A stretch of DNA of 64,000 nucleotides from NCBI GenBank assembly GCA_013285505.1, contig CP053450.1, positions 292,796 to 356,795 on the forward strand, read 5' to 3'. Below the pieces are notes generated by a model, which was not told the DNA's origin, did not search any database, and worked only from the letters and a program-made list of their open reading frames with translations. Positions 1 through 64,000 of the stretch are shown in pieces (positions within the stretch are counted from its first letter, which is position 1; each line of letters begins with the position of its first letter). The position numbers were made by a program, and so were the translations under genes. Origin of the DNA: Planctomycetota bacterium. Lineage in GTDB: Bacteria; Planctomycetota; Phycisphaerae; Phycisphaerales; UBA1924.

Positions 1-1617
1 CACGATCACCACACTGGCGCGGTGGTCGGACAGCCCCGGTGCGCCGTGGAACTCGGCGATCAGGTCCAGCGCGATCTGGCCCTCGGTCTTGGCCAGCTCG
101 ATCACGGGGATCGCCTGCTCGAAGGCCTGCAGCACCTTGCGCGCGCTCTCGAACGTGCCGGCCTTCTCCGCCCATGTCGCGCCGGGGAGGACGACGTCTG
201 CCCCGTCGACCATCGCCGTGCCGTGGGTGTCGAGCAGCACGACGAATCTGCCGCCGCTGGCCCCGCCACCTGTCCCCTCGCTTGCGCGAGGGGCTCGATG
301 GATCGCGCCGGTCACCTCGGGACGGGCCCAGTCCTCGCGGTAGTTGCCGGTGGCGATGATCGCGCCGATGTCCTGTTCCTTGACGCGCGCCAGGAAGGCG
401 TCGGCGTCGAGCACCATCTGCCCGATCGCGCCGAGCACCCGCTGCACGCCGCGGGCGTTGGGGGCCTTCTCGGCGTACATCGTGAAGGCCTTGGGGTCGT
501 CGGCCTTGGCCCCGGGGGGGAAGGTCTGGTCCTCACCGACAAAGGGCACGGGCCCGACGCCGAAGATCGCCTGCGGGTCGATCAGCTTGGCCAGCGTGCC
601 GAGGGCGTAGGCCTCTTCGCACGTCAGGTTCGGGCTGACCATCAGCGCCAGGCGCTTGCCGCCGGCGACGGCGTGCTTGAGCCCGGCGATCGTGTCCTCG
701 TAGGCCCGCTTGTAGTCGTCCTCGATCAGCGCGCCGTGCTTGCGGCGCATCGGCGAGCGGAGCCGGTTGTCGGCGTGCACGTGCTTCCAGCCGTAGCGGA
801 CCTCGTCGGTGATCCACCACTTGTTGACGGCCATGTTCTCGCGGGGCTTGATGCGGTAGACGTTGCCCTCGTTGTGCTCGATCCAGATGTTGTCGCCGCT
901 GGCGGTAATGCCATCGATCGACGGGGTGCTCCGCAGGAACCACACCCGCTGGGCGAAGAGGAAGTCCTTGTCCAGCAGCGCGCCCACCGGGCACAGGTCG
1001 ATCACGTTGCTGGCCAGCGGGTTGTCCAGCGCCTCGCCGGGGAAGATATCGATCTCGCTCTTGTTGCCCCGCCCGTCCACGTAGAGCTCGCTCGTCCCGG
1101 TCACCTCACGCGTGAAGCGGACGCACCGCGTGCACAGGATGCACCGGTCGGAGTAGAGCAGGATGTTCGGGCCAACGTCCTTCTTGGGCTGCTTGACCTT
1201 CTGCTCTTCGAAGCGCGACGCCCCCCGCCCGTAATCGAACGAGTAGTCCTGCAGCAGGCACTCGCCGGACTGGTCGCACACCGGGCAGTCCAGCGGGTGG
1301 TTGATGAGCAGGTACTCCATCACCGACTTCTGGTTGGCGACCGACTTGGGCGAGTCGGTGTTGACCACCATGCCGTCCACGGCCGCGGTCTGGCAGGTGG
1401 GGAACAGCTTGCCGCCCATGTACGGCTCGAGCTTGCCCTCGTTGCGCGGGTTGGGCGCCATCGCCTCGCCCAGGCAGATGCGGCAGCTGGCCACGATCGT
1501 GAGCCCGTCGTGGTAGCAATAGCTCGGGATGTCGATCCCGTTGGCGTGAGCCACCTGGAGGATCATCTGACCCTTGGTGAACTCGCACGCAACGCCGTTG
1601 ATGGTGATGGTCGGCAT
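1..1617 (-). CDS. nuoG: NADH-quinone oxidoreductase subunit G-like Fe-S protein (N-terminal 539 codons; C-terminus lies beyond the left edge)
   Basis: Absent from the ORF track because it is open at position 1. Reverse complement from ATG (1617-1615) reads MPTITINGVACEFTKGQMILQVAHANGIDIPSYCYHDGLTIVASCRICLGE (2Fe-2S ferredoxin-type start). It continues with HPLDCPVCDQSGECLLQD and SDRCILCTRCVRF (4Fe-4S motifs) and a molybdopterin-oxidoreductase-like region. The frame stays open to nt 1. The + strand ORF 22..1740 is its antisense shadow. Confidence 0.8.
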   Translation of the reverse strand, partial: MPTITINGVACEFTKGQMILQVAHANGIDIPSYCYHDGLTIVASCRICLGEAMAPNPRNEGKLEPYMGGKLFPTCQTAAVDGMVVNTDSPKSVANQKSVMEYLLINHPLDCPVCDQSGECLLQDYSFDYGRGASRFEEQKVKQPKKDVGPNILLYSDRCILCTRCVRFTREVTGTSELYVDGRGNKSEIDIFPGEALDNPLASNVIDLCPVGALLDKDFLFAQRVWFLRSTPSIDGITASGDNIWIEHNEGNVYRIKPRENMAVNKWWITDEVRYGWKHVHADNRLRSPMRRKHGALIEDDYKRAYEDTIAGLKHAVAGGKRLALMVSPNLTCEEAYALGTLAKLIDPQAIFGVGPVPFVGEDQTFPPGAKADDPKAFTMYAEKAPNARGVQRVLGAIGQMVLDADAFLARVKEQDIGAIIATGNYREDWARPEVTGAIHRAPRASEGTGGGASGGRFVVLLDTHGTAMVDGADVVLPGATWAEKAGTFESARKVLQAFEQAIPVIELAKTEGQIALDLIAEFHGAPGLSDHRASVVIV

Positions 1618-1714
1618 AGGGCGGAGTGTAGGGGCCCGGACCACCCCCAAACACCCCCGCAGTCACGGTCCTTCCCAAACGAACACCTTGCGGGACCGGC
1701 CCCGGTCGGGCCGG

Positions 1715-4700
1715 TCAACAGTCGGACGTCCAGACGTTGAGGAAGGCCAGCACGTCGCGGGTATCGATGACCCCGTCGCCGTTGAAGTCGCCGGCGGGCT
1801 CGCCGCCGGCCCACGCGTTCAGGAAGGCGAGCACGTCGCGGGAATCGACCAGCCCGTCGCCGTTGAAATCGCCGGGGCAGGTCTGCGCCAAGCCCGTCGC
1901 CCAGGACACCGCCCGCTCGACGATGGTCTTGCCCGCGTTGGTGGTCGTCTGCCAGTTGGCGTCCTCCAGGAACAAGAACACGCGGCGTGCGGGGGCAATG
2001 TGGCCGCCCAGCAGGACCGCGCCAGCCTCGGCCGCGAGAATCGCCGCATCGCCGGGGGCACCCGACCGTGTCGCCAGCACATCCACGCCGGGGGCGATCG
2101 CGCCGCGCCCCAGGCTCATGCTCGACGGAGAGGAGAACACCGCGAGCCCGCCCGGAGACAGGCCCTCGGTGATCGGGTGTGTATTGTCCACGATGTCCAC
2201 CGACACCGTGCCGCCCTCGACGCCGTGGTCGGCCGCGAGCGGCTCGCGGTCGGTCTGCAGCAGGGCGTTCTCCCAGAACACCACCGGGACCTCCTGATCG
2301 CGGAAATCGCCGGCGACGTTGGCCGAGAGGATCGTGGAGGAGAGCACGACCGCGTCGAACTGCGCGGCGATCTCGGCCGCCGTCGGGCGCGCGCCGCGAT
2401 CGTCGTCGAAGCTCGTCACCTCGTAGCCCAGCCCGGCGAGGAAGTCGGCCACGGCCTGGTCGGAGGGCGAGGGGGGCAGCGAGCCGCCAATCATCGCCAC
2501 GGTGGGGAACTGGCCGACCTTGATGTAGCCGTTCTTCTGCTCGACCACGGTCCCGGCCGTGCCCCTGACCACGAGGCGGACGGTGTAGACGCCGTCGAGC
2601 CGCGTAGGTGTGCGTGGGGTGCTGTTGCGAGCTGCCGGTGCCGTCGCCGAAGGACCACTCCCACGCGCTGGCGCCGGGGACGTCGGAGAGATCGGTAAAG
2701 TGCACGGTGAGCGGCCGGTCGCCGGCGCGGACGTCGGCGACGAACTCGGCGGTGCCGACGTAGCGGATGCGGAGGATGTTGGCCCCGCGGTCGATTGGGG
2801 ACGTGTAGTCCCGGTCCTTGTAGAGGTCGCTGAAGTAGAGGCCGTCGGGCCCGGCCGCGATGGCGACGGCGGTGGCCTTGCCCGAGCCGTTGTAGACGAC
2901 CACGTCGCGCTCGCCCTCCACGAGGTTGCCCTCGTCATCGAGGATCCACTCGGTGACCCGCTTGCCCCGGTCCTGGTAGCCGCTGGCCCAGGTGGGGCCG
3001 GACTCGGTGATGAAGGCCCGCCCGTGGCGTTCTGCGGGGAAGCCGCTGCCGCCGAAGACGGAGGGCTGGACGAAGGCGATGTTGACCGGCGCGTGGGCAG
3101 GGTCCCAGTTGTAGATCGCGGAGTTGCGCATCGACTGGTCGGAGCCGTCCCACCGGTAGTTGTGCCCACGGACGGTCTTGGAGAAGCGGTCCACGCTCGG
3201 GCCATTCTCGACGACGTAGTGGGAGCCGTCGGCATCGCGCCATGCGCCGCCGAAGGGGTTGCGCAGTCCGTAGGTGTAGATGTAATCGCGGGCGGTGAAC
3301 CCGTCGCTGGCGTTGTAGAAGGGGTTGTCGGAGGGCACCCAGCCGTTCCTGTCGATCCGCAGGATCTTGCCGCGGAACGAGTTGAGGTCCTGGGCCCGCG
3401 CGGCGTCAAAGCCGTCGCCCATGTGGATATAGAGCATCCCGTCGGGGCCGAAGGTCAGGTTCGAGATCTGGTGCGACTGGCCCTGGGTCTCCCCCACCAT
3501 GTCGAGGACGGTGGTCTGTGTCGCGGCGGTCCTGCCGCCGTCGCTGCTCGTGAAGCGGACCACCTTGGGGTAGTGCGGCGCGTTGTCGTTGTTGGGGTCG
3601 GTGCTGTAGAGCATCGCCGCGTACACGTCGCCGTTGTCGGGGTCCACCGCGATGCCCGTCAGCCCCTGCTCGCCCGAGCCCGGGAAGTTGCCTGTGGGGT
3701 TGAAGTTGAGCAGGCCGGTGGCGTAATCGGCCACGGTGCCGTCGCGCAGCACGACCTTGATGGTGCCGTAGAGCTCGCTGACGTAGTAGTACGGGTCGTC
3801 ATCGTGGCGCAGCCCGTGGTCGGGCGCGAACGCGATGTTGACCGGGAGTTGGAACCCGGTGGCCACCACCTCGACCCGGAAGCCCGGCTGGGCAACGCTC
3901 CACGGCACGGGCGCACCCCGCGCCAGCTCCGCGAAGTCGGGCTCCTCCTGCGAGAGGTCGCCCACGTAGGTGCTGCCGTTGCTGGAGATCCAGAAGACGG
4001 CGCTCTCGCCGGGCTCGAGCGCGGCTGCGGGGAGGTAGACCGTCACCTGTTCGCCCAGCTCGTTGGTGATGATCAGGTCGGACTCGGGCACGCTCAGGCT
4101 CACCGATCCGGCTCGCAGCACGACGCGCGGGTGCGCGTGCTCCTCGAGGGCCGGCGGGTTGACGATCTCGTTGGAGTCACCGTCGATGCCGCGGAGCTCC
4201 AGCAGCAGGTGGCCATCGAACTCGTCCATGACCAGGACGCCGGGCGGGGAACCCGCCGGCAGCGCCAGCGACACGCCGGTGGTGTCCTCCCACCGGGGCG
4301 CGGGGTCCTGGGCGATGTCGATCAGCTCGAGCGGGAAGATGGCGGACGCCTCGCCGGTCTGGAACAGGCGGTCGGCCCAGGGGCTCCAGTCGTTGGACTG
4401 GCCGCTGTCGTCTCTGTGGCGGACACGGAGCACGTACTCGGTCTCGGGGAGCAGTTCGTCGCGCCCGGCGTGCGAGTTCTCGAAGACGCCGTCGCCCAGG
4501 TGCGAGTGCACGCGCTCGACCCCGCCGATGCACTCGGTGACCCACACGCGCTCGGCGGGGTCGAGCGTCCAGATCTCCCAGTCGGTGCACAGGTGGTCGT
4601 CGCCGGGGTCGGGGTCCGAGAAAGGCCCGGTCTCCATGTGCACGTCCGCGGGGTTGAGGATCAGCCCGTCAACCTCCGGCTGCGTGATCAGGGGAGCCGC

Positions 4701-4787
4701 GGGCGGATCGTTCTGCGCGAGGCAGGGGACCGAGACGACAAGTACTCCGAGCCAGGCCAACACTTTGGCGCTGCGTGAGATACACAT
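1715..4787 (-). CDS. secreted multidomain protein: PQQ-type sugar dehydrogenase-like beta-propeller + PKD + unassigned alpha/beta domain + C-terminal Cys-bracketed dockerin-like module; one apparent frameshift
   Basis: Signal-peptide start MCISRSAKVLAWLGVLVVSVPCLAQ at ATG 4787 with GGAGAG just upstream (the track ORF starts further up at 4904). LYIHMGDG, RGKILRIDRNGWVPSDNPF and YTYGLRNPFG indicate a glucose/sorbosone dehydrogenase-like propeller. WEWSFGDGTGSSQQHPTHTYA..DGVYTVRLVV is a PKD domain. The tail is CPGDFNGDG...NVWTSDC-stop. The reading frame switches from ORF 1563..4904 to ORF 1715..3409 inside the PKD motif near 2599-2604. Confidence 0.75.
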
Positions 4788-4943
4788 GAGGATTCTCTCC
4801 AGGGAATCGGACGGGTCGAGTGTACTCCAAAGCGCCCGTGCGCCAAGTATTCTGTTGCGTGCTCCGGCGAGTCGGGCCGGGCTTGCCTGCGCGCGTGCTG
4901 GCACCCCGCAGGAACCGACGGCTCCGCTGCCGGCGCGTAGAAA

Positions 4944-4969
4944 GAGAACCCGCCTCGCGGCGGGTTCTC
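4944..4969 (-). terminator. rho-independent terminator-like hairpin downstream of the 4999..6451 gene
   Basis: gagaacccgcc-tcgc-ggcgggttctc is a perfect 11-bp stem. On the minus strand it is followed by TTTCT. Confidence 0.5.
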
Positions 4970-4998
4970 GGGGGTCTGTCAGAGACTCCGCGTGCGGC

Positions 4999-6451
4999 TT
5001 AGCAGCCGGCGTTCCACAGGTTCAGGAAGGCCAGCACGTCCTGCGTGTTGATGCTGCCGTCGTTGTTGATGTCGGCCGAACCCTCGCCGTTGTTCCAGGC
5101 GTTCAGGAAGGCCAGCACGTCCTGCGTGTTCACCGAGCCGTCGCCGTTGAAGTCGGCCACGCAGTCGTCCACATCGTTCTCGTAGGCGTAGGTGTTGCCG
5201 CCGTTGCCGAACGTGTTGGCGTGGACGGCCTTGCTGCCCACGAGCACATACTTCCCGTCGCGGCTCATGTCCAGCTCGAACGGCGAGCCGTCGGTGTCGA
5301 TCGACCCGATCATGTTGAGGTCGCGGTCAAAGATCCGCACCTCGGGCTCGGTGTTGCTCGCGTCGCCCCACGAGGCCGCAGCGAAGATCGTGCCATCCTC
5401 GTTGGTCTGGGACGCCACCGCCGAGTTCTGGAAGCTGCCCGAGCCCGTGTAGCTGCTCACCGCGACGACCGATCCGTCGGTGAGGTCCACGATGCGGTGC
5501 TCGTTGGTGAGGTAGCCGTCGCCGTAGTCGTGGCTGAGGGCAAAGAGCGTCTGCCCGTCGCCGCTGAGCGACATGCCCCAGCCGAACCAGTCGCTCGAGC
5601 CGTTGCCGGTGTAGACCGACTGCCAGACCCCGCCGACCTCACGCGCCGCACGGATGTTGAATCCGCCCGCAGCGATCGCCGTGCCGTCGCGCGAGATGCG
5701 GTGGTAGCCGCCCGCGCCCGAGGTCTGGATCGAGTACTCCTCGGTCATCGTCGCCACGTCGTAGAGCCGGGCCGTGTTGCCCATGGTCAGCACCATGCGC
5801 GCGCCGCTGTCGTCCATCTCCACGCCCGAGCAGAAGCCCGCGAGAGTCGTCGTGCCGACCACGCCGCCGGATCCATCGAGCACCACCACCAGCGAGTTCG
5901 TCCCGTCGTAGGCCACGGCCGCGACGCGCGAGCCGTCGGCGTTCACCGCCACGTTCCGCTTCGAGGCGTTGTTGTACGCGCTGTCGAAGCCGTAGCTCCA
6001 GAGCGGTGTGTTGCCGCCGGCGTCGGAGAACGCCCGCACGTTGATCGGCCCGCCGCTGGGGTAGCTGATCACCGCGCACTTCGAGGCGTCGGCCGCCGCG
6101 GCCACGCCGATCGTGCCGGGGTTCTCGTCCGCGAGCGAGTACACGAAGTCGGGCACGCCTGCGCCCGCGGTCGTGAACTTGCTCATCCGCTTGTCGTTGA
6201 GCGAGTGGGCCACCCACGACTCGCCGCCGCCGTTGCCCAGCCGCCACCGAGTCGGTGATCGACACCGCGTCGTTGAAGCTCCACAGCAGGCCGGCCCGGG
6301 TGGTCATGCCGTCCTCGCCGAGCATCAGCTGCGGCACAAAGTCGCGGTCCGCGCGCGCGCCGTTGGCGTCGGTCGTCGCCACATCACGCGATGCCTGCTG
6401 TCCGAAAACAGTCCCCGCACACACACAGATAGTCAGTGCTGTCAAACGCAT
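4999..6451 (-). CDS. secreted beta-propeller-like repeat protein with C-terminal Cys-bracketed dockerin-like module; one apparent frameshift
   Basis: Signal-peptide start MRLTALTICVCAGTVFGQQ (ATG 6451, GGAGAG upstream) lies in ORF 5639..6505. The body lies in ORF 4999..6213 and shows repeated ..DG[ST]..a.. blades, e.g. VNADGSRVAAVAYDG, ISRDGTAIAAGG, LSGDGQTLFALS, MSRDGKYVLVGS. The tail CVADFNGDG...NLWNAGC is in the same ORF. Frames join near 6236-6240 (..SITDSVAAG / GNGGGESWVAHSLNDKR..). Confidence 0.65.
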
Positions 6452-6644
6452 TCGATCTCTCCTGTCAGCAGTTGTCCCCGCACAGTCGTCCGCTCCGGGC
6501 ACCAACCCGGGCGAACAGTCAGTCTACCGGATACCCGCGTTTCAGGCACTACCGAACCATGCCCACAACATCCGAATCTTTCATCCAATTGCGGCCCGGC
6601 ATGCAAACAAAACATGCCGAGCCCCCGAGACCACCGGGCCATTC

Positions 6645-9554
6645 TCAACACCCGGAGGTCCAGAAATTCAGGAAGAGCAGGAAGTCCTGGGTGTTCACCG
6701 TGCCGTCGCCGTTGAGGTCGGCCGAGCACACGCCGCCGGAGCAATCCATCACCCGCTGCACGTTCCAGTCGTTCAGATAGGCAAGGAAGTCCTGCGTGTT
6801 CACCGACCCGTCGCCGTTCCAGTCGGCTTGGCACCCGTCCACCACACTCAGGCCGACGAACAATTCACCGACATACACCTCCCATTCCAGCCCGGTGGGC
6901 AGCTCGGGGAGATCCGCGGCCGCGAAGTCGTTGAAGATCCCCCCCAGCGTGTCGATCAACCGGTAACTCTCCCCGCCCTCGGGCACAAAGCCGTCGATCA
7001 GCGACACCCGCAGCGTGCCGCCCAGCGTCGCCGACCCGGCCACCGTGATCACATCGGTATTGTCCGCACCGCCGACATCGACCAGAAGCTGGCCATCGTC
7101 GAACAGCGTGAGATCGCCCACGAAGTCGAACTGGCCCGCCCGAGCGATCCCCCCGGGGATGACGCGCCCGTGGCTCCTGGTGTCCGGCGCCTCGATCGTC
7201 GCGGGTGCCGGCAGCAGGCCGGGCGCGATCACGCCCTGGATGTCACCGAGCACCGAGTGCAGGTCGAGATCGTCGTCGGATTTGACCTTCGCCCCGTCGC
7301 CCACTCCCAGCGTGCCCGAGCCCTCGATGTCGATCTTCGGCGCCATCGTCGTGCCCGACAAGGCCTCGAGTGTCCCGTCGTCGATCGTCAGCGGCTGCCC
7401 GAAGCTCCAGTCCCCGACCGACTCCACCCTCGCCCCGCCGTCGATGGTCTCGACATCCGAGCCCCACGGCTGGCTGGCCGCGTCCCCCCGCACCCGCGTC
7501 CCCTGCCCCGTCACGCGCGAGACCGTGAGGCCCGGGAACGTGATCGACCCGGTCGTCACCACATCCCAATCACCACCCGTCAGCTCGTTGCCGACGATCT
7601 GCACCACGTCCCTGAAGACCGCGTCGGCCTCGTCCACCACCACCGAACCCCGATTGTCGAAACGGACCGCCGCGTTGTGCCCGAACGACGGGCCGTCCGG
7701 ATCCCCGACCATGTACACGCCCGTGTTGGTAAAGAGCCCGCCCGAGCCCACCGCCTGGTTACCGCCCGATCCCTCGACGCTCCACACCCCGGTGTTCTCC
7801 GCCACCCCACCCTCGAACCGCAGCCCCGAATACTGCCGAACATCGACATCGTTCCGCAACAACCCCCGCACGTCCGAAGCCCCCCCCGCGAGCTGCAGTT
7901 CCGCGCTGTTGATCAGCGTCGTCCCCATGTCGCACCCGTGCATCAGCATCCGCCCCTGCTCGTGGCGGATCTCGCCCGTGCCGATCGCGATCACGTTCTC
8001 GACCTCAATCCCGGTTTGCCCCGCGTCGCCGAGGTCCTCGGTCCGCAGCGTGCCGATCACATTGAGTGTGTGCGTCAGCCCGGCAAAGAGCACCCGCCCG
8101 TCCTGCTCGGCACGCGCCACAACATCCCCCGCGATGAACGTCGTGACGTCGATCCCCCCAAAGACCAGCCTGCCGCCGCACCGGCTCGCAGCACGCACCG
8201 TGCCGCCGGTCCACGATCCCCCACCGATGAGATAAACCTCCCCGTCCAAGGTCTCGATCAACCCGCCCGGTCTCAGCTCGACCGGCACGCTCACGGTGTT
8301 CACCCGGAAGTAGCAGGGATCCCCGTCCTCCCGAGGCACCGCGAGGCGCCCGTGGACGAACAGCGACGGCGTGCTCCCGCCCGACGCCCTCGTGATCGAG
8401 GTGCTCGCCTGCGCGCCGGGCAGGAGCACCTCGCCGCCGGTCTCGATCGTCAGGTCCGCGCCGAGCCGCCAGCGACCCCGCCGGGATCTCCACCACACCA
8501 CCACTCTGCACCCACGACGGCACGCGGAGCGTCGACGACCCCACGTTGGTCAGCTTCCCCCCACGGCGATGCCGCCGGTCCCGGCCGGGGAGCTGACCGT
8601 GGCCGAGTGCAGGGCAGCGTTGCCCGAGACCGTCAGGAGCCCGTCGAGCTGCATGGTCCCGTACACATCCAGCGACCCCGGCGACTCCACCGCCGCGCTG
8701 AGCAGTCCGCTGTACACGTTGCTCCCGTTCCGCAGCTCCACCGTGCCGTCGCCCCGGAACGTCACGCCCTCGATCTCGTTGGGGAAGCTCCCCGAGAACC
8801 ACACCTGCCCGCCCTCGGTCGGCTCGATCGCCGTCAGCGCAGCGCATACTCCCCCGCAGGTCCAGGATCCCGCGGTCGGCAAACAGCAGCCCCGCGTTGG
8901 CCTCGAGCCGGGCGTCGATCCGCGACTGGTCGTTCGGGCCCGTCCCCAGGTGCCCGATCTGCCCGCCCGTCAGACGCGTCAGCCCGCCGCTCACCTCGTC
9001 GAGGTCCGCCGTCGTCCGCAGCGCCCAGCGACCCGGTCACATCCACCACGCCCCCGCCCCACGGGAGCACATCGCCCGACGCCACCAGCGAGCCGGCGAT
9101 CGTGAGCTGCGTCCCCTCCACGCGGATCAGCTCCGCGGAGGTCGCCGACCCGGCGATCCGCGCCCCCGCCCGGGCCGCTGAAGATCGTGCCCTTCGACAG
9201 CGTCGTCACCCCGTCCAGCGTCAGCAACCCCTGCGTCACGACCGAGCGCGTGCAACACCCCTGGAGCGTGAAATTCCGGATCGACGAAGGCTCGGCCAGA
9301 TACAGGCTGCGGCTGTCGAGCACCAACCCCGTGTCGGCCAGCAGCGAACGCACATCGATGTCCGCCGACTGCGCCACCGGCACGGCACCCTGCACCAGCA
9401 CCGCGTCCGCCGACCCCGGCACCCCGTCGGGGTCCCAATTCAGATCCGCAAACCAGTCCGTGCTCCCCGCGCCGCCGTCCCAGGCCTTGCTCTGCCCCAT
9501 CGCCGCACCAGCCGAGCACACCAGCACCGCCGCCGTCACCGCCCGATACCGCAT
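6645..9554 (-). pseudogene. beta-helix/adhesin-like surface protein with dockerin-like tail, tandem paralog of 9573..12482, interrupted by about 5 frame changes between 8470 and 9170
   Basis: Start MRYRAVTAAVLVCSAGAAMGQSKAWDGGAGSTDWFADLNWDPDGVP (9554) parallels the neighbour MRYGSVLLCVVGMAAGHALAQSKMWDGDGGNLLWFDGANWDPDGVP. Sensible protein sequence hops between ORFs 8991..9554, 8834..9121, 8005..8994, 8550..8882, 8005..8994 again, and 6645..8504. The changes are near 9168, 9028, 8855, 8557 and 8470, three of them at G5-G6 runs. The tail is CQADWNGDG...NFWTSGC. Confidence 0.7.
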
Positions 9555-9572
9555 CGCCTCGCTCCTTCCTCT

Positions 9573-12482
9573 CTAGCAGCCGCCGGTCCACGTGTTCAGG
9601 AACAGCAGGAAATCCTGCGTGTTCACCGTGCCGTCGCCGTTCAGATCCGCCGTGCACCCGCCGGAGCAGTCCATCAACCGCTGCACGTTCCAGTCGTTCA
9701 GATAGGCAAGGAAGTCCTGCGTGTTCACCGACCCGTCGCCGTTCCAGTCGGCCTGGCACGAGCCGCCAACCACCGAGAGCGTCACGGTCGATTGGCCGTA
9801 GGCCACCTCCCACGACAGATCGCCGGACAGAGTCGGCAGGTCTTCGGCCCCGAACGCCCCGCTCACGCCCCCCGCGGCGTCGATGAGCGTGAACCTCTCA
9901 CCGCCGACCGGCTGGAACTCGTCGATGAAAGACACCCGCAGCGTCGAGCCGGCCAACAGCACCGAGCCGGTCACGGTGAGCACGTCGGTGTTGTCGTCGC
10001 CGCCGATGTCATAGAGCATCTGAGCATCGGCCGTGCACGAGATCCCACCGAGGACGTCTATCTGCCCCGCCCGGCTCTCGCCGCCGGGGATGAGCCGGCC
10101 CCACAGATCGAGCAGCGGCGTCCGCAGCCTCGCGGGCGCACCGATGATGCCCTGGCTTACCACGCCCTCGATGTCGCCGAGCACCGAATGCAGCCGCACA
10201 TCGCCGGTGGACTCGAGCTCTCTCCCCTCGCCAACCTCGATCGTCCCGCCATCGGTCACGCGGATCGACGGCACGTCCGAATCCGCCTCCACGCGAAAAG
10301 TCCCGCCGCGCACCTCGATATTGTCCGCGAACGACACCCCCGAGCCGTGGACCGTCAGCTCCCCCTCCACGACGGCGATGTCCTCCATCCACGGCGCCGA
10401 GAATCCGTCACCGAACACCCGCGTGCCCGGGCCGAGCGAGCTCACCTGCTGGCCCGGGAACCGGATGACACCGAAGTCCAGCGCCGTCCACGTTCCCCCG
10501 GTGAGCTCGCTGTTGACCAGGTTCGTGCAGTCGTAGAAGTCCAGGCTCGCGTTGCGGACCAGAACCACACCGTTGTTCGTAAATGTCGTGCGAATGCGGT
10601 GGCCGTGGCTCGAGCCCGGATCGGCGATCGCCTCGAAGGTCCCGTTGTTGATGAACGACCCCGAGGGCGAGACCACGTAGTCGCCGCTGTTGGCGTCTAG
10701 ACCGAATGTCCACACCCCCTCGTTGCGGATCACACCGCCCTCGAACCCGAGCCCGCCCGAGAACCGGTGCTCGACCGTGCCCTCGTTGATCATCGTGCCC
10801 GCGTTGACAAAGTACCGCTCGATGGTCAACGCGCCGGTGTTGCGGAAGGTGGACTCCAGCCGGAACCCGTTCGAGTCCCCGTCGTCGATCAACGCCGTGC
10901 CCTCGTTGATCAGTTCGCCCTGCCCGCGCACCAGCGCCCGCAGCACCGACCCCACGTTGTTCTGGCCCGTGACGTTCAGCCGGAACGTCCCGGCCAGGTC
11001 GATCGTTGTGCGCCCCGATCCCCCGCCGAGCCAGAAGTCGCCCATCCCCTCCGCGACCGGCTCGCCCGAGACCGCCCACGCGAGGTTGTCGCCCCGCAGC
11101 GCCATGCCAGCGCCGTCCTCGAGCAGCAGAAACGTCCCGCCGCTCAGCTCGCCGCCGCCCTCGAACCGCAGGAACCCGCCGTACTGCTTCACCTCGCCGC
11201 CGGCCCGCATCTCGAACGGCGGGTGGACCGTCAGCACATCGCGATCCGAGTACGACCCCAGGCTCGCGTCGACGCGAACCTGGCCCAGGTTCACGATGTG
11301 CGCCGACTCGCCGCCCGGGACCGTCACCTCCACCGGCACCTCGTTGAACGAGAGCTGACCGCCGGGCTCGATCGTTAGCTCGTCGGTGAGCGACAGCGTC
11401 GCCCGCGGCTGGAGCGTCCCGCCGCTCTTCACCGCCGCCGGGATCTCCACCCTCGAGTTGACCTGGATGTCCACAAAGCCCGATGTCTCGAACGCGCCGG
11501 AACCGCTCTCGTCCCGCAGCGTCGCGCCGAACAGCGTCATGTGCCCGGTGTTCCGCAGCGTCCCGCCGATCCGCAACGGGTTGCGGATCAGCATCGTCCC
11601 AGGGAAGCTCATGTCCGCCGTGTTCGTCCCGCTGAACACCGCGCGCCCGGTCTGCACATAAACCTCGCCGTCCCCCCGCATGGTCGTGCCGCGGACCTCG
11701 CACTCCGACCCCATCAGCAGCTCGACCGTTCCACCATTCCAAGCCTCGATCGTCCCGCCGTCGAAATCACACTCGCCGGTCAGCTCGATCTCCCCCTGAT
11801 CGGCCAGCACCGCCCCCGCGCCCTCGGTGTCGACCGATCCCACAAACCGCATCAGCCCCGGTTCGGCGATCTGGATCGTGCCCCGGTTCACCACCACCGC
11901 CGGGCCGACCACCCGGCCGATCCCGGAGCCACCGACACCCGTCACCGTCCCCTCCACCACGATCCGCCCCAAGTCCCACGGCTCCAACGCGCCCGAAGAG
12001 GTCATCAGCATCTCCCCCGCGATGATCACCTCGTGCGCATCACGCGCATAGAGCTGCTCGTCATTGAGCACCATCCCCCCCAGCGTCGTCACCCCCGACC
12101 CGCGGAAGCTCGCCGACTTGCCCAGCACCGAAGACCCCTCGACCAACAGCGTCGAGTTGTGCGTGATCTCCGGCCGGCAGCACCCGCCCGTGAACAACCC
12201 CACAATCCGCGAACCCCCCGTGAAGGTCAGGGAGGAGCTGACGATCTCGAGCCCGCTGAGCGCCTCAAGCGAGGCGACCTCCACCGGCTGCGACTCGGCG
12301 ACCACCCGACCCCCCGCGTCCACCAACACGCTCTCGAACGCCTCCGGCACCCCGTCCGGGTCCCAGTTCGCCCCGTCAAACCACAGCAAGTTCCCGCCGT
12401 CCCCGTCCCACATCTTGCTCTGCGCAAGCGCATGACCCGCAGCCATCCCAACCACACACAACAGCACCGACCCGTATCGCAT
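9573..12482 (-). CDS. secreted beta-helix/adhesin-like repeat protein (Gly-rich beta-strand repeats) with C-terminal dockerin-like module
   Basis: Intact 969-codon frame from ATG 12482 (signal peptide MRYGSVLLCVVGMAAGHALAQ; the track ORF starts 10 codons earlier). Long series of G-rich strand repeats. C-terminal region GRLIPGGESRAGQIDVLGG...DNTDVLTVTGSVLLAGSTLRVSFIDEF is followed by CQADWNGDG...NTWTGGC-stop. GGAAGGAG precedes the next gene start (9554), suggesting an operon with 6645..9554. Confidence 0.8.
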   Translation of the reverse strand: MRYGSVLLCVVGMAAGHALAQSKMWDGDGGNLLWFDGANWDPDGVPEAFESVLVDAGGRVVAESQPVEVASLEALSGLEIVSSSLTFTGGSRIVGLFTGGCCRPEITHNSTLLVEGSSVLGKSASFRGSGVTTLGGMVLNDEQLYARDAHEVIIAGEMLMTSSGALEPWDLGRIVVEGTVTGVGGSGIGRVVGPAVVVNRGTIQIAEPGLMRFVGSVDTEGAGAVLADQGEIELTGECDFDGGTIEAWNGGTVELLMGSECEVRGTTMRGDGEVYVQTGRAVFSGTNTADMSFPGTMLIRNPLRIGGTLRNTGHMTLFGATLRDESGSGAFETSGFVDIQVNSRVEIPAAVKSGGTLQPRATLSLTDELTIEPGGQLSFNEVPVEVTVPGGESAHIVNLGQVRVDASLGSYSDRDVLTVHPPFEMRAGGEVKQYGGFLRFEGGGELSGGTFLLLEDGAGMALRGDNLAWAVSGEPVAEGMGDFWLGGGSGRTTIDLAGTFRLNVTGQNNVGSVLRALVRGQGELINEGTALIDDGDSNGFRLESTFRNTGALTIERYFVNAGTMINEGTVEHRFSGGLGFEGGVIRNEGVWTFGLDANSGDYVVSPSGSFINNGTFEAIADPGSSHGHRIRTTFTNNGVVLVRNASLDFYDCTNLVNSELTGGTWTALDFGVIRFPGQQVSSLGPGTRVFGDGFSAPWMEDIAVVEGELTVHGSGVSFADNIEVRGGTFRVEADSDVPSIRVTDGGTIEVGEGRELESTGDVRLHSVLGDIEGVVSQGIIGAPARLRTPLLDLWGRLIPGGESRAGQIDVLGGISCTADAQMLYDIGGDDNTDVLTVTGSVLLAGSTLRVSFIDEFQPVGGERFTLIDAAGGVSGAFGAEDLPTLSGDLSWEVAYGQSTVTLSVVGGSCQADWNGDGSVNTQDFLAYLNDWNVQRLMDCSGGCTADLNGDGTVNTQDFLLFLNTWTGGC

Positions 12483-12679
12483 CTCCAAAGACTCCCAAGG
12501 CCAAACCAACATCCCTCATGCGACAGCCCTCCAAAATAACTGACCCGCACGTGAGGGTCAACGCCAATCCGGCACCAGATCGCCCAACTTGCCCAAGAAG
12601 CCCCGCCGCACGCGCATACCGGACGCATGCCCCCACCACGCACGCGCACCGGACACAGGCCCCACCACGCGAGGCGCAG

Positions 12680-12721
12680 AAAAACCCCGCGTGCCCAGCC
12701 GAATCGGCCGGACACACGGGG
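12680..12721 (-). terminator. terminator-like hairpin downstream of the 12756..14270 gene
   Basis: ccccgcgtgcccagccgaatcggccggacacacgggg has an outer stem with one mismatch and an inner GCCG-AAT-CGGC. It is preceded on the + strand by aaaaa, i.e. followed by TTTTT on the minus strand. Confidence 0.5.
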
Positions 12722-12755
12722 CTCTCTCTCCAGTTCAGTGCGCTACGACCGCGGC

Positions 12756-14270
12756 TCAGTCCGGGCAGCCGAACGACCACACGTTCAGCCAGTCCAGGAA
12801 GTCGAGCACATCGATCGAACCGTCCATGTTGAAATCAGCGCCGGAGTCCTGCGACGCCCAGTCGTTCAGGAACGCCGTGAAGTCCCGCGTGTTGTTGTCG
12901 CCATCCCCGTTCCAGTCGGCCATGCAGTCGTAGGCCACCACCAGGATGAACTCCGTGCCCGCCGGCTCGAAGATCGAGATGTCACTCGCGACACTCAGCG
13001 TCAGGGTGTTCTCCCCGCCGCGGAACAATTCGTGCTCGTCGGTATACACCGGGTCGGGCGTCGGCCAACCCACCACCGGATGGCCGCCGGGGGCGATCCG
13101 GTCGGTGCCGAAGTTGTCGATGTCCTGCTGCTCGATCAGCGGCGAGATCGGCGAGTCGTTCAGGAAGACCACGCCCATGTCGTCCGCGTTCGCCACGCCG
13201 TAGAGCTGTGCGCGCTCAAACTGCGGCGGCAGGAAGAACTCGAACCGGTAGAACGCGCTCTCGCAGTTGTGCCGCGTCACCTCGTCGGCGCCGGTCAGAT
13301 ACTCCTCGCTGTCCACGTACGACCGGTCCAGCAGATCCGTGCACTCGAACGCCGCACGCTGGTGCAGGTCGTGATGACGGTTGACGATCGGCGCCCACGT
13401 CCCCAGCCACTGCCCCGCGTTGATCCGCGAGATCTGCCCGCTCAGCGGCCCCACGATCGGCTCCGTGCTCCCCTCCATCGAGCTCGACAGCCGCAGGAAA
13501 CGCCGCCGCCCGGCCTCATCCCCCCAGCGGTGCGGCAGAGGGTCGTCGTCCCCGATGTCGTAGCCGGTGCCCAGGTGTGCATGCCGCCCCGAACCGCTGT
13601 GGTCCAGCACCACGTTCGAGCCAAACTCGTCGAACCGGTACCACGCCATCATCCCGTCGTAGCTCTCTTCCGAGAAATCGCCCATCATGTCCCTGGCGAT
13701 CTGCTCCTCGGTCCTCGCCTCGCTCCAGACAAGCACATCGTCGAACCCGCCGTGCACGAACTCGCTCGAGCCCGCGTACTCGTTGCCAATCGTCAGCTGG
13801 GCCTGCTCACCCACCGGGTTGATCGGGTCGCCCAGCACCGCCTCGGCGTCCAGCACGCCGTCGATGTAGATCTTGGCCGTCGTCCCGTCGTAGGTCGCCG
13901 CGACGTGGTGCCACTCCCGCAGCGGCAGCGCCGTCGTGCCGACCATGGTCCGCTGCGTCCCGTTGTTGTAATTGATGAAGAACGTCAGCCGCCGGTCCGC
14001 CGGCGAGCGAATCGCAAAGCTGTACGACCCCTGCAGCCGCGAACCCCATGTGACCAGGCCCGACGAATACAGCGGATGGCTGTCGTCCACCCGCACCCAG
14101 GTCTCCAGCGTGACCTCCTCGGTCGTGAAGTCCGCGTACGACACCACCGAGTCGTTCACGCCGTCCAGATCGACATACGCCCCACAGTCACACGGCTGCC
14201 CAAACGCCGCAGCCGCCGCACACGCCAGCCCCGCCGCAAACCCCACCGCCATAGTCGTTCGCTGCACCAT
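12756..14270 (-). CDS. secreted LamG/concanavalin-A-like lectin domain protein with dockerin-like tail (ends GCPD)
   Basis: MVQRTTMAVGFAAGLACAAAAAFGQ is a signal peptide. VTLETWVRVDD...WHHVAATYDGTTAKIYIDGVL...FDDVLVWSEARTEEQI is the typical LamG_3 jelly-roll pattern. The tail is CMADWNGDGDNNTRDF...NVWSFGCPD-stop. Confidence 0.8.
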   Translation of the reverse strand: MVQRTTMAVGFAAGLACAAAAAFGQPCDCGAYVDLDGVNDSVVSYADFTTEEVTLETWVRVDDSHPLYSSGLVTWGSRLQGSYSFAIRSPADRRLTFFINYNNGTQRTMVGTTALPLREWHHVAATYDGTTAKIYIDGVLDAEAVLGDPINPVGEQAQLTIGNEYAGSSEFVHGGFDDVLVWSEARTEEQIARDMMGDFSEESYDGMMAWYRFDEFGSNVVLDHSGSGRHAHLGTGYDIGDDDPLPHRWGDEAGRRRFLRLSSSMEGSTEPIVGPLSGQISRINAGQWLGTWAPIVNRHHDLHQRAAFECTDLLDRSYVDSEEYLTGADEVTRHNCESAFYRFEFFLPPQFERAQLYGVANADDMGVVFLNDSPISPLIEQQDIDNFGTDRIAPGGHPVVGWPTPDPVYTDEHELFRGGENTLTLSVASDISIFEPAGTEFILVVAYDCMADWNGDGDNNTRDFTAFLNDWASQDSGADFNMDGSIDVLDFLDWLNVWSFGCPD

Positions 14271-14570
14271 CGCCCACCTCTCGATCTGCTGCCCGAGTCG
14301 GACCCGGAGCTACGCGCCCCAACGTCCGAGAGCATGTTTTGACTACAACTACATCTTTTACTCCGAAATTGTCGGAGTCAACCACATTCCGGCAGAAAAT
14401 CGGCCTTTAAACACCTTTAAGCGGCCATAATACGTACAAATTCAAAACGGCCTGCAACCAGAAAACCAGAGCAACCCCCGCCCCGCCCCACGCAGCCGCC
14501 AACGGCCTCTCCGACCACCGCCGCCCGTATACTCCCTCCCCAAATCACCCCCCGAGAGAAGGAATCGCGC

Positions 14571-16118
14571 GTGGCAACCAAGCACTACGACCTCATCGTC
14601 ATCGGCGGCGGCCCCGGCGGATACGTCGGCGCCATCCGGGCCGCACAACTCGGCTACAAGGTCGCCTGCGTCGAACGCGCCAAGCTCGGCGGCGTCTGCC
14701 TCAACTGGGGCTGCATCCCCTCCAAGGCCCTCCTCTCCAACGCCGAGCTCATGGAAAAACTCCACGAACGCGAGCTCTGGGGACTCAAGATCAAGGGCGA
14801 GATCGGCTTCGAGTGGGACAAAGTCATCGGCCGCTCACGCGACGTCGCCTCCAAACTCAACAACGGCATCGGCTTCCTGTTCAAGAAGAACAAGATCGAC
14901 CACATCGAGGGCTCCGCCAAGATCACCGCCGCAGCCAAAAACGGCAAGCCCTGCGCCGTCGAGATCTACGACTGCAAAGTCCAGGAAGAACGCACCGACG
15001 CCCCCGCCACCCCCGCAGCCAAGCCCCGCGACACCATCACCGCCACCAACGTCCTCGTCGCCACCGGCTCGGTCGCCCGCGACCTCCCCTTCGCCAAGTT
15101 CGGCTCCGACCCCAAGATCTGGGGCGCCCGCGAGGCCATGTTCAACCAGGAAAAGCCCAAGCGCCTCATCGTCGTCGGCTCCGGAGCCATCGGCATGGAG
15201 TTCGGCTACTTCTACCACTCCTTCGGCACCGAGGTCACCGTCGTCGAGATGCTCGACCGCATCCTCCCCGTCGAGGATGAAGAAGTCTCCAAGGCCATGG
15301 AGCGCCACTACAAGAAGGCCGGCATGACCTTCAAGACCGGCCACGTCACCACCGCCGTCGACGCCAAGGGCAAGACCGTCAAAGTCACCATCGCCCCCTT
15401 CAAGGATGGCAAACCCGACGACTCCAAGGCCGAAACCCTCGAGGCCGACCGCGTCCTCCTGGCCATCGGCGTCACCGGCCGCTTCGACGGCCTCTTCGAC
15501 GACTCCCTCGGCCTCGCCACCGAAAAAGGCCACATCAAGACCGACTACACCCCCAACCACATGGGCGACCCCCAACACCTCGACTACAAGACCAACCTCC
15601 CCGGCATCTACGCCATCGGCGACGTCATCGGCCCCCCCTGGCTCGCCCACGTCGCCAGCGAAGAGGCCATCCTCTGCGTCGAACGCATCGCCTGGCGCGA
15701 CAAGAAGGTCGACCACGAACCCATCCCCATGGACTACACCGTCATCCCCGGATGCACCTACTGCAACCCGCAGGTCGCCTCCGTCGGCTTCACCGAACGA
15801 GCCCTCATCGAACAAGGCCTCAAAAAGGGCCAGGACTACGAGGTCGGCAAGTACAACTTCCAGGCACACGGCAAGGCCATCGCCGCCATGCACCAGGAAG
15901 GCTTCGTCAAGATCATCCGCGGCCTCCCCCGCGGCGAAATCCTCGGCGCACACATCATGGGCGACCAGGCCACCGAACTCATCGCCGAAATGACCCTCGC
16001 CCGCCGACTCGAAGCCACCACCGAAGAACTCATCGTCACCACCCACGCCCACCCAACCATGCACGAAGCAATCCACGAAGCAGCCCTCGCCGCCGAAGGC
16101 CGACTCATCCACGGCTAA
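14571..16118 (+). CDS. lpdA: dihydrolipoyl dehydrogenase (E3 component)
   Basis: GTG start. YDLIVIGGGPGGYVGAIRAAQLGYKVACVERAKLGGVCLNWGCIPSKALL gives the FAD fold plus redox-active CxxxxC. C-terminal HAHPTMHEAIHEAALAA is the dimerisation-domain motif. Confidence 0.95.
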   Translation: MATKHYDLIVIGGGPGGYVGAIRAAQLGYKVACVERAKLGGVCLNWGCIPSKALLSNAELMEKLHERELWGLKIKGEIGFEWDKVIGRSRDVASKLNNGIGFLFKKNKIDHIEGSAKITAAAKNGKPCAVEIYDCKVQEERTDAPATPAAKPRDTITATNVLVATGSVARDLPFAKFGSDPKIWGAREAMFNQEKPKRLIVVGSGAIGMEFGYFYHSFGTEVTVVEMLDRILPVEDEEVSKAMERHYKKAGMTFKTGHVTTAVDAKGKTVKVTIAPFKDGKPDDSKAETLEADRVLLAIGVTGRFDGLFDDSLGLATEKGHIKTDYTPNHMGDPQHLDYKTNLPGIYAIGDVIGPPWLAHVASEEAILCVERIAWRDKKVDHEPIPMDYTVIPGCTYCNPQVASVGFTERALIEQGLKKGQDYEVGKYNFQAHGKAIAAMHQEGFVKIIRGLPRGEILGAHIMGDQATELIAEMTLARRLEATTEELIVTTHAHPTMHEAIHEAALAAEGRLIHG

Positions 16119-16170
16119 CCGGGACCCCCAACCCCGCACCGAGTCCCCACACGCCCCGCCGCATCCTGCC

Positions 16171-16197
16171 CCCTCTCCCGCCCCCGGCGGGAGAGGG
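16171..16197 (+). terminator. perfect 12-bp hairpin just downstream of lpdA (possible terminator or REP-like element)
   Basis: ccctctcccgcc-ccc-ggcgggagaggg lies 53 nt after the lpdA stop. It is followed by ttgggg rather than a T-run, so the terminator role is uncertain. Confidence 0.35.
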
Positions 16198-16264
16198 TTG
16201 GGGAAAGGGCTCCGTCCCCTACTACTTCTTCTCTACCCCACTAACCCCGCACGGCCCAGCCCCC

Positions 16265-16479
16265 CGCCCCAGCGGGGCGCACGACCATTGCCAGAGGCGC
16301 AGCCCCTGGCCACACCCCCACCAACCCAACCGCTCCGAAGGAGCGGCGGAAACACAAACCCCGCCGGCCCCTACCCCACGAGCTTCGACTCCACCAACTC
16401 CGAACGCACCCGCAAGCCCCGGACCCCAACGGGGTCCTCTGCAATAGCCGGGGGTCGCCGCGACCCCCGGAACCACGAG
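16265..16479. repeat. hairpin-array repeat, copy A (about 215 bp)
   Basis: About 90% identical by eye to 18821..19040. Contains consecutive short perfect hairpins: ccccagcgggg, ccgctcc-gaa-ggagcgg, ggacccc-aac-ggggtcc, ccgggggtcgc-c-gcgacccccgg. A further ggacccc-gga-ggggtcc lies at 16491-16507. Confidence 0.7.
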
Positions 16480-16641
16480 CCCTACACCCACGGACCCCGG
16501 AGGGGTCCTCCCTCACCGCTCCCGCACGAACCGCGCCAGGTTCACACCCTTGTTCAACTCAACCGCATATGACTCACTGATCCCCGCCGCAAACACGACG
16601 TCCCGGATCGACCCCTCGCACGCCACCTCAAAGCCACCTCA

Positions 16642-16748
16642 AAGCCACCACCGAAGAACTCATCGTCACCACCCACGCCCACCCGACGATGCACGAGGCC
16701 ATCCATGAGGCGGCATTGGCGGCGGAGGGGAGACTCATACACGGATAG
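16642..16748 (+). pseudogene. orphan duplicate of the last 35 codons of lpdA
   Basis: 16642-16684 is identical to lpdA 16012-16054 (43 nt). The following 64 nt encode the same PTMHEAIHEAALAAEGRLIHG-stop as lpdA but differ at 17 of 22 codons, all synonymously. The fragment is preceded by an 11-nt tandem duplication ccacctcaaag x2 (16623-16644). Confidence 0.85.
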
Positions 16749-16954
16749 TGCCAGGCAACGCCTACCGCAGGCGGCTCCACCTCTGCCACTACGTCGGCTC
16801 GCTCGAAAACCGTATCCGTCTTCTCAACGAGTACGACTGATATTTCCGGCTGACCAACCACGCGCGGTGTCAACGCGGTGAATGTTGGGTTGGCGATGTG
16901 GGGGAGCCACTAGCCCTGCGAGACGGATCGCACGTCAGCAAGAACTGCGAACAA

Positions 16955-17455
16955 TCACGACTCGCTCTGAAAGACAGTCCATTGCTTGTCGAGCGAGTTG
17001 TATTGGAGAAACTCGATGCCGTAGTAGCCGGGTTGATTCATGCGGCGTGATCGCACGCTGAGGAAGTACTCGTCCTCGTAGTTGCGAAGCGCCCCGAATC
17101 GCCATTGACGATCGCCGATCGCTGGAGATTCCAGAGTGGTCATGTATTTCGGCACGAGTCTATCGAGAGAGGGCGGGAGACTGCCATCGTTGTGTGTTTG
17201 GTAGTTGTCAATCGCTGCGATGATGCTTTGGCCGTATTGCTTGGTGTCCTCAATCGCATCCTCGGACCAGTTCTCGCCAAGGCCGAGTGCTGCGGTCTTT
17301 GGTCCCTGCACCAAGCCGGATCGTGCTGCGACCCACCATGTCACACCAACCAATGTCGCACCTAGTCCGAGCAGCACGAGAAGACAAAGAGACAGCAGCC
17401 GCCAGTGATTCCTGACAAACCCACGCGACCGTTCCTCCGGCACCGGGTTGGTCAT
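16955..17455 (-). CDS. membrane-anchored hypothetical protein (166 aa), tandem paralog of 17486..17986
   Basis: I prefer ATG 17455 (MTNPVPEERSRGFVRNHWRLLSLCLLVLLGLGATLVGVTWWVAA, GAGGA 7 nt upstream) over the track start 17476. It has one TM helix, then a divergent C-terminal domain. Lies in the low-G+C region. Confidence 0.7.
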   Translation of the reverse strand: MTNPVPEERSRGFVRNHWRLLSLCLLVLLGLGATLVGVTWWVAARSGLVQGPKTAALGLGENWSEDAIEDTKQYGQSIIAAIDNYQTHNDGSLPPSLDRLVPKYMTTLESPAIGDRQWRFGALRNYEDEYFLSVRSRRMNQPGYYGIEFLQYNSLDKQWTVFQSES

Positions 17456-17485
17456 TGATTGTCCTCGGGAACTCATTCCGACCGG

Positions 17486-17986
17486 TCAAAACGATTCGTC
17501 TTGGAACACCTTCCACTTGTCGCCGAGCGACGTGTAGCGGAACCACTCGACACCGTAGTAGCCCGGTCTTTCGCAGTACGCTGATTCGACCAAGAGGAAA
17601 TACTCTCCGGCGTGTGACCCGAGCGGACCGTACCTCCATCGGCGGTTGCCGGCAACCGGCGGCTCGATAGTAGCGATGTCGTCGGGGACGAGTGCTTCGA
17701 GTGACGGTGGGAGTTCACCCTCCCTTGACTGATACTGTTTGATCGCTGAAATGACAGCGTCACCTCGGCGCTGACTCTCGGACAATGCCTCTTCCGACCA
17801 GTCTTCCCCCAAACCAAGCGCCGCAGTCTTTGGTCCCTGCACCAAGCCGGATCGTGCAGCGACCCACCATGTCACACCAACCAATGTCGCACCCAGTCCG
17901 AGCAGCACGAGAAGACAGAGAGACAGCAGCCGCCAGTGTTTCCTGACAAACCCACGCGACCGTTCCTCCGGCACCGGTTTGGTCAT
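17486..17986 (-). CDS. membrane-anchored hypothetical protein (166 aa)
   Basis: MTKPVPEERSRGFVRKHWRLLSLCLLVLLGLGATLVGVTWWVAA. The start overlaps the upstream stop (ATGA at 17983-17986). The first ~65 codons are nearly identical in nucleotide sequence to 16955..17455. Confidence 0.75.
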   Translation of the reverse strand: MTKPVPEERSRGFVRKHWRLLSLCLLVLLGLGATLVGVTWWVAARSGLVQGPKTAALGLGEDWSEEALSESQRRGDAVISAIKQYQSREGELPPSLEALVPDDIATIEPPVAGNRRWRYGPLGSHAGEYFLLVESAYCERPGYYGVEWFRYTSLGDKWKVFQDESF

Positions 17987-18393
17987 TGACTGTCCTCGAT
18001 GATAAGTACGAGATCAACGATGTCCAAGAGATTAACCACGCCGTTGGTATTGAGGTCCGCAGTCTGAAACGCTTGACCGAGTTCTTCAACTGTCACAAGC
18101 AGATCGTCCAGGTTGATCATGCCGTCGCTGTTGGCATCACCGATAGGTGCGGGTTCTCCATCGTCTGGACACGAATCGGGGCGTATTGATGGCGGCACCC
18201 GCGTGTCGCAAGGCGACTTGATGAAACGCCCATCATCCAAGGCCTCGAGTCGTCTTCTGAGCAGTTCTTCGTAGGAGCAACCATCAAGAAGACACTGCAG
18301 CGCAGTGTTTCTTGCAACCTGATTATTGTACTGGTCGATCCACGTATCGAGCCCCTCCTCACCCCGCTCATGGATATCCCCAATCTCCTTGGC
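17983..18393 (-). pseudogene. 5'-truncated ORF ending in a classical (non-Cys-bracketed) dockerin/EF-hand pair
   Basis: The coding-like, low-G+C part reads ..DTWIDQYNNQVARNTALQCLLDGCSYEELLRRRLEALDDGRFIK...DANSDGMINLDDLLVTVEELGQAFQTADLNTNGVVNLLDIVDLVLIIEDSQ-stop. There is no in-frame ATG/GTG/TTG after the G+C-rich repeat block that replaces its 5' end. The rest of track ORF 17983..19245 is a translation of repeats. Confidence 0.4.
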
Positions 18394-18395
18394 AG

Positions 18396-18456
18396 GCAGG
18401 TGGCACCGACCCGCACCCCCGCAGCCGCACCCACCCGCTCCAAAGACCCGTCCCGC
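18396..18456 (-). repeat. remnant copy of the 3' end and downstream junction of the DUF2726 gene
   Basis: gcaggtggcaccgacccgcacc + cccgcagccgcacccacccgctccaaagacccgtcccgc matches 21503-21525 plus 21628-21673 (DUF2726 codons ..RDAFLERVCAAAGVR..), with the intervening ~100 nt missing. Confidence 0.55.
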
Positions 18457-18730
18457 CCCCGCCACCCCGCTTAAAAGAGGCCCAAGGCGCAAGCCTGGGC
18501 GTTCTCTATCCTCCACTCGAGGCCACCCGACCCCACACCCAACCACTCCGCCACCGTCCACCTCACCCTCCGCGGAACCAACCGCCCAGCAGCGCCCACG
18601 GCCCAGCCATCCCATTGGCCCTACGACCCCGCCGCCCCGGTCGGGCGCACAACCCCGCCGCCCCCGAGGAATGCACCATCCCACCACCCAAGCAAGGCCC
18701 ACGACCCCCTCCGCCCCTGATGGACGCATG

Positions 18731-18865
18731 ACCCCTCCCGCCCCAGCGGGGCGCACGACCGTTGCCAGAGGCGCAGCCCCCACCGCCCCAGCGGGGTGCA
18801 CGACCGTTGCCAGGGACGCAGCCCCCACCGCCCCAGCGGGGCGCACGACCATTGCCAGGGGCGCA
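18731..18865. repeat. 45-bp tandem repeat, 3 copies
   Basis: cgccccagcggggcgcacgaccgttgccagaggcgcagcccccac repeats at 18731, 18776 and 18821 with a few substitutions. A single copy of the unit starts the 16265 repeat. Confidence 0.85.
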
Positions 18866-19040
18866 GCCCCTGGACACACCCCCACCAACCCAACCGCTCC
18901 GAAGGAGCGGCGGAAGCACAAACCCCGCCAGCCCCCACCCCACGAGCTTCGACTCCACCAACCCCGAACGCACCCACAAGCCCCGGACCCCAACGGGGTC
19001 CTCTCCAACAGCCGGGGGTCGCCGCAACCCCCGGGACCAC
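18821..19040. repeat. hairpin-array repeat, copy B (about 220 bp)
   Basis: Collinear with 16265..16479 and carries the same four hairpins. Confidence 0.7.
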
Positions 19041-19072
19041 GGGTGAAGTCGAGCATCGTTCGCGAGCGACCC

Positions 19073-20017
19073 CTAAACCACACGGCTAATCCACGCTGCG
19101 TCAAGAAACGCAGTCCGGTCGGCCCAGTAGCATCGGGAGAATCCGTGGACCGTACCAGCCAGAGTGGTTTGGCACACTTGGACGGCCCGCGGCCGGTGTA
19201 CCTCAGGGATTGATTGGTGAATTGCATGCCCGTCGCTGTGAACAATCAACCACAGAGGTAGTCCATTGGCCCGCGTGCAGCTCTTGAGCATGCTCTTACG
19301 GGCCTTCGTGGCCACATGCTCCCGCACCCAATGTCCATCCAACCCAACCACTCCTCCCCGCAGATTGCTGCCCACATCCGGTATCAGTTCACCGACACCC
19401 TGCAACTCCATGTGGTCGAGATACTTCGCACACAATGGGTATTCCGAATCAACGAGGTGGATGTCCCGCGTCCACCTGTTCAACTGACCGACACTCTGCG
19501 CCTTGCCGAAGCGGATCCTGCACGTCTCACAGAATTCCAATTCCGGGCCCACAGCAATAATGGAACTCAGTTCACCGATGAATCTCGAGTGGTCTCGGGT
19601 GGTCGGTACCGCTTTGACTTTGGTCTTTCCTGGCTCAGCGCGATGGATCTCGCGATACCGCAGCGAGATGCAGTATCCCTTGCGTTCGAGCAACTTGTAC
19701 AAATCGGCTTTTACAGCCCGTCGCAGTTTGAAATCACGTTCCATCACATCGCCACGGTCGCGACATGGTGAGTACCCCAGCAACTCAATAGCAACTGGAC
19801 CCACCGCCGTGCTCAACACTCCGTCTACCGTGGCTCCGCCAATTTCGACGACCACCTTCTTCGCGACAGCCTTCTCAATCGGTATCAGCTTGTAGCTCGC
19901 ACCGAATCGTCTGCGCATGGCCTTGCAGAACTCGGACAGCACGATCTCTTCGCGCCGCCGAGTGCCGGTGTCACCCCCGTAGCTGAATACATCTCGTTGT
20001 GGATCGAACGATGTCAT
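19073..20017 (-). CDS. hypothetical protein (314 aa), no family recognised
   Basis: Only long ORF in this low-G+C stretch. Starts MTSFDPQRDVFSYGGDTG. No Walker, recombinase or nuclease signature that I can defend. Confidence 0.6.
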   Translation of the reverse strand: MTSFDPQRDVFSYGGDTGTRRREEIVLSEFCKAMRRRFGASYKLIPIEKAVAKKVVVEIGGATVDGVLSTAVGPVAIELLGYSPCRDRGDVMERDFKLRRAVKADLYKLLERKGYCISLRYREIHRAEPGKTKVKAVPTTRDHSRFIGELSSIIAVGPELEFCETCRIRFGKAQSVGQLNRWTRDIHLVDSEYPLCAKYLDHMELQGVGELIPDVGSNLRGGVVGLDGHWVREHVATKARKSMLKSCTRANGLPLWLIVHSDGHAIHQSIPEVHRPRAVQVCQTTLAGTVHGFSRCYWADRTAFLDAAWISRVV

Positions 20018-20167
20018 GTCAGAACGCTATGTCGCAGCAATAGTCAATTCCGGGACCGACGCTCGCAAGTGTCATCTCCCGCCTCGCTCCGTAACCGACA
20101 TCCCCTCAGCCATACCTAGATTCCGCGCAGGCTTGAATGCATCACTTCATTGAGCAGAACCGTCGTC

Positions 20168-20839
20168 CTACTCTTCGCGCAACTGTTCGAGAGACAATGG
20201 ATCCCGCATTACCCCATCCTCGTCCGACACCGCCGTCAACCTACAGTGTTTGCTCGCTGGCTCCTCAACCAGTGAGACTTCCTGGACATCGCACTTTGTA
20301 ACGATGCGCGCGCACAATTCGCCCATGTATGGGCGGCCTTTGATGTGATCACACTCCCCGTATGCTGCGTGGCAGATCGAGCACTCTGACTCCTCGACAA
20401 TAAATGACACACTAGCAAACACTTGTTTCGGGAAACACAACCGTTCTAGTGCATGGAGTCGTGGGATATACAATAACTCCAAACGTGCGGCAACTTCGTG
20501 CGCCTTTACCGCATGACTCGCTGCCATTTGGGCGTTCACCAGATGGGTCCAGGCTCGACCGGGAGCGTCCTGCTTCAGCGCGATGTACATGTCCAGTTCA
20601 TTTGCTAATGCATCCAACATGTACTCGTAGGCTAGCAGTTCATTAGCTATCGCCTCATCCCTTGTTGCAACAGCGTCGCCCTTGAGCCGTGTTGTTCGCT
20701 CTATCATCAGCCGCAGTTGTTTCGAGTGCTCGGTCTGCAGACGAGTAGAACGACACAGTACTGCGAAACGACTGCACTCGTCAGCGACAGTATCAAACTC
20801 TTGACGATATGTGTCAAGTATGTCAGGAGTTAGAGTCAT
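20168..20839 (-). CDS. hypothetical protein (223 aa) with helical N-terminal half and Cys/His cluster CxxC-x6-CxH-x10-C
   Basis: I prefer ATG 20839 (MTLTPDILDTYRQEF, GGAG 11 nt upstream) over the track start 20890. Motif ESECSICHAAYGECDHIKGRPYMGELC, then CDVQEVSLVEEPASKHC. Overlaps the upstream gene by 17 nt. Confidence 0.6.
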   Translation of the reverse strand: MTLTPDILDTYRQEFDTVADECSRFAVLCRSTRLQTEHSKQLRLMIERTTRLKGDAVATRDEAIANELLAYEYMLDALANELDMYIALKQDAPGRAWTHLVNAQMAASHAVKAHEVAARLELLYIPRLHALERLCFPKQVFASVSFIVEESECSICHAAYGECDHIKGRPYMGELCARIVTKCDVQEVSLVEEPASKHCRLTAVSDEDGVMRDPLSLEQLREE

Positions 20840-21326
20840 TGCTCGCTTGCTCCACAATCCGACCGAACTCTTTAAGCCCCGCCGGGTCACCGCTGTATCT
20901 GAATCGCTTGTATTTACCTGTGTATCGGTCTTCTACCACGATCGAGAACTTGACTCGCCGCTCTCCGCCGATGCCCTTAAAGAAGTCAGTGGCATAGTTG
21001 GCGATCACACTCAGTGCAACATTGACGGCAGCAGCGTTTTCGGTGAGCAGCGAAATGCCAATGAACAAGGCGGGCAGTGTCAACTCAAAGGCGTTTTCTT
21101 GCAATACAAGAATTGTTTGTTCAGGTGACTCGATACGGTCTTCGACAATACCAGACTGTCGGAACAAGATGCGCAGAGTAGACACACTGCTCTCGTGAAG
21201 TAGCGCGGACGGACTGTCTGCTGTTGCCAGATTGCGCGGAAGAAAGGCAATCCCTTGTGGCATGTTCATCCCAAAGGCCTTTAGTTGTGTGTCAACATTT
21301 ACATAATCGTCGACTTCGATTGGCAT
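20823..21326 (-). CDS. hypothetical protein (about 167 aa) with one central hydrophobic segment
   Basis: ATG 21326 (MPIEVDDYVNVDTQLKAFGMNMPQG); the track uses a TTG at 21404. Hydrophobic stretch LTLPALFIGISLLTENAAAVNVALSVIANYA. About 43% G+C in the hand-counted lines nearby. Confidence 0.5.
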   Translation of the reverse strand: MPIEVDDYVNVDTQLKAFGMNMPQGIAFLPRNLATADSPSALLHESSVSTLRILFRQSGIVEDRIESPEQTILVLQENAFELTLPALFIGISLLTENAAAVNVALSVIANYATDFFKGIGGERRVKFSIVVEDRYTGKYKRFRYSGDPAGLKEFGRIVEQASNDSNS

Positions 21327-21555
21327 TAGTGACCTTTCAACTTCGGTAAATTGCCGCGCAGAGATCGACAAAGACGAACCTCGCCAGAGAAGATATTCTA
21401 GCAAGAAGTATGGCGGTTGGCGCTGACAAGACTGTGCTGTGTTGTTACCGGCTAGCCCCTAAATGGACTTAAACACACGAACTACCTAGTTCCCATCCCC
21501 CGGCAAGTGGCACCAATCCGCACCACCAACCTCGGCTCTGCAAAATCGGTGCTCC

Positions 21556-22119
21556 TCACACCTCCTTCGCCAACACCCCCGCCACCCCCTCCAACTCATA
21601 CCGCTGCCTCCCCTCCACCCGCACCAACCGCACCCCCGCAGCCGCACACACCCGCTCCAAAAACGCATCCCGCTCTCGCCGCCGCTGCTGCCCATGCGAC
21701 GAGTCATCAAGCTCAACGCAAGCCAACACCCGCGTCCGCGCATCGATGATCACAAAGTCGAACGTCTTCCGGTCCACCTTGTTCCGCCACTTCTGCCGCT
21801 CCCCCCGCTCCAGCCCCCGCCGCGGCTGCACCACCGCCCCCACCGGCACCTGAAACGCAATCCGCGCCTCCGGACCAAACACCGCCGCCACCGCCGGCTC
21901 CAGCGTCGCAAAGAACCGCAGCTCCGCATCCGTCAACAACCCCCGCTTCGCCTCATACGGCAGCGGTCCCTCAGCCCCGCCCGCAACATCGCCCCCGGGC
22001 TCATCCCCACCCCCGCCGCCCTGCTGCCTGGCCATCGCGACCGCGATCGCGACACCCACCACCAGCACAACACCGACCACCACTACCAGTCCAACCACCA
22101 CCAAGACCCAGTTTGCCAT
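21556..22119 (-). CDS. DUF2726 (restriction-endonuclease-like) domain protein with N-terminal TM helix
   Basis: MANWVLVVVGLVVVVGVVLVVGVAIAVA is a TM helix. YEAKRGLLTDAELRFFATL...KVDRKTFDFVIIDARTRVLACVELDDSSHGQQRRRERDAFLERVCAAAGVRLVRV matches the DUF2726 pattern I remember. Start chosen at ATG 22119 rather than 22164. Confidence 0.75.
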   Translation of the reverse strand: MANWVLVVVGLVVVVGVVLVVGVAIAVAMARQQGGGGGDEPGGDVAGGAEGPLPYEAKRGLLTDAELRFFATLEPAVAAVFGPEARIAFQVPVGAVVQPRRGLERGERQKWRNKVDRKTFDFVIIDARTRVLACVELDDSSHGQQRRRERDAFLERVCAAAGVRLVRVEGRQRYELEGVAGVLAKEV

Positions 22120-22542
22120 TGACCATTCCCCGCACGCGGCATGCGAATCCTGCCCTCCGCGCAACCCACACTACCCCACCACCCGACCCGCACGCAATGT
22201 CCAGAATCCCCTCAATCCCACAACAATCTGACACCTACATCCACACCTGCGCGCAACTTCGTGGACCTCCCCCAAAACCAAACCAACCTCACCCCACCCC
22301 GCCCTTATCCTGCGCACAGACCCATGCCCACCACCCACCCCATCGCCACACCCAACAGAGCCGCGGGCGCAAGCACGCGGCAGGGGTCGCCACAACCCCA
22401 GCACCACCCACACTCCCAAAGCCCCCAACACCAACCGCAATCACCCACCCTCCAAAACAGAGCCGCGGGCGTCAGCACGCAGCAGGAGGCCAGCACCCCG
22501 CCGCACCCCCCTTCCACCTCTCCCCCTCCTCCCCAGTGCCTG

Positions 22543-23274
22543 ATGCCGAGTGCCCAGTGCCTCACCCCCCAGGACGAGCACCTCCTCACCGCCCTCTTCG
22601 ACCCCGATTCCGACCTCCTCGTCGCCGCCGCCCACGCCGGCCTGACCGAGTCCCAGCTCATCGACTGGACCACCCAACCCCACATCCGCCAGCGCATCGC
22701 CGCCCACCGCGCCCTCCGCCGCCTCCGCCAGGAGATCCGCGCCGAGGCCACCGCCCGCCGCACACTCCAAACCCTCGAAGACCTCGCCCACTCCGCCGAA
22801 GACCCCATCGAACGCCGCCGCGCCGCCACCTCCATCCTCCGCTACCTCACCCCCCAAAGGACCCGCCCCCACAGAGCCCGACGCGCAAGCGAGGCGCCTC
22901 TCCCCCACCCCACCCAAAACAGAGCCCGAAGCGCAAGCGAGGAGCCTCTCCCCGATACCACCCAAAACAGAGCCCCAAGCGCAAGCGAGGAGCCTCTCCC
23001 CGAGCCTCTGCCCACCCCGGCACCGCCAGCCTCCCATCAAGCCCCGCCAGCTTCCTCCCCCGTGGCACCGGCTTCCAGCCGGTGCAATCCGCTTCCCTCT
23101 TCTCCAACCCCTCAATCACCGAGCGCACCAGCCGACCACAAAGAGCTCCCCACTCCTCCCGGCACTTCAAGACCTCACTCCCCCCGCCAACCCCGCTCCC
23201 CAAACCCCATCCACACCCTCCTCCACGCGCACGCAAAAACCCGCCAGGCCCCAACCCTCGCGCAACCTCCGTAA
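22543..23274 (+). CDS. hypothetical protein: helical N-terminal ~110 codons with strong codon bias, then a low-complexity tail encoded by repeats
   Basis: 22560-22870 reads TPQDEHLLTALFDPDSDLLVAAAHAGLTESQLIDWTTQPHIRQRIAAHRALRRLRQEIRAEATARRTLQTLEDLAHSAEDPIERRRAATSILRY with nearly all codons ending in C/G. Downstream the same frame runs through 48-bp tandem repeats. Start and stop are uncertain. Confidence 0.35.
   Translation: MPSAQCLTPQDEHLLTALFDPDSDLLVAAAHAGLTESQLIDWTTQPHIRQRIAAHRALRRLRQEIRAEATARRTLQTLEDLAHSAEDPIERRRAATSILRYLTPQRTRPHRARRASEAPLPHPTQNRARSASEEPLPDTTQNRAPSASEEPLPEPLPTPAPPASHQAPPASSPVAPASSRCNPLPSSPTPQSPSAPADHKELPTPPGTSRPHSPRQPRSPNPIHTLLHAHAKTRQAPTLAQPP
22871..23005. repeat. 48-bp tandem repeat, about 2.8 copies
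   Basis: acagagcccgaMgcgcaagcgaggMgcctctcccc... units start at 22871, 22919 and 22967. Followed by a perfect hairpin gcaccggct-tcc-agccggtgc near 23063-23083. Confidence 0.8.
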
Positions 23275-23286
23275 CACCCGATTCCT

Positions 23287-24462
23287 CTACGAGTCCCGCG
23301 TCCCCGACCACATCTCATACCGCAACAACCGGCACTCGATCTTCGCGTTCATAAACGGCGTCTTCTTCGCTGCGCGCAGCCCGACCTTCCCCGCCAGCTC
23401 GCGGCTGCCCGTAAACAAATGCCCCGTCCACCCCGCACACCGCTGCTTCAAAAAATCCCCGATCCGCCCGTACGTCTCCGCCAACGCCGCAGCCTCACCC
23501 ATCCGCTCCCCATACTCCGGGTTGATCACCACGTCCCCCGCCCCCTCCGGCATCGGCGTGTCCGCAAAGTCGCACTCCACAAACTCGATGTGCTGCTCCA
23601 CCCCCGCCGCCCGCGCATTCCGACGAGCCGCCTCCACCGCTGACGGATCATGGTCCGACGCGACAATCCGCGGCACAGGCCCCAACTCGCGCGCCCGCTT
23701 CAGCTTCCCCGCCTCCCGCCGCGCCTCACGCCACGCATCATCATCCGCCAGATACGTATGCAACAACCCAAAGTTACTCCGCAAGAGCCCCGGCGCGCGC
23801 CCGGTCGCGATCAGCGCCGCCTCGATCGCCAGCGTCCCGCTCCCGCACATCGGGTTCACCAGCGGCCGCGACCCGTCATACCCCGCCGCCAGCAGCACCG
23901 CCGCCGCCAGCGTCTCACGCATCGGCGCATGGTGCGGCAGCTTCCTGTACCCCCGGTCCCCCAACCGCTCGCCGCTCGTGTTCAGATACACCCACGCCCG
24001 GTCGCCCTTCCAGAACAGGTTGATCACCGTCTGGTACCGGTCCGGCCCCGAGTCCGGCCGGGCCCCGGTCTTCTTCATGATCCGGTCCACAATCGCGTCC
24101 TTGACCACGCGGCTGGGGTACAGCGAGTTGGTGACCTTGGGGTTGTCCACATTGCTGACGATGCTGATGTAGCCGTCGTTGGCGATCAGCGACTCCCACG
24201 GGTAGGCCGCGACGCTGGTGTAGAGCGCGTCCGGCGAGGGGCAGCGGAAGCGGGTGAGCTGCCACAGCACGTGCTGGGCGGTGCGCAGCCGCAGGTTCAG
24301 CGGCATGCAGTCGAGCAGGCTCGCGCCGATGTGGACACCGACGGCGTCCTCCTCCTGGATCTCGAACCCGAGCGCCTCGACCTCGGCGCGGAGGTAGGGC
24401 ACGGTGTAGGGGGCCGCGGTGATGCGGGTGAGCTGCTTCTTGGTGGGGTCGATTGGGGGCAT
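23287..24462 (-). CDS. THUMP-domain class I SAM-dependent RNA methyltransferase
   Basis: Start MPPIDPTKKQL at ATG 24462 (the track ORF begins at 24600). VNPMCGSGTLAIEAAL is SAM motif I. DVVINPEYGERMG is the NPPY-like motif IV. The N-terminal half is THUMP-like. Confidence 0.85.
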   Translation of the reverse strand: MPPIDPTKKQLTRITAAPYTVPYLRAEVEALGFEIQEEDAVGVHIGASLLDCMPLNLRLRTAQHVLWQLTRFRCPSPDALYTSVAAYPWESLIANDGYISIVSNVDNPKVTNSLYPSRVVKDAIVDRIMKKTGARPDSGPDRYQTVINLFWKGDRAWVYLNTSGERLGDRGYRKLPHHAPMRETLAAAVLLAAGYDGSRPLVNPMCGSGTLAIEAALIATGRAPGLLRSNFGLLHTYLADDDAWREARREAGKLKRARELGPVPRIVASDHDPSAVEAARRNARAAGVEQHIEFVECDFADTPMPEGAGDVVINPEYGERMGEAAALAETYGRIGDFLKQRCAGWTGHLFTGSRELAGKVGLRAAKKTPFMNAKIECRLLRYEMWSGTRDS

Positions 24463-24697
24463 GGCTGGTTGGGCAATCTGCGGAGTGTGCCGCGACGATA
24501 GGAGGGTTTGGTACGAATCCGGCGCACGCGGCAGCCGAAAGGGGCCGGAAACCCCGCCGGAGGCCCGAGAAGCGTCCGATTCGCCGGCGGGGAATGGCAT
24601 TGGCCTTCCGGACGTTGGCTCTGACGGGCAAGACGGTTGACTCAGGATGCTGAGTTGGTATCACTAGGGACGTCACGCCACACCACACGAGGTTCAT

Positions 24698-27043
24698 ATG
24701 CAGCACACGCGACAGGCACGTCCGATCGGCATCCACACGTTCACCCGGGCCCTCGCGGCGGTGTGTCTGGTGGTGCTGCCCGCAGCAGGGGCGCAGCAGG
24801 ACGACAACGTCGAGTGGAACGGCGTCAGCCATCTGGAGTGGCAGGACCGGCGGCCGCTGTGCCCGGTGGGTGGCGAGAGCTTTGTGGTGCGGTTTCAGAG
24901 CTACCGCGACGACCTGACGGCGGCGCGGGTGCTGGTGGACGGCTCGGCGTGGGTGGACGCGTCGGTGGTGGCGAGCCGCGGGCCGTACGACGTGTGGGCG
25001 GCGACGGTGCCGGCGACGGCGAACGACACGCTGGGCTACATCATCGAGCTGACCGACGGGACGGACACGGACTATCTGTCCCGCACAGGGATGACCGACG
25101 AGATGCCGGTAGCGGAGGACTTTGCGCTGGACTTTGTGACGCTGGTGCACGCGCCGGTGGGGGCGACGCCGGTGACGGGGGGGACGGTCTTCAAGGTGTG
25201 GTCGCCCAACCGCTCGACGGTGCACGTGCGGGGACAGTTCAATGGCTGGTCGCTGGACGACCCGATGACCAAGGTGGGCGAGTACTTCGTGCGCTTTGTG
25301 GCGGGTGCGGGGCACGGGCATCAGTACAAGTACTTCTTCAACAACGGGCACTGGAACAGCGATGCGCGCGCGCGGCGGCTGAACCCGACGGACAGCTACA
25401 ACTCGTATGTCGTCGATCCGATGCGGTACCAGTGGCGGACCGGGGGGTTCTCGCCGCCGGCGGCGGAGGATCTGGTGATCTACCAGCTGCACGTGGGCAG
25501 CTTTGCGGGTCGGAATGATCCTTATGGCAACACGGGTAACCCGTCGGGGTTCCGCGATGTGGCGGACCGGGCGGGGCATCTGGCCGAGCTGGGGATCAAC
25601 GCGGTGATGCTGAACCCGATCCACGAGTTCCCGGGTGATTTTTCGGGCGGGTACAACCCGGTGAGTCAGTGGGCGATCGAGTGGCGGCTGGGGACGCCGG
25701 ACGATCTGAAGTACATGATCGACGAGCTGCACGCCAACGGGATCGCGGTGCTGCTGGACATCGTGTGGAACCACTTCAGCCCGAGCGACAACTTCCTGTG
25801 GAACTACGACGGGACGCAGTTGTACTTTGACAACCCGGTGGTGGACACGCCGTGGGGGCCGCAGGCGGACTTCGACAAGGCGGGTGTGAAGAGCTACTTC
25901 CTGGACAGCGCGGTGCTGTTGCTGGAGGAGTACCGGTTCGACGGGTTCCGGTTTGACGGCTCGGACTTTACGAACATCGGGCAGAACGAGGCGAGCGGGT
26001 GGGCGCTGATGCAGGGGCTCAACGAGCTGGTGGACCGGCGGTACGTGGACAAGACGATGATCGCCGAGCAGCTGCCGGACGATGCGTGGGTGACGCGTCC
26101 GGTCGCGCTGGGTGGGGCGGGGTTTGACGCGCAGTACCACGACGCGTTCAACGACAACCTGCGGTCGGAGGTCTTCGACGCGGCGTTCGGCGACCCGGAG
26201 ATGTGGCGGCTGGTGGATGTGCTCGAGGGGAGCGGACAGTATCTCGAGGGTGCGCAGGTGCTGAACTACTTCGAGCTGCACGATGAGTGCTGGAGCTCGT
26301 CGGGCGGGCAGCGTGCGGTCGTGACGATCGACAACGGTTTCCCGCACGACGATCAGTGGGCGCGGGGGCGGACGATGCTGGCGCAGGGGCTGACGGCGAT
26401 GGGGCCGGGGATCCCGGCGATCCTGATGGGCACCGAGTGGCTCGAGGACACCGACTTCGAGCAGGCGAAGATCGACTGGTCGAAGAAGACGACGTACGCG
26501 GGTGTGTTTGCGTACTACAGGGATCTGTACGCGCTGCGGGTGGGCAACACGGCGATGCGGGCGTCGAGCCCGTTTGAGGTCTTCCACTTCAACGAGGGCG
26601 GGAACGTGCTGGGGTTCCAGCGGTTCAACCTCGACGGCGGGGTGTACGCGGTGTTCGCCAACTTCTCGAACACCGACTACGGCGATTATCGCGTGGGCCT
26701 GCCGCAGCCGGGGCGGTGGGTCGAGGTGCTCAACAGCCAGGCGGCGGCGTACGGCGGGACCGGGCTGGACAACCCGGGCGTGCTCGAGAGCGACCCGATC
26801 GCCTACGACGGGTTTGCGCAGTCGATGGACATCGTGCTCTCGAAGATGGGGCTGGTGGTGCTGCGGTGGGAGGGTGAATGCGCCGCCGACTTCAACGGCG
26901 ACGGCACGGTGAACACGCAGGACGTGCTGGCGTTCCTGAACGCGTGGGCGGGCGGGGACTCTTCGGCGGACTTCAACAACGACGGAACAGTCAACACACA
27001 GGATGTGCTCGCCTTCCTCAACGCCTGGGTGGCGGGCTGCTAG
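24698..27043 (+). CDS. secreted GH13 alpha-glucan-active enzyme (CBM48 + catalytic domain, branching-enzyme/trehalohydrolase-like) with dockerin-like tail
   Basis: Signal peptide ..LAAVCLVVLPAAGAQQ. VFKVWSPNRSTVHVRGQFNGW is CBM48-like. GH13 regions are LLDIVWNHFS, YRFDGFRFDG, MIAEQLP and YFELHDE. The tail is CAADFNGDG...NAWVAGC-stop. Confidence 0.85.
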   Translation: MQHTRQARPIGIHTFTRALAAVCLVVLPAAGAQQDDNVEWNGVSHLEWQDRRPLCPVGGESFVVRFQSYRDDLTAARVLVDGSAWVDASVVASRGPYDVWAATVPATANDTLGYIIELTDGTDTDYLSRTGMTDEMPVAEDFALDFVTLVHAPVGATPVTGGTVFKVWSPNRSTVHVRGQFNGWSLDDPMTKVGEYFVRFVAGAGHGHQYKYFFNNGHWNSDARARRLNPTDSYNSYVVDPMRYQWRTGGFSPPAAEDLVIYQLHVGSFAGRNDPYGNTGNPSGFRDVADRAGHLAELGINAVMLNPIHEFPGDFSGGYNPVSQWAIEWRLGTPDDLKYMIDELHANGIAVLLDIVWNHFSPSDNFLWNYDGTQLYFDNPVVDTPWGPQADFDKAGVKSYFLDSAVLLLEEYRFDGFRFDGSDFTNIGQNEASGWALMQGLNELVDRRYVDKTMIAEQLPDDAWVTRPVALGGAGFDAQYHDAFNDNLRSEVFDAAFGDPEMWRLVDVLEGSGQYLEGAQVLNYFELHDECWSSSGGQRAVVTIDNGFPHDDQWARGRTMLAQGLTAMGPGIPAILMGTEWLEDTDFEQAKIDWSKKTTYAGVFAYYRDLYALRVGNTAMRASSPFEVFHFNEGGNVLGFQRFNLDGGVYAVFANFSNTDYGDYRVGLPQPGRWVEVLNSQAAAYGGTGLDNPGVLESDPIAYDGFAQSMDIVLSKMGLVVLRWEGECAADFNGDGTVNTQDVLAFLNAWAGGDSSADFNNDGTVNTQDVLAFLNAWVAGC

Positions 27044-27073
27044 CGGAGAGCCCCCGTCAAGGAGATACTCATT

Positions 27074-28000
27074 ATGAAGATCCACACCTTTCTGATCGGA
27101 CTGTGCCTCTTGGCTTCTTGTTCTGTGGCGCAGCCGATTCGCGTCCTCACGCTTGACAGTTCGCGCAGCGGCGTCTGCGGCGGCATCGACTACAACATCC
27201 TCACGGGCAATGCGTTCGCCGCGGTGCGCGGTGCGATGGACGATCCCGGCAACTTCGGCGGCGGGGGTGTGGTTGACCGGGAGATCGCGTGGGCCGCGCA
27301 GGTGCCCGTGGTCACACGCGACGCGCTGCAGACCTGCGACGTGGTGCTGCTCTCTTCCAACCTCACACGGCTTGATGTCTGTGAGCGCCGCGCGCTTTTT
27401 GAGTTTGTCGATGCCGGCGGCGGGGTGTTCATGTTCAGCAACGGGGCCATCAGCCAGATGGGCTTGCCGCTCGGGGCGACTCCCGCGCCGGTGAACGGTT
27501 CCGGGAATGGGCTCATTACCGACGAGTCGAGTCCGGTGACGGACGGCCCCTTCGGGGCTGTGGCCGGGACGCTCTCCATGGCCTTCCATCGCGGGTTTGA
27601 TGCGGTGGGGCCGAACGGCTCGGCGTTCGTCGCGTCCGACATCGACTATGGGGCGACGTTTGAGGTCGGCGCCGGGCGGGCGGTGCTGTACGGCGACGAG
27701 GAGTCGTTCATGGCGATCTCCGAGAACGGGTGTGCCGCGGGCATGCTGACCAACAAGGAATTGGCGATCTTCCTGAACACGGTGGCGTTTATCGCCCCGG
27801 ATCCGGGGTTCGAGTTCACCGGCAGCGGCGAGTGCTGCCCGGCGGATGCGAATCAGGACGGGGAGGTGAACACGATCGACGTGCTGGCGTTCCTGAACCA
27901 GTGGAACGGCGATGAGGCCTTCGCCGACATCAACGGTGACGGCGTCATCAATACCCAGGACGTCCTGGCGTTCCTGAACCTGTGGAACGGCGGGTGCTGA
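27074..28000 (+). CDS. secreted hypothetical protein with dockerin-like tail
   Basis: MKIHTFLIGLCLLASCSVAQ is a signal peptide, with AAGGAGA 8 nt upstream. The body is unassigned. The tail is CCPADANQDGEVNTIDVLAFLNQW...NLWNGGC-stop. It lies 30 nt after the GH13 gene, probably in an operon. Confidence 0.75.
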   Translation: MKIHTFLIGLCLLASCSVAQPIRVLTLDSSRSGVCGGIDYNILTGNAFAAVRGAMDDPGNFGGGGVVDREIAWAAQVPVVTRDALQTCDVVLLSSNLTRLDVCERRALFEFVDAGGGVFMFSNGAISQMGLPLGATPAPVNGSGNGLITDESSPVTDGPFGAVAGTLSMAFHRGFDAVGPNGSAFVASDIDYGATFEVGAGRAVLYGDEESFMAISENGCAAGMLTNKELAIFLNTVAFIAPDPGFEFTGSGECCPADANQDGEVNTIDVLAFLNQWNGDEAFADINGDGVINTQDVLAFLNLWNGGC

Positions 28001-28201
28001 GCGGACAGGCGCGGCTCGCAAAGTGGAGATCTGGGCAAGGCTGAGGGCTCTCGGACGGGCGGTCGCTGTGCTGCGACGGGGCCGATTGTCTGGGGATTTG
28101 GTGGTAGGGGTTGGGGGGCGCGTGCAGAATGTGTGTGTTGTGCCGCGTGTGCGGCTGTGGTGCCGTTCTGGTGCTGCGGCGCGGTGCTGGAGTCTTCGGA
28201 G

Positions 28202-28876
28202 ATGTGGATGATGAACTCTGGTGTGCTGGTGAGGGTGTCGGTTGGCGTGTCGGTGTGTGTCGGTGTGGCGACAGCTGTTGCACAGGACCACAACCACATC
28301 ACGGTGGACACGGACGGCTCGCGGGTGCTGCTGGACACGGGGTACCTTCCCGACGAGACGGGGTTTGAGATTGCTCCGGACGGGTGGGTGATGTTCGAGG
28401 GTGAGCGGCTGGTGCGTGAGTCGCTTGCGGAGTGGACGGGTTCGCCGCTGACGGGTTGGCAGCTCGGGGCCGAGACGGTGATGACGAGCGACTATTACGC
28501 GCCGACGGGCCGGCTCGACGGGGGCGATTTCTGGGTCGAGATCGCGGGGTTTGCCTTTGTCGGGGGCGATCGCGAGAGCGACTTTGCGTGGGCGACGCGG
28601 GACCGGTCGGTGCTGGAGCGGATCGGGCAGTATTCGGCGGGGACGCGCGAGGGGCGGAGCTTCTACGTCGGCAACAACCAGCACCCGCACAGCCAGGTGT
28701 GGCTGGCGGAGCGGCCGGGGTTGTACGCGTTGACGCTGGTGGCGTGGGATGCCAACGGTGTGTACGCGGATTCGGCGCCGATTCAGATGTACATCCGTTC
28801 GGTGCCGGGTCCGGGCGGGCTGGGTGTGCTGGCGTGCGCGGGGGTCGTGGCGGCCCGCCGCCGCGGGCGGGGATGA
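28202..28876 (+). CDS. secreted protein of a three-member local family, PEP-CTERM tail
   Basis: The start is one of ATG 28202/28208/28211 (MWMMNSGVLVRVSVGVSVCVGVATAVAQ). Shares HNHITVDT, TSDYYAPTGRLDGGDFW and NGVYADSAP with the two downstream genes. It ends VPGPGGLGVLACAGVVAARRRGRG. Confidence 0.75.
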   Translation: MWMMNSGVLVRVSVGVSVCVGVATAVAQDHNHITVDTDGSRVLLDTGYLPDETGFEIAPDGWVMFEGERLVRESLAEWTGSPLTGWQLGAETVMTSDYYAPTGRLDGGDFWVEIAGFAFVGGDRESDFAWATRDRSVLERIGQYSAGTREGRSFYVGNNQHPHSQVWLAERPGLYALTLVAWDANGVYADSAPIQMYIRSVPGPGGLGVLACAGVVAARRRGRG

Positions 28877-29056
28877 GGGCGGCTTTGGGGCCCGGTTTCT
28901 GCGGGGCTCGGGCTTGATCGGGATGGCCGAGTCTGTAGGCTGTGGTGGTGTGGGGTGCGGATTGCGGGGACGAGAGTTTGGGAGGGCCCGTCCGGGTTCT
29001 CGGACGGGGATGCAGCACACACACGCGATAGAAATTCGATTCAGGGAGTTTGCACC

Positions 29057-29716
29057 ATGGCACGTCTTGCCCTCGTTACCGTTGCCGGCCTCGCGGCGAC
29101 ATCGTTTGGCCAGGTCGATCACGTCCACCTGACGGTGGACACCGAGAGCGGGCAGCAGGGCGATCAGATCCTTGTGGAGACCGGGTGGTATCAGGGCGAG
29201 GAGAACATCTCCATCGGCCAGGACGGGTATGTGTACGACGGCAACGAGATTCTGGTCGTGGAGTTTGGCGATACGTACAGCGGCGGGAACGCGTGGGACG
29301 GCCGGTACTTCGGCGCGGGGCCGCGGCTGACGAGCGACTTCTTCTTCCCGACCGGCCGGCTCGACGGCGGCGACTTCGCGTTCGAGATGGTGGATGTGTC
29401 GCCGGTCTCGGGCAACGGGGCCACGGCGTTCGGCTGGGCGGAGAACCACAACGGCACCCTGATGAACATCGCCGATTCGGAGGGGGCCTCGAAGGACGAC
29501 CGCAGCTTCTGGGTCGGCACCAACCGGCACATGCACCACCAGATTCTCTCGTCAACCCATCGCGGTATGTGGGACGTGACGATGGTGGCCTACGACATCA
29601 ACGGCGTGTACGTTGACGCGGACCCGTTCACGATGCGGTTCAGCGTTGTTCCGGCCCCGGCGGGTCTGGCGCTGTTGGGCGCGGGCGGGCTGGTCGCGGC
29701 ACGCCGTCGTCGCTGA
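29057..29716 (+). CDS. secreted protein of the same family, PEP-CTERM tail
   Basis: ATG 29057 with AGGGAG 8 nt upstream. MARLALVTVAGLAATSFGQ is a signal peptide. Family motifs VDHVHLTVDT, TSDFFFPTGRLDGGDFAF and NGVYVDADP. It ends VPAPAGLALLGAGGLVAARRRR. Confidence 0.8.
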   Translation: MARLALVTVAGLAATSFGQVDHVHLTVDTESGQQGDQILVETGWYQGEENISIGQDGYVYDGNEILVVEFGDTYSGGNAWDGRYFGAGPRLTSDFFFPTGRLDGGDFAFEMVDVSPVSGNGATAFGWAENHNGTLMNIADSEGASKDDRSFWVGTNRHMHHQILSSTHRGMWDVTMVAYDINGVYVDADPFTMRFSVVPAPAGLALLGAGGLVAARRRR

Positions 29717-29808
29717 GGGCGGATGGATTGAGTTCTGACCGGGGGTGCGCGGGAACGCGCGCCTCCGGCTTTCACAGTTGAGGTCGTGCTGCGGACGCGG
29801 CCGGGAGG

Positions 29809-30594
29809 GTGGTCGTGGCAACCAAGCGAGCGTTGAACGGGATGATCGGCGGGCTTGTCGGCGCGGCGGCGTGCGGGCTGGTTGGTGCTCCGTCGGCGGT
29901 GGCCGACCACGCGCACGTGACGGTCGATACGGCGAACGGGCAAATCAAGATTGTGACCGGGTACCTGTTTGGTGAGGACAACTTCACGATCGATGAGGAT
30001 GGATGGCTGCGGGAGGACGGGGAGATCTTCCGGCTGGTGTGCGACCAGACCTGGGGGGGCACGCCGCACACGGGGTGGCCTGTCGGCATCGAGCAGATGA
30101 CGCTGACGAGCGATTACTTCGGCGCGACCGGTCGGCTCGACGGGGGCCACTTCTGGTACGAGCTTGCGGGCGTGACGGCGATCGAGGGCGACCCGACGCC
30201 GACGCTGATCTGGGCCGAGGAGTTCAACGGCACGCTGGTGGGTATTGCCGACAGCGACAGCGCCGACCGCAGCAAGCGGAGCTTTGAGCTCGGCTTCATC
30301 GGGCACATCCACGAGCAGCGGCAGCTCATTGAGCAGCCGGGCTTGTACGAGGTCTCGCTGATCGCGTGGGACTCGAACGGGGTGTACGGCGACTCGGCGC
30401 CGGTGCGGTTTTACGTCGAGGTGCCGGGGTGCGACGCGGACATCAACGGCGACGGCGTGGTGAACACGCAGGACGTGCTGGCGTTTCTGAATCTTTGGGC
30501 TGCGGGGGATGCGCGGGGCGACTTTAACGGCGACGGCACGGTGAACACGCAGGACGTGTTGGCGTTCCTCAACGCGTGGAACACAGGATGCTGA
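29809..30594 (+). CDS. secreted protein of the same family, but with the dockerin-like tail
   Basis: GTG 29809 or 29815 after GGGAGG. Family motifs ADHAHVTVDT, TSDYFGATGRLDGGHFWY and NGVYGDSAP. It ends CDADINGDG...NAWNTGC-stop. Confidence 0.75.
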   Translation: MVVATKRALNGMIGGLVGAAACGLVGAPSAVADHAHVTVDTANGQIKIVTGYLFGEDNFTIDEDGWLREDGEIFRLVCDQTWGGTPHTGWPVGIEQMTLTSDYFGATGRLDGGHFWYELAGVTAIEGDPTPTLIWAEEFNGTLVGIADSDSADRSKRSFELGFIGHIHEQRQLIEQPGLYEVSLIAWDSNGVYGDSAPVRFYVEVPGCDADINGDGVVNTQDVLAFLNLWAAGDARGDFNGDGTVNTQDVLAFLNAWNTGC

Positions 30595-30611
30595 GCGGAA
30601 GGACGGGACAC

Positions 30612-31496
30612 ATGACTCTCGAGAACGGTCGATACCGGTGTGCGCAGCTCGCGGGCGCGGTGGTGTTGCTGACGGCGGCGGCGGCGGTGGGGCAGCAGGC
30701 CCGGTTTGCCGAGGCGTCGGACGCGGAGGTGGGGCTGGGCGACGCGGTCTCGCTGTCGCTGGTGGACGCGGATGGTGCACGGCTGTGGAGCGAGCACCGG
30801 GCGGAGTATTTCTTGGCGCGGACGGCGTGGTCGCAGGAGAACCGGGACGCGGTGCCGGTGGCGGAGCGGTCGGGCGGGCTCGAGGCGGCGTGGGTCGCGG
30901 ACGAGCCGGGGGGTGCTGCTGCTGGGTGTTGATCTTGCCCCGGTGGACGAGACGGTGAGTGCCGGCTCGTTTGCGTCGTTTCTCGAGCGGGTGTTGCCCG
31001 CGACCAGGCGGGGGGCGCTGGACGGGCTGCTGCGGACGGATGATGTGGAGGGGCGCGGTGGTGGTGCGTCGCGTTGAGTCGTGCAAGGCGCGCTGGTGCG
31101 GGTGGAGGGGGCGATGCCGAGCCGGTGTCGATCGCGACGAGCAAGACGGGGCAGGTGGTGGAGATCCGGCCGCTGATGGATCCGACGGCGATCGTGCCGG
31201 GGAGCGATCTGGCGGTGCGCGTGTATTCGCGCGTGCCGGGTCCGGCGGACGGGCTGGTGATCGCGACGAACGTGACGACGGGGGAGATTGTGCGCGCGCC
31301 GACGAACGGGACGTCGCTGGTGGTTGTGCCCATCGGCGGAGCGGGGCGGTGGCGGCTGGAGTTTCATGCGGTGGAGCCGCTGGAGGCTGCGGCGGGCACG
31401 GAGGGGGATGGGGCGGCGGAGTGGGCGGTGCACACGGCGACGCTGACGTTTGATGTGGTTGCGGAGCGGGAAGTGGAAAAAGGGGTGGGACGATGA
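30612..31496 (+). pseudogene. DUF4198-like periplasmic protein, at least three frame changes
   Basis: MTLENGRYRCAQLAGAVVLLTAAAAVGQQ is a signal peptide. The sensible sequence continues across ORFs 30576..30932, 30706..31077, 30959..31453 and 31074..31496. The C-terminal part GQVVEIRPLMDPTAIVPGSDLAVRVY...GRWRLEFHAV resembles DUF4198. Shifts lie at the G6 run 30908-30913, near 31050 and near 31085-31105. The stop overlaps the next start (ATGA, 31493-31496). Confidence 0.55.
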
Positions 31497-33745
31497 AACG
31501 CATGAGCACGCAACGGCTGATTCGGATGGTTGTCACGGCTTCGGCGGCGGTGCTTGCGAGCACGACGCTGGGGCAGTCCTGGCAGGAGCTTGGCCCGTCG
31601 CCGATCAACTCGGGCGGGGGGTATGCGGGGCGGGTTTCTTCGGTGGCTGCGAGCGCGACTGACGCCGATTTGTACTACGTCGGGGCTGCGGACGGGGGGG
31701 TGTGGAAGACGACCGACGGCGGGGCGTCGTGGACGCCGCTGACCGACCACATGCCGACGACGGCGATCGGCGCGGTGGCGGTTGATCCGACGAACGATCA
31801 GATTGTGTATGCGGGGACGGGCGAGGCGAACTACGCGAACCACTCGCGGTACGGGCTCGGGGTGTTCCGCTCGACGGATGGCGGGGCGACGTGGGAGCAG
31901 TTTGCGGAGGACACGTTTGGGGGGCGGACGTTCTCGAAGCTGGTGGTGGACCCGCAGACGCCGAGCACGCTGTATGCGGCGGTGGCGCGGGCGGGCGGTT
32001 TCCCGGCGCTGGCGGGGGCGAAGGGTCATCCCGGCGCGACGGGTCCGGTGGGGGTGTTCAAGTCGGTCGATTCGGGCGAGACGTGGACGCACCTGACCAA
32101 TGGTGTGCCGGCGGTGGAGGCGAGCGACATCGCGATCGACCGGGTGAACCCCTCGACCGTGTACGTGGCGATCGGGAACATCTTCGGCGATACGGGCAAC
32201 GGGGTGTACAAGTCGACCGATGGGGGGGCGTCGTGGAGCAAGCTGGGGGGCGGGCTGCCGAACTCGCAGGTGGGGCGGGTGAGCCTGGACGTCTCGCCGA
32301 GTTCGCCGCAGACGGTGTATGCGCTGTTTACGCGGCAGGCGAGTTCGACCGGTGGCGGGGCGTCGAACATCGGCGGGTATCGCTCGGACGACGGGGGGGC
32401 GACGTGGGTCTCGCGCGGGAGCGTGGACCAGTCGAGCTATGGGTGGTTCCTCTCGTGTGTGTCGGTGCGGCCGACGGATGAGAACACGGTGTTTTATGGC
32501 GGGCTGAACATGCGCCGCTATGTGAACAATTCGGGCAGCACGACCACGCCGCCGCACGTGGACCTGCACGCGATCGCGTGGGACGCTGCGGGGCGGCTGC
32601 TGTGCGGCAACGACGGCGGGCTGCACCGCTCGACGAATCTCGGCAGCTCGTGGACGAGCCTGTCGCCGGGGCTGGGGACGATCCAGATCTACGCGGGGCT
32701 CTCGACGCACCCGAGTGATGACGAGTTTGTGCTGGCGGGGATGCAGGACAACGGGACGAACCGGCGGACGAACGGCACGAAGACGTGGCAGCACGTGATC
32801 GGCGGCGACGGGGGCTGGACGCAGATCAACCAGAGCTCGCCGAACATCATGTTTGGCGAGTACCAGGGCACGGGGAATCTGTTCCGGTCGACCAACGGCG
32901 GGTCGTCGTTCAGCTATGCGGGCTCGGGGATCGGCGGGCGGAACTGCTTTTTGCCGCCGTACGTGATCGATCCGGGGAACACGAACACGGTGTATTACGG
33001 CACCGAGCGGTTGTACCGCTCGACCAACGGCGGGACGAGTTGGAGCGCGCGGTCGGGGGACATCACCGACGGCGGCGGGGCGATCCGGGCGCTGGCGGTT
33101 GCGCCGAGCAACACGAGCTACATCTACGCCTCGACCAACGACGGCAACGTGGCGGTGTCCACGAACGCGGGGCAGACGTTTTCGCAGATTCTCGATGAGC
33201 ACCCCGGGTGGCCTCGGGTGACGCGGGAGTTGTTTGTGGACCCGACCGACGAGGAGACGGTGTATCTGGCGACGGCGTACTTCGGGACGACGCAGATCCG
33301 TCGCTCGACCGATGCGGGGCAGACGTGGGAGGCGCTGGATGAGAACCTGCCGGACATCCCGGTGAATGTGGTGGCGGTGGACCACCGGCAGCGTCGGCTG
33401 ACGGTGTATGCCGGGACGGACGCGGGGCTGCTGCGGTCGGTTGACGGCGGCGACAGCTGGCACGCGTATCCGCCGGGGCTGCCGAACGTGCCGGTGATCG
33501 ACATCGAGCTGGACACGGGGCGCGAGCGTCTGGTGGTGGCGACGCAGGGGCGTGGGGCGTGGCGTGTGGCGATCGGGTATTGCGACGGCGACTGGAACGG
33601 CGATGGCACGGCGAACACGCTGGATGTGCTGGCGTTCCTGAACGACTGGAACGAGGGCGATGCGGGGGCGGACATCAACGGGGACGGTGATGTCAACACG
33701 CTGGACGTGCTGGCGTTCCTGAATGACTGGAACGCGGGGTGCTAG
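31493..33745 (+). CDS. secreted BNR/Asp-box repeat (sialidase/GH74/sortilin-like) double-propeller protein with dockerin-like tail
   Basis: About ten SxDxGxTW boxes (TTDGGASWTP, STDGGATWEQ, SVDSGETWTH, STDGGASWSK, SDDGGATWVS, STNGGTSWSA, STDAGQTWEA, SVDGGDSWHA...). Signal peptide ..ASAAVLASTTLGQ. The tail is CDGDWNGDG...NDWNAGC-stop. Confidence 0.85.
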   Translation: MKRMSTQRLIRMVVTASAAVLASTTLGQSWQELGPSPINSGGGYAGRVSSVAASATDADLYYVGAADGGVWKTTDGGASWTPLTDHMPTTAIGAVAVDPTNDQIVYAGTGEANYANHSRYGLGVFRSTDGGATWEQFAEDTFGGRTFSKLVVDPQTPSTLYAAVARAGGFPALAGAKGHPGATGPVGVFKSVDSGETWTHLTNGVPAVEASDIAIDRVNPSTVYVAIGNIFGDTGNGVYKSTDGGASWSKLGGGLPNSQVGRVSLDVSPSSPQTVYALFTRQASSTGGGASNIGGYRSDDGGATWVSRGSVDQSSYGWFLSCVSVRPTDENTVFYGGLNMRRYVNNSGSTTTPPHVDLHAIAWDAAGRLLCGNDGGLHRSTNLGSSWTSLSPGLGTIQIYAGLSTHPSDDEFVLAGMQDNGTNRRTNGTKTWQHVIGGDGGWTQINQSSPNIMFGEYQGTGNLFRSTNGGSSFSYAGSGIGGRNCFLPPYVIDPGNTNTVYYGTERLYRSTNGGTSWSARSGDITDGGGAIRALAVAPSNTSYIYASTNDGNVAVSTNAGQTFSQILDEHPGWPRVTRELFVDPTDEETVYLATAYFGTTQIRRSTDAGQTWEALDENLPDIPVNVVAVDHRQRRLTVYAGTDAGLLRSVDGGDSWHAYPPGLPNVPVIDIELDTGRERLVVATQGRGAWRVAIGYCDGDWNGDGTANTLDVLAFLNDWNEGDAGADINGDGDVNTLDVLAFLNDWNAGC

Positions 33746-33845
33746 GTCCGGTAACGGCCTGATGTCCGGGAATGTGTTTCAGAAACCGGACCTTGTTGGA
33801 TAGAATACGTGTGGTGGGATGCACTCTGGGATGAGGAGAGAGATC

Positions 33846-34736
33846 ATGCGCGCGCGTTACACCTTGGCTGCGGCTGCCTGCACGGCTGCGTTGTGTGGAC
33901 CACTTCTGGCACAGCCGGTCGCCCACTGGCGTTTCGACGAGGCGGGCGGCACGACGGCGGAGGACTCGGCCGGTTCGTACGACGGGACGCTGGTCGGGCC
34001 GGTGGTGTTCGTTCCCGGAGGTGTCGTCGGCAACGCGGTTGAGATCCCGGCCGACGGGTACGTCACCATGGGCGATGTGCTCCGCTTCACCGATCAGAGC
34101 TTCAGTCTCTCGTGCTGGATACGGGTTGACCCGGGGTATCCGGTGTACTCCCTCGTGGTGGGCAAGCACACTTCGACCATCGTTGCGGGGTACTTCCTGG
34201 CGTTGAATTCCGGCGCGGGCTACGGCACGCCGAACACCGCCCACTTGTACACGGCCAACCGCCCCGGTGGCGAGGCGATCGGGACCACCACGATCAACGA
34301 CGGGGAGTGGCATCACCTCGTCGGTGTGTACAAGGCGGGCGCCAACACGCGGATCTATGTGGACGGAGCGCCGGTCGAGGACACCGGATCGGCGGACAAC
34401 CTCAGCAGCACCGACGCCCCGTTCGCGGTGGCGGCGATCAAGCTGACCAATGGTTCGATCATCAACACCTTCCAGGGTCTGGTCGATGACCTGCAGGCGT
34501 ATGACTACGTGCTGTGTGACTCGGACGTTGAGTTTCTGTTTCAGAACCCCGGCGCCGAGCACACGCCGCAGTGCCTGGCGGACTTCAACCAGGACGGCTC
34601 GGTCAACACGCTCGACGTGCTGTCGTTCCTGAACGCCTGGGCCGCCGGTGAGCTTCGCGCCGATGTGAACTGCGACCTGACGGTCAACACCCAGGACGTT
34701 CTCGTGTTCCTGAACGCGTGGAACGCGGGGTGTTGA
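33846..34736 (+). CDS. secreted LamG-like lectin-fold protein with dockerin-like tail
   Basis: ATG 33846 after GAGGAGAGAG. MRARYTLAAAACTAALCGPLLAQ is a signal peptide. HWRFDEAGGTTAEDSAG...FSLSCWIRV...WHHLVGVYKAGANTRIYVDGAPV...VDDLQAYDYVL is the LamG_3 pattern. The tail is CLADFNQDG...NAWNAGC-stop. Confidence 0.8.
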   Translation: MRARYTLAAAACTAALCGPLLAQPVAHWRFDEAGGTTAEDSAGSYDGTLVGPVVFVPGGVVGNAVEIPADGYVTMGDVLRFTDQSFSLSCWIRVDPGYPVYSLVVGKHTSTIVAGYFLALNSGAGYGTPNTAHLYTANRPGGEAIGTTTINDGEWHHLVGVYKAGANTRIYVDGAPVEDTGSADNLSSTDAPFAVAAIKLTNGSIINTFQGLVDDLQAYDYVLCDSDVEFLFQNPGAEHTPQCLADFNQDGSVNTLDVLSFLNAWAAGELRADVNCDLTVNTQDVLVFLNAWNAGC

Positions 34737-34740
34737 GGAC

Positions 34741-37245
34741 TCACGGGCCGGCCAGGGTGCGCCAGTGGGCCGCGTCGTCGGGGCGCTCCCACGCCTCGTA
34801 GAGATCGGCGACTGCGCCCGCGATCTGCCTGGTGCGTGGGTCCTCGGGGCCGAACATCGCGTGCATTTGCTCGTGCGCACCGGTCAGCACTGGCTCGGCT
34901 TCGTCGTAGCGTTCGAGGTTGGTGAGTGTGCGTCCGAGCATGGTCTGGACGATTGCGCCGATGAAGTGGTCGGGGTGGAACTTTGCGAAGCGTTCGACGA
35001 GGTCGGTGTACTCGGTTTCGGCGCGGGTGTAGTCGGCACGGTCGTAGTCGGCCTTGGCGAGGTTCATCCGGGTGATGAGGGTGTTGAAGTGGTTCTCGCC
35101 GAGGGCGTCGGTCTGGGCGGTGAGTGTCTCGCGGAGGAGGGCCTCGCCGTCTTCGGGTCGGCCGGCCCGGTTGTAGACGGCTGCGAGGTTGGAGGAGACG
35201 GCCAGCGTGTCGGCGTGCCCGGGTCCGAGCACCTCGGTGTGCAGTCGTCTGGCCTCTTCGAGGAACTCGACGGCCCGGTCGTACTCGCCGAGTTGGAACC
35301 GCAGCACGCCGAGATTCGCCAGTGTCTGGAGTGTCTGCGGGTGGTGGTCGCCGCTGCGCTGCCGGAGGACGGGGAACGCCCGCTCGAGCATCGCGGCCGA
35401 TTCGTCGCGTCGTCCGAGGTCGCTGTAGAGCACGCCGAGGTTGTTCATGGTGGTGGCGGTGTGCTCGTTCTGCTCGCCGAGGACGCGCAGGCGGCGCTCG
35501 AGCGTCTCCTCGAGCACGGGCTCGGCCTCGTCGAGGCGGCCCTGTTTGAGGAGCCCGACGCCGAGGTTGTTGATCGACGCCATGGTCTGTTCGTGGTCGT
35601 CGCCGAGGACGCGTCGTTGGAGGGCGAGCAGTTCGCGGAGTTCCGGCTCGACGGTGTCGAAGTCGGCGCGGTCCATCTCGTTGGCGACGACCTCCATGCG
35701 GCACATGAGGACTTCTTCGTCGTGCGGGTCGAGGCGGCTCTGGTAGAGCTGGAGGGCTCGTTCGAGCTGTTCGGCGGCTTCGTCGCGGCGGCCGAGGTGG
35801 CTGTAGGCCTTGCCGATGGTCTTGCGGAGGTTGGCTTCGACCAGCGGCTTGTCGGCGAAGCGTCCCTCGATGCGCCCCACGCTGCGGTCGATGGCCTCGA
35901 GGAGGGTGAGTTCGCGGTCGGCTTCGACGCGTGGGTCTGCCTGCTCGATGAGGTCTTCGGTGAGGAAGTCGTTGACGGCGGCGACGATTTCTCGCTGCTG
36001 CTCGGAGAGGGCGAGGGCCCGCCACTGGCCGAGTGCGAAGGTGCCTGAGGCGGCGATGCCGCCGGCGAGGGCGAGAAAGGTGGCGCCGATGCCGATGACC
36101 AGGGGCTTGTTGCGTCGGGCGAACTTTCGGAGCTGGTAGGCGGTGGTTGCGGGGCGGGCGACGATGGGCTCGTCGTGCAGGTAGCGGCGGACATCGGCGC
36201 CGAAGTCTGAGGCGGACTGGTAGCGGCGGTCGGGCGCCTTCTCCATGGCCTTGTGGACGATGGTCTCGATGTCACCCCGGTAGGTTTTGTTGATGGTGGT
36301 GAGGGAGGTTGGTTCTTCCTCGGTGATGACCCGGGCGGCGGCGGCGATGAGGTGGCCCTTGAGGTCGTAGGGCAGGCGGTCGGCGAGCAGTTCGAAGAGC
36401 ACGACGCCGAGGGCGTAGACGTCGGAGCGGGTGTCGATCTGGTCGGCGCGGCCGCCGACCTGCTCGGGGCTCATGTAGGCGACGGTGCCGATGAGGCGGC
36501 CGATGTCGGTGTGGAGGGTGGAGGCCTGGATGTCTGCGTCGGTGGCGCGGGCGACGCCGAAGTCGAGGATCTTGGGCTGGCCGTCGGCGTCGACGAGGAT
36601 GTTGGCGGGTTTGAGGTCGCGGTGGATGATGCCGCGTTGGTGGGCGTGGTGGACCGCGTCGCAGACCTGGGCGAACAGCCGCAGCCGGTCGGCGGTGTCG
36701 AGGTTGTGGGTCCGGGCGTGTTCGAGCAGGGGCTCGCCCTCGATGTACTCCATGGCGAAGTACGGCCGTGGGCCGGTGCCGTCGTCGTAGGTGCCGGCGT
36801 CGTAGATCTGGGCGATGCCGGGGTGGCGGAGGCGTCCGAGCACCGCGGCCTCGAGTTCGAATCGGCGGAGCGTCTCTGCGGTGGCGACGCCGGGGCGCAC
36901 GACCTTGACGGCGACCTCGCGGCGCGGGCTTTCCTGTTCGGCGAGGTAGACCGCGCCCATGCCGCCGGCGCCGAGGAGGCGTTTGATGCGGTACTGGTTG
37001 ATCGCTTCGGGTATTGCGGGCTCGCCGGCATCGAGGGCCTGTCTGATCATGTCCGGGGAGACGGCCGGTTCGGCGAGGGGGGCCTCGTCGGTCTCGTGGT
37101 GGGCGAGCAGGCTCTGGACCGCGGCGCGGAGCTGCGCATCTCCGGCGCACCGCTCGGTGAGGAACTCATCGCGTGCTGCGGGCTCGATGCCCCGGGCCTC
37201 CTCGAACAGCTCGGCGGTGCGTTGGAACCGGGATGGGTCTGTCAT
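34741..37245 (-). CDS. Ser/Thr protein kinase with one TM helix and C-terminal TPR repeats
   Basis: Start MTDPSRFQRTAELFEEA at ATG 37245 (the track ORF runs far upstream in shadow sequence). GAGGMGAVYLA..VAVKVV, HRDLKPANILV, DFGVA and SPEQ are kinase subdomains. The TM helix is LVIGIGATFLALAGGIAASGTFAL. It is followed by multiple TPR-like NNLG../LG..DEA repeats. Confidence 0.9.
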   Translation of the reverse strand: MTDPSRFQRTAELFEEARGIEPAARDEFLTERCAGDAQLRAAVQSLLAHHETDEAPLAEPAVSPDMIRQALDAGEPAIPEAINQYRIKRLLGAGGMGAVYLAEQESPRREVAVKVVRPGVATAETLRRFELEAAVLGRLRHPGIAQIYDAGTYDDGTGPRPYFAMEYIEGEPLLEHARTHNLDTADRLRLFAQVCDAVHHAHQRGIIHRDLKPANILVDADGQPKILDFGVARATDADIQASTLHTDIGRLIGTVAYMSPEQVGGRADQIDTRSDVYALGVVLFELLADRLPYDLKGHLIAAAARVITEEEPTSLTTINKTYRGDIETIVHKAMEKAPDRRYQSASDFGADVRRYLHDEPIVARPATTAYQLRKFARRNKPLVIGIGATFLALAGGIAASGTFALGQWRALALSEQQREIVAAVNDFLTEDLIEQADPRVEADRELTLLEAIDRSVGRIEGRFADKPLVEANLRKTIGKAYSHLGRRDEAAEQLERALQLYQSRLDPHDEEVLMCRMEVVANEMDRADFDTVEPELRELLALQRRVLGDDHEQTMASINNLGVGLLKQGRLDEAEPVLEETLERRLRVLGEQNEHTATTMNNLGVLYSDLGRRDESAAMLERAFPVLRQRSGDHHPQTLQTLANLGVLRFQLGEYDRAVEFLEEARRLHTEVLGPGHADTLAVSSNLAAVYNRAGRPEDGEALLRETLTAQTDALGENHFNTLITRMNLAKADYDRADYTRAETEYTDLVERFAKFHPDHFIGAIVQTMLGRTLTNLERYDEAEPVLTGAHEQMHAMFGPEDPRTRQIAGAVADLYEAWERPDDAAHWRTLAGP

Positions 37246-37787
37246 GTGCTGTCCTCGCTGAGCCGCTCGCGCAGCCAGGCGCGGGCGAAGTACCAGTCGG
37301 CCTCGGCCGTTTTGGGCGAGACCCCTACCTCTTCCGCGGCTTCTGCGCAGGTGAGTCCGCCGAAGAATCGGAGTTCGACGACGCGGGCCTTGCGCTGGTC
37401 GATCTCGGCGAGGCACGAGAGGGCGTCGTCGAGGGCGAGGATGTCGATATCGGGCGCGCCTTGGGCTGCGGCCTCGGCCGAGAGCGTGACGCGGACCCAG
37501 TCGCCTCCCCGTTTCTGGGCTTTCTTTGCGCGGGCGTGGTCCACGAGGATCTGCCGCATGGCGTTGGCGGCGACGGCCTGGAAGTGGGTCTGGCTCTTCC
37601 AGTCGTCTTTGCCGGCGAGTTTGAGGTAGGCCTCGTGGACGAGCGCGGTGGGCTGGAGGGTGTGGTCGCGGCGTTCCTGGTGCAGGTATGCGGCGGCGAG
37701 GCCTCGGAGGGCGTCGTAGATGCCGCCGAGTGGTGGCGGGCCGTGCTGCGGGCGATCGGGTGTGGTGTTGGGAGGATCGGGGGTCAT
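37242..37787 (-). CDS. ECF-type RNA polymerase sigma factor (kinase-associated subtype)
   Basis: TALVHEAYLKL is region 2. VVELRFFGGLTCAEAAEEVGVSPKTAEADWYFARAWL is the region 4 HTH. The stop overlaps the kinase start (ATGA). Confidence 0.85.
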   Translation of the reverse strand: MTPDPPNTTPDRPQHGPPPLGGIYDALRGLAAAYLHQERRDHTLQPTALVHEAYLKLAGKDDWKSQTHFQAVAANAMRQILVDHARAKKAQKRGGDWVRVTLSAEAAAQGAPDIDILALDDALSCLAEIDQRKARVVELRFFGGLTCAEAAEEVGVSPKTAEADWYFARAWLRERLSEDST

Positions 37788-37920
37788 GGGATTTTTCTAG
37801 CGAAACCCGTAGGAGCGGGTGGTTCCATTCTCGCGTCTCCTTCCGGAGGATGCAACAGCCGCGTCGGAACCGGGGCCCGGTGTCCCGGAGCGCACGCGGC
37901 TTTGTGACGGAGGCGATGCC

Positions 37921-39513
37921 ATGCGCAGCGTGATGATGATGTTGGTGCTGTTGGGGCTGGGGACGTTTGCCCGAGCGCAATCGACGACCGCGATTACGTA
38001 TCAGGGCGAGTTGCTCGAGGGTGCGTTGCCGGCGGAAGGTGCGTACGGCATGGAGTTCCTGCTCTGGGACGCTGCGGCGGGCGGGACGCAGGTGGGCGTC
38101 ACGATCAGCCGTCCCGGCGTCACGGTCGAGGACGGCAGGTTTACGGTGGAGCTGGACTTTGGAGCCGCGGCGTTCGACAACTCGGGCCGGTGGCTGGAGA
38201 TCGCGGTCGAAGGGATCACGCTGTCGCCCCGCCACGCGGTGACGCGGTCGCCTTATTCGATCCAGACGCGTGGGATCTTTGTGAATGACGCGGGTGGTGT
38301 GGGGATCGGCACGACCGCTCCTGAGGCCCGGGTGCATATCGAGGACGACGAGCCGGCGCTGCGGGTGAAGGCGACGGGCAACCAGCCGAGCTCGGCGGGG
38401 AGGGTCGAGCTGCAGGGCGGGTTTTTCCCGAGTCAGTTTGCGCCGCTGGGCTCGATCGACTTTCTTGATGAGACCGGCGAGCTGCGGGCGTTGATCTCGG
38501 GGAACAAGTCGGGTGGGAGCGCTGCGCAGATCAGTTTCGGCGTGGTGCCCGGTGAGCCGTCGCAGCTGAACATCGCCGACGGGCGCGTTCGCGTGAGCGA
38601 CCGGGTCGAGGTGGTCCGCGGGAACGACCTGGTGACCGGGGCGGAGATCAGCGGCGACGGGTCGGACAGCTTTCTGCAGGCGCTGGGCGGGAACCTGGCG
38701 ATCGGGCACGACTCGCCGACGGTGCCCTTGGATGTGATGGGCAACGCCCGGTTCCGGTCGGATGTGGGGATCGGGACCGGATTCCCGATCGCGCCGCTGG
38801 ATGTCAGGGGGGATGCCTACATCCAGGACCGGGTTGGGATCGGGGTCGCCTCACCGACGGCGGCGCTGGATGTGTGGGGCGACAGCACCTTCCGCAACCG
38901 GCTGCGGGTGGGCACGACGACGACGACGATGTTCGGGCAGCTCAACATCGACGACTCGGGGGCGGGCTCGATCTTTGCGATCAGCGCGCTCTCGAATCAG
39001 AGTCTGTACCCGACGATCTATGCGGACAACGAGGCGAACGGGCCTGTGCTGTGGGCGGTGAGCAGCGGGGATGTCGAGCTTGAGAGCGGCGGGACGATCG
39101 TCGTGGGCGAGACCACAGGGGCCAACCTCGCGATGGACAGCAACGAGATCATGGCGCGCAACAACGGTCAGGCCTCGACGTTGTATCTCAACAACGACGG
39201 CGGCGAGGTCAGCATGGGAGCCAACCGCATCCACCCTGCGCACGCGTACGGGAAGATCTCCGAGAGCGGGGCGATCGTCTCGGCGTCCTCGAATGTGACG
39301 GGGGTCTCTGTGGGGAGTGGGCGGTACTACATTACGATCGCAGGCGGCCTCACAAACGCGGATGTTGTGCTCGCAACGGATGCGGGATATGGCCGTCCAA
39401 CGATTATCAACTCGCATGTCAACGGCAATGGTCAGCTCGAAGTTGGTTGCTGGAATTCGACCGATGGATGGGAAGACCGTGAACCGATCGCCTTTGTGGT
39501 GTACCGGCCGTGA
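37921..39513 (+). CDS. secreted tail-fibre-like protein (conserved N-terminal TYQG module, no S74 chaperone domain)
   Basis: ATG 37921 after GGAGG. MRSVMMMLVLLGLGTFARAQ is a signal peptide. ITYQGELLEGALPAEGAYGMEFLLWDAAAGGTQVG...FTVELDFGAAAFDNSGRWLEIAV is homologous to the N-terminus of 44793..46436. The middle contains VGIGT/IGHDSP/PLDV repeats. Confidence 0.7.
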   Translation: MRSVMMMLVLLGLGTFARAQSTTAITYQGELLEGALPAEGAYGMEFLLWDAAAGGTQVGVTISRPGVTVEDGRFTVELDFGAAAFDNSGRWLEIAVEGITLSPRHAVTRSPYSIQTRGIFVNDAGGVGIGTTAPEARVHIEDDEPALRVKATGNQPSSAGRVELQGGFFPSQFAPLGSIDFLDETGELRALISGNKSGGSAAQISFGVVPGEPSQLNIADGRVRVSDRVEVVRGNDLVTGAEISGDGSDSFLQALGGNLAIGHDSPTVPLDVMGNARFRSDVGIGTGFPIAPLDVRGDAYIQDRVGIGVASPTAALDVWGDSTFRNRLRVGTTTTTMFGQLNIDDSGAGSIFAISALSNQSLYPTIYADNEANGPVLWAVSSGDVELESGGTIVVGETTGANLAMDSNEIMARNNGQASTLYLNNDGGEVSMGANRIHPAHAYGKISESGAIVSASSNVTGVSVGSGRYYITIAGGLTNADVVLATDAGYGRPTIINSHVNGNGQLEVGCWNSTDGWEDREPIAFVVYRP

Positions 39514-39580
39514 CCGCCAGTCTTGACCGCGGGATCGGTGCCGCAGCGGGGGCCTGTGTCCCCACAGGGAGAGTTGTTTG

Positions 39581-39979
39581 ATGAGTACGAACCGGAAGTT
39601 GCTGGTGGCTGGTGTGGTCTTGAGTTTCGCGGGGTGTGCGTGGGGCCAGAGCTTCACGATCCCCTGGCACACGATCGACGGCGGCGGCGGGGCCGCGGCC
39701 GGCGGGGGCTTCACGCTGTCGGGCACGATCGGCCAGCACGACGCCGGCGGGCCGATGACCGGCGGCGGCTATTCGCTGACCGGCGGCTTCTGGGCTGCGC
39801 CGATGGGCGATCCGTGTGTCGGAGATTTCAACGGTGATGGGACCGTGAACACGCTCGATGTGCTGGCGTTCCTGAACGCGTGGACCGCTGCGGAGGGCTC
39901 GGCGGACATCAACGGTGACGGGACGGTGAACACGCTGGATGTGCTGGCGTTCCTGAACGCGTGGACGGCGGGGTGTTGA
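39581..39979 (+). CDS. small secreted Gly-rich protein with dockerin-like tail
   Basis: ATG 39581 after AGGGAGAG. MSTNRKLLVAGVVLSFAGCAWGQ is a signal peptide. FTIPWHTIDGGGG..GGGFTLSGTIGQHDAG..MTGGGYSLTGGFWA, then CVGDFNGDG...NAWTAGC-stop. Confidence 0.75.
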   Translation: MSTNRKLLVAGVVLSFAGCAWGQSFTIPWHTIDGGGGAAAGGGFTLSGTIGQHDAGGPMTGGGYSLTGGFWAAPMGDPCVGDFNGDGTVNTLDVLAFLNAWTAAEGSADINGDGTVNTLDVLAFLNAWTAGC

Positions 39980-39997
39980 TTGCGAAAGCGCGCAGCA

Positions 39998-42900
39998 CTA
40001 CATCGTTGCGCCGTCGGTGGCGAACTGCCATGTCCAGAGGGCGGTATCGAGGTCGAGTGTGTAGAGGAGGAGTCGGGCGCTGTCGTCGCGCGTGCGCGCG
40101 CCGACGGTCATGACGTCTCCGGCCGAGGGCGCCGGCGACGGGGAACCGGACGGTCGCGGAGCCCGCGGCGGCGGTGACGTCGGTGTCGTTCCAGCCGCCG
40201 GAGGTTGGGGTCCATCGGAGCATGATGAGGTGGTCGTCGTCGCCGAGGCCGAAGATGTTGATGCCTCGATCGGTGGAGGTCGAGGTGGTCAGGCCCTGGG
40301 CGTAGGACGCGGTGTTGGTGATGGCGGTGAGGTCGGAGATGGTCCACTTGCCGCCGGGCACCCACCAGTAGGCGACCGAGTGCCCCTGGTCGTCGAGCCC
40401 GATGATGTTCATCGCGCCCCAGGAGGTGACGAAGGCCGAGAGCTGGCCCTCGAGGCTGGGGCCGTCGAAGGTGGTGGTCATGTTGAGCGTGGCCCAACGC
40501 GGCATGCCGGGGACCCACCAGTAGACGACTATCTCGCCGGTGTCGTTGAGTCCGGCGAGGTTGAGTGCGCCCCACGGGGCGACCCAGCTGGCCAGGCCAC
40601 CGGACATGGTGGGCCCGTCGAGGATGGCGGTGAGATCGGAGAACTGCCACTCGTCGAGGCCGGGGGCCCACCAGTAGTTGACGGCGTGGCCGCGGGCGTC
40701 GAGGCCGCCGATGTGGATGGCGTTCCATTTGGGCTGGTAGACGGTGAGGTCGCCGGACATGCCGGGGGCGTCGATCCGGGCGGTGAAGTCGGCGGCGGTC
40801 CACTCGCCGGTGGCGAGGTTGCCGTCGAAGACCCAGAGGTGGTGTTGCTCGTCGGTGATGGCCAGATGGACGATGCCGTCGGGGGTGAGGTAGGGGACCA
40901 TGTCGACAACGCGGCCGCGGAAGTTGGTGAGCGCGGCGATGTCGACGATCTCGACGGTGCCGGTGGTGCTGTCGAGGACGGAGGCGACGGGCTGGGCGTC
41001 GAGGCCGCGGCTGAAGGTGAGGGTCTTGCCCGCGGCTGCGAGGGCGGCGACCTGCTCGACCTGTCCCACGGCCCGGCTGGCGCGGAATCGGACGACCATG
41101 CCCTGGTCGAACGTGGGGATGTTGATATTGAGCGAGCCATCGGTGCTGAAGACGTTGCGGATGACCCGCGTCGGGCCGGTGGTGCCGACCTCGGTGGACC
41201 AGATCTCGATGTCGTAGACCGAGTCGGACTCGAGGCCGGTGATGGCGAGGCGGGCGTCGGGCACGGTGCCGGATTGGGCGTCGCGGTCCTGCAGCACGTA
41301 GACGATGCCCTGGCCCCTGTCGGCGGCGCCGAAGGCGTGGAGCGTGAAGCCGGAGGCAGACGTGATGTTGAGGCGGCCGATGAGCGAATCGGGCGAGTAG
41401 GTGGCGAAGTCGAACCCGACGCTCGAGTTGTCGCGCCAGTGGGCGATGAGTTCCTGGGTGGCCCGCATGTTGTCGGTGAGGAGGAAGCCCTGGGTGAGGG
41501 TCTGGTTGTCCTCGTTGGTGCCGGTGATGAAGTTGAGCAGGTTGGCGCCCATGCGGAAGGCCGTTCCGAACTGGCCGGAGGCGAGGCCGGCCCAGACGAC
41601 GGAGCGGTAGAGCGTCTCGTCCTCGGCGAGGGTGTAGGTGAGTCCGGCCGGGCCGCCGGGGTCGGTCCTGTAGGTCTGGTCGGTGTAGTAGGTCTCGCCG
41701 GTGGGCCAGAGCTCGCGGGCGGGGCCCCATTCTCCGTTGAGGATGGGCTTGCGGTCGTGAGCCCAGTTCAGCCAGGCTGCGGTGGTTCGGGCCTGCTCGA
41801 CCGCGGCCTGGACGGCGCGGTCGCTCGAGGGGTTGTTGATGCCCTCCTCGTTGGCGAGCGTGTAGAAGTGTGGCATAAGGACGTCGAAGTCGCGGCTGTA
41901 GAACATCGACCGCGCGACGCCGCCGCCGCGGTTCTCGCCGATGATCGGGTTGATCACCAGCCGCTGCGGGTCGGCAGCCTTGGTGTGCCGGGCGAGCTCG
42001 CCGATCCAGACGGCGCGGGTCTGCACCTCGACGGCGCGGTCGCTCGTGCCGTCGCCCTCGGGGTTTTCCGTCCAGCGGAATGCGTTCCATTCGTTGATGA
42101 TCTCGTAGCCCATCACGTGGTCGGCGTTGGGGCTCTCCTGGATCCAGCCGATGAGTTCGGTCATCCGGTCTTTGGCGATCTGCAGGGTGGCGGGCTCCTG
42201 GTAGAAGTCGTCGATGGTGGTGAGCGGGCCGCCAAAGTTGGTCGCCCACGGGCCCTCGTTGCCGAAGGCGAGGCGGTAGTACCAGGTGGAGAAGGGGGAG
42301 AGGACGATGTACATGTCCCGTGCGGCCGCTTCGGTGAGGACGTTCTCGATGAACTGCCGCATCTCGGGGTTGTACTGCCCGGCGTTGTGCTCGAGCCAGT
42401 AGGTGCCGCCGGGATCGTCGGGGAGGTTGGGGTTGCCGTCGGCCTGGGTGCCCTGCTGCTCGATGAAGACGCGCATGATGTTGACGCCGCGGGCCTGGAG
42501 TTCGTCGAAGTAGGCTGCGTAGTCGCCCTCGATGGGGACGTTGTCGGCGAAGTTCTGATAGGTCTCGTTGTCGGAGTCCCAGACGTCGCCGGGGAAGAGC
42601 TGGCGGGTGTGCGCCCAGCTGATGCCAAGGTGGTCACCGATGGCCAGGAAGGGGTCGCCGGCCTCGGTCACCATGGTGCGGCCGAGCGGCGAGGGGACCA
42701 GGCGGATCCCGCCGCTGGTGTCCTGCGTGGTGGACTGGGTCGTGAAGGTGGCGGATGTCATCTCGCCGACATTGCCCGCGGCATCGACCGGGCGGATGGC
42801 GACCGAGTAGGTCGTCGAGGGCTGGAGCGCGATGAACCGCAGGCTTTCTTCCATGCCGGCGAGTCGGGGGGTGTAGCGGTTGGTGAAGACTGTCGCGTCG

Positions 42901-43961
42901 AGCCAGTCCTGCGCGGTGGTGATGGGGTCGGCGGAGAAGCGGATCTGGTAGGCGCTGATGTGCCCCAGCCCCGAGGCGGTGGCTGCGGGAGCGGTGAAGG
43001 CGAGGCGGGCGCTGTAGCCGGTGATCTGGGTGACGGCAAGGTCGGTGATGTCCGCGGGGATCGCGCCCGCTCTGGAGTCAACGAACATCGTCTCGGCATA
43101 ACTGACGGGCCCGTGGACGCCGGGCTGCGACTCGCTGTAGCTGCTGTGGGTGCCGACCATGTGGTCGTCGGGGATGGCGTAGGTCTCCCAGCGGTCCGCG
43201 GCGTAGCGCCGGCTGGTCAGGTCGCGCGTGCCGCCGGTGTCGTCGAGGATGATGTCGAAGTTCATGCCCATGGTCGAGGCGTGGGAGGGGGCGTCGATGC
43301 CCAGCCCGCTCCAGGGCATGAAGAGCTCGGTGGTCCAGCCGGTGTCGGTGTCCGAGTCGTCGTTGACGGTGCCGCGGAGTGTGGTGCGGTAGGTGGTGCC
43401 GGCGGGGAGGTAGAAGTCCTCGGGGTCGGCCCCGGTGTCGTCGATGTGGCTCTGGTCGCCGAACCACCCGGCGTTGGGCGCGCCGCCCGCGCCGTCGCCG
43501 GTGATGAACTTGTAGCGGCGGACCGCGCCGGTCGGGTCGCTCTTGGGGTCGGCGAAGTCGGCGATGTTGTAGCCGAAGGCGAAGTCGGAGCTCTGGAGAT
43601 ACTCGTCGCGCGACTTGTCGAGGTCGAAGTAGAAGATGATGGAGTCGTCGGCCTCGATCTGCCAGCGCTCGCCGGCTCCCGCGCCGTTGCCGTCGGCCCA
43701 GAGGTGTTGATCGAGCACGTCGGCGGCGAGGTAGATGCCGTCGTCGTCGTACATGGCGTAGACGGTGGCGACGACGCTCTCGTTGTAGGCCAGCGACCGC
43801 GTGGTCGAGAACGCCCCGGCCCACTGGCCCTCGTCGAGCACGCCGTCGATGACGGCGGTGCCGCGGGGGACGGCCCAGAGCGGGTGGTCGTTGGTGATCG
43901 GGTCGAGCCCGGAGAGGAGTGTCCGGTCTTCGAGTCGCTCAAGAGTCAGTCTGTCGTGCAT
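39998..43961 (-). CDS. giant (about 1320 aa) glycoside hydrolase family 5-like protein with CBM9-like and Fn3 domains and C-terminal WW-rich propeller-like repeats; one apparent frameshift near the 3' end
   Basis: N-terminus MHDRLTLERLEDRTLLSG. DGVLDEGQWAGA...WADGNGAG...DDSIIFYFD is a CBM9/DOMON-like sugar-binding fold. YQIRFSADP..TTYSVAIRPVDAAGN is Fn3. VMGYEIINEWN and KPILNGEWG are candidate GH5 acid/base and nucleophile strands. The C-terminus repeats ..YWW[AV]PG..W...DLTA.. The track ORF (39909..43961) turns Arg-rich after ..ATVRFPVAGA. The adjacent frame reads PSAGDVMTVGARTRDDSARLLLYTLDLDTALWTWQFATDGATM-stop (TAG 40000-39998), with the shift near 40127-40131. Confidence 0.7.
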
Positions 43962-44357
43962 GGCGTGCTCCTCGCACTGGGGCTCCGGCCCCGACGACTC
44001 GCGGCGGTGCTGGGGGGGAGCTGCACCCGTCGCGAATCTTCCAGTTGCTCTCTCGCGCCGTCGCGGCCGCGAAACGCGGGGGTCGGACGCAGCGGCGGCT
44101 TGTGTTCGCCTCTCGGTCAGAGACGACAGATCCCGCCAGCGTCCTCATTGTGACGATCCGCCCGCCGATTGCAAGGACCAAATCCGGGCGTAGGGCCTGG
44201 GCTCGATGGCGGAAGCTGGGAAAGCTCGCCGCGACACGAGTGTGCTGCCATCAGTCTTTGCACAATCGACGGTGGCGAGAAAGAACTTCGATCCGCTGCG
44301 GGTCTTTGTTACACTTTCTGTGCCCGTTTGCTTCACTTGTACCCGGAGTTGAACCTC

Positions 44358-44756
44358 ATGAAGACCACACCCACACTGTTGGCGTTTGGGCTGTCTGTTG
44401 CCATCGCCGAGTCGGCCGGGGCACAGATGTTCTCCATTCCCTGGCACACGATCGACAACGGCGGTGGCAGTTCGGTCGGTGGGTCGTTTGTGCTCACGGG
44501 CACCATCGGCCAGCACGATGCCCACCCATCGATGACCGGCGGCGGCTTCACGCTGACCGGCGGCTTCTGGGCGGCGGACGAGGTCGACGTGTGCGTCGGC
44601 GACTTCAACGGCGACGGCACCGTCAACACACTCGATGTACTCGCCTTTCTGAACGCCTGGACCGCCGGAGAGGGTTCGGCGGACATCAACGGGGACGGAA
44701 CCGTGAACACGCTCGATGTACTCGCCTTTCTGAACGCCTGGACCGCCGGCTGCTGA
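44358..44756 (+). CDS. small secreted Gly-rich protein with dockerin-like tail (paralog of 39581..39979)
   Basis: ATG 44358. MKTTPTLLAFGLSVAIAESAGAQ is a signal peptide. FSIPWHTIDNGGG..GGSFVLTGTIGQHDAH..MTGGGFTLTGGFWA, then CVGDFNGDG...NAWTAGC-stop. Confidence 0.75.
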   Translation: MKTTPTLLAFGLSVAIAESAGAQMFSIPWHTIDNGGGSSVGGSFVLTGTIGQHDAHPSMTGGGFTLTGGFWAADEVDVCVGDFNGDGTVNTLDVLAFLNAWTAGEGSADINGDGTVNTLDVLAFLNAWTAGC

Positions 44757-44792
44757 ACGGACCGCACTTGCCACGTATTGGAGGAGACAATC

Positions 44793-46436
44793 ATGCGTCA
44801 CTGCCCACGACTCGCCGCTCTGCTCGCCATAACGGTGCTGCACTCGCCCGCGGCTGCGCAGGAAAGCGATCTGACCTATCAGGGCCAGCTGCTCGAGAGC
44901 GGCGCGGCCGCGGACGGAACGTACACCGCAGTCTTTACACTGTGGGACGCCGACACGGGAGGTTCGCAGGTCGGGCCAACCAATATCAGGGAGGGGCTCG
45001 TGGTGACCAACGGGTTGCTCACCGCGCAGCTCGACTTTGGGGCGGACGCGTTCAATGGTGCGCGCTGGCTTGAAATCGCCGTCGATGGCCAGACACTTAC
45101 GCCACGGCAGAAGATGACATCGGCGCCTAAAGCCACGCGGCTTGAGGGTGTCAACAACGCGCCGAACGGCCGGTTCGGCATCAACACGAGCAATCCCGCG
45201 GCCAAGTGGCATGTGGAACAGGACGACGGGATCGCGATCTACGGCCAGAGTCTGTTCGAGGACGCGATCGTCGGTGTCACGGCGACCAACGGCAAGTCGG
45301 CGCTGTGGGGCATCAGCAGCGCACCGAGCGGCTACGGGGTGCGCGGGCTTGTCGACTCAAGCCCCGGCACGGGTGCCGGTGTGTTCGGGAGTTCGTTTGC
45401 CGATCAGGGCGTGGGCGTGTTCGGGCAGGCGACCAATTCCGCCGGGGCGGGCGATGGTGTGGTCGGCACGACCGCCGCCACGCAGTCGCACTCGGCCGGC
45501 GTGCGCGGGATCGCCTCGAGCGCGTCGGGCACCGTGCACGGCGGGTACTTCGTCACCGAGAGCTTGGGGAACGGTGCCTCGGGGCTGGTGGCTCAGGCGA
45601 CCTCGAACACCGGCACGACGTTCGGTGTGCAGGCCTCGGTGTCGAGCCCCGGTGGCATCGCGGTGAGCGGGTACGTCGCGCCGGGTTCGGGCGGATACGC
45701 CGTCCGGGGCAACAACGGCAACTCGGACGGGTACGCGGGCTACTTCATCGGGCGCGGCCACTTCCGCGACCACACGTCTATCGGGAAGACGGGGGTGAAG
45801 GTGTCCAGCGCGGAGTGGTTCGGTGTGCACACCACCGCCGAGAGCGGACAATACGGCGGCATGTATATCAGTGGGCAGAACGCCGGGGCGTACCCGTTCT
45901 ACGGGTATTCAGCGAGCGGTGTCGGGGCGGATGCGTGGCACTACTTTGACGGCATCGCGCAGACATGGAACCTTAATGCCAACGGCAATCGTCTCTCTGT
46001 GAACAGATCAAACGGGTATGTCGGGTTCGGCGATTCCTCGCCGGACTACCCGCTGGACATGGCCAGCGGTGCCCGGTGCACCACCGGAGGGGTGTGGACC
46101 AACGCCTCGAGCCGAGAATGGAAGCACGAGTTCCAGAGCGTCGATGCGCGAGACATCCTCGACCGTCTGACGGCGCTGCCGATCACCGAGTGGACGTACA
46201 AGACGGAGGACGGCGTGCGTCACCTCGGGCCGGTGGCCGAGGACTTCGCCGCGGCGTTCGGGCTCGGTGACGACGCGCAGACCATCGGCACCATCGACGC
46301 CGACGGTGTCGCGCTGGCGGCGATCCAGGGGCTCAACCAGATCGTCCTCGAGAAGGACGCGGAGATCGCCGCGCTGCGCGACCGGATGACGCGGCTCGAG
46401 GCGATGGTCGAGGCCCTCGCCGCCGACCGCGACTGA
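44793..46436 (+). CDS. secreted tail fiber domain-containing protein with C-terminal peptidase S74 (endosialidase intramolecular chaperone)-like domain
   Basis: ATG 44793 after GGAGGAG. MRHCPRLAALLAITVLHSPAAAQ is a signal peptide. The N-terminal module is LTYQGQLLESGAAADGTYTAVFTLWDADTGGSQVG...LDFGADAFNGARWLEIAV. The C-terminal part is SSREWKHEFQSVDARDILDRLTALPITEWTYKTEDGVRHLGPVAEDFAAAFGLGDD..IDADGVALAAIQGLNQ plus a coiled coil. Confidence 0.8.
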   Translation: MRHCPRLAALLAITVLHSPAAAQESDLTYQGQLLESGAAADGTYTAVFTLWDADTGGSQVGPTNIREGLVVTNGLLTAQLDFGADAFNGARWLEIAVDGQTLTPRQKMTSAPKATRLEGVNNAPNGRFGINTSNPAAKWHVEQDDGIAIYGQSLFEDAIVGVTATNGKSALWGISSAPSGYGVRGLVDSSPGTGAGVFGSSFADQGVGVFGQATNSAGAGDGVVGTTAATQSHSAGVRGIASSASGTVHGGYFVTESLGNGASGLVAQATSNTGTTFGVQASVSSPGGIAVSGYVAPGSGGYAVRGNNGNSDGYAGYFIGRGHFRDHTSIGKTGVKVSSAEWFGVHTTAESGQYGGMYISGQNAGAYPFYGYSASGVGADAWHYFDGIAQTWNLNANGNRLSVNRSNGYVGFGDSSPDYPLDMASGARCTTGGVWTNASSREWKHEFQSVDARDILDRLTALPITEWTYKTEDGVRHLGPVAEDFAAAFGLGDDAQTIGTIDADGVALAAIQGLNQIVLEKDAEIAALRDRMTRLEAMVEALAADRD

Positions 46437-46469
46437 TCACCGAGACCAGATTCCGTCGCACCGACACGC

Positions 46470-46502
46470 AACGAGCCCCGGGAGGTGATCCCGGGGCTCG
46501 TT
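46470..46502. terminator. bidirectional rho-independent terminator between convergent genes
   Basis: aacgagccccggga-ggtga-tcccggggctcgtt is a perfect 14-bp stem followed by ggtttgg. It lies between the tail-fibre gene stop (46436) and the tkt stop (46546). Confidence 0.7.
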
Positions 46503-46545
46503 GGTTTGGCGTTCTGAGGATGTGGATGCGTACCCGCGGCTGCGA

Positions 46546-48519
46546 TCAGACGACCTGCAGCACGCTCATCACCTGCTTGACGATGTCCTGCGAGGTCAGG
46601 CCGCAGGAGGCCAGCAGTTCTTCGGGCGTGCGGCCGCTCTTGGGGATGTGGCGGACGTGCATCTGCTCGAGGGTGAAGCCGTCGCCGGAGCCGACGAGCG
46701 AGTCGGCGATAGCCGAGCCGATGCCGCCGCCGTAGTTGTCCTCGATGCTGATCACGTAGCCGTTGTTGGCGGCGATGATGTCGAGCAGCTTGTCGGTGTC
46801 GAAGGGCAGGCTGTAGAGGTCGACGAGCGTGGCGCTGACGCCCGCGGCGTCGAGGGTCTCGATAGCCTTGTTGGCCTCGTGGACCATGTAGCCCGCGGCA
46901 CAGAGCACGACGTCGCGTCCCTCGTGGAGCACCTCGAACCCGCCGAGGTTGAAGACCTGATCGTCGGAGTAGATGAATTCGGTCTCGGCGCGGAGCGTCC
47001 GCATGTAGCAGGCGCCTTCGTACTCGGCCATGACGCCGGTGAGGGCGTAGGCCGCGTAGGCGTCGGCGGGCTGGAGGATGTAGCAGCCGGGGTTGCCGCG
47101 GTGGTCCTTCATCGTGGTCCACGCGCGGAACCAGGCGACGTCCGGCAAGGACATCTGGCTGGGGCCGTCGGCGGCGAGGGTGACACCGGAGTGCGAGCCG
47201 ACGAGCTTGATGTTGGCCCCGGAGTTGATGGCCATCTCGATCTGGTCGTAGGCCCGGGCGAAGAACTTGCTGAAGGTCGAGCAGAAGGGGATCTTGCCGG
47301 CGGCGCTCATGCCGGCGCCGACCGAGACCATGTTCTGCTCGGCGATCTTGCACTCGAAGAACCGGTCGGCCAGGTCGCTCTGTTTGGCAAAGGTCTCGGC
47401 GAAGGTCGAATTGCTCACATCGGCGTCGAGGACGACGACGTCGTCGTTGATGCCGCCGAGGGCGCGGAGGGCGATGCCGTAGGCCTTGCGGGTCGCCAGA
47501 CGCCCGGCGTGCATGACGCTCTCCATATCCATGGAGCGCATGGTCTCGGCGAGGCCGGGCAGGTCGCGGGTCTGCTCGGCCCGGGCCGGGGCCTCGGCGG
47601 GGGGCTGGATCTCGAAGACGTCGCTGGCGCTGACCGAGCTGGTCAGCTCGATGCGGCGCTCGTCGAGCTCGGCCAGAGCGCGCTGCTGCAGCGCGTCGCC
47701 GCTGGCGGGCTTGCCGTGCCAGCCGCCGCCCTGCATGCTGGGGCAACCCCAACCCTTGACGGTCTTGGCGACGATCGCCAGCGGGGTCGCGTCGGCCTGG
47801 CCCTGGCGCTCGGTGAAGGCCTCGAACGCCTCCTTGATCGCGTCGGGCTTGTGGCCGTCGATCACCAGCGTCTCGAAGCCGAAGGCCTGGAGCTTCTTGG
47901 TGATGACCTCGGCGGACTGCTGGTCGGAGACCTTGCCGGTCTGGCCGTAGTTGTTGCAGTTGAAGATCGGGAGCACGTTGGTGAGCTTGCGTTCGGCGAT
48001 GTAGTCGAGCGCCTCGGCGACCTGACCCTCGCGCGACTCGCCGTCGCCGATGATGCAGTAGATGCACCGGTCGAGCCCGTCGAGCCGGGCGGCCTCGCCC
48101 AGGCCCGCGGCCACGCTGAGGCCCTGGCCCAGCGAGCCGGTCGCGGCGTCGAAGAACGGGAACCCCTCCATCGGGTTGGGGTGGCCGTCGAGCTCGCTGC
48201 TGAGCTCGCGGAGGTTGTTGAGGTCCTCCACCTTCAGCTTGCGGCGGTTGGCGGGGTCCTTGCCGTACATCACGCCGAGCTTGGCGCACGCGGCATAAAC
48301 GGCGGGGACCGCGTGGCCCTCGCTGAGCACCAGCCGGTCGCTGGTGGGGTAATCCGGGTAGTCGGGGCTCCACCGCATGGTGTCGAACATCAGGACGGTG
48401 ACAAGATGGGCGATGCTCAACGAGGTGGTCGGGTGCCCGCTGCCGGCGGCGGCGGTCATCTCGAGGCTGAGCCTCCCGATCTCGATGGCTTGGGAATGGA
48501 TCGCGGCTTCAAAGGACAT
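46546..48519 (-). CDS. tkt: transketolase (fused N- and C-terminal halves)
   Basis: AAAGSGHPTTSLS, VLSEGHAVPAVYA and IIGDGESREGQVAEAL form the TPP-binding part. The pyrimidine-binding and C-terminal domains follow (..AEQNMVSVGAGMS.., ..DLYSLPFD..). Confidence 0.9.
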   Translation of the reverse strand: MSFEAAIHSQAIEIGRLSLEMTAAAGSGHPTTSLSIAHLVTVLMFDTMRWSPDYPDYPTSDRLVLSEGHAVPAVYAACAKLGVMYGKDPANRRKLKVEDLNNLRELSSELDGHPNPMEGFPFFDAATGSLGQGLSVAAGLGEAARLDGLDRCIYCIIGDGESREGQVAEALDYIAERKLTNVLPIFNCNNYGQTGKVSDQQSAEVITKKLQAFGFETLVIDGHKPDAIKEAFEAFTERQGQADATPLAIVAKTVKGWGCPSMQGGGWHGKPASGDALQQRALAELDERRIELTSSVSASDVFEIQPPAEAPARAEQTRDLPGLAETMRSMDMESVMHAGRLATRKAYGIALRALGGINDDVVVLDADVSNSTFAETFAKQSDLADRFFECKIAEQNMVSVGAGMSAAGKIPFCSTFSKFFARAYDQIEMAINSGANIKLVGSHSGVTLAADGPSQMSLPDVAWFRAWTTMKDHRGNPGCYILQPADAYAAYALTGVMAEYEGACYMRTLRAETEFIYSDDQVFNLGGFEVLHEGRDVVLCAAGYMVHEANKAIETLDAAGVSATLVDLYSLPFDTDKLLDIIAANNGYVISIEDNYGGGIGSAIADSLVGSGDGFTLEQMHVRHIPKSGRTPEELLASCGLTSQDIVKQVMSVLQVV

Positions 48520-48900
48520 GCGTGCCTCCGCGGGGAAACGAGGTCGGTCATCCCGGGTGGGTGCGCACCCATCCCGTCCCGCCGACGAATGGGCGCACGA
48601 TCAGGCGGCACGCTCTCGCGTCACACCCCCACTGTTCGTCTGCCAACCCGCGGCAAGAAGAGGAGTATCTGCACCGGGGGGCGGAGTGGCAAGCCCAAAT
48701 CAGTAGTGGAACGGGATTTGCACGAGATAGGGATTGCCCTCAGGCCCGGGCTTTCCTTGAGTCTGTGGGGCTTCGTGAGGCTCGCGGGGGTCCCGATCGC
48801 CGCCCACGCACTAGACCTAGTGGGGAAACGCTGTTGAACCGCACGGCCTAGCCCCGCTGCGGGTAGACTCTGGCTCGATTTCTTAGACGGAGAATGCCCC

Positions 48901-50079
48901 ATGAAGGTCGTCTGCGACCGAGCCGCGTTGCTCGAAGCGATCAATCTCGTATCCGGCGTCGTCGCGACCCGCACGCCGCGGCCGCAGCTGACCTGCGTGA
49001 AGCTGACAGCGGCCAAGCACGGCAAGGGCGGCACGCTCACGCTGACAGCGACCGATGCCGAGATCTCCCTGCGCCTCCGGGTGGACAACGTGGACGTGCA
49101 GCAGCCCGGTGAGACGCTCATCCCGGCCGACAAGCTTCGTCAGATCGTCTCGGCCGAGGACAACGAGCCGACCCTCACGCTGGAGGCATCGGGCGACACC
49201 GTGGATATCCGGGGTGAGGACGCCCACTTCAAGGTGTATGGGCACCCCCCGGAGGAGTTTCCCTCGGTCGCGGAGTTCAAGGCCGCGGTCTCGGGCGCGG
49301 GCGGCAACCCGCCGGCCAAGGCGGTCTTCAAGCACCCGGCCAAGTCGCTCGGTGAGTTGATCTCGCGGACGTTGTTCGCGACGGCGCGGGAGAACACCCG
49401 GTACGCGATCAACGGTGTGCTGCTGAGCCGCGAGGGCAAGAAGCTGGAGATGGTCGCGACCGACGGCCGCCGGCTGGCCCTGTGCCGGGCCACGCTGACC
49501 GAGAAGGACGGCCCGAGTGTCAAGTGCATCGTGCCGACCAAGGCGCTGACGCTGCTGCAGCGGCTGCTGGGCTCGGCGCAGGGCGATGTGCACGTGGCCA
49601 TCACCGACAACCAGATCCTGTTCAATCTTTCCGGCGGCGAGGACGGCGGCGACGAGACCGCGGTGCTGGCCTCCAACCTCGTCGAGGGCGCCTTCCCGCC
49701 TTACGAGGATGTCATCCCCAAGGACAACGACAAGACCGTCCACGTGGACCGCGATGTGCTCTTCTCGGCGGTGCGGCGTGCGGCGCTCTTGACCAACGAG
49801 GAGTCCCGCGGCGTGCGCCTCAGCTTCACCGGCAGCGACAAGCGGCTCGACCTGTCCAGCCGTGCACCGGAGATGGGTGAGGCCAACATCCAGGTGGACC
49901 TGACGGAGTACAAGGGCGAGGACGTCGCGATCGGGTTCAACCCGGGCTTCATCACCGACGCGCTCAAGGTCGTGACCGACCCGGACGTCATCATCGAACT
50001 CAAGAAGGAGAACAAGCCGGGGCTGATCCGCTCGGGCGAGGACTTCCTCTATGTCGTGATGCCGGTGACGCTGCAGTAG
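48901..50079 (+). CDS. dnaN: DNA polymerase III subunit beta (sliding clamp)
   Basis: MKVVCDRAALLEAINLVSGVVATRTPRPQLTCVKLTA...TATDAEISLR...IPADKLRQIV...FPSV...NGVLL...LEMVATDGRRLA...EGAFPPYEDVIP...LKVV...IELK...PGLI is the canonical three-domain clamp pattern. Confidence 0.9.
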   Translation: MKVVCDRAALLEAINLVSGVVATRTPRPQLTCVKLTAAKHGKGGTLTLTATDAEISLRLRVDNVDVQQPGETLIPADKLRQIVSAEDNEPTLTLEASGDTVDIRGEDAHFKVYGHPPEEFPSVAEFKAAVSGAGGNPPAKAVFKHPAKSLGELISRTLFATARENTRYAINGVLLSREGKKLEMVATDGRRLALCRATLTEKDGPSVKCIVPTKALTLLQRLLGSAQGDVHVAITDNQILFNLSGGEDGGDETAVLASNLVEGAFPPYEDVIPKDNDKTVHVDRDVLFSAVRRAALLTNEESRGVRLSFTGSDKRLDLSSRAPEMGEANIQVDLTEYKGEDVAIGFNPGFITDALKVVTDPDVIIELKKENKPGLIRSGEDFLYVVMPVTLQ

Positions 50080-50106
50080 GCACGGAACACCATCTGCACA
50101 TGACAA

Positions 50107-50133
50107 GAACCCCCACGCGAGGCGTGGGGGTTC
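50107..50133. terminator. rho-independent terminator between convergent dnaN and the 50167..51471 gene
   Basis: gaacccccacgc-gag-gcgtgggggttc is a perfect 12-bp stem followed by tgtgtttct. Confidence 0.7.
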
Positions 50134-50166
50134 TGTGTTTCTCGGAAGAGATGTACCGACGCGGGC

Positions 50167-51471
50167 TCAGCAGCCGCCGGTCCAGAGGTTCAGGAAGGCG
50201 AGGAAGTCCACCGTGTTGACGGTGCCGTCGAGGTTGATGTCGGCGCAGGGGTCCTGGTTGTTCCAGCTATTGAGGTAGGCCAGCACGTCCTGAGTGTTGG
50301 CGATGCCGTCGCCGTTGACGTCGCCCATGCAGGCCAGGCCGCGGATCACGCCGGCGTCGGCGAGCGTGGCCGCGGCACCGTCGCCCGGGTTGGCGTTGAT
50401 CGTCACGTGCAGCCCGTTGAACGCGCGGCCCTCGAACTTCCAGGCGTCGTAGACGAAGTCGTCGTTCGGGTCGTCGGGGGTCTCGTTGTCGCTGGTGCGC
50501 TGCTCGGTATCGTCGAGGGTCGAGCCGACGAGCAGGACTGCGGCGCAGAAGTCGGCGCCGGTCACGCGGCCGTCAAAATCGATGTCCCCGGGCACGAAGC
50601 GGAACTGGGACTCGTTGACCGAGTCGTTGTACGCGCCGGGGGTGACGAAGAAGTCGGTGGTGTTGAACCCGGTCGGGGCGCCCATCTCGTCCACGTCGTA
50701 CTTGAGCGTGTCGAGCAGGAGGGTCTCGCCGTAGACGAGTTCCTCGTCGGCACGGCGCGGCTGCGGGCCGGGGTTGACGCCGTTGTACCCCACGCGGCTG
50801 ACCACGTCGGGGTTGAAGCCGGGGGTCTCGGAGATCTCGTCCTGGCTGTCGCGGGTGTACTCCTTGCCGCCGTTGTTGCTCCAGGCGATGTTGTCGACCA
50901 TCTGGTAGGGCTCGAGCACGCGGCCGTAGGACTGGTAGGGCGCACCGAAGTCGATGTGCGAGTCCCAGTTCTCGTCCGGGTCGATGTCCTTGCGCCACGA
51001 GGTGGTGAAGCCGCCGAAGTTGTCGACGGGGCGCTGGCGGACCAGCACATAGGTGGACGAGTCGTCGTTGCCCAGCTTGCCCGGGGTGTCGATGGTGTCG
51101 ATGTGCTGCAGCGTGAAGTACGCGATGGCGGTCTCGGGATCGGCCTCGGCCTCGCTGAAGCTGCCGCCGCCGGTGTCGTTGAGCAGCACCAGCAGGCCGT
51201 TGCTGCCGATGGTGAGCCCGTCGAGGCTGAAGGCCTCGTCGATCTCGGAGGGGAGGTCGGCGTTGTCGTCGCCGTCGGGGTCGTTGCCGCCCTTGACCAG
51301 CGCGATGGCGTAGCCGTCGAGTCTCATCCCGGGCGGGCCGTAGAACTCGACGAACTCCCAGAACTCGTCGTTGCCGCCGGGGGGGTTCTCCCAGACCTCG
51401 TTGATGACAACCTGAGCGCTCGACGCGGTGCCGAGTGCGCAGAGTAGCGCGAGTGCGGACATCTTCTTCAT
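50167..51471 (-). CDS. secreted lamin-tail-domain (LTD) protein with dockerin-like tail
   Basis: ATG 51471 (GGAGAG upstream). MKKMSALALLCALGTASSAQ is a signal peptide. VVINEVWENPPGGNDEFWEFVEFYGPPGMRLDGYAIA is the LTD signature. The tail is CMGDVNGDGIANTQDVLAYLNSW...NLWTGGC-stop. The track ORF extends upstream to 51801 in shadow sequence. Confidence 0.8.
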   Translation of the reverse strand: MKKMSALALLCALGTASSAQVVINEVWENPPGGNDEFWEFVEFYGPPGMRLDGYAIALVKGGNDPDGDDNADLPSEIDEAFSLDGLTIGSNGLLVLLNDTGGGSFSEAEADPETAIAYFTLQHIDTIDTPGKLGNDDSSTYVLVRQRPVDNFGGFTTSWRKDIDPDENWDSHIDFGAPYQSYGRVLEPYQMVDNIAWSNNGGKEYTRDSQDEISETPGFNPDVVSRVGYNGVNPGPQPRRADEELVYGETLLLDTLKYDVDEMGAPTGFNTTDFFVTPGAYNDSVNESQFRFVPGDIDFDGRVTGADFCAAVLLVGSTLDDTEQRTSDNETPDDPNDDFVYDAWKFEGRAFNGLHVTINANPGDGAAATLADAGVIRGLACMGDVNGDGIANTQDVLAYLNSWNNQDPCADINLDGTVNTVDFLAFLNLWTGGC

Positions 51472-51530
51472 GGGTTCTCTCCGTCTCTCAAGTGGTGTGT
51501 TCGTTGTGCCGGCGCCGGCGGGCGCCGTGT

Positions 51531-52469
51531 TCAGTCCCAGTACTTGCCGGAGCTCAGCTCGCCTCCGAAGACCTTCTTGTCGAGGTCCGGGTAGACGTAG
51601 CTGTCGTTCTCGCGATTGCCGCCGAACTCCTTGTCGCCGTTGGCATCGCGGAAACCCGCGACGTGGCCGTCGGCGAACAGGAAGTTGCCGGTGACGCGGT
51701 CGTGGCCCTTGCCGCCGGAGCTCAGGAACGAGCCCTTGCCGTGGGCGGGGCCGAGGTCGGTGAGGTCCTGCCAGGCCCACTGCCCGCCCTGGAAGTCCCA
51801 CCCGGGACCGTCGGTGAGCTGTTTGACGGTGGGGAGTGAGTCGCCCTCGAACTGGATGTTGTCGGCGACATCGAGCGTGTCGGTGCGGGCGTCGGCCATC
51901 AGCGGGACGAAGTTCGGCCCCACGTTGACCAGGTGCTTGCTAGTGAGCGGGCCGAGCGTGAAGGCGGGGTTCTTGCGGTCGTGCTGGTTGTTGCGCTTCT
52001 GGCGCATCTCGGTCATGGCCATGTACCAGACCTGGGTGTAGTTGGTGTTCATGCCCCGGCGGATGATCGCGTCGCGGTCCTGCTCGCTGAACGGTTTCCA
52101 CGCGTTCTCGTTCATGCGCGAGAGGATCAGGTTCTGGCTAAACTGCGCCGGAGCGCTCGGGCAGAGCATCTCACCCGGGAGCGCGTACTCGCCGTTGACG
52201 AAGTCGGCGACCCACCCGGCCTCGTCCATGGGCCCGTTGCCCCGGTTGCGTCGGTTGTCCCACGCGCCGGAGCAGTACGCGTCGCGGTTCGACGCCGCGT
52301 ACGAGAGCGAAGCAATGCCGGTCTGGCGCAGGTTGCTCGCGCAGACCGACTGCCGCGCCACCTCCCGCGCCCGGCCCAGCGCCGGCAGCAGGATGCCGAT
52401 GAGCAGCGCGATGATCGCGATGACAACCAGGAGCTCGATGAGCGTAAACCCGCGCTTGGTGACATACAT
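51531..52469 (-). CDS. DUF1559-type prepilin-like protein (N-terminal cleavage/methylation domain)
   Basis: ATG 52469. [49 protein letters not shown] is a class III signal plus pseudopilin helix. C-terminal NFLFADGHV is typical of the planctomycetal DUF1559 expansion. Confidence 0.85.
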
Positions 52470-52706
52470 GAGGCGACCCCGGTGGTGTGACGGATACACG
52501 ACGATGCGGAGACTAGACCGGCACCCGATCAACACCGTGTTCGGAACGCGCAAAGAACCCGTCAAGACTCTGTTTGAACGCACACGTTTAGCGCGTTCTG
52601 CAAAGAAGACGGCGGTGACCGTTCACTACCGTTGCGCATCGCGGCGGCGGTTGGTGCGGTGCACCGGCCGGTCGCGGCGAGTGAGAGTGAGAAAGAGAGA
52701 GACACC

Positions 52707-53321
52707 ATGCGTAACGCCATCAGCCTCATCGTTCTGGCCGGCCTCGCCGGCACCGCCTCGGCCCAGATCGCGATCACCGAGTACATGTACTCGGCCAACT
52801 TCGCCGAGTACGTCGAGTTCACCAACGTGTCCAACGCGCCGGTCGACATGACCGGCTGGAGCTACGACGACGTCAGCCGCGAGCCCGGCACCCTCGACCT
52901 CTCCGCCTTCGGCGTCGTCGCCCCGGGCGAGAGCGTCATCATCACCGAAGAACCCGCCGACGATTTCATCACCGTCTGGGGTCTCTCGGGCGTCAAGGTC
53001 ATCGGTGAGTACACCAACAACCTCGGCCGCGGCGATGAGATCAACCTCTACGACGCCGGCGACAACCTCGTCGATCAGCTCACCTACGGCGACGAGGACT
53101 TCCCCGGCACCATCCGCGCCCAGGACTTCAGCGGCAACCCCATGCCCGGGGCCGTCGGCAACAACGACATCGCCGGCTGGGTGCTCGCCTTCGAGGGTGA
53201 CAGCTTCGGCTCCTTCCTCAGCGCCTTCGGCGATGTCGGCAACCCCGGCACCTACATCCCTGCGCCGGCCCCGATCGCCCTGCTCGGCCTCGGCGGCCTG
53301 ATCGCCCTCCGCCGCCGCTGA
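52707..53321 (+). CDS. secreted lamin-tail-domain (LTD) protein with PEP-CTERM tail
   Basis: ATG 52707. MRNAISLIVLAGLAGTASAQ is a signal peptide. IAITEYMYSANFAEYVEFTNVSNAPVDMTGWSYDD is the LTD signature. It ends IPAPAPIALLGLGGLIALRRR-stop. Confidence 0.8.
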   Translation: MRNAISLIVLAGLAGTASAQIAITEYMYSANFAEYVEFTNVSNAPVDMTGWSYDDVSREPGTLDLSAFGVVAPGESVIITEEPADDFITVWGLSGVKVIGEYTNNLGRGDEINLYDAGDNLVDQLTYGDEDFPGTIRAQDFSGNPMPGAVGNNDIAGWVLAFEGDSFGSFLSAFGDVGNPGTYIPAPAPIALLGLGGLIALRRR

Positions 53322-53358
53322 TCCCCCCCGAAACGCAGAAGACAGAGAGAACAGACGT

Positions 53359-53385
53359 CACGGCCGGGCATCACGCCCGGCCGTG
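53359..53385 (+). terminator. rho-independent terminator-like hairpin
   Basis: cacggccgggc-atcac-gcccggccgtg is an 11-bp stem followed by gtcgtttgtg. Confidence 0.6.
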
Positions 53386-53422
53386 GTCGTTTGTGCATCA
53401 GCGTTGACTGACAACCCGCGGG

Positions 53423-53653
53423 CTAGCGTCCCCCGCCGCGCTCACGGATGGTGAGCTGGTCGAGCCGCAGCAGACCCAGCGTCGTGATCGGCAACAGCAG
53501 CGAGCCGACCAGCGCCAGCAGGTGCAGCGTGGGCAGGCGGCTGATGGCGCCGCGATTGAAGATGAGATAGACCAACAGCAGGCTGCACGCGATCGACAGC
53601 AGCGCGACCAGAATTACCCCACCCCGACGAGTCACCCGAACGATCGATTCCAT
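53423..53653 (-). CDS. small two-TM membrane protein (76 aa), hypothetical
   Basis: ATG 53653. MESIVRVTRRGGVILVALLSIACSLLLVYLIFNRGAISRLPTLHLLALVGSLLLPITTLGLL. Weak call based on hydrophobicity and codon bias only. Confidence 0.4.
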   Translation of the reverse strand: MESIVRVTRRGGVILVALLSIACSLLLVYLIFNRGAISRLPTLHLLALVGSLLLPITTLGLLRLDQLTIRERGGGR

Positions 53654-53819
53654 GGCCCATCCTTGATTCGCCAGGCACCACACGCACGCAACGGTTCTGC
53701 GGCCGGATCCGTCTCCGCCACCCCACAAGCTTTCACCAGGATTCCAGGGCCGGTCACACCCGCGGGCAACCGACCGAATCTCCGGTGAGAGGGCGGGATA
53801 TTACTCAGTTTGGACGGCC

Positions 53820-56577
53820 ATGTCTCGTGGGTCTTTGTTCGGTAGGGTGTCCGAGGCTGAGAATGCCATTTGTCGGGCACCGTCGTTTGTGGTCCGGCGT
53901 GCGGAGCGGTATTGTCCCCTCCTTGTGAGGCGGACTGAACAGACCCAACCCGGCGACGGCACCCCGCTCCCGCAGCGTCGGGCCCGGCCCCACCACGCGG
54001 TCGCCGCCGCCGCCCTGCTGGCCGCAGCAGGACTCGCCGCCCCGGCACTCGCTCAGGACAGCCCGCCGGCCCAGCCCGAAGCAGAGACCCTGCAGCCCGA
54101 GGCCGATGTCGAGCCGGCGTCGCTTCAGCCGGGCGAGGAGTTCAACGCCCGCCCCATCCGCCGCGTCGAGATCGTCCGCCCCGTCCTGCGGGACGGCCAG
54201 GCGGTCCTGATCCGCATGACCGGCACGGCCGCGGACTTTGCCCGCAACCAGATCCGCAGCAGCGCCGGCGCACCCTATCTGCAGGAAACCGTCTCCGACG
54301 ACGTCGCGAGGCTCAGCCGCACCGGGCGCTACGCGATCATCAACGCCGGCGTCCGCCTCGGCCCCGACGGGTCGGTCGTACTGATCTACACGCTGCAGGA
54401 ACAACCGATCATCGAGGACGTGCAGTCGGTCGGCAACCGGCAGCTGACCGACCAGCAGATCGCCGCGTCGGTAGACCTGCTCGTGGGCACGCCGGTCGAC
54501 CTCTTCCAGCTCGACCGTGCCGCGAGACGCATCGAGGACCTCTACCACGCCAAGGGCTACTACAACGCGCAGGTCGATTGGGACCGCAAGGAGCTCGAGG
54601 ACAACGGCATCGTGCTCTTCCGCATCACCGAAGGGCAGAAGCTCCGCGTGACGGCGATCCGCTTCTCCGGCGTCGAGAACATCCCCGAGGGTGAGCTCCG
54701 CCGCGAGATCAAGACCAAGAAGAGCTTCCTGTTCATGAAGGCCCCGCTGGACGACGAGTTGCTCGACAGCGACGTCGCGGCCATCTACCGGTTCTATCAG
54801 GACCGGGGCTACCTCGACGCCAAGGTCGACCAGCGCGTGCAGCCGGCGCCCAACAACCGCGAGGCGATCGTGACCTTCCTCGTGGACGAGGGGCCGCTCT
54901 ACCACCTCGGCAACACCGTGCTCCGCACGCCGGACGATGCCCCGATCTTCAGCCCCGAGCAGCTGTCGGGGATCATGCCCATCAAGCGCGGCGACGCGTT
55001 CTCGATCAACCGGGTGCGCTCGAGCATCGACGAGATCAAGGCCGCCTACCACAAAGAGGGCTACGCCGACGTCGCGGTCAACACCGACCAGCTGCGCGCC
55101 GACGGTGCGCCGGTCGTGGACCTGCTCATCACCATTCGGCAGGGCGAGCCGCGTCTTATCGGCGAGGTCAACGCGATCGGCAACACCCGCACCAAGACCA
55201 GCGTGATCCAGCGGTGGTTGCACATCGAGGGCCTCAAGTCCGTGCGCCCGCTCGACCCCACCGCCATGAAGCGGGCCGAAGACCGCGTCACGCAGTCGAA
55301 CCTGTTCGAACGGGTCTTCGAGCCCCCCCGCATCGGCATCCAGGCGACGCCGCGGGAGCGCCAGAGCAGAGCGCCGGCGCAGGACCAGAGCGTCGGCCAG
55401 CCCGCCGAGGGCGACACGACGCTCGACGCCACCCCGGCCTCGGCGACACCCGCACCCCGCGACCCCTACGACGACATCTACCGCGACGTGCTCGTCGAGG
55501 TGCGCGAGACCGACACCGGCGAGTTCAACATCGGCGCAGCGTTCAACACCGACTCCGGCGTCGTCGCCCGGCTCTCGATCGTGCAACGCAACTTCGACAT
55601 CAACGACAGGCCCGACACGGTCTCCGACCTGTTGACCGGCGAGGCCTTCCGCGGCGGCGGGCAGACGCTCAGCCTCGAGCTGCTGCCCGGCAACCGCGTG
55701 CAGACCTACTCGCTCAGCCTCCGCGAGCCCTCGCTCTGGGACTCGGACTACTCGGGCACCGGCGCGGTCTTCTACCGCAACCGCGACTACCTCGAATACC
55801 GCGAGGAGCCGCTTCGGCGGCCGCGTCGGCGTCGGCCGCCGCTTCGGCACCCGCTGGCAGGGCAACATGCTTCTCCGGGCCGAGTCGGTCGAGCTGCTCG
55901 ATATCGACGCCGACCAGCCTGTCGACGTCTTCGACGTCGCCGACCGCAGCCTGCTCACGGGCCTGGGCTTCACGCTCACCCGCGACACGCTCGACAACCG
56001 CTTCCGGCCCCGGCGCGGCGCACGCACCGAAATCGGTATCGAGCAGGTCGGCGCCATCGGCGGCGACTTCTCGTTCACGAAGGTCAACGCCGAGCACGAG
56101 TTCTTCGTCCCGGTCTACGAGGACTTCCTCGGCCGCACGACCGTCTTCTCCACCAAGATCGCCGCGAGCTACATCCCGCAGAACAAGGACGAGGTGCCGG
56201 TCTACGAGCGGTTCTACCTCGGCGGCCAGTCGTTCCGCGGCTTCGACTTCCGCGGCGTCAGCCCGGTCGGCATCCGCAACGACAACGGCCAGCTCGGCGA
56301 CGACCCCGTCGGCGGCACCTGGTCGTTCTTCCTCGGCTCCCAGATCGTCCAGCCGCTGTTCGAAGAGACCATCTCCGGCGTCCTGTTCGTGGACTCAGGC
56401 ACCGTGGGCTACGACGTCGGGTTCGACGACTACCGCGTCTCGGCGGGCCTGGGCATCCGGCTCTACGTGCCCCAGATCAGCCCCGCACCGATCGGTTTCG
56501 ACTTCGGCTTCCCGCTGCTCGAGGAACCGACCGACGAGAACCGCGTCTTTACGTTCTTCATCGACCTGCCGTTCTAG
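53820..56577 (+). CDS. bamA: outer membrane protein assembly factor BamA (POTRA repeats + Omp85 barrel); one apparent frameshift; start uncertain (GTG 53925 possible)
   Basis: Signal ..AVAAAALLAAAGLAAPALAQ. POTRA-like repeats (IRRVEIV.., IIEDVQSVGNRQL.., LRVTAIRFSGVENI.., LYHLGNTVL.., RLIGEVNAIGNTRTK). The barrel ends GIRLYVPQISPAPIGFDFGFPLLEEPTDENRVFTFFIDLPF-stop. The frame changes from ORF 53820.. to ORF 55867..56577 at about 55809 (..YLEYREE / RFGGRVGVGRRFGTRWQGNMLLRAESVEL..). Confidence 0.85.
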
Positions 56578-56659
56578 CGGCGTCCGGGCCTGCCCGCCGG
56601 CGATGCGTCGGCGCGGGCGGCTTATCATCCGCACACACCCCATGCAGGAGATCCCCACC

Positions 56660-57286
56660 ATGCAACGCAAACCCATCCACAGCAGTGTGGTCGTCCTGGC
56701 GTGTCTCTCGGTCGTCGGCTTCGTCGGCTGGCGCGCCGGCGCCGAGTCCGCCGGCTCGAAGATCGTCGCCGAGCCGACCGCCGTCGCGCTGGTCAACGTC
56801 GAGCGCGCGCTCAACGAACTCGAAGAGCTCAAGGCCCTCAACAAGTCGCTCGAGGTGCGTGCCACCGGCCGACAGGACAAGCTCGACACCCTCAAGAAGG
56901 AGCAGGAGAGCCTGCAGGCCGAGCTGGCCGAACTGCCGAGCAACAACAAGGAGCGCCAGCGGGAGATCCGGGCCCGCATGTTCGAGCTCAACGAGACGAT
57001 CAAGGCCCGCTACAACGCCTACCAGACCCTCATCGACATCGAGAAGGGCGAGATCATCGCGCCCCTCTACGCCAAGCTGCTGACCGCCGTGCAGGAGGTC
57101 TCCGTCAAGGAGGGCTACGAGCTGGTCCTGTTCGACGACCGCTCGCTGCAGATCCCCAACGGCGTGCAGTCGGTGGTCAACGACGCGATCCAGCAGAAGT
57201 CGATCCTCTACGCCAGCAACCGGATCGACATCACCGACCAGGTCGTGCTGCAGATGAACAACAAGTTCCAGGCCGGCGCCGACTAA
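56660..57286 (+). CDS. OmpH/Skp-family periplasmic chaperone
   Basis: ATG 56660 (GGAG 10 nt upstream; an alternative ATG lies at 56642). Signal/TM MQRKPIHSSVVVLACLSVVGFVGW, a long coiled coil (..LKKEQESLQAELAELPSNNKERQREIRARMFELNETIKARYNAYQ..) and YELVLFD. The position between bamA and lpxD is canonical. Confidence 0.8.
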   Translation: MQRKPIHSSVVVLACLSVVGFVGWRAGAESAGSKIVAEPTAVALVNVERALNELEELKALNKSLEVRATGRQDKLDTLKKEQESLQAELAELPSNNKERQREIRARMFELNETIKARYNAYQTLIDIEKGEIIAPLYAKLLTAVQEVSVKEGYELVLFDDRSLQIPNGVQSVVNDAIQQKSILYASNRIDITDQVVLQMNNKFQAGAD

Positions 57287-57305
57287 GCCGGGGATCCAGC
57301 ACGCC

Positions 57306-58452
57306 ATGTTCCAGTCGATCACCACCCAGTCACTCGCCGCGATGCTCGGCGCCGAACTCCTCGGCCCGCCGGACATCGAACTCTCCGACCTCGCCGGCAT
57401 CGACGAGGCCGGCCCCGGCGCGGTCACGTTCATCCGCTCCGACACCTACGCCCGCCGCTGGCCCAAAAGCGAGGCCTCGGCCGCGATCGTCACCCGCGGG
57501 ATCGAGATCCCCGGGCACGATCCCCAGACCCGCGCACTCCTGGTTGTCGAGAACGCCGACCGCTCACTGGTCGCCCTGCTCACCGAACTCTCCCGCATCG
57601 CCGCCCCCTCGGCCCCGCCCCAGGGCGTGCACCCCTCGGCCATCATCGACGAGAGCGCGACGGTCGACCCGACCGCCGCGATCGGCCCGCTCTGCATCGT
57701 GGGACCCGGCGCGGTGATCGGCGCCAACTGTGTGCTGCACGCACGCGTCACCATCGGCGCCAACGTGACCATCGGCGAGCGGACCGTCATGCACCCCGGC
57801 GTCGTCGTCTACCACCAGTGCGTCATCGGCACCGACTGCCTCTTCCACGCCCAGGTCTCGATCGGGGCCGACGGCTTTGGCTTCATCCCCCACCCCTCGG
57901 GCACGGGGCTGGTCAAGGTGCCCCACCTGGGCAACGTCGTCATCGGCGACCACGTCGAGGTCGGGGCCGGCTCGTGCATCGACCGGGGCAAGTTCGCCTC
58001 CACCACCATCGGCGAGGGCACCAAGATCGACAACCTCGTCCAGATCGGGCACAACGTCCAGGTCGGGGCGCACGTCGTGCTCTGCGGCCAGGTCGGCCTC
58101 GGCGGCTCCACCGTCGTCGGCAACGGCGCCATGCTCGGCGGCCAGGTCGGCGTGCAGGACAACAAACGCATCGGCGACGGTGCGCTCATCGGCGGCAAGT
58201 CCGGCGTCATGCAGCACATCCCCCCCGGGCGAGAGCTGGTTCGGCACCCCGGCACGACCGGCCAACATCGCCTTCCGCTCCCACCGCATCGGCGACCGCG
58301 TCGCCAAGAGCGTCCGCGATCTCAAAGACCGTGTGGCCGCGCTCGAGGCCCAGCTGGAAACCCAATTGGAAGCCCACTCGGAATCCAAACCCTCCGCGCA
58401 GGACAACGCCGAGACCAACCAATCGAGCAACCCGGACCACTCCACTCCATGA
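57306..58452 (+). CDS. lpxD: UDP-3-O-acylglucosamine N-acyltransferase; one apparent frameshift at a C7/G3 run
   Basis: Hexapeptide left-handed helix repeats (IGPLCIVGPGAVIGANCVLHARVTIGANVTIGERTVMHPGVVV..IGDHVEVGAGSCIDRG..). After ..GVMQHIPPG the sensible sequence ESWFGTPARPANIAFRSHRI...LEAQLE...HSTP-stop is in ORF 57877..58452. The shift is at 58220-58229 (atcccccccgggc). Confidence 0.85.
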
Positions 58453-59369
58453 CCAACGCGCCGAAAGCCCCGCTCCGACGCACGCTCGCCGCCGCAGCGG
58501 TCGTCCGAGGCATCGGCCTGTTCACCGAACGCGATGTCTGCTGCGCCATACTGCCCGCCGAGCCGGGCACAGGCCTGTGCTTCCGGCGGACCGATCTGCC
58601 CGAGCCCACCAACATCCGCGCACGGATCGACTCGCTGGCCTCACGCCCGGTGCACCCGGCGTTCGCCCAGATCCCGCCGCGGCACACGGCCATCGCCTCC
58701 CCCTCACACCCCGACGCCATCGTCTACACCACCGAGCACCTGCTCGGCGCACTGGCCGGCCTGGGCATCACCGACGCCCTCATCGAACTCGACGCACCCG
58801 AAATCCCCATCGGTGACGGCTCGGCAAAGCCCTTCACTGACGCGATCCACGCCGCGGGCCTGCGCGACGCCGCAGCCGCAGCCGGCATTGCCACCGTTGC
58901 CCCGCTCACGCTCGATGCGCCGGTCACCGTCTCCAGCCCCGACGGCCGCGCCACCATCACCGCCGAGCCCATCGGTGCCGAGGACACGCCCACCTACCGC
59001 TACGAGCTCGACTACGGCCCCGGAGCCCCCGTGCCCGCGCAGGCCGCGGAGTGGCACGGCGATCCCGCCCGCTTCCTCACCGACGTCGCCCCCGCACGCA
59101 CATTCTCCCTCGCGGCCGAGGCCCAGCAGATGCAGGCCCTCGGCCTCTTCCGCCGCTTCACGCCGCGCGACCTGCTCGTGATCGACGACACCGGCACACC
59201 GATCGACAACGCCTGGCGGGGCGAGAACGAGCCCGCGCAGCACAAGCTCCTCGACCTGATCGGCGACCTGGCCCTGGTCGGGCGGCCGATCCACGCCCGC
59301 ATCGTCGCCGTCCGCGCCGGCCACGCCCTCAACCACGCCATGGCCCGCGCACTCGTCGCCGCGCACTGA
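58449..59369 (+). CDS. lpxC: UDP-3-O-acyl-N-acetylglucosamine deacetylase
   Basis: ATG 58449 overlaps the lpxD stop (ATGA). TTEHLLGALAGLGITDALIELDAPEIPIGDGSAKPF and HKLLDLIGDLALVGRPIHARIVAVRAGHALNH are LpxC signatures. The track merges it with lpxD in ORF 57306..59369. Confidence 0.9.
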   Translation: MTNAPKAPLRRTLAAAAVVRGIGLFTERDVCCAILPAEPGTGLCFRRTDLPEPTNIRARIDSLASRPVHPAFAQIPPRHTAIASPSHPDAIVYTTEHLLGALAGLGITDALIELDAPEIPIGDGSAKPFTDAIHAAGLRDAAAAAGIATVAPLTLDAPVTVSSPDGRATITAEPIGAEDTPTYRYELDYGPGAPVPAQAAEWHGDPARFLTDVAPARTFSLAAEAQQMQALGLFRRFTPRDLLVIDDTGTPIDNAWRGENEPAQHKLLDLIGDLALVGRPIHARIVAVRAGHALNHAMARALVAAH

Positions 59370-59637
59370 TTCACCAAACAGAGCCGCGGGCGTCAGCACG
59401 CTGAAGGGGATCCAAGACCGGCAGATGCCCAAGGCTCTGCCTGTGCCGCGACCAAAAAGTCTCGACGACCTACCCCACCTGCGCGCCAATTCGTGGACCT
59501 CCCCGGCTTTCGCCTTCCGTCAGCCCTCGATTGCCGCCACAATATGGGCGGGCTCCCCCCCTGCCCGACCGTGCGGCATCCCGCCGGCCGGGGATGTCGC
59601 CGATCCAGGGTCGGCCGGGTCGAAAGGGGAGTCGAGG

Positions 59638-60246
59638 ATGATCAAGGGGAGCGCTGGTCGATGGATGGGGCGGGCCTGGCAAACCGGGTTGATGGCGTGC
59701 GCGGCTGTTCTTGTCATGTCAGGGTGTGCCGACATGCAGGCCCTGGACGAGTTCCGGGCCGACGCCGACACCCTCAGACAGTCGCTGGAGGCCCGCGCCG
59801 ACCGCTGGGACGACACTCTGGGCAAGATGGCGGCCGACGACCCGGCCCGGCCACGAGCCGAAGCGGAGGCCGCCCAGGCCAGGGCGGCGGCAGCAACCGT
59901 GGACGCGGGGATCGCCCGGATCGACGAGGTTCTGGCAGAAGCCGCGAAACCGACCGACCCGCTTACCGAAACAGTTGGTGCGGCCTCGGGGCTGTTGCCG
60001 ATGCCACTGCGCGGTCCCCTCGTGCTGGGTGCCGCGGCTGCGGTCGTCGGTCTCCGCGCGTGGCGGCTCAAGACGGGGCTGACATCGGTGGCACGGGGCC
60101 TCTCGGTGGCGCTGCGAGAGGATGAGGAGTTCCGTACATGTTTCGGGAAACACGCCAACACCTTCCGCGCCACCCAGACACCCACCGCCCGACGGGTGAT
60201 CGACGAGGTCACCCACACCGGGCCGATGCTGCGCCTTCCGGTGTGA
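59638..60246 (+). CDS. lipoprotein, hypothetical (about 202 aa)
   Basis: ATG 59638 after GGGGAG..GAGG. Lipobox AVLVMSGC. The body is helical and Ala/Arg-rich. Confidence 0.55.
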   Translation: MIKGSAGRWMGRAWQTGLMACAAVLVMSGCADMQALDEFRADADTLRQSLEARADRWDDTLGKMAADDPARPRAEAEAAQARAAAATVDAGIARIDEVLAEAAKPTDPLTETVGAASGLLPMPLRGPLVLGAAAAVVGLRAWRLKTGLTSVARGLSVALREDEEFRTCFGKHANTFRATQTPTARRVIDEVTHTGPMLRLPV

Positions 60247-60281
60247 GCCACCCGGCGGCACACGAACCCACCCACACAGGG

Positions 60282-60303
60282 GGGCGGGCTTTCCAGCCCG
60301 CCC
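60282..60303 (+). terminator. rho-independent terminator after the lipoprotein gene
   Basis: gggcgggct-ttcc-agcccgccc is a 9-bp stem followed by tttct. Confidence 0.6.
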
Positions 60304-61067
60304 TTTCTGCGCGCACCCACGCTCCGCACGGGCCCCGCCGCACATCCGCCTTCACCCTCATCGAACTCCTCGTGGTCATCTCGATCATCGCCCTGCTCAT
60401 CGGTATCCTGCTGCCCGCACTGGGTAAGGCCCGCGAGCAGGGGTGGAGCGTCAAGTGCCTCACCAACCTGCGGGGCCTGGGCACCTCGATGCAGCTCTAC
60501 TTCAACGACTCCGACGGCGTGCTGCCGTGGATCGACCCCATCGCCGGCGCAGACGAGAACGAGAACAACATCGACCTCTTCGAGGTCTTCGCTTCCTACA
60601 TCGACGCCGTGCAGCCGCGGCGCGAGATCCCCGGCAACGAGGACTCCGCCTGGGTCGTGCAGGAGCCCTACCGCTGCCCGGCCGACCGGGAACCGCTCGA
60701 CGACGACGAGGGCGAGCCGCGGGCGGCGCACGAGACCTACGGCACCAGCTACGACGGGCCTTGGATCCAGCTCTATGTCGCGCTCGAGCTCTTCGACGCC
60801 ATCGACCCGGACAACAGCGACCCCAAGGTCGCCAAGGCCGAACGCTGGAAAGCCCAGCGCGCCGTCTCGCGCGCCTACGACCAGTACGCCACCCGCGGCG
60901 AGACGCTCCCGGTCATGCTCGACTTCGCCTCGGTCCACCCGGCCAAGTCCGGCAAGAACGCGCTCTACTGGGACGGCTCGGCCGACATCTACCCCGGCGA
61001 CCCGCCCAGCGAGTTCGTCGAGGAGTTCCTCGCGCTCACACTCCGGCTCTGCAACTTCGGAAGCTAG
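60303..61067 (+). CDS. prepilin-type N-terminal cleavage/methylation domain protein (pseudopilin-like); 5' end unresolved
   Basis: ..[47 protein letters not shown] is the class III signal/pseudopilin helix. The frame is that of track ORF 60138..61067, but no ATG/GTG/TTG exists in any frame between the terminator (60303) and the FTLIELL motif (about 60346). Confidence 0.6.
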   Translation, partial: LSARTHAPHGPRRTSAFTLIELLVVISIIALLIGILLPALGKAREQGWSVKCLTNLRGLGTSMQLYFNDSDGVLPWIDPIAGADENENNIDLFEVFASYIDAVQPRREIPGNEDSAWVVQEPYRCPADREPLDDDEGEPRAAHETYGTSYDGPWIQLYVALELFDAIDPDNSDPKVAKAERWKAQRAVSRAYDQYATRGETLPVMLDFASVHPAKSGKNALYWDGSADIYPGDPPSEFVEEFLALTLRLCNFGS

Positions 61068-61102
61068 GATTTTTCACGCCCGTCTCGATTCGGAACGACA
61101 CC

Positions 61103-61912
61103 ATGCCCGACCAACCACACACCACCGGCTCACTGCTCGACGACGACCCCACCGTGGCGACGATCGGTGTCGGGGCGCACAAGCCCTCACTCCGCGACCG
61201 GCTCCGCGCGGTCGAGAAAGGCGCGGTCGCACGGTTCAACGCCGCGTGGGCGGTGCCGTGGTCGCGCTACGCGATCATGGGCGGCAGCTCCGTCGCCGCC
61301 CTCGCGCTCGGGCTGGGCATCTACCTGGCGATCCGCCCCGTCCCCAAGCCCGACTACGAGCAGGCCGAGATGGGCAAGATCTTCAACTACACGCTGCTGA
61401 CCGAGGAGTTCAACCGCCTGCCCGTCGAGGAACGCATCGAGCTGATCAGCCAGCTCGTGGACCGTGTCGGCGACATGGACGCCAGCGAGTCGGTGATGAT
61501 GGCGCAGTTCTTCGCCGGGATCGCCGGCGAGGCCCGCGAGCAGATCGAACGCAACGCCGGCAAGCTGCTGGTGGACGCGACCGACCTGGTCGCCAAGGAC
61601 TACGCCGCGGTGCCCCCGGAAGAACGCGACGCCTACCTCGACGACGCCTACGTCAGGCTCGTGCGGCTGACCTCACCCTTCGACGGCTCCATCGACCGGC
61701 GCACCGACGAGGAACTGCTCGAGCGCGGCCGACGCGACACCAAGCAGGGCCAGGAAGCCATGGGCAGCGGCGAGGTCAACGCCGACCAGGCGTCACGGCT
61801 CCTGGTCTTCATGAACCAGCAGACCGCCAAGAGCGCCTCACCCGCCCAGCAACAACGCCTCACCCTCTTCATGCGCGACATGACCCGAAGGCTGCGCGAG
61901 CCGGGCGGCTGA
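61103..61912 (+). CDS. hypothetical single-pass membrane protein (269 aa)
   Basis: ATG 61103. The TM helix is YAIMGGSSVAALALGLGIYLAI. The rest is a helical acidic domain. It is the C-terminal part of track ORF 60443..61912. Confidence 0.6.
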   Translation: MPDQPHTTGSLLDDDPTVATIGVGAHKPSLRDRLRAVEKGAVARFNAAWAVPWSRYAIMGGSSVAALALGLGIYLAIRPVPKPDYEQAEMGKIFNYTLLTEEFNRLPVEERIELISQLVDRVGDMDASESVMMAQFFAGIAGEAREQIERNAGKLLVDATDLVAKDYAAVPPEERDAYLDDAYVRLVRLTSPFDGSIDRRTDEELLERGRRDTKQGQEAMGSGEVNADQASRLLVFMNQQTAKSASPAQQQRLTLFMRDMTRRLREPGG

Positions 61913-61932
61913 ACCAGAGTCGATCGACGCCC

Positions 61933-63369
61933 CTACGCCATCGCCCGCATCGCCACCAGCATCAGACACATGATCGTCGCGTTGTGCAGGCAGTGGGCGG
62001 TCATCGCGCCGATGATCGAGCCCCGCCACTCGCGGATCAGCGCAAAGGTCACACCCAGCGCGATCAGCGGTCCGACCATCAGCGGGCCGTAGCTGTGCAT
62101 GAACGCAAAGAGGAACGCGGTCGCGACAGTGCAGACCAGCACCCCCGCCCGCCCGCGCAGGTGGCGGTAGACCGCCCCACGGAAGAGGGTCTCCTCGGCG
62201 ATCGGCGCCCAGATTGTCGCGAGCGTGATCAGCAGGATGATCGTCACGAAGTCGGCGCTCTGCAGCATCTCCAGGATCGGGTTGCTCGGCGGGCTCTCGG
62301 GCTCGCCAAAGATCGCGGCCGAGGCAAATGTCAGCAGGACCGTCACGATCATGCCCATCACGAGGATCGGCACGCCCGCGAAGTAGCCCGCCACACCAGC
62401 GAGGATCTCGCGGAACACGCCGTTGGGTGCGGTCCACCCGACGGCACCGCGCCAGTCGCGCAGCCGCACGCCGCGGAGCACCGGCCAGAACAGCGTCAGC
62501 AGCAGCATCCACTGCGCCGCCATCGAGAGGCGCACCACCACGGTCGCGTCGGAGATCAGCTTCGAGGCCACAACCCCGAGCACCTGCACCAGCCCGAAGC
62601 CCAGCAGGAAAACCGCGAACGTCTCGAGGAAGACACTGCCCCCGGGCGCGGGCGCCTCGAACCGCCACCGGAGCCGCCTCGTCGCCATCATCACGATCGC
62701 GACGATGAACATCGTCAGCCCCGCCAAACCCCACACCGCCAGCAGCACAAAGACGAAGAGCAGGAAACCGATCGCCCACGAGAGATCGTCGTAGAGCGCC
62801 TCCCGCGCGGCCGTATCACTCTCGGGCGTCGTGGCGAGCCTGCCCAGCCACCCGTACCGATCGACCAGACGTGCCCGGGCGTCGTCCGGCAGCTCGTCGA
62901 GCCCACGGGTGTAGAGCGTCTCCATCGCCGCAGCGTCGAGGATCACCTCGTCGTCAACGACATACTCCTGATCTTCGGGCGCCGGCGTGCCGGTGTCCGG
63001 GTCGTCGGGTGCCCGGACCAGCGCCCACCGCGGCGACGGGAGCGAGGCCTCGGGCGTTTCGCGCGGGGCCTGCCCGCTCGCCGTGCGGACCGTCGCCAGG
63101 TGATCGAGCGCGCTGTCAACCCCCTCCGACTCACCCAGCAGCAGCACGCCCTGGAGCCGGTCGGCCGGGTGTGTGCTGGCCTCGATCTGCGTGAAGGCCG
63201 CTTGGGCGAACTGGCCCGGGGCCCCCATCCCCTCGAACGCCCGCTCGATGAGCATCATCAGCTTGGCCATCTCGCCGCCCCGCGGCTCGCGGCCGAGCTG
63301 CTTCTCCGGGGGTGTTATGTAGGACGACATGTTCTGCGAGACCGCGATCAGCAGATAGAGCAGGGTCAC
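61933..63369 (-). CDS. CPBP-family intramembrane glutamic endopeptidase (CAAX protease-like); true start may be ATG 63518
   Basis: PIAEETLFRGAVY, FLFAFMH and HCLHNATI are the three CPBP motifs, with multiple TM helices. The track start (GTG 63369) sits inside a TM-like stretch (..RWLALIAVTLLYLLIAV). Confidence 0.8.
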   Translation of the reverse strand: MTLLYLLIAVSQNMSSYITPPEKQLGREPRGGEMAKLMMLIERAFEGMGAPGQFAQAAFTQIEASTHPADRLQGVLLLGESEGVDSALDHLATVRTASGQAPRETPEASLPSPRWALVRAPDDPDTGTPAPEDQEYVVDDEVILDAAAMETLYTRGLDELPDDARARLVDRYGWLGRLATTPESDTAAREALYDDLSWAIGFLLFVFVLLAVWGLAGLTMFIVAIVMMATRRLRWRFEAPAPGGSVFLETFAVFLLGFGLVQVLGVVASKLISDATVVVRLSMAAQWMLLLTLFWPVLRGVRLRDWRGAVGWTAPNGVFREILAGVAGYFAGVPILVMGMIVTVLLTFASAAIFGEPESPPSNPILEMLQSADFVTIILLITLATIWAPIAEETLFRGAVYRHLRGRAGVLVCTVATAFLFAFMHSYGPLMVGPLIALGVTFALIREWRGSIIGAMTAHCLHNATIMCLMLVAMRAMA

Positions 63370-63897
63370 GGCGATGAGTGCCAGCCAGCGACTCCCCGGG
63401 GTGCCCAGATCAGGCGAGGTGCGGCCCCGTCCGGGCCCGTCGCCTCCGCCGGACGCCCCCCCATCGGCTGCGGCTCTGTGCGGTGGTGGTCAGGCAGCGA
63501 CGGGTGAGAATCGGTCATGGGTCTCATCATCGGCATCCCGCGAGCGGGTCGCCACTTGAAGGGGGATGTCAGGGTGTGTGGCGGGTCCGCGGCGGTGGAT
63601 GCGTGGCGTCGTCGGGCGCAGAATCGGGGCGTCAGCCGGCGGGCCGTGCCGCGGTGTGGCCCGGCCCGGGGCTTGACCGCCCCGTCCGGCCGGATATTCT
63701 TCGAGGTTCCCGATTCGCTGGTGTGGGCCTGGGAGGCCCCCGCGAGCGTCAGAGACTGAATCTTGTCGGTCGGATCGTTGATCCTTCCGGCCCGCCCCGC
63801 CCGGTAGGCGGCGAGTTAAGCACCCAGGCGTGATTGGCGTGGATTTCGTACCACCCATGCACGCATCAGCGTGGGCGATTGCGCCCCGGAGGTTCCG

Positions 63898-64000
63898 ATG
63901 CTTCGGCGACAGACTTATTCAGCCAAACCCGGCGACGTGGACAAGAAGTGGCACGTCGTGGACGCCGACAGCGTGTCGCTCGGCCGGCTCGCTTCGGACG
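63898..64000 (+). CDS. rplM: 50S ribosomal protein L13 (first 34 codons; continues beyond the right edge)
   Basis: ATG 63898 after [39 protein letters not shown] matches the conserved L13 N-terminus (..W.V.DA....LGRLAS). Confidence 0.85.

What the first reader, a model, noticed from the sequence alone, without database searches (positions are those of the whole stretch)
1715..51471. Thirteen proteins in one 64-kb window end in the same double EF-hand/dockerin-like module with a terminal Cys, and no cohesin-like partner is in sight
Seen: thirteen genes end in the same tail. They are the genes ending at 1715, 4999, 6645, 9573, 12756 and 50167 (minus strand) and at 27043, 28000, 30594, 33745, 34736, 39979 and 44756 (plus strand). 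The tail reads C-x2-D-[FWIAV]-N-x-DG-x-[VIA]-[ND]-[TS]-x-D-[VF]-L-x-[FY]-L-N-x-W, then a short linker, a second copy, and [GD]-C at or 2 residues from the stop. Each half is a 12-residue D-x-N-x-D-G-...-D calcium-loop-like segment followed by a helix. That is the duplicated F-hand layout known from cellulosomal dockerins (established). The passengers are unrelated: a PQQ-dehydrogenase-like propeller + PKD, a second propeller, two beta-helix adhesin-like proteins, two LamG, GH13, a BNR double propeller, LTD, a local-family protein and two tiny Gly-rich proteins. This is about 13 of 47 genes. Inference: a shared docking or anchoring system for a surface-displayed enzyme and adhesin repertoire, i.e. 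a cellulosome-like or sorting-like system in a planctomycete. I recall the NCBI protein name 'GC-type dockerin domain-anchored protein' for such tails. I know of no experimental description of its receptor or mechanism.
Basis: partly seen in the sequence, partly recalled or inferred. Interest (0 to 1): 0.8.

Follow-up and report, generated by a model that had tools for sequence, protein, structure and literature searches.

The report
Shared dockerin-like tail on secreted proteins
Thirteen secreted proteins in this Phycisphaerales (planctomycete) genome segment end in the same small calcium-loop "dockerin" module bracketed by two cysteines; NCBI already catalogues this tail, it most likely tethers enzymes and adhesins to the cell surface, and its receptor is still unknown.

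Summary
All 13 gene ends carry the tail: 26 calcium-loop repeats, and none anywhere else in the six reading frames. All 13 pass NCBIfam NF041540 "GC-type dockerin domain-anchored protein", and 11 of 13 pass Pfam Dockerin_1. A high-confidence AlphaFold model (pLDDT 95.7) matches only dockerins from solved cohesin-dockerin complexes, not calmodulin-type EF-hands.

The family is specific to Phycisphaerales and has many copies per genome, usually clustered. It is very uniform: Cys at -3, a 7-residue linker, and Cys as the last residue.

New evidence supports an anchoring role. In one passenger family, three tandem paralogues in the window and 106 homologues elsewhere carry either this kind of tail or a PEP-CTERM-like membrane anchor at the same junction. 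All 13 proteins have signal peptides. Tandem-module relatives keep one Cys pair per module, which points to an intramodule disulfide "clasp".

No cohesin was found in any window ORF. The one local receptor candidate I tested is not cohesin-like. Whether the window is enriched over the genome average could not be tested.

Caveat: three of the 13 genes, and also bamA, are frameshifted in this assembly, probably through sequence errors.

Verdict: new members of a catalogued but unstudied family. Moderately interesting.

The parts
1715..4904 (-). Glucose/sorbosone dehydrogenase propeller + PKD + unassigned domain + GC-dockerin tail (tail 1718-1885). The frame changes near 2610-2625.
   Evidence: GSDH PF07995 E 1.4e-32 and PKD. 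NF041540 53 bits.
4999..6455 (-). Beta-propeller-like protein with tail (5002-5169). The frame changes near 6240, and the signal peptide lies in the upstream frame.
   Evidence: NF041540 59.9 bits. The intact orthologue in L025 has a signal peptide.
6645..9554 (-). Large repeat-rich adhesin-like paralogue with tail (6648-6839; its linker is 8 residues longer and carries two extra Cys). The reading frame is disrupted between about 8500 and 9150.
   Evidence: NF041540 43.4 bits.
9573..12512 (-). Intact 979-aa adhesin-like paralogue with tail (9576-9764; extended linker with two extra Cys).
   Evidence: NF041540 45.5 bits. No passenger family matched.
12756..14270 (-). LamG (Laminin_G_3) protein with tail (12759-12932). 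It ends in GCPD.
   Evidence: 35.8 bits; Laminin_G_3 E 1e-27. An orthologue in L025 also ends in GCPD.
24698..27043 (+). GH13 enzyme (CBM48 + alpha-amylase + C-terminal domain) with tail (26873-27040).
   Evidence: (58.1 bits).
27074..28000 (+). 308-aa protein with an unassigned passenger, a lipobox-like signal peptide and tail (27830-27997).
   Evidence: 57.7 bits. JB054 has a different passenger at this position.
28133..28876 (+). Paralogue 1 of the DHxHxTVDT family. It ends in a PEP-CTERM-like anchor (VPGPGG + hydrophobic stretch + RRRGRG) instead of the dockerin tail.
28955..29716 (+). Paralogue 2 of the DHxHxTVDT family. It ends in a PEP-CTERM-like anchor (VPAPAG...RRRR).
   Evidence: The tail region gives weak matches to exosortase-dependent families (E 0.004-0.007).
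29809..30594 (+). Paralogue 3 of the DHxHxTVDT family. The GC-dockerin tail (30424-30591) starts at the same VPG junction.
   Evidence: (60.7 bits). The body has a confident all-beta fold that is not cohesin-like.
31493..33745 (+). BNR/sortilin-type double propeller with tail (33575-33742).
   Evidence: NF041540 44.2 bits; F510_1955 family 172 bits against a cut-off of 175.
33819..34736 (+). LamG protein with tail (34566-34733). The second loop has Leu in place of Gly.
   Evidence: 56.7 bits.
39578..39979 (+). Small protein: signal peptide + Gly-rich module + tail (39809-39976). It lies directly downstream of the fibre-like gene 37819-39513.
   Evidence: (55.6 bits).
44169..44756 (+). Second small Gly-rich protein with tail (44586-44753). 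It lies directly upstream of the fibre-like gene 44778-46436.
   Evidence: (56.7 bits).
50167..51477 (-). 436-aa protein with a weak LTD match and tail (50170-50337).
   Evidence: 52.7 bits; LTD E 0.006.
52632..53321 (+). Lamin-tail-domain protein ending in a PEP-CTERM-like anchor (IPAPAP...RRR). This is the third such anchor in the window.
   Evidence: (LTD E 1e-17).

Best explanation
The tails are GC-type dockerin modules (NCBIfam NF041540).

Anatomy. Each is a 56-residue minimal dockerin made of two calcium-binding loops of the form D-x-N-x-D-G-x-V-N-T-x-D. Each loop is followed by a helix, and an exactly 7-residue linker joins the two halves. Two cysteines bracket the module: one three residues before the first loop and one as the final residue.

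Proposed mechanism (inferred):
1. The proteins are exported by their signal peptides.
2. In the oxidising, calcium-containing extracytoplasmic space the module folds around two Ca2+ ions.
3. The two terminal cysteines form a disulfide. This is a covalent version of the 'intramolecular clasp' that holds dockerin termini together.
4. The nearly invariant helix faces of both halves (T10, L14, A15, N18) bind one common receptor on the cell surface. This non-covalently tethers a varied set of enzymes, lectin-like proteins, adhesins and fibre-associated proteins.

Functionally the tail is an alternative to the PEP-CTERM/exosortase type of anchor used by paralogues of the same proteins. The receptor, whether a cohesin-like protein or something else, is not identified.
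For: Identity of the module:
- 13 of 13 tails exceed the NF041540 cut-off.
- 11 of 13 exceed the Pfam Dockerin_1 gathering score.
- A profile of the tails matches solved dockerins (4fl4, 6kg9, 1ohz, 2ccl, 2y3n) at E 6e-6 to 6e-5.
- The AlphaFold2 model has pLDDT 95.7 and two helices. Eleven of its 12 best PDB matches are dockerins from cohesin-dockerin complexes (TMq 0.55-0.67), while calmodulin- and calpain-type EF-hands score about 0.25-0.33.

Export: all 13 have signal-peptide-like N-termini, three of them only after frame correction.

Disulfide clasp:
- Of 145 distinct tails found with a pattern that did not require Cys, 139 have both cysteines.
- 138 have the N-terminal Cys at exactly -3, and 141 have a 7-residue linker.
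- Proteins with two tandem modules (P0125, P0130) keep one Cys pair per module, so the Cys works inside the module rather than as a C-terminal chemical handle.
- The lengthened linkers of the two adhesin paralogues add exactly two more Cys.
- Dockerin termini are known to contact each other and stabilise the module (PMC3821032).

Selection on the protein sequence: tails are 63-96% identical in amino acids but only 64-80% in nucleotides. Two tails with 54 of 56 identical residues share only 80% of their bases.

Anchoring role:
- Three tandem paralogues with 40-43% identical bodies switch at the same VPG junction between a PEP-CTERM-like anchor (two of them) and the dockerin tail (one).
- Among 106 homologues of that family, all those with a source name being Phycisphaerae, 42 end in PEP-CTERM-like anchors, 22 in strict GC-dockerins, and 42 in other tails, nearly all of them divergent double-loop dockerin-like tails.
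- In 122 relatives the passengers are typical surface or secreted proteins: 11 subtilases, 7 FG-GAP, 7 PQQ-type propellers, 5 beta-helix, 3 PMP repeats, 3 cupredoxins.
Against: - No receptor was found. No window ORF matches cohesin.
- The PEP-CTERM-anchored local family, the obvious candidate for an 'anchoring scaffoldin', has a confident all-beta fold with no cohesin match (best TMq 0.36).
- Calcium binding, the disulfide and surface location are all inferred. The tools gave no model coordinates, so I could not measure the Cys-Cys distance.
- The PEP-CTERM-like tails are recognised by motif and by weak, sub-threshold HMM matches only.
- Exchange of tails shows an equivalent position, not an equivalent function.
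- How the proteins would cross the outer membrane is unknown.
- Three of the 13 genes are frameshifted in this assembly.
Confidence: 0.55

Rival explanations
1. The tail is a secretion or sorting signal. A dedicated outer-membrane export or sorting machine recognises the folded C-terminal domain, as with the T9SS C-terminal domain or the C-terminal sorting signals handled by exosortase or rhombosortase. The tail may then be removed or modified at the terminal Cys.
For: - The tail is strictly C-terminal: 111 of 128 tails in relatives stop right after the Cys.
- It is interchangeable with a PEP-CTERM-like sorting signal.
- The family is large and lineage-specific, which is typical of sorting systems.
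- A CPBP-family intramembrane protease gene lies in the window at 61933-63369, with weak similarity to sorting-system proteases MrtJ and MrtS.
Against: - The module has no transmembrane segment and no cleavage motif.
- It folds like a protein-binding dockerin.
- Tandem-module proteins carry an internal copy with its own Cys pair, so a free C-terminal Cys is not required.
- The CPBP matches are far below their cut-offs, and its best match is an ABC-permease fusion family.
Confidence: 0.15
2. The tail binds no specific partner. It is a calcium-dependent folding, stability or solubility cap for secreted proteins, or a calcium-dependent switch.
For: - Many bacteria and archaea carry dockerin-like modules without detectable cohesins (established knowledge: Peer et al. 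2009, which I could not open).
- No cohesin is seen here.
Against: - Predicted solvent-exposed helix positions (T10, L14, A15, N18) are 73-98% conserved in both halves across 145 tails from many genomes and unrelated passengers.
- Synonymous sites have diverged freely. A stability cap would not need this.
- The exchange with a membrane anchor is hard to explain.
Confidence: 0.1
3. The tails bind each other (homotypic dockerin-dockerin contacts or intermolecular disulfides), cross-linking secreted proteins into an extracellular matrix rather than docking on a receptor.
For: - The two halves of a tail are near-symmetrical (12-21 of 22 residues identical).
- There are dozens of carriers per genome.
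- Some relatives have 2-18 tandem modules.
Against: - One Cys pair per module favours intramodule bonds.
- Homotypic association is not a known property of dockerins (established knowledge).
- I have no direct evidence either way.
Confidence: 0.08
4. It is a true cellulosome: enzymes assembled on a multi-cohesin scaffoldin for polysaccharide breakdown.
For: - The fold is a dockerin fold.
- One GH13 carries the tail, and a GH5/CBM9 protein lies nearby.
- A two-cohesin scaffoldin has been reported in another Phycisphaerae member, Limihaloglobus (PMC11557425).
Against: - Only 1 of 13 passengers is a glycoside hydrolase, and the GH5/CBM9 protein has no tail.
- Passengers in relatives are mostly proteases, propellers and adhesin-like repeats.
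- No cohesin is present in the window.
Confidence: 0.03

Closest known systems
NCBIfam NF041540, 'GC-type dockerin domain-anchored protein' (dockerin_GC)
   Same: All 13 tails match the whole 67-position model above its curated cut-off. They are C-terminal and end in Gly/Asp-Cys. Relatives in Phycisphaerales MAGs already carry this NCBI name.
   Different: Nothing differs; these are members. The family is only a curated annotation model. I found no paper on it, and no receptor or mechanism has been described.
Type I dockerins of clostridial and ruminococcal cellulosomes (Pfam PF00404)
   Same: - Two 12-residue calcium loops with the same ligand pattern (D1, N3, D5, N9, D12; compare DVNDDGKVNSTD), each followed by a helix.
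- Internal two-fold symmetry.
- A predicted fold that superposes on dockerins from solved complexes.
- Contact between the termini (the clasp, PMC3821032).
   Different: - Shorter: a 7-residue linker with no middle helix, 27 residues between loop starts, and about 7 fewer residues than the Pfam model.
- The clasp is a Cys pair.
- The helix motif is DVLAFLNxW.
- The host is a Gram-negative-type planctomycete.
- Passengers are mostly not carbohydrate-active enzymes.
- No cohesin has been identified.
'Planctosome' hypothesis for Nemodlikiaceae (Phycisphaerae), Andrei et al. 2019, PMC6461901
   Same: Non-cellulosomal dockerin-bearing secreted proteins in Phycisphaerae, proposed to assemble on the cell surface. 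Lamin-tail-domain proteins are part of the picture in both cases.
   Different: That model rests on detectable cohesin modules and on peptidases in a different family of organisms, and is itself untested. Here no cohesin is seen and the tail is the Cys-bracketed variant.
PEP-CTERM / exosortase sorting signals
   Same: Same position at the extreme C-terminus of secreted proteins. They occur on paralogues and homologues of the same passenger family at the same junction.
   Different: PEP-CTERM is a transmembrane helix plus a basic tail that is processed by a membrane enzyme. The GC tail is a soluble folded calcium-binding domain, so any anchoring would be non-covalent.
Calmodulin-type EF-hand pairs
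   Same: The loop consensus is shared. A profile of the tails also matches Entamoeba calcium-binding protein 1 (E 3e-7).
   Different: The predicted three-dimensional arrangement does not superpose (TMq about 0.25-0.33). There is no helix entering each loop.

Membership tests
NCBIfam NF041540 GC-type dockerin | Score at or above the curated cut-off (29 bits) over the full model | tested here: met
   13 of 13 tails, 35.8-60.7 bits, model positions 1-67.
NCBIfam NF041540 GC-type dockerin | Module at the extreme C-terminus, ending in Gly-Cys | tested here: met
   Eleven end in GC, one in DC and one in GCPD. In relatives, 111 of 128 tails stop right after the Cys.
Dockerin type I (Pfam PF00404) | Score at or above the Pfam gathering score (22.9 bits) | tested here: met
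   11 of 13 tails score 23.7-39.1 bits. One scores 21.8, and the gene ending at 12756 has no hit.
Dockerin type I (Pfam PF00404) | Duplicated F-hand calcium loop + helix, with the dockerin three-dimensional arrangement | tested here: met
   The loop pattern is invariant at D1, N3 and D5 and nearly so at N9 and D12. The AlphaFold2 model (pLDDT 95.7) superposes on dockerins at TMq 0.55-0.67 and not on calmodulin-type proteins. This is a prediction, not a solved structure.
Dockerin type I (Pfam PF00404) | Calcium-dependent folding | not testable with these tools
   Needs calorimetry or circular dichroism on the purified tail.
Dockerin type I (Pfam PF00404) | Binds a cohesin module | tested here: inconclusive
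   No PF00963 match at E <= 0.01 in about 60 window ORFs. The DHxHxTVDT family is not cohesin-like. The rest of the genome was not available.
Cellulosome | Scaffoldin with several cohesins encoded with the dockerin enzymes | tested here: not met
   None in the window (the same Pfam scans). Not testable genome-wide.
Cellulosome | Dockerin carriers are mainly carbohydrate-active enzymes | tested here: not met
   One GH13 among 13 carriers. Two of 122 relatives match Alpha-amylase_C, against 11 subtilases and many propellers and adhesin repeats.
PEP-CTERM sorting domain | P-E-P-like motif, transmembrane helix and basic C-terminus | tested here: not met
   The GC tails lack all three. Three other window proteins have them, at motif level and with weak HMM support only.

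The most novel reading that the evidence does not exclude
Phycisphaerales use a cohesin-independent docking system. A disulfide-clasped mini-dockerin binds a so far unrecognised surface receptor, either a new protein fold or an envelope glycan. It serves as the non-covalent counterpart of exosortase sorting for dozens of surface proteins per cell. The tail-coding repeats would also act as recombination handles, letting passengers be swapped between tails, as suggested by the passenger replacement between this genome and JB054 whose breakpoints lie at two tails.
Probability: 0.25. Interest if true: 0.7.

Novelty: new member of a known kind. Interest (0 to 1): 0.42.

Why it matters
Little is known about how planctomycetes attach proteins to their unusual cell surface. 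This one small tail marks a large share of the secreted enzymes, lectin-like proteins and adhesins of a whole order. In this window it is on 13 of about 45 genes, and at least 2,431 protein clusters carry it in public data. Finding its receptor would define a new surface-display system in Gram-negative-type bacteria and extend the cohesin-dockerin principle beyond cellulosomes. It would also give a compact 56-residue calcium-dependent tag for protein display.

The exchange of this tail with PEP-CTERM-like anchors on the same passenger gives a concrete comparison to test. On its own, though, the finding is a set of new members of an already catalogued family.

Tried and rejected
1. Is the tandem DHxHxTVDT family the cohesin-like receptor? 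Two copies carry PEP-CTERM-like anchors and one carries a dockerin, which resembles anchoring and adaptor scaffoldins. AlphaFold2 gave a confident all-beta model (pLDDT 97.5), but Foldseek found no cohesin and no convincing match at all (best TMq 0.36). Rejected as a cohesin. Its function is unknown.

2. A passenger census by word-indexed search with the tail profile returned only short fragments. I replaced it with a Pfam scan of 122 ORFs taken from related loci.

3. Two 'PEP-CTERM' Pfam hits among tail-bearing relatives were spurious. They are RCC1-repeat proteins with a repeated DVPEPNSGF motif.

4. I tested the two LTD proteins as a second tail-swap pair. Their bodies are barely similar (E 0.045), so I do not count this as evidence.

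5. Recent gene conversion among tails is rejected, because nucleotide identity is only 64-80%.

6. Local enrichment over the genome average could not be tested. The window's own genome is not among the GTDB representatives (best tail identity 91-93%), and its proteins occur only on short Logan contigs.

7. Peer et al. 2009 on non-cellulosomal dockerins could not be opened.

8. There are no tRNA genes or Rfam matches in the window.

Full report
**Observation**

I translated the 100 codons before each of the 13 stated stops. Every one shows the same tail. A six-frame motif scan finds 25 loop-plus-helix units. A 26th has Leu in place of Gly. All lie at those 13 gene ends and none elsewhere in the window.

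The alignment of the tails (A1) has 18 invariant columns. These include the calcium-loop positions, the L-N-x-W motif of both helices, a Cys three residues before the first loop, and a Cys at the end. All but one protein stop directly after that Cys (eleven end in GC, one in DC); the exception ends in GCPD. The two adhesin-like paralogues have a linker 7-8 residues longer that carries two extra Cys.

**What the tail is**

- All 13 tails exceed the curated cut-off of NCBIfam NF041540, 'GC-type dockerin domain-anchored protein' (35.8-60.7 bits against 29).
- Eleven exceed the Pfam Dockerin_1 gathering score.
- A profile of the tails matches solved dockerins (4fl4, 6kg9, 1ohz, 2ccl, 2y3n) and also an EF-hand protein.
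- The fold discriminates between these. An AlphaFold2 model built on 110 sequences has pLDDT 95.7 with two helices at 15-27 and 42-54. Eleven of its 12 best PDB matches are dockerins taken from cohesin-dockerin complexes (TMq 0.55-0.67). Calmodulin and calpain EF-hands reach only about 0.25-0.33.

The loop pattern D-x-N-x-D-G-x-V-N-T-x-D has the same ligand positions as in Clostridium thermocellum dockerins (established knowledge).

The differences from classical type I dockerins are:
- a fixed 7-residue linker with no middle helix;
- the Cys pair;
- the helix motif D-V-L-A-F-L-N-x-W.

**Organism and spread**

The window is chromosomal. It carries nuoG, lpd, rlmL, a transketolase gene, dnaN, bamA, skp and lpxD/lpxC.

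The 80 best tails came from about 13 MAGs. Most are named Phycisphaerales or Phycisphaeraceae, a few only Planctomycetota, and one only 'bacterium'.

Phycisphaerales bacterium JB054 is syntenic with window 23.9-43 kb at 87-90% nucleotide identity. The window therefore comes from a related species.

A profile search of 1.84 billion cluster representatives gives 2,431 proteins at E <= 1e-10. Most carry the module at their very end.

In the 80 related loci (462 kb) there are 128 tails:
- 37 loci hold two or more tails within 6 kb;
- 111 tails stop right after the Cys.

A pattern that did not require Cys found 145 distinct tails:
- 139 have both Cys;
- 138 have the first Cys at exactly -3;
- 141 have a 7-residue linker.

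**Are the carriers exported?**

All 13 have a signal-peptide-like N-terminus ending in A/G-Q. For three genes this is visible only after frame correction.
- Gene 1715-4904 changes frame inside its PKD domain.
- Gene 4999-6455 has its signal peptide in another frame. The intact orthologue in L025 confirms the full-length form.
- Gene 6645-9554 leaves and re-enters its frame twice.

The essential bamA gene is also split between two frames. Its POTRA domains lie in 53820-~55850 and its Omp85 barrel in 55867-56577. I therefore read these frameshifts as probable assembly errors rather than pseudogenes. This is an inference.

**Evidence about function**

1. *Selection acts on the protein sequence.* Tails are 63-96% identical in amino acids but only 64-80% in nucleotides. 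The two small proteins share 54 of 56 tail residues but only 80% of the bases. The similarity is therefore not due to recent gene conversion. Positions predicted to face outward on the helices (T10, L14, A15, N18) are 73-98% conserved in both halves across genomes and passengers. This fits one common binding partner and a two-fold symmetric, dual-mode surface.

2. *The Cys pair belongs to the module.* Relatives with two tandem modules (P0125, P0130) keep a Cys before and after each module. Known dockerins are stabilised by a contact between residues -3 to -1 and the C-terminus, the 'intramolecular clasp' (PMC3821032). The N-terminal Cys here sits in that segment. A disulfide clasp is therefore the most economical reading, but I could not measure it.

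3. *Tail exchange.* Genes 28133-28876, 28955-29716 and 29809-30594 are tandem paralogues with 40-43% identical bodies. The first two end in VP[GA]P + hydrophobic stretch + RRR(R), a PEP-CTERM-like anchor. The third switches to the dockerin tail at the same V-P-G junction. Of 106 homologues of this family, all those with a source name being Phycisphaerae:
   - 42 end in PEP-CTERM-like anchors;
   - 22 end in strict GC-dockerins;
   - 42 end in other tails, nearly all divergent double-loop dockerin-like tails. Many of these also end in GC or GCP, and one variant has no Cys.

   The same passenger is thus fitted with either a membrane-anchor signal or a dockerin-type tail. This is what one expects if both serve to retain the protein at the cell surface.

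4. *Passengers.* In the window they are a GSDH propeller with PKD, another propeller, two large repeat proteins, two LamG proteins, a GH13, a BNR propeller, a weak LTD match, the local family, an unassigned protein and two small Gly-rich proteins. In 122 relatives they are subtilases, FG-GAP and PQQ-type propellers, beta-helices, PMP repeats, cupredoxins and others. This is a surface and secreted repertoire, not a cellulase set.

**The receptor**

No ORF in the window matches cohesin at E <= 0.01. I tested the most suggestive local candidate, the PEP-CTERM-anchored DHxHxTVDT family. Its body folds confidently into an all-beta domain (pLDDT 97.5). It has no cohesin match and no good match to any solved structure. 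The receptor remains unknown.

The literature held here has no paper on 'GC-type dockerin'. It does contain an untested 'planctosome' proposal with cohesin and dockerin modules in another Phycisphaerae family (PMC6461901). It also reports a two-cohesin scaffoldin in Limihaloglobus (PMC11557425).

**Conclusion**

The most likely mechanism is calcium-dependent, disulfide-stabilised, non-covalent docking of many secreted proteins to a shared surface receptor. It is supported indirectly by:
- export signals on all 13 proteins;
- conserved exposed faces on both helices;
- exchange of the tail with PEP-CTERM-like anchors.

None of this is demonstrated experimentally. 'Cellulosome-like' is not supported.

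The family is already curated at NCBI, so these are new members of a known but unstudied kind. I could not test whether this window is richer in carriers than the rest of the genome. Clustering of carriers is, however, common around such genes in related genomes.

Noticed in passing
window 53820-56577 (bamA); also about 2615, about 6240, 8500-9150 and about 40000-40100: The essential bamA gene is split between two reading frames (POTRA part and Omp85 barrel). Three tail-bearing genes and the 3' end of the GH5/CBM9 gene also change frame. The sites are not long homopolymers. Short-read contigs of the same organism match 46.9-50.2 kb almost perfectly (one 3-base indel). The errors therefore look local, or these are real mutations.
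   Followed up: partly
window 28133-30594: A Phycisphaerae-restricted family (motifs DHxHxTVDT and HxHxQ, with several conserved His) has a confidently predicted all-beta fold and no good match in the PDB (best TMq 0.36). It may be a metal-binding surface domain of unknown function.
   Followed up: partly
window 37819-39979 and 44169-46436; L030 1211-3165: Each small Gly-rich dockerin protein lies next to a paralogous fibre-like protein. One of these fibre proteins has a Peptidase_S74 intramolecular chaperone domain. The pairing is conserved in JB054. The Gly-rich module (W-x-T-I-D-G-G-G-G ... G-T-I-G-Q-x-D-A-G ... G-G-F-W) is a widespread small secreted protein family (Verrucomicrobia, Chloroflexi, Methylomirabilota) that normally has no tail.
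   Followed up: partly
window 27041-27857 versus L005 3169-4910: JB054 has a 634-aa beta-helix passenger where the window has an unrelated 308-aa protein. Nucleotide homology stops at the end of the GH13 tail and resumes inside the next tail. The replaced passenger is therefore flanked by tail-coding repeats, which share exact words of up to 33 bases. This suggests recombination at the tails.
   Followed up: partly
window 50196: Three independent short-read (Logan) contigs of this organism all end at the same base, inside the tail of gene 50167-51477. This is as expected if the tail-coding repeats break short-read assemblies.
   Followed up: no
window 16000-23200: This stretch has lower G+C (0.62 against 0.67-0.69) and weak third-position codon bias. 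Its ORFs match no family except a DUF2726 protein (21556-22164). It may be foreign DNA. It sits at the point where gene orientation and GC skew change sign (about 24 kb), and dnaN is at 48.9 kb, so the replication origin may be near.
   Followed up: no
window 61933-63369: A CPBP/Rce1-like intramembrane protease gene gives weak, sub-threshold similarity to proteases of C-terminal sorting systems (MrtJ, MrtS). I found no evidence linking it to the Cys-terminal tails.
   Followed up: partly
window 57306-59369: A single 687-aa ORF combines LpxD (N-terminal domain and hexapeptide repeats) with LpxC. This is either a gene fusion or two genes joined by another sequence error.
   Followed up: no
window 51531-52583 and 60138-61067: Two proteins carry prepilin-type N-terminal cleavage/methylation motifs, which are typical of the large pilin-like families of planctomycetes.
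   Followed up: no
P0121-P0123, P0125, P0130 (relatives outside the window): Some proteins carry 2 to 18 tandem copies of the module, each bracketed by Cys. Some variants are very Cys-rich. Their organisms and roles are unknown.
   Followed up: partly

Follow-up and report, generated by a model that had tools for sequence, protein, structure and literature searches.

The 3′ end of lpdA, the gene for dihydrolipoyl dehydrogenase, is present twice in the 64,000-nt stretch of Planctomycetota DNA analysed here (hereafter the window): once as the end of an intact gene and again further downstream, as a dead, non-coding orphan of its last ~105-125 nt. Our favoured explanation, to which we assign a probability of roughly 60%, is that allele exchange at a hypervariable slot left the orphan behind as a scar, an end of lpdA having been displaced instead of deleted. 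The idea that the orphan copy is the attachment site of a self-inserting element is not supported. Our analysis revealed the anatomy of the locus, a series of lpdA alleles in relatives, the foreign codon style of the orphan and a patchwork of gene fragments around it, and it failed to find a recombinase gene.

Two ends for one lpdA gene

The lpdA gene (14571-16118, plus strand) is intact and encodes a protein of 515 amino acids with the Pfam domains Pyr_redox_2, Pyr_redox and Pyr_redox_dim. The protein shares 97-98% amino acid identity with proteins of Phycisphaerales MAGs that their sources name dihydrolipoyl dehydrogenase; an exact look-up of its own sequence returned no record. The codon style is native throughout the gene, with C at 381 third codon positions, G at 78, A at 55 and T at only 2. 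A segment of 43 nt near the end of the gene, which includes the HAHP codons (16012-16054), recurs on the same strand at 16642-16684. As the initial annotation had reported, the two copies are identical at 43 of 43 positions and the match ends abruptly on both sides. They form direct repeats 630 nt apart, with 587 nt between the cores. In an exact sub-mer search of the 64-kb window, neither the 43-mer nor its terminal 15-30-mers turned up a third time; outside the window, the 43-mer does occur in lpdA of clade relatives. Exact sub-mers, tblastn of the 35-aa tail and sensitive blastn revealed no distal repeat copy, whether in the window or, in relatives, within 10 kb, and the 43-mer contains no inverted repeat of at least 4 nt.

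Read in the lpdA frame, both copies encode (E/K)ATTEELIVTTHAHPTMHEAIHEAALAAEGRLIHG-stop, and the two tails specify the same 34 residues. The tail of the gene itself (16055-16118, plus strand; tail1) comprises its last 21 codons and the stop codon, in native style. The protein-identical tail of the orphan (16685-16748, plus strand; tail2) differs from it at 18 of 64 nucleotides, all synonymously. These differences are spread over 16 sense codons and the stop, so that the 17 of 22 codons originally counted held on recount, and 16 of the 20 degenerate codons are changed. Where the tails disagree, one copy has A or C and the other mostly G. The probability that 17 random sense-codon substitutions would all be synonymous is ~5e-11, a pattern suggesting that purifying selection acted on tail2 before it was orphaned. 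The foreign codon style that had been ascribed to tail2 was also borne out: 12 of its 21 codons are ones that the lpdA body uses rarely or never (frequency there 0.027; P = 4e-14), against 2 of 21 in tail1, and the codon log-likelihood under lpdA body usage is -13 for tail1 and -49 for tail2.

The identity of the two cores is a poor guide to their origin. The 43-mer is found unchanged (43/43) in all lpdA alleles of the clade (L001, L083, L163-L166 and L169-L171), and the chance of a 43-nt identity at 3-4% divergence is ~0.2-0.27. Relatedness and conservation thus account for the identity of the copies, which is not diagnostic since the stretch is invariant in every allele of the Phycisphaerales clade. 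What the 43-nt identity reflects is the clade-wide invariance of the HAHP-coding stretch; gene conversion between lpdA and the orphan may have reinforced it.

An in-frame stop lies upstream of the orphan and the ORF listing holds no ORF of at least 40 aa terminating at 16748. The 11-nt tandem duplication already noticed at its left junction, CCACCTCAAAG twice, could be placed at 16623-16633 and 16634-16644, the second copy extending 3 nt into the core. Once one 11-mer copy is taken out, lpdA can still be recognised in the 21 nt left of the core (17/21 positions identical); further left, homology to lpdA is lost (9/23). The start of the orphan therefore falls at ~-125 relative to the end of lpdA. 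Its left edge (16610-16641, plus strand) is damaged, the lpdA-like 21 nt being split by the first 11-mer copy, and is probably an illegitimate junction. This upstream boundary is defined by the 17/21 residual match and the 11-nt duplication, the window sequence being the sole source for 16478-16641. The minus strand of the sequence further left (16478-16609) resembles the last ~38 codons of a gene, with no nucleotide or protein relative among the loci compared or in the protein database.

A separate block of cargo (16749-18733) adjoins the orphan on its right. This side is confirmed by an independent Logan contig, L167 (SRR17893156), which matches 16643-17789 at 98.8% identity and ends exactly at the core, so that the comparison covers only the right-hand junctions. 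The core of L167 is identical to copy 2 at 42 of 43 positions (one substitution), and its orphan differs from that of the window by one synonymous and one M-to-L change. After orphaning, the sequence thus drifts neutrally between strains.

The variable slot in the window and in relatives

The interval between lpdA (plus strand) and a convergent DUF2726 gene (21556-22164, minus strand; Pfam DUF2726, 2.6e-26), which forms the right border of the slot, has been repeatedly replaced in this Phycisphaerales clade, and the very 3′ end of lpdA moves together with the adjacent cargo. Among this cargo are restriction-modification and nuclease-like genes as well as small paralogous genes. Between the two lpdA ends lies the native downstream spacer of lpdA, common to L001, L163 and L171. 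Its first part (16119-16225, plus strand) carries a G+C-rich hairpin, is homologous in L001 (92%), L163 (within a block of 97.5% identity) and L171, and has no second copy after tail2. It is followed by a REP-like hairpin block (16260-16477, plus strand), a native feature of the spacer that is 94% identical to 18824-19041. The latter belongs to a second REP-like array (18734-19041, plus strand), made of three 45-nt units and the 218-nt block. Modules related to the REP-like block sit 3′ of lpdA in L163, which has a single one, and in L004. Two motif probes from the first block gave no other match in the window, and in BLAST the spacer matched, among the loci then compared, only L004 and, over two short segments of the native downstream sequence next to it, L001 and L082. 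We rejected the possibility that the block is a generic dispersed repeat, as it occurs only 3′ of lpdA (twice in the window, in L004 and in L163) among ~170 loci; it has no Rfam family.

The orphan sits in a 2.3-kb patchwork of gene fragments for which these 218-nt repeats form the left and right brackets. Abutting the stop codon of tail2, a 5′ pseudo-fragment of a TrpS-like gene (class-Ib aminoacyl-tRNA synthetase; 16750-16863, plus strand) reads ...LHLCHYVGSLENRIRLLNEYD before a stop and shares 72-77% nucleotide identity with the N-terminal coding region of tRNA-synt_1b genes in L081 and L082. It is joined, at a shared microhomology, (ATG)CACGC, 200 nt from the orphan junction, to the 3′ end of an Rce1-like (CPBP) gene (16858-16915, plus strand), which reads ...NAVNVGLAMWGSH up to its stop and is 89% identical to the end of the Rce1-like gene of L081. 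Two tandem paralogous small genes follow on the minus strand (16955-17476 and 17486-17986, together 16955-17986), corresponding to repeats D2 and D9 and with homologues P0001-P0008. They have no Pfam, NCBIfam, PADLOC or PHROG match. In relatives, this family lies between TrpS-like and Rce1-like genes (L081 and L082) and, in L081, forms an array downstream of a DUF6973 gene. The last fragment is a 3′ part of a DUF2726 gene (18403-18466, minus strand), 86% identical to 21621-21683 (RDGSLERVGAAAGVR versus RDAFLERVCAAAGVR). DUF2726 orphans of like kind occur in L163, L083 and L001; both convergent flanking genes thus have orphan 3′ ends within the slot in several strains. The DUF2726 gene itself is 96% identical in L163 and 82% in L083. 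We discarded a possible rise in divergence at its 3′ end, the homology with L163 starting ~14 nt inside the end of the ORF and the pattern being too slight.

That tail2 adjoins a low-G+C island, as the initial annotation had it, is correct in that G+C content to its right is 0.53-0.58 (at 17-18 kb and 19-22 kb), but native-style sequence at 18-19 kb breaks up the island. Searches for a known target revealed no tRNA or tmRNA gene, Rfam gave no family at gathering score and three weak sub-threshold matches in 12-26 kb, and no defence system could be assigned among the island ORFs, DUF2726 giving the only, marginal, match. Searches with Pfam, NCBIfam, PADLOC and PHROGs detected no integrase, recombinase or transposase among the ORFs of 16.9-23.4 kb, and Pfam and other profile searches of the window ORFs no reverse transcriptase. 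Neither integrase, recombinase nor transposase was detected in the islands of L001, L003, L004, L083 and L103. For the island of L163, precomputed annotations of gene calls and PHROG profiles run on two ORFs showed no recombinase. Finally, no integrase or transposase recurred among 82 ORFs downstream of lpdA in ~50 Phycisphaerae loci. These negative results concern recognisable families, and several island ORFs match no family; an ORF of 314 aa is likewise unassigned.

The lpdA alleles of relatives diverge by 1.8-3.9% in their bodies and by 6-25% in their tails. Foreign-style tails (10/21 rare codons) are carried by functional lpdA genes in L083, L164-166, L169 and L170, and in the L083-like contigs the foreign style extends across the entire tail, up to the stop codon. 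In L001, lpdA is foreign to gene position 1500 and then native; in L171 it is foreign to 1524 and then native, including the downstream sequence; the tail of L163 is a fine mosaic of both styles. The switch points thus vary by strain (1500, 1524, stop codon, fine mosaic), with no fixed crossover, and the foreign patches of L001, L171 and L163 all fall within the stretch covered by the orphan. Tail2 is one of these foreign-style tails: among ~165 lpdA loci, its best nucleotide match, which the initial annotation had proposed to look for, is the functional tail of L083-like strains (54/64). No functional lpdA with the exact tail2 was found as a donor among the lpdA loci compared; the exact tail2 pattern is absent from viral and metagenome contigs, and the exact core pattern from viral contigs.

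Empty sites were also sought in relatives, and both L163 and the L083-like contigs have a single copy of the lpdA end. An island-free relative carrying the duplicated tail had been named as evidence against an insertion; L163, the closest relative (97.5% nucleotide identity), instead lacks both the orphan and the island or patchwork block of the window. Other relatives have orphans of their own. That of L004 is 91 nt long (E = 2e-23), and here the foreign-style copy is on the gene, whose end has 6 rare codons out of 35 against 10 out of 484 in the body (P = 8e-5). In L103, a 237-nt duplicate with 15 synonymous changes, one non-synonymous change and one stop loss flanks a 4.1-kb carbamoyltransferase cassette. 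A remnant in L001 (11762-11818) gives a weak match (E = 6e-4) at a level that background matches also reach; from its position and strand, it is probably an lpdA orphan. Restriction-modification genes occupy the same slot in L001 (a C5 methylase and an REase-like protein) and in L004 (Vsr and a C5 methylase), and there are none in the window block. Assemblies tend to break at this place: L171 ends 115 nt past lpdA and L167 exactly at the core.

Allele exchange and its alternatives

The excess of variation in lpdA tails (6-25%) over bodies (2-4%) is explained if the end of the gene moves with the neighbouring cargo, and the restriction of tail differences to synonymous changes if every tail once belonged to a working gene. 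In the ancestor of the window strain, one lpdA end would have been swapped for another by homologous recombination anchored in lpdA, and the other end of the exchange would have been an illegitimate, microhomology-type join at ~-125 of lpdA. With one end illegitimate, the displaced old end and its cargo would have been pushed downstream and not lost, by homology-facilitated illegitimate recombination. Alternatively, the orphan-bearing block may have spread via a single crossover in the bracketing 218-nt REP repeats. We infer the direction and number of events from these patterns; the incoming end could have been native and the resident one foreign, or the reverse. The initial annotation had offered, as a fallback, the acquisition of foreign DNA together with a foreign lpdA tail in more than one event, which is essentially what our comparisons show.

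The orphan of L004 starts within about 10 nt of that of the window in lpdA (~-104 to -125). Random illegitimate joins would not predict this near-shared start, which would call either for a hotspot of G+C-rich microhomology (CGCCCGCCG) or for a junction inherited from a common ancestor, with later replacement of the right part of the orphan. Allele exchange leaves without account this shared left boundary, the association with REP-like blocks and the island ORFs without family.

The initial annotation had mainly read the repeat as the att-like core of a site-specific integration. An element with a tyrosine or serine recombinase would then target the 3′ end of lpdA and bring a replacement tail. 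Its integrase might have been lost, act in trans or belong to an unrecognised family, or two elements might have accumulated in tandem, with each tail part of the body to its right. The sharp passage from 100% identity to saturated synonymous divergence does resemble attP sites that restore a gene end. The similar left boundaries of the window and L004 orphans and the REP-like blocks beside orphans in two genomes could also be understood in this way, as could the L083-like strains, with a foreign tail on the gene and an island directly after it, as expected after integration. We nevertheless consider this scenario unlikely. No recombinase was detected in any of the islands searched, and the native-to-foreign breakpoints differ from strain to strain where an integrase would use one core, which moreover is devoid of inverted repeats and invariant in the clade. 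One-step integration predicts the tail order of L004, with the foreign style on the gene; the window has the opposite order, a misfit that had been recognised from the outset. The DNA between the copies is a native spacer also found in orphan-less strains, the native tail expected at the far end is absent from the islands examined, and the orphan sits among unrelated gene fragments, one junction of which shows microhomology.

Somewhat less probable still is a dedicated insertion system at the lpdA end, with a recombinase in trans or of an unrecognised family, or the maintenance of the orphan as a landing pad and sequence reservoir. Such a system might use the REP-like hairpin blocks and a defined site at ~-104 to -125, and supply a recoded gene end; a landing pad would let strains capture or swap islands without breaking an essential gene. 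The partial foreign patches of L001, L171 and L163, confined to the orphan-covered stretch, would fit an orphan that donates sequence. A present function as a landing pad for island capture or as a small RNA, or a template/variable repeat pair of a diversity-generating retroelement, is nonetheless very improbable: the orphan changes neutrally between strains, it is missing from L163 at 97.5% nucleotide identity, and no Rfam family reaches gathering score. A copy of the 3′ end just downstream of the gene is the layout of diversity-generating retroelements, but these are refuted here by differences that are synonymous and not adenine-specific, and by the failure to find a reverse transcriptase. 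An assembly artefact, concatenating native-tail and foreign-tail haplotypes via the shared 43-mer, could be suspected from the coexistence of both allele types in nature and from the breaks of the L171 and L167 assemblies. We regard it as highly improbable, for the orphan is preceded not by the lpdA body but by 164 nt of unique sequence, a damaged 21-mer and the 11-nt duplication, which a shared k-mer path cannot make, L004 and L103 show the same kind of structure in independent assemblies, and L167 confirms the right-hand junctions. The least credible proposal is a tandem duplication in situ of the lpdA 3′ end and spacer, with the extra copy diverging in place. The direct repeats lie 630 nt apart and the REP block is doubled too (16260-16477 and 18824-19041), but 16119-16225 is not repeated after tail2, and a dead copy would gain non-synonymous changes and indels; instead, all 17 sense-codon differences are synonymous, they run toward codons avoided by the genome, and functional alleles of other strains carry these foreign states too. 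The synonymous-only pattern refutes in situ duplication alone, and adding conversion from an external functional allele turns it into the allele exchange that we favour.

Related systems and implications

In enterobacteria, gnd beside the O-antigen rfb cluster is a housekeeping gene that hitch-hikes with a hypervariable locus, so that its diversity is raised and its alleles are mosaic. The lpdA gene similarly shows mosaic alleles and a strongly raised diversity where it abuts an exchanged locus; the effect differs in being confined to the last 64 nt and in being accompanied by an orphan copy.

Orphan 3′ ends are known from Rhs, CDI and T6SS effector-immunity loci, where C-terminal displacement has been proposed to proceed via homology-facilitated illegitimate recombination (PMC5361080). 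As in these systems, the conserved upstream part of lpdA would serve as an anchor, a start-less orphan with linked genes would be pushed downstream, mobility genes are lacking, orphan 3′ fragments accumulate and at least one junction is probably illegitimate. The window orphan likewise precedes small paralogous genes that form arrays in relatives, and derives from an allele type functional in other strains, with foreign-style tails and synonymous-only divergence. Unlike those polymorphic toxin loci, lpdA encodes a housekeeping enzyme and both tails specify the same protein; its variation is purely synonymous hitch-hiking, and the mechanism would be extended to this phylum by analogy.

Restriction-modification and other genes can also be inserted with long target duplications in the absence of mobility genes (Furuta, Abe and Kobayashi 2010, PMC2853133). 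In such cases an insert of less than 20 kb is enclosed by direct repeats of more than 30 bp, a relative carries a single copy, and transposase and integrase are both missing. This recalls the REP repeats (94% identical) around the 2.3-kb window block and the single REP module of L163. For the lpdA end, L103 is the clean case (237-nt repeats, 4.1-kb cassette), and restriction-modification genes occur in the same slot in L001 and L004. In contrast, the lpdA copies of the window are different alleles that flank only the native spacer, the cargo lying outside and the window block being free of restriction-modification genes.

The integration of e14 or phage 21 into icd of E. coli, which leaves an icdC pseudogene (Hill et al. 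1989; PMC13626634), is similar in that the 3′ end of a housekeeping gene is present twice, with mostly synonymous differences, and that a relative, here L163, has a single-copy empty site, a feature shared with the recombination-scar model. There, the replacement end differs mostly synonymously, with two conservative substitutions, recombination between the copies yields chimeric functional genes, and between the copies lies e14 itself, a prophage of 15 kb that brings its own recombination system; the gene carries the foreign end, and the native end is the distal one (PMC13626634). The window departs from this case in lacking a detectable recombinase, in its reversed tail order, in the 587 nt of native spacer as sole content between the copies and in breakpoints that vary between strains.

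A perfect core followed by a recoded tail is no proof of an integrase site, as the same signature arises when a conserved gene end hitch-hikes with an exchanged island and one allele is displaced, not deleted. The lpdA-DUF2726 interval stands out as a gene-flux hot spot within an uncultured marine lineage of Planctomycetota, with no mobility gene recognised there. It provides a clean natural case in which the final 64 nt of a housekeeping gene are mosaic, native and foreign, in codon style among strains that are otherwise 96-98% identical in the gene.

The duplicated end of lpdA

The lpdA gene (14571-16118, + strand) encodes a protein of 515 aa with the Pfam domains Pyr_redox_2, Pyr_redox and Pyr_redox_dim, whose relatives are named dihydrolipoyl dehydrogenase in the source records. 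Its 3′ end recurs downstream as a non-coding copy, hereafter the orphan. A core of 43 nt is identical between 16012-16054 and 16642-16684, with identity ending at both sides, and no third copy of this 43-mer was found within the 64-kb window. The 64-nt tails that follow the core in the gene (tail 1, 16055-16118) and in the orphan (tail 2, 16685-16748) differ at 18 positions, spread over 16 sense codons and the stop codon. All of these changes are synonymous, both tails reading PTMHEAIHEAALAAEGRLIHG-stop, although 16 of the 20 degenerate codons have been changed; the probability that 17 random sense-codon substitutions would all be silent is ~5e-11. The initial annotation therefore described the duplication correctly, with its 43/43 core and synonymous-only tails, and the pattern lies far beyond chance. 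At the left edge of the orphan, an 11-nt stretch is duplicated in tandem (16623-16633 and 16634-16644). When one copy is removed, the 21 nt left of the core match lpdA at 17 positions, and beyond them the match is lost (9/23). Upstream, the frame of the orphan is interrupted by a stop codon, and none of the ORFs of at least 40 aa ends at 16748.

The two tails also differ in codon style. Codon usage in the lpdA bodies of this clade is extreme (GCC 45 versus GCG 0, GGC 46 versus GGG 0, CTC 33 versus TTG 0, ACC 31 versus ACG 0, with ATA, CAT and AGA absent). Tail 1 agrees with this usage (log-likelihood -13; rare codons 2/21), whereas tail 2 departs from it (log-likelihood -49; rare codons 12/21, P = 4e-14). 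Below, we call these two styles native and foreign, respectively. Coding strands are strongly C-rich, as the third codon positions of lpdA illustrate (C 381, G 78). GC skew is ~-0.2 to -0.47 over 7-24 kb and ~+0.2 over 24-51 kb, with a sign change near 23900 and a cumulative minimum near 23-24 kb; this may reflect either a change in gene orientation or a replication landmark.

lpdA ends in related genomes

The window derives from a Phycisphaerales bacterium (Planctomycetota). Its nearest relatives include a TARA scaffold (L163; 97.5% nucleotide identity across window positions 10920-16212), and L001 (MAG JB054) and L171 (ENA) are also close, as are L083, L164-166, L169 and L170 from JGI and ENA metagenomes; L002, L003 and L004 are more distant. 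The 43-mer is invariant in every allele of the clade. The functional tail is native in the window, foreign-style to gene position 1500 and native thereafter in L001, foreign-style to 1524 in L171 with native sequence after it and downstream, a fine mosaic in L163, and, in L083-like strains, foreign-style through the stop codon with non-native DNA beyond it. Divergence within the clade amounts to 1.8-3.9% in lpdA bodies and 6-25% in the 64-nt tails. Among ~165 lpdA loci, the best nucleotide match of tail 2 is the functional tail of the L083 type (54/64). Foreign-style tails thus circulate in sister strains on genes that function, and this accounts for the purely silent differences of tail 2. 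The points at which native style gives way to foreign style vary among strains, which argues against a single fixed crossover site. Moreover, the perfect 43-mer requires no special mechanism, since at 3-4% divergence a stretch of this length would be identical by chance with a probability of 0.2-0.27, and it encodes the conserved HAHP motif.

Comparable structures were found elsewhere. In L004, a decayed copy of the lpdA end lies roughly 1 kb downstream of the gene (91 nt, 83.5% identity, E = 2e-23), preceded by REP modules and followed by Vsr; the left boundary of this orphan coincides with that of the window orphan within ~10 nt. In this strain the foreign-style end is the one attached to the gene (rare codons 6/35, against 10/484 for the lpdA body; P = 8e-5), and the native-style end is the orphan. 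Positions 11762-11818 of L001 are probably the remnant of another such orphan. In L103, from a distant Planctomycetota lineage, a 237-nt duplicate of the lpdA end (11237-11473 and 15446-15682), with its boundary at -234 of lpdA and with 17 differences (15 silent, one Y-to-H and one stop loss) flanks a 4.1-kb carbamoyltransferase/DUF5989/GDSL-lipase cassette, in which no mobility gene or integrase was found.

A variable slot with gene fragments

The genomes are collinear left of lpdA, and again rightwards from the DUF2726 gene (21556-22164, - strand) and the RlmL-like gene (23287-24600). Between the convergent lpdA and DUF2726 genes, the latter forming the right border, lies a slot whose content differs in each strain compared: a C5 methylase and a REase/HEPN-like ATPase in L001, Vsr and a C5 methylase in L004, LVIVD beta-propeller and DUF1963 proteins in L083-like strains, two unknown genes and DMP19 in L163, and a NOV_C protein in L003. 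No integrase, recombinase or transposase was found in any of these slots or in the window island, nor does any recur in a set of 82 ORFs that lie downstream of lpdA in ~50 Phycisphaerae loci. Three ORFs of the window island (19073-20017, 20168-20890 and 20823-21404) received no family assignment. Two independent short-read assemblies break at this locus, L171 within ~115 nt after lpdA and L167 exactly at the 43-mer, which suggests strain-level heterogeneity or repeats there in natural populations. Just upstream of lpdA, a gene whose 504-aa product ends in a GC-type dockerin (12756-14270, - strand; Laminin_G_3 in relatives) is present in L002, L083 and L163 and absent from L001, a second presence/absence polymorphism flanking lpdA.

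The orphan is one among several gene fragments in a 2.3-kb patchwork between REP direct repeats. A native spacer of 523 nt separates it from the lpdA stop codon; positions 16119-16225 are common to the window, L001, L163 and L171, and modules related to the REP-like hairpin block that follows (16260-16477) also lie downstream of lpdA in L163 and L004. The stop codon of tail 2 directly adjoins a TrpS-like 5′ pseudo-fragment, fused head-to-tail at the microhomology (ATG)CACGC to the 3′-terminal ~55 nt of an Rce1-like gene (together 16750-16915). Tandem duplication or circularisation of a TrpS-paralogue-Rce1 locus, such as those of L081 and L082, would be expected to produce such a junction. Two small paralogous genes follow in tandem (16955-17986; 173 and 166 aa, 91% identical over 212 nt), for which no family assignment was obtained; in L081 and L082 their family sits between the TrpS-like and Rce1-like genes. 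L081 (6976-10501) has five to six small genes of this family arrayed downstream of DUF6973, an arrangement that resembles, and might be, a toxin-immunity array. Next come a fragment with an EF-hand/dockerin-like end, a pseudo-fragment from the 3′ part of DUF2726 (18403-18466) and a second REP array (18734-19041), the last 218 nt of which (18824-19041) are 94% identical to the first block. Orphan DUF2726 3′ ends also lie inside the variable region of L163 (7592-7774), L083 (14775-14889) and L001 (14605-14775), so both convergent border genes leave stubs in the slot. L001 seems to lack an intact DUF2726 gene, retaining the fragment alone. The G+C-rich hairpin modules (L004 11700-12500, L163 5290-5470, and the window), among them 45-nt units repeated three times, occur in these genomes only downstream of lpdA, and no Rfam match was found for them.

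Beyond the slot, a 48-nt unit is repeated three times in tandem (22871-23014; 77-90% identity) inside or adjoining an ORF without family match (22113-23354). Two adjacent ORFs (24698-27043 and 27074-28000) carry at their ends four copies of a 73-nt unit that encodes dockerin-like D-x-N-x-D-G repeats (26884-27994), and similar units are scattered across the window and its relatives.

Origin of the orphan

The initial annotation had described the 43-mer as att-like and proposed, as one option, a scar of site-specific integration, for which e14, inserted in icd and leaving the icdC pseudogene, is a documented analogue (PMC13626634). An integrase acting at the lpdA 3′ end would account for the sharp boundary and for the left edge common to the window and L004. 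However, no recombinase was found, the order of the tails is reversed, the DNA between the copies is native, a distal copy is missing, the breakpoints vary and the core has no inverted repeat; we consider this origin unlikely. A dedicated, unrecognised insertion system at lpdA appears quite unlikely. Duplication in situ followed by decay is ruled out by the silent-only differences, and a diversity-generating retroelement reading of the repeat pair was refuted. An assembly chimera is highly improbable, since unique sequence and a damaged junction, not the lpdA body, precede the orphan, and the same kind of structure appears in independent assemblies. L163 lacks the entire 2.3-kb block. Another Logan contig, L167 (SRR17893156), which is independent of the window assembly, matches 16643-17789 at 98.8% identity and terminates precisely at the core. 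Compared with the window, the orphan in L167 has one silent and one M-to-L change, as expected for a sequence that is now neutral.

We favour displacement by recombination, with a probability of about 0.6 for this class of explanation, and place far less confidence in the exact sequence of events. In this reading, the slot is turned over by recombination with DNA of related and less related strains, the last lpdA codons being co-transferred with the adjoining cargo; lpdA tails diverge at silent sites only, because the same protein must be encoded. An ancestor of the window strain would have exchanged its lpdA end for another by a homologous crossover within lpdA, while the other end of the exchange would have been an illegitimate join at ~-125 of the resident copy, so that the old end and its cargo would have been displaced instead of deleted. 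Most economically, an L083-like resident allele (foreign tail and cargo) would have received an L163-like fragment (native tail, hairpin and REP block). Alternatively, the direction could have been the reverse, or one crossover within the REP repeats could have spread the block. Foreign style limited to patches, as in L001, L171 and L163, fits later gene conversion or allelic recombination.

For the orphan 3′ ends of T6SS and Rhs loci, the same displacement scheme has been put forward (PMC5361080); the scheme is also akin to insertion with long target duplication, a process that needs no mobility genes (PMC2853133). The lpdA orphan, striking in appearance, is yet accounted for by known processes. 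It adds to the cases of gene ends orphaned through recombination at hypervariable loci, this one next to a housekeeping gene of an uncultured lineage of planctomycetes.

Follow-up and report, generated by a model that had tools for sequence, protein, structure and literature searches.

Tandem paralogs with alternative C-terminal tails define a small Planctomycetota family with a predicted metal-binding core

Three tandem genes in the 64-kb stretch of DNA that was analysed (the window), which we have designated P1, P2 and P3, were found to be true paralogs with differing C-terminal modules. The reading that we favour, with roughly even confidence, is that they encode surface-displayed binders of a metal, probably copper, that are held by two alternative types of anchor. 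The duplications would be old, and each protein would have an all-beta metal-binding domain of ~175 residues behind a Sec signal peptide. The VP[AG]P motif, membrane helix and Arg cluster of P1 and P2 would serve either as a substrate for an exosortase-type enzyme or as a plain membrane anchor. For the Cys-bracketed, calcium-type GC dockerin of P3, the ligand would be a cohesin-like protein or a component of the cell envelope. As there are two tail types, we propose that the cell displays the same metal-binding module at two sites of its envelope, or at two depths within it.

The three paralogs and their C-terminal tails

27074..28000, + strand: upstream neighbour, a secreted protein of 308 aa with a GC-type dockerin tail, outside the paralog family
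28202..28876, + strand: P1, 224 aa (signal peptide aa 1–28, core aa 29–200)
28289–28297 and 28682–28696, + strand: His motifs of P1, HNH and HPHSQ
28802–28876, + strand: tail of P1, VPGP, hydrophobic helix and RRRGRG
29057..29716, + strand: P2, 219 aa (signal peptide aa 1–19, core aa 20–197)
29120–29128 and 29528–29542, + strand: His motifs of P2, HVH and HMHHQ
29648–29716, + strand: tail of P2, VPAP, hydrophobic helix and RRRR
29809..30594, + strand: P3, 261 aa (signal peptide aa 1–31, core aa 32–207)
30430–30594, + strand: GC-type dockerin of P3 (aa 208–261), bracketed by Cys208 and the terminal Cys261
30612..31496, + strand: downstream gene, weakly DUF4198-like, readable in the window only across several frames
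52632..53321, + strand: unrelated lamin-tail-domain (LTD) protein with the tail IPAPAPIALLGLGGLIALRRR

All three ORFs were located at these coordinates, starting with ATG in P1 and P2 and GTG in P3, and the P1 and P2 genes were identical in independent gene calls (Logan contigs). A reading of this DNA made from the sequence alone (the sequence-only reading) had claimed three tandem paralogs, and a proper alignment of the cores agreed, as they aligned end to end with 38–44% identity (blastp E values of 8e-38, 2e-49 and 3e-38). Every motif that it had quoted was present in all three genes, which have in common H-x-H-[ILV]-TVDT, TSD[YF], TGRLDGG, RSF, HxHxQ and [AY][WY]DxNGVY. The tail letters that it gave for P1 (VPGPGGLGVLACAGVVAARRRGRG) and P2 (VPAPAGLALLGAGGLVAARRRR) also matched, and P3 ended, as read, in a Cys-bracketed dockerin terminating in GC. 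No regulatory motif or promoter common to P1, P2 and P3 was found upstream of these genes. A P1-like/P2-like/P3-like triplet with the same order and tail types was found at 64–67% identity in another metagenome (L018), where the P1 ortholog (64% identity) carried a VPAP tail and the P3 ortholog (65% identity) likewise carried a dockerin. The same ordered triplet with matching tail types was also present in Phycisphaerales bacterium JB054.

The P1 and P2 tails had been read as PEP-CTERM sorting signals. Their tripartite architecture stood, the tails of P1 (GGLGVLACAGVVAA-RRRGRG) and P2 (AGLALLGAGGLVAA-RRRR) both running to the stop codon as a helix followed by a basic cluster; their assignment by the curated models did not. 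Against TIGR02595 the P2 tail fell narrowly short (15.0 bits, cut-off 16) and the P1 tail gave no match, and PF07589 (Pfam) matched neither at E ≤ 1. Both tails lacked the Pro-Glu-Pro motif, having VPGP (P1) or VPAP (P2) in place of VPEP, and no exosortase was found among the ORFs scanned in the window. These tails could instead be plain C-terminal membrane anchors rather than exosortase signals, such that P1 and P2 would remain attached to the periplasmic face of the cytoplasmic membrane and P3 alone would reach the surface. The sub-threshold scores, the missing Glu and the window without an exosortase all favour this alternative, as does the dominance of VPAP in the family: among 43 PEP-like tails scored by pattern, the motif was PAP in 24, PEP in nine, PTP in four, PSP in four, PGP in one and PVP in one. 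We nevertheless consider it somewhat improbable, as the architecture of the P1 and P2 tails is exactly tripartite and the tails of the family grade continuously into a canonical VPEP form that passes TIGR02595 (at ~21 bits). The identical tail type also recurs on the unrelated LTD protein of the window, which indicates that this genome uses the [VI]PAP-helix-RRR tail as a module on more than one kind of protein.

The third tail, previously described as dockerin-like, proved to be a bona fide GC-type dockerin. Its score against NF041540 (dockerin_GC; cut-off 29) was 60.7 bits, with the profile covered from end to end (1–67), and that against Pfam Dockerin_1 was 27.5 bits; its two repeats, DINGDGVVNTQD and DFNGDGTVNTQD, lay between Cys208 and the terminal GC. 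Tails of the NF041540 type were found on eleven window proteins, attached to unrelated domains, and no Pfam cohesin match was found among the window proteins scanned. The upstream neighbour (27074..28000) was part of a local run of dockerin-tailed surface proteins. Elsewhere in the window, Rfam gave no matches in a low-GC stretch at 14–24 kb. The literature gave nothing specific on the GC-type dockerin or on exosortase in Phycisphaerae; GC-type dockerin tails occur on many proteins of Phycisphaerae genomes, and the role ascribed to them comes from a database name.

Tail swapping across the core family

An exhaustive search of 1.84 billion proteins at E ≤ 1e-3 defined the family as 89 representative clusters, most of them ~200–270 aa in length and with the same layout as P1–P3. 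The core family is small and, where organisms were named, belongs to the Planctomycetota, mostly to the Phycisphaerales; a scan of genome contigs gave six genome matches, all of them Phycisphaerales or Planctomycetota MAGs. PGAP names for family members were based on the tail only, or were hypothetical. Large multi-repeat matches (P0057 and others) were rejected as PKD/Ig-like repeat proteins that aligned only at the YDVTLxAWDxNG strand.

Across 106 members, the tail was dockerin-like in 60 (52 of these Cys-bracketed) and PEP-like in 44, and two members carried both, a dockerin followed in series by a PEP-CTERM tail. At least 14 tail switches were counted on an NJ tree, compared to 33.5 ± 2.4 with shuffled labels, and in the divergent basal clade of the midpoint-rooted tree the tails were mostly VPEP. 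The choice-of-anchor behaviour that the sequence-only reading had proposed was therefore recovered in the homologs. Its further suggestion, that the dockerin is interchangeable with a sorting signal, was too strong: the occurrence of both tails in series in two members and the conservation of the PEP/PEP/dockerin triplet as a set suggest that the roles of the two tails complement each other and are not equivalent. Recurrent tail swapping, together with this fixed set, provides a clean natural experiment on the destination of each tail.

The core domain and its putative metal site

The core had no Pfam or NCBIfam model, and only sub-threshold matches to choice-of-anchor M and TIGR03769 were obtained. 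P2 scored 16.3 bits (E 0.0074) against NF038134 (choice-of-anchor M; cut-off 55), to which P1 and P3 gave no match; 10 of 58 family members matched this profile at E ≤ 0.01 (best E 7.9e-6), all below the cut-off. TIGR03769 was matched weakly by four of the 58 (best E 4e-4, below the cut-off) and by none of P1, P2 and P3, and the few family members that matched TIGR03772/3 were all below the cut-off. The TIGR03769/choice-of-anchor type, tentatively named in the earlier reading, was thus correct as a remote resemblance. The AlphaFold model of P2 had a pLDDT of 90.8 overall and 95.2 within the core, which is predicted to be an all-beta domain (beta-sandwich) of ~175 residues. A Foldseek comparison of two AlphaFold models with the PDB gave nothing at E ≤ 1e-3 (best TM 0.38), and a sequence-profile search of the PDB returned dockerins only. 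As Foldseek gave no solved relative, the fold offers no functional anchor. The core family is unannotated; its fold is predicted with confidence and has no solved relative, and it has a conserved four-His site.

In P2 numbering, H24 was conserved in 103 of 104 sequences, H158 in 105 of 106 and H160 in 101 of 106 (otherwise E or D); H22 was conserved in 94, D94 in 105, E110 in 104, R149 in 104 and D180 in 105. All five sequences that were non-His at position 160 were also non-His at position 22, and the single member without H24 also lacked H158 and H160. The first HxH sits 0–3 residues from the mature N-terminus and the second, of the form HxH(G/x)Q, towards the C-terminal end. The prediction from this pattern is that the two HxH motifs, together with the invariant Asp, Glu and Arg, most probably make up a site for a transition metal. 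Metal binding by the His motifs, as the sequence-only reading had suggested, gains support from the near-invariance and co-variation of these residues and from the operon context in other genomes. Copper is our best guess for the metal; a site made up entirely of His, Asp and Glu would be no less suited to Zn or Ni than to Cu.

Alternatively, the core could belong to a surface apparatus that degrades polysaccharides, as a carbohydrate-binding module, an adhesin or an enzyme, and its conserved His, Arg, Gln and Tyr would then be a sugar-binding or catalytic site rather than one that traffics metal. Dockerin-tailed glycoside-hydrolase-like, BNR and LamG proteins are neighbours in the window, fimbrial lectin domains are among the weak Foldseek matches, and many polar residues besides the His positions are conserved. 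However, none of the Foldseek matches is significant (E > 0.005, TM ≤ 0.38) and the CAZyme surroundings are not kept elsewhere, where the neighbours are pyrB/gmk or leader/pseudopilin genes. The H-to-E/D replacements and the coupled loss of His, moreover, suit metal ligands, and we regard a carbohydrate-directed role as quite unlikely.

Genetic context and comparison with known systems

Eight loci (seven distinct sequences, the genes of L011 and L012 being the same) had a Cys-rich first gene and a pseudopilin-like gene of the N_methyl/DUF1559 type ahead of the family gene. The first gene of L015–L017 encoded a CXXC that was followed, after 44–45 residues, by RAPP (NGPP in L017), 1–3 residues from the end. 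That of L016 matched PF11162 (DUF2946) with 30.6 bits (cut-off 23.7), and those of L015 and L017 gave no match. Copper-sensing leaders such as CruR and CutF head copper-homeostasis operons (PMC9426467; bioRxiv 10.1101/2025.02.05.636593) and, judged by its sequence, the L015–L017 first gene bears the hallmarks of a CruR/DUF2946 copper-sensing leader. At L001, L006, L011, L013 and L014 the first gene is of a long Cys-rich form, which fell outside PF11162. This long form, found at Phycisphaerales loci, encoded an N-terminal helix together with a Cys cluster, CxxCxCxC...CCC, with PPP no more than 20 residues from the C-terminus in 64 of 66 members, and none of these 66 relatives had a Pfam annotation. 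No homology of this form to DUF2946 was detected (hhalign probability 0.1%), the likeness being in architecture alone. Leader and pseudopilin genes were absent near the window triplet and its clade (L005, L007–L009, L018 and L019), so the link to copper is transferred from sister clades.

On this context we base a further and decidedly tentative proposal, that the HxH...HxH family is a new, Planctomycetota-specific class of extracytoplasmic copper proteins with a DUF1559 partner, copper-sensing leaders and two anchors. If so, its members would be copper scavengers, chaperones or possibly copper-dependent surface enzymes, controlled by arrest-peptide-type copper-sensing leader ORFs (including a new long Cys-rich family ending in PPPR) and deployed at two envelope locations via PEP-CTERM-like and GC-dockerin anchors. 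The CruR-type leader link provides a testable hypothesis on copper handling in planctomycetes and hints at what one of the numerous, enigmatic pseudopilin-like DUF1559 proteins may do.

The paralogs could instead capture zinc (or nickel), as secreted His-rich surface scavengers that hand Zn to importers in the manner of ZepA or of Zur-regulated choice-of-anchor M surface proteins. The conserved ligands are His, Asp and Glu, with no Cys or Met, and the sub-threshold matches were to choice_anch_M, TIGR03769 and TIGR03772/3, whose C. diphtheriae operons are Zur/zinc-regulated (PMC6711530). ZepA itself, a Zur-repressed PEP-CTERM exoprotein with a mature N-terminal His, binds zinc (PMC10957091). 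Yet ZepA is not homologous to the family, no Zur, ZnuA or COG0523 genes were found near any family member examined, and the regulatory partner, where present, is a leader of the copper-sensing CruR type; zinc capture is accordingly judged unlikely, and copper remains the preferred metal.

The gene downstream of P3 had been offered as a DUF4198-like neighbour from a family linked to metal uptake. Relative to L005, it contained four indels (+1, +1, +2 and −1) within ~200 nt, whereas its ortholog in Phycisphaerales JB054 is a single intact ORF of 304 aa. The intact ortholog (L005:9463-10377) matched DUF4198 (PF10670) with 21 bits (E 4e-4), below the gathering score of 34, and gave no NCBIfam match. 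The likeness to DUF4198 is weak, the gene was frame-disrupted in the window and absent beside family members elsewhere, and it was rejected as a clue to metal binding.

Periplasmic copper-binding beta-sandwich proteins of the CopC/YcnI/PCuAC type offer one comparison. CopC and YcnI are small beta-sandwiches that use a His at their mature N-terminus, and the family likewise has His near its mature N-terminus; however, its invariant His is not confined to mature position 1, the paralogs gave no Pfam match to CopC or YcnI at E ≤ 1, and neither was among the top 50 Foldseek matches. The CruR/CutF (DUF2946)-headed copper operons resemble L015–L017, where the family gene lies in an operon with a DUF2946-type leader. 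They differ in that the second gene of the family loci is a pseudopilin-like DUF1559 gene rather than a TonB-dependent transporter or PepSY gene, and in that the window triplet has no such leader nearby.

ZepA (all3515; NF040463) is a Zur-repressed PEP-CTERM zinc exoprotein for which extracellular metal handling is experimentally supported (PMC10957091). Its layout is like that of the family, with a signal peptide, a mature N-terminal His, a beta-sandwich, an internal H...HxH and a PEP-CTERM tail. Unlike the family, ZepA has two domains and a His motif elsewhere in the sequence, and none of its homologs has been reported with a dockerin tail. NF040463 scored ZepA itself at 331 bits and gave no score for the window proteins. 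A profile comparison using the All3515 sequence from the supplement of PMC10957091 gave an hhalign probability of 0.3% against the family, and ZepA is therefore an analogue only.

Choice-of-anchor M (NF038134)/TIGR03769 proteins are, like the core, secreted and all-beta, of similar length (profile 184 aa, core ~178 aa) and found with alternative C-terminal anchors. The weak alignment to choice-of-anchor M was colinear over the C-terminal half (P2 aa 112–197 with profile positions 100–184), and relatives of these proteins occur in Zur- and zinc-regulated transporter operons of C. diphtheriae (PMC6711530). The scores, however, were far under the cut-off, the host taxon of the core is Planctomycetota, and no ABC transporter, whether of the anchored-repeat type that adjoins TIGR03769 or of any other, was found beside any family locus examined. 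Lastly, a cohesin/dockerin 'planctosome' has been hypothesised for Phycisphaerae (PMC6461901). The published model concerns peptidases rather than the core domain of P1–P3, and no cohesin partner was found here, but the tail of P3 is a full member of NF041540.

Three paralogs with a common core

The locus, which derives from a Phycisphaerales-type planctomycete and has a high GC content (~0.66-0.70), encodes three paralogs arranged head to tail.

Paralogs of the locus
28202-28876, +, P1, ORF of 224 aa
29057-29716, +, P2, ORF of 219 aa
29809-30594, +, P3, ORF of 261 aa

The P1 and P2 genes were reproduced by independent gene calls on Logan contigs, and the closest genome match, "Phycisphaerales bacterium JB054", showed 91% amino acid identity and the same gene order. 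The three cores aligned without large gaps at 38-44% identity (blastp E 8e-38, 2e-49 and 3e-38), which confirmed the homology claimed in the sequence-only reading; all of the motifs it quoted were found in P1, P2 and P3. Each N-terminus carried a hydrophobic, signal-peptide-like segment ending immediately ahead of the HxH motif. In the core tree the paralogs were members of three different subclades.

Pfam contained no match for the core of P1-P3. The P2 core aligned with NCBIfam choice-of-anchor M (aa 112-197 onto profile positions 100-184 of 184) at 16.3 bits, against a cut-off of 55 bits. When 1.84 billion representative proteins were searched exhaustively with a profile, just 89 clusters reached E<=1e-3, and 58 of them E<=1e-10; nearly all good matches were 200-270 aa long with the same layout as the paralogs. 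Weak long matches were rejected as PKD/Ig-like repeat proteins sharing one strand motif only. When the 58 members were scanned singly, choice_anch_M was matched by 10 (best E 7.9e-6), TIGR03769 by four, TIGR03772 by two and TIGR03773 by one, every match being under the cut-off. As these models describe one related group, the family is likely to be remotely related to it; the suggested TIGR03769/choice-of-anchor resemblance was therefore retained as a distant one, seen weakly in some of the 58 members, but not as membership. Source annotations ("hypothetical", "GC-type dockerin domain-anchored protein" or "PEP-CTERM sorting domain-containing protein") reflected the tails only. All six family loci in species-representative genomes belonged to Phycisphaerales or Planctomycetota MAGs.

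AlphaFold2 models built with the family alignment were all-beta and of high confidence, both for full P2 (pLDDT 90.8) and for the core only (pLDDT 95.2, pTM 0.91). Foldseek searches of the PDB with the family models gave no match with E<=1e-3; highest-ranked were fimbrial lectin domains and the cupredoxin domains of multicopper oxidases (TM <= 0.38), and a PDB sequence-profile search recovered dockerins only, with no core match. Because neither search was significant for the core, the modelled fold appears to be a generic beta-sandwich elaboration lacking a close solved relative.

The His-rich motifs had been proposed to bind metal. In the 106-member alignment (P2 numbering), His was found at H24 in 103/104 sequences, at H158 in 105/106, at H160 in 101/106 (Glu or Asp in the remaining five) and at H22 in 94; D94 was Asp in 105, E110 Glu in 104, R149 Arg in 104 and D180 Asp in 105. 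Each of the five sequences without His at 160 also lacked it at 22; they are spread over no fewer than four distinct parts of the tree. The sole member without H24 was also without H158 and H160. This conservation and coupled loss would be expected for ligands of a single metal ion. Metal binding is thus predicted for a set of near-invariant His, Asp and Glu residues, of which the His positions co-vary. By a crude -3/-1 rule, signal cleavage was predicted 0-3 residues ahead of the first His, such that the putative mature protein would start H-x-H in roughly half of the members.

Two kinds of C-terminal tail

The dockerin-like tail reported for P3 was verified: its last 54 residues gave a full-profile match to NCBIfam NF041540 (GC-type dockerin; 60.7 bits, cut-off 29 bits) and also matched Pfam Dockerin_1, the module being bracketed by Cys208 and a terminal Gly-Cys. 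P1 and P2 had been assigned PEP-CTERM tails. Their ends did show the corresponding layout of a Pro motif, ~14 hydrophobic residues and an Arg cluster, but the motif was VPGP or VPAP, not VPEP. As the P2 tail scored 15.0 bits against TIGR02595 (PEP-CTERM; cut-off 16 bits), the P1 tail had no match to it and PF07589 matched neither, these tails are not PEP-CTERM members by curated tests. No exosortase was found among the ORFs scanned within the 64-kb window.

The GC-type dockerin ended 11 window proteins; in the ten besides P3, near-identical ends followed unrelated N-terminal domains (GH13-like, BNR/sortilin-like, LamG or unknown).

Further tail-bearing and related proteins of the window
4999-6213, -, GC-type dockerin-tailed protein
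6645-8504, -, GC-type dockerin-tailed protein
9573-12512, -, GC-type dockerin-tailed protein
24698-27043, +, GC-type dockerin-tailed protein
27074-28000, +, GC-type dockerin-tailed protein
31493-33745, +, GC-type dockerin-tailed protein
33819-34736, +, GC-type dockerin-tailed protein
39578-39979 (start also given as 39527), +, small GC-type dockerin-tailed protein
44154-44756, +, small GC-type dockerin-tailed protein
50167-51801, -, GC-type dockerin-tailed protein
52632-53321, +, lamin-tail-domain protein unrelated to the paralogs, C-terminal end IPAPAPIALLGLGGLIALRRR (IPAP...RRR)
61933-63369, -, 478-aa protein with a C-terminal Rce1-like/CPBP intramembrane protease domain

The tail of the lamin-tail-domain protein was of the same VPAP type as those of P1 and P2; it had no TIGR02595 match at E<=0.1, and an Xrt_dep_XDP1 match (20.7 bits) was confined to it. 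With this protein and the 11 dockerin-ended ones, both tail types are reusable modules in this genome. The two small dockerin proteins, almost identical over their last 70 residues, flank a giant GH5/CBM9 gene of opposite strand. A role in processing C-terminal sorting signals that contain Cys has been proposed for Rce1-like/CPBP enzymes (bioRxiv 10.1101/2023.06.07.544157); any connection between the CPBP protein here and the Cys that ends GC-type dockerins is purely speculative.

Among 106 non-identical family members, 60 had dockerin-like tails (52 of these Cys-bracketed), 44 had PEP-like tails and two, P0052 (307 aa) and P0081 (298 aa), had both. In the latter, a canonical VPEP-helix-RRRR end comes after the dockerin-like double repeat, so that one protein can carry both alternative anchors in series. 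The PEP-like tails formed a continuum from canonical VPEP, which passed TIGR02595 at ~21 bits, to VPAP, the commonest form (24 of 43 tails scored by pattern). On the neighbour-joining tree built from the cores, tail type changed at least 14 times (shuffled labels, 33.5 +/- 2.4). The dockerin tail looks like the derived state, since most members of the basal divergent clade of the midpoint-rooted tree carried VPEP tails.

One Logan contig carried an ortholog triplet that lay downstream of a pyrB-like gene and kept the order of P1, P2 and P3 (64%, 67% and 65% identity) and their tails (PEP-like, PEP-like, dockerin). Tandem PEP and dockerin pairs were present in L001, L011/L012 and L014. The choice-of-anchor behaviour of the family is real: one core bears either tail. 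The earlier term "interchangeable" is too strong, however, as both types are retained side by side and sometimes fused, which suggests that they are placed complementarily rather than being equivalent.

Gene neighbourhoods

Two neighbouring genes of the window
30612-31496, +, weakly DUF4198-like gene downstream of P3, readable only with frame switches
21556-22164, -, DUF2726 gene inside a low-GC stretch

Relative to the intact 304-aa JB054 ortholog, 30612-31496 contained four indels (+1, +1, +2, -1) within ~200 nt, partly in G runs, which marks the gene as a pseudogene or else reflects an error in assembly. The ortholog scored 21 bits against DUF4198 (cut-off 34 bits), and homologs did not adjoin family members at other loci. 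With its frame broken in the window as well, this neighbour was discarded as a clue to metal.

GC dips to 0.56-0.64 at 14000-22000, compared with ~0.68 elsewhere, and this stretch may be a foreign island; Rfam gave no match over 14000-24000. In the clade nearest to the window's paralogs (L007 6715-7782, L008/L009, L018 2336-3349 and L019 1578-2552), family genes usually come right after a pyrB-like aspartate/ornithine carbamoyltransferase gene, those of L008 and L009 additionally upstream of guanylate kinase. In the window and in JB054 the triplet has been relocated into a run of dockerin-tailed genes.

Eight loci in other Planctomycetota (seven distinct sequences, the genes of L011 and L012 being the same) encoded a conserved operon of a Cys-rich first gene, a pseudopilin-like gene and one or two family genes.

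Cys-rich/pseudopilin-like/family operons
L001, 5502-8765
L006, 6352-8591
L011, 4802-7783
L013, 5537-7645
L014, 4469-7789
L015, 5080-7894
L016, 5816-7714
L017, 3074-4816

The pseudopilin-like gene (38-73% identity between loci) encoded, in some copies, an N_methyl domain, a DUF1559-type domain or a weak H-X9-DG motif. The first gene of L015, L016 and L017 encoded a 107-129-aa protein with CXXC and, 44-45 residues further on, RAPP (NGPP in L017), which lay 1-3 residues short of the C-terminus. The L016 protein matched PF11162 (DUF2946) at 30.6 bits (gathering score 23.7 bits); those of L015 and L017 had no PF11162 match. CruR (Bp2923) is defined by CXXC, this spacing and RAPP; its nascent chain senses copper via CXXC, relieving arrest at RAPP, and its homologs, a few of them in Planctomycetes, head predicted copper-homeostasis operons (PMC9426467). 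CutF is a second characterised leader of this type (bioRxiv 10.1101/2025.02.05.636593).

The Phycisphaerales loci (L001, L006, L011/L012, L013 and L014) had a longer first gene with an N-terminal helix, the motif R[FY]PCExCxCGC..RECW..CCC and, in the ends read (L001, L011, L013 and L014), PPPR after ...LE/LD..., a short way from the C-terminus (5-9 residues in the three counted). Its relatives, 66 clusters of 170-300-aa membrane proteins (P0136-P0201; e.g. L013 5537-6169), all lacked annotation, and 64 of the 66 had PPP inside the last 20 residues, typically as ...PPPR directly ahead of the stop. This architecture recalls metal-sensing ribosome-arrest leaders; the putative sensor role is read from position and architecture only, since profile comparison detected no homology to DUF2946. 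The Cys-rich and pseudopilin-like genes were absent nearby in the window's clade (window, L005, L007-L009, L018 and L019), so that it is the sister-clade context that points to copper.

The locus among known systems

The finding is genuine and exceeds what chance would give, and the main inferences of the sequence-only reading were partly right. The locus encodes a conserved set of paralogs that bear two kinds of anchor and are probably metal-binding and displayed at the surface; metal binding, the metal's identity, localisation and tail processing are what we infer. It would fit a known kind, secreted beta-sandwich proteins that handle metals and bear alternative sorting tails, and is not categorically new. 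Reasons to take it up experimentally are the lack of annotation and of any solved structural relative for its core, the constancy of the PEP/PEP/dockerin set, and its connection with a DUF1559 pseudopilin and with copper sensors of the arrest-peptide type.

Four known systems come closest. The likely remote relatives, choice-of-anchor M/TIGR03769, to which the family does not belong by score, are encoded in Zur- and zinc-regulated operons (PMC6711530); in Gardnerella they are strongly induced together with the anchored-repeat ABC transporter (PMC11979175). ZepA/all3515, for which zinc binding has been shown, resembles the family in function but is not homologous. CruR-headed copper operons with CopC or YcnI share the operon logic of the sister-clade loci. 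CopC and YcnI use an N-terminal His, as the family is predicted to do; neither showed a sequence or fold match to it (Pfam; Foldseek against the PDB). The fourth is the GC-type dockerin family, along with a cohesin/dockerin "planctosome" idea that has been published for freshwater Phycisphaerae (PMC6461901).
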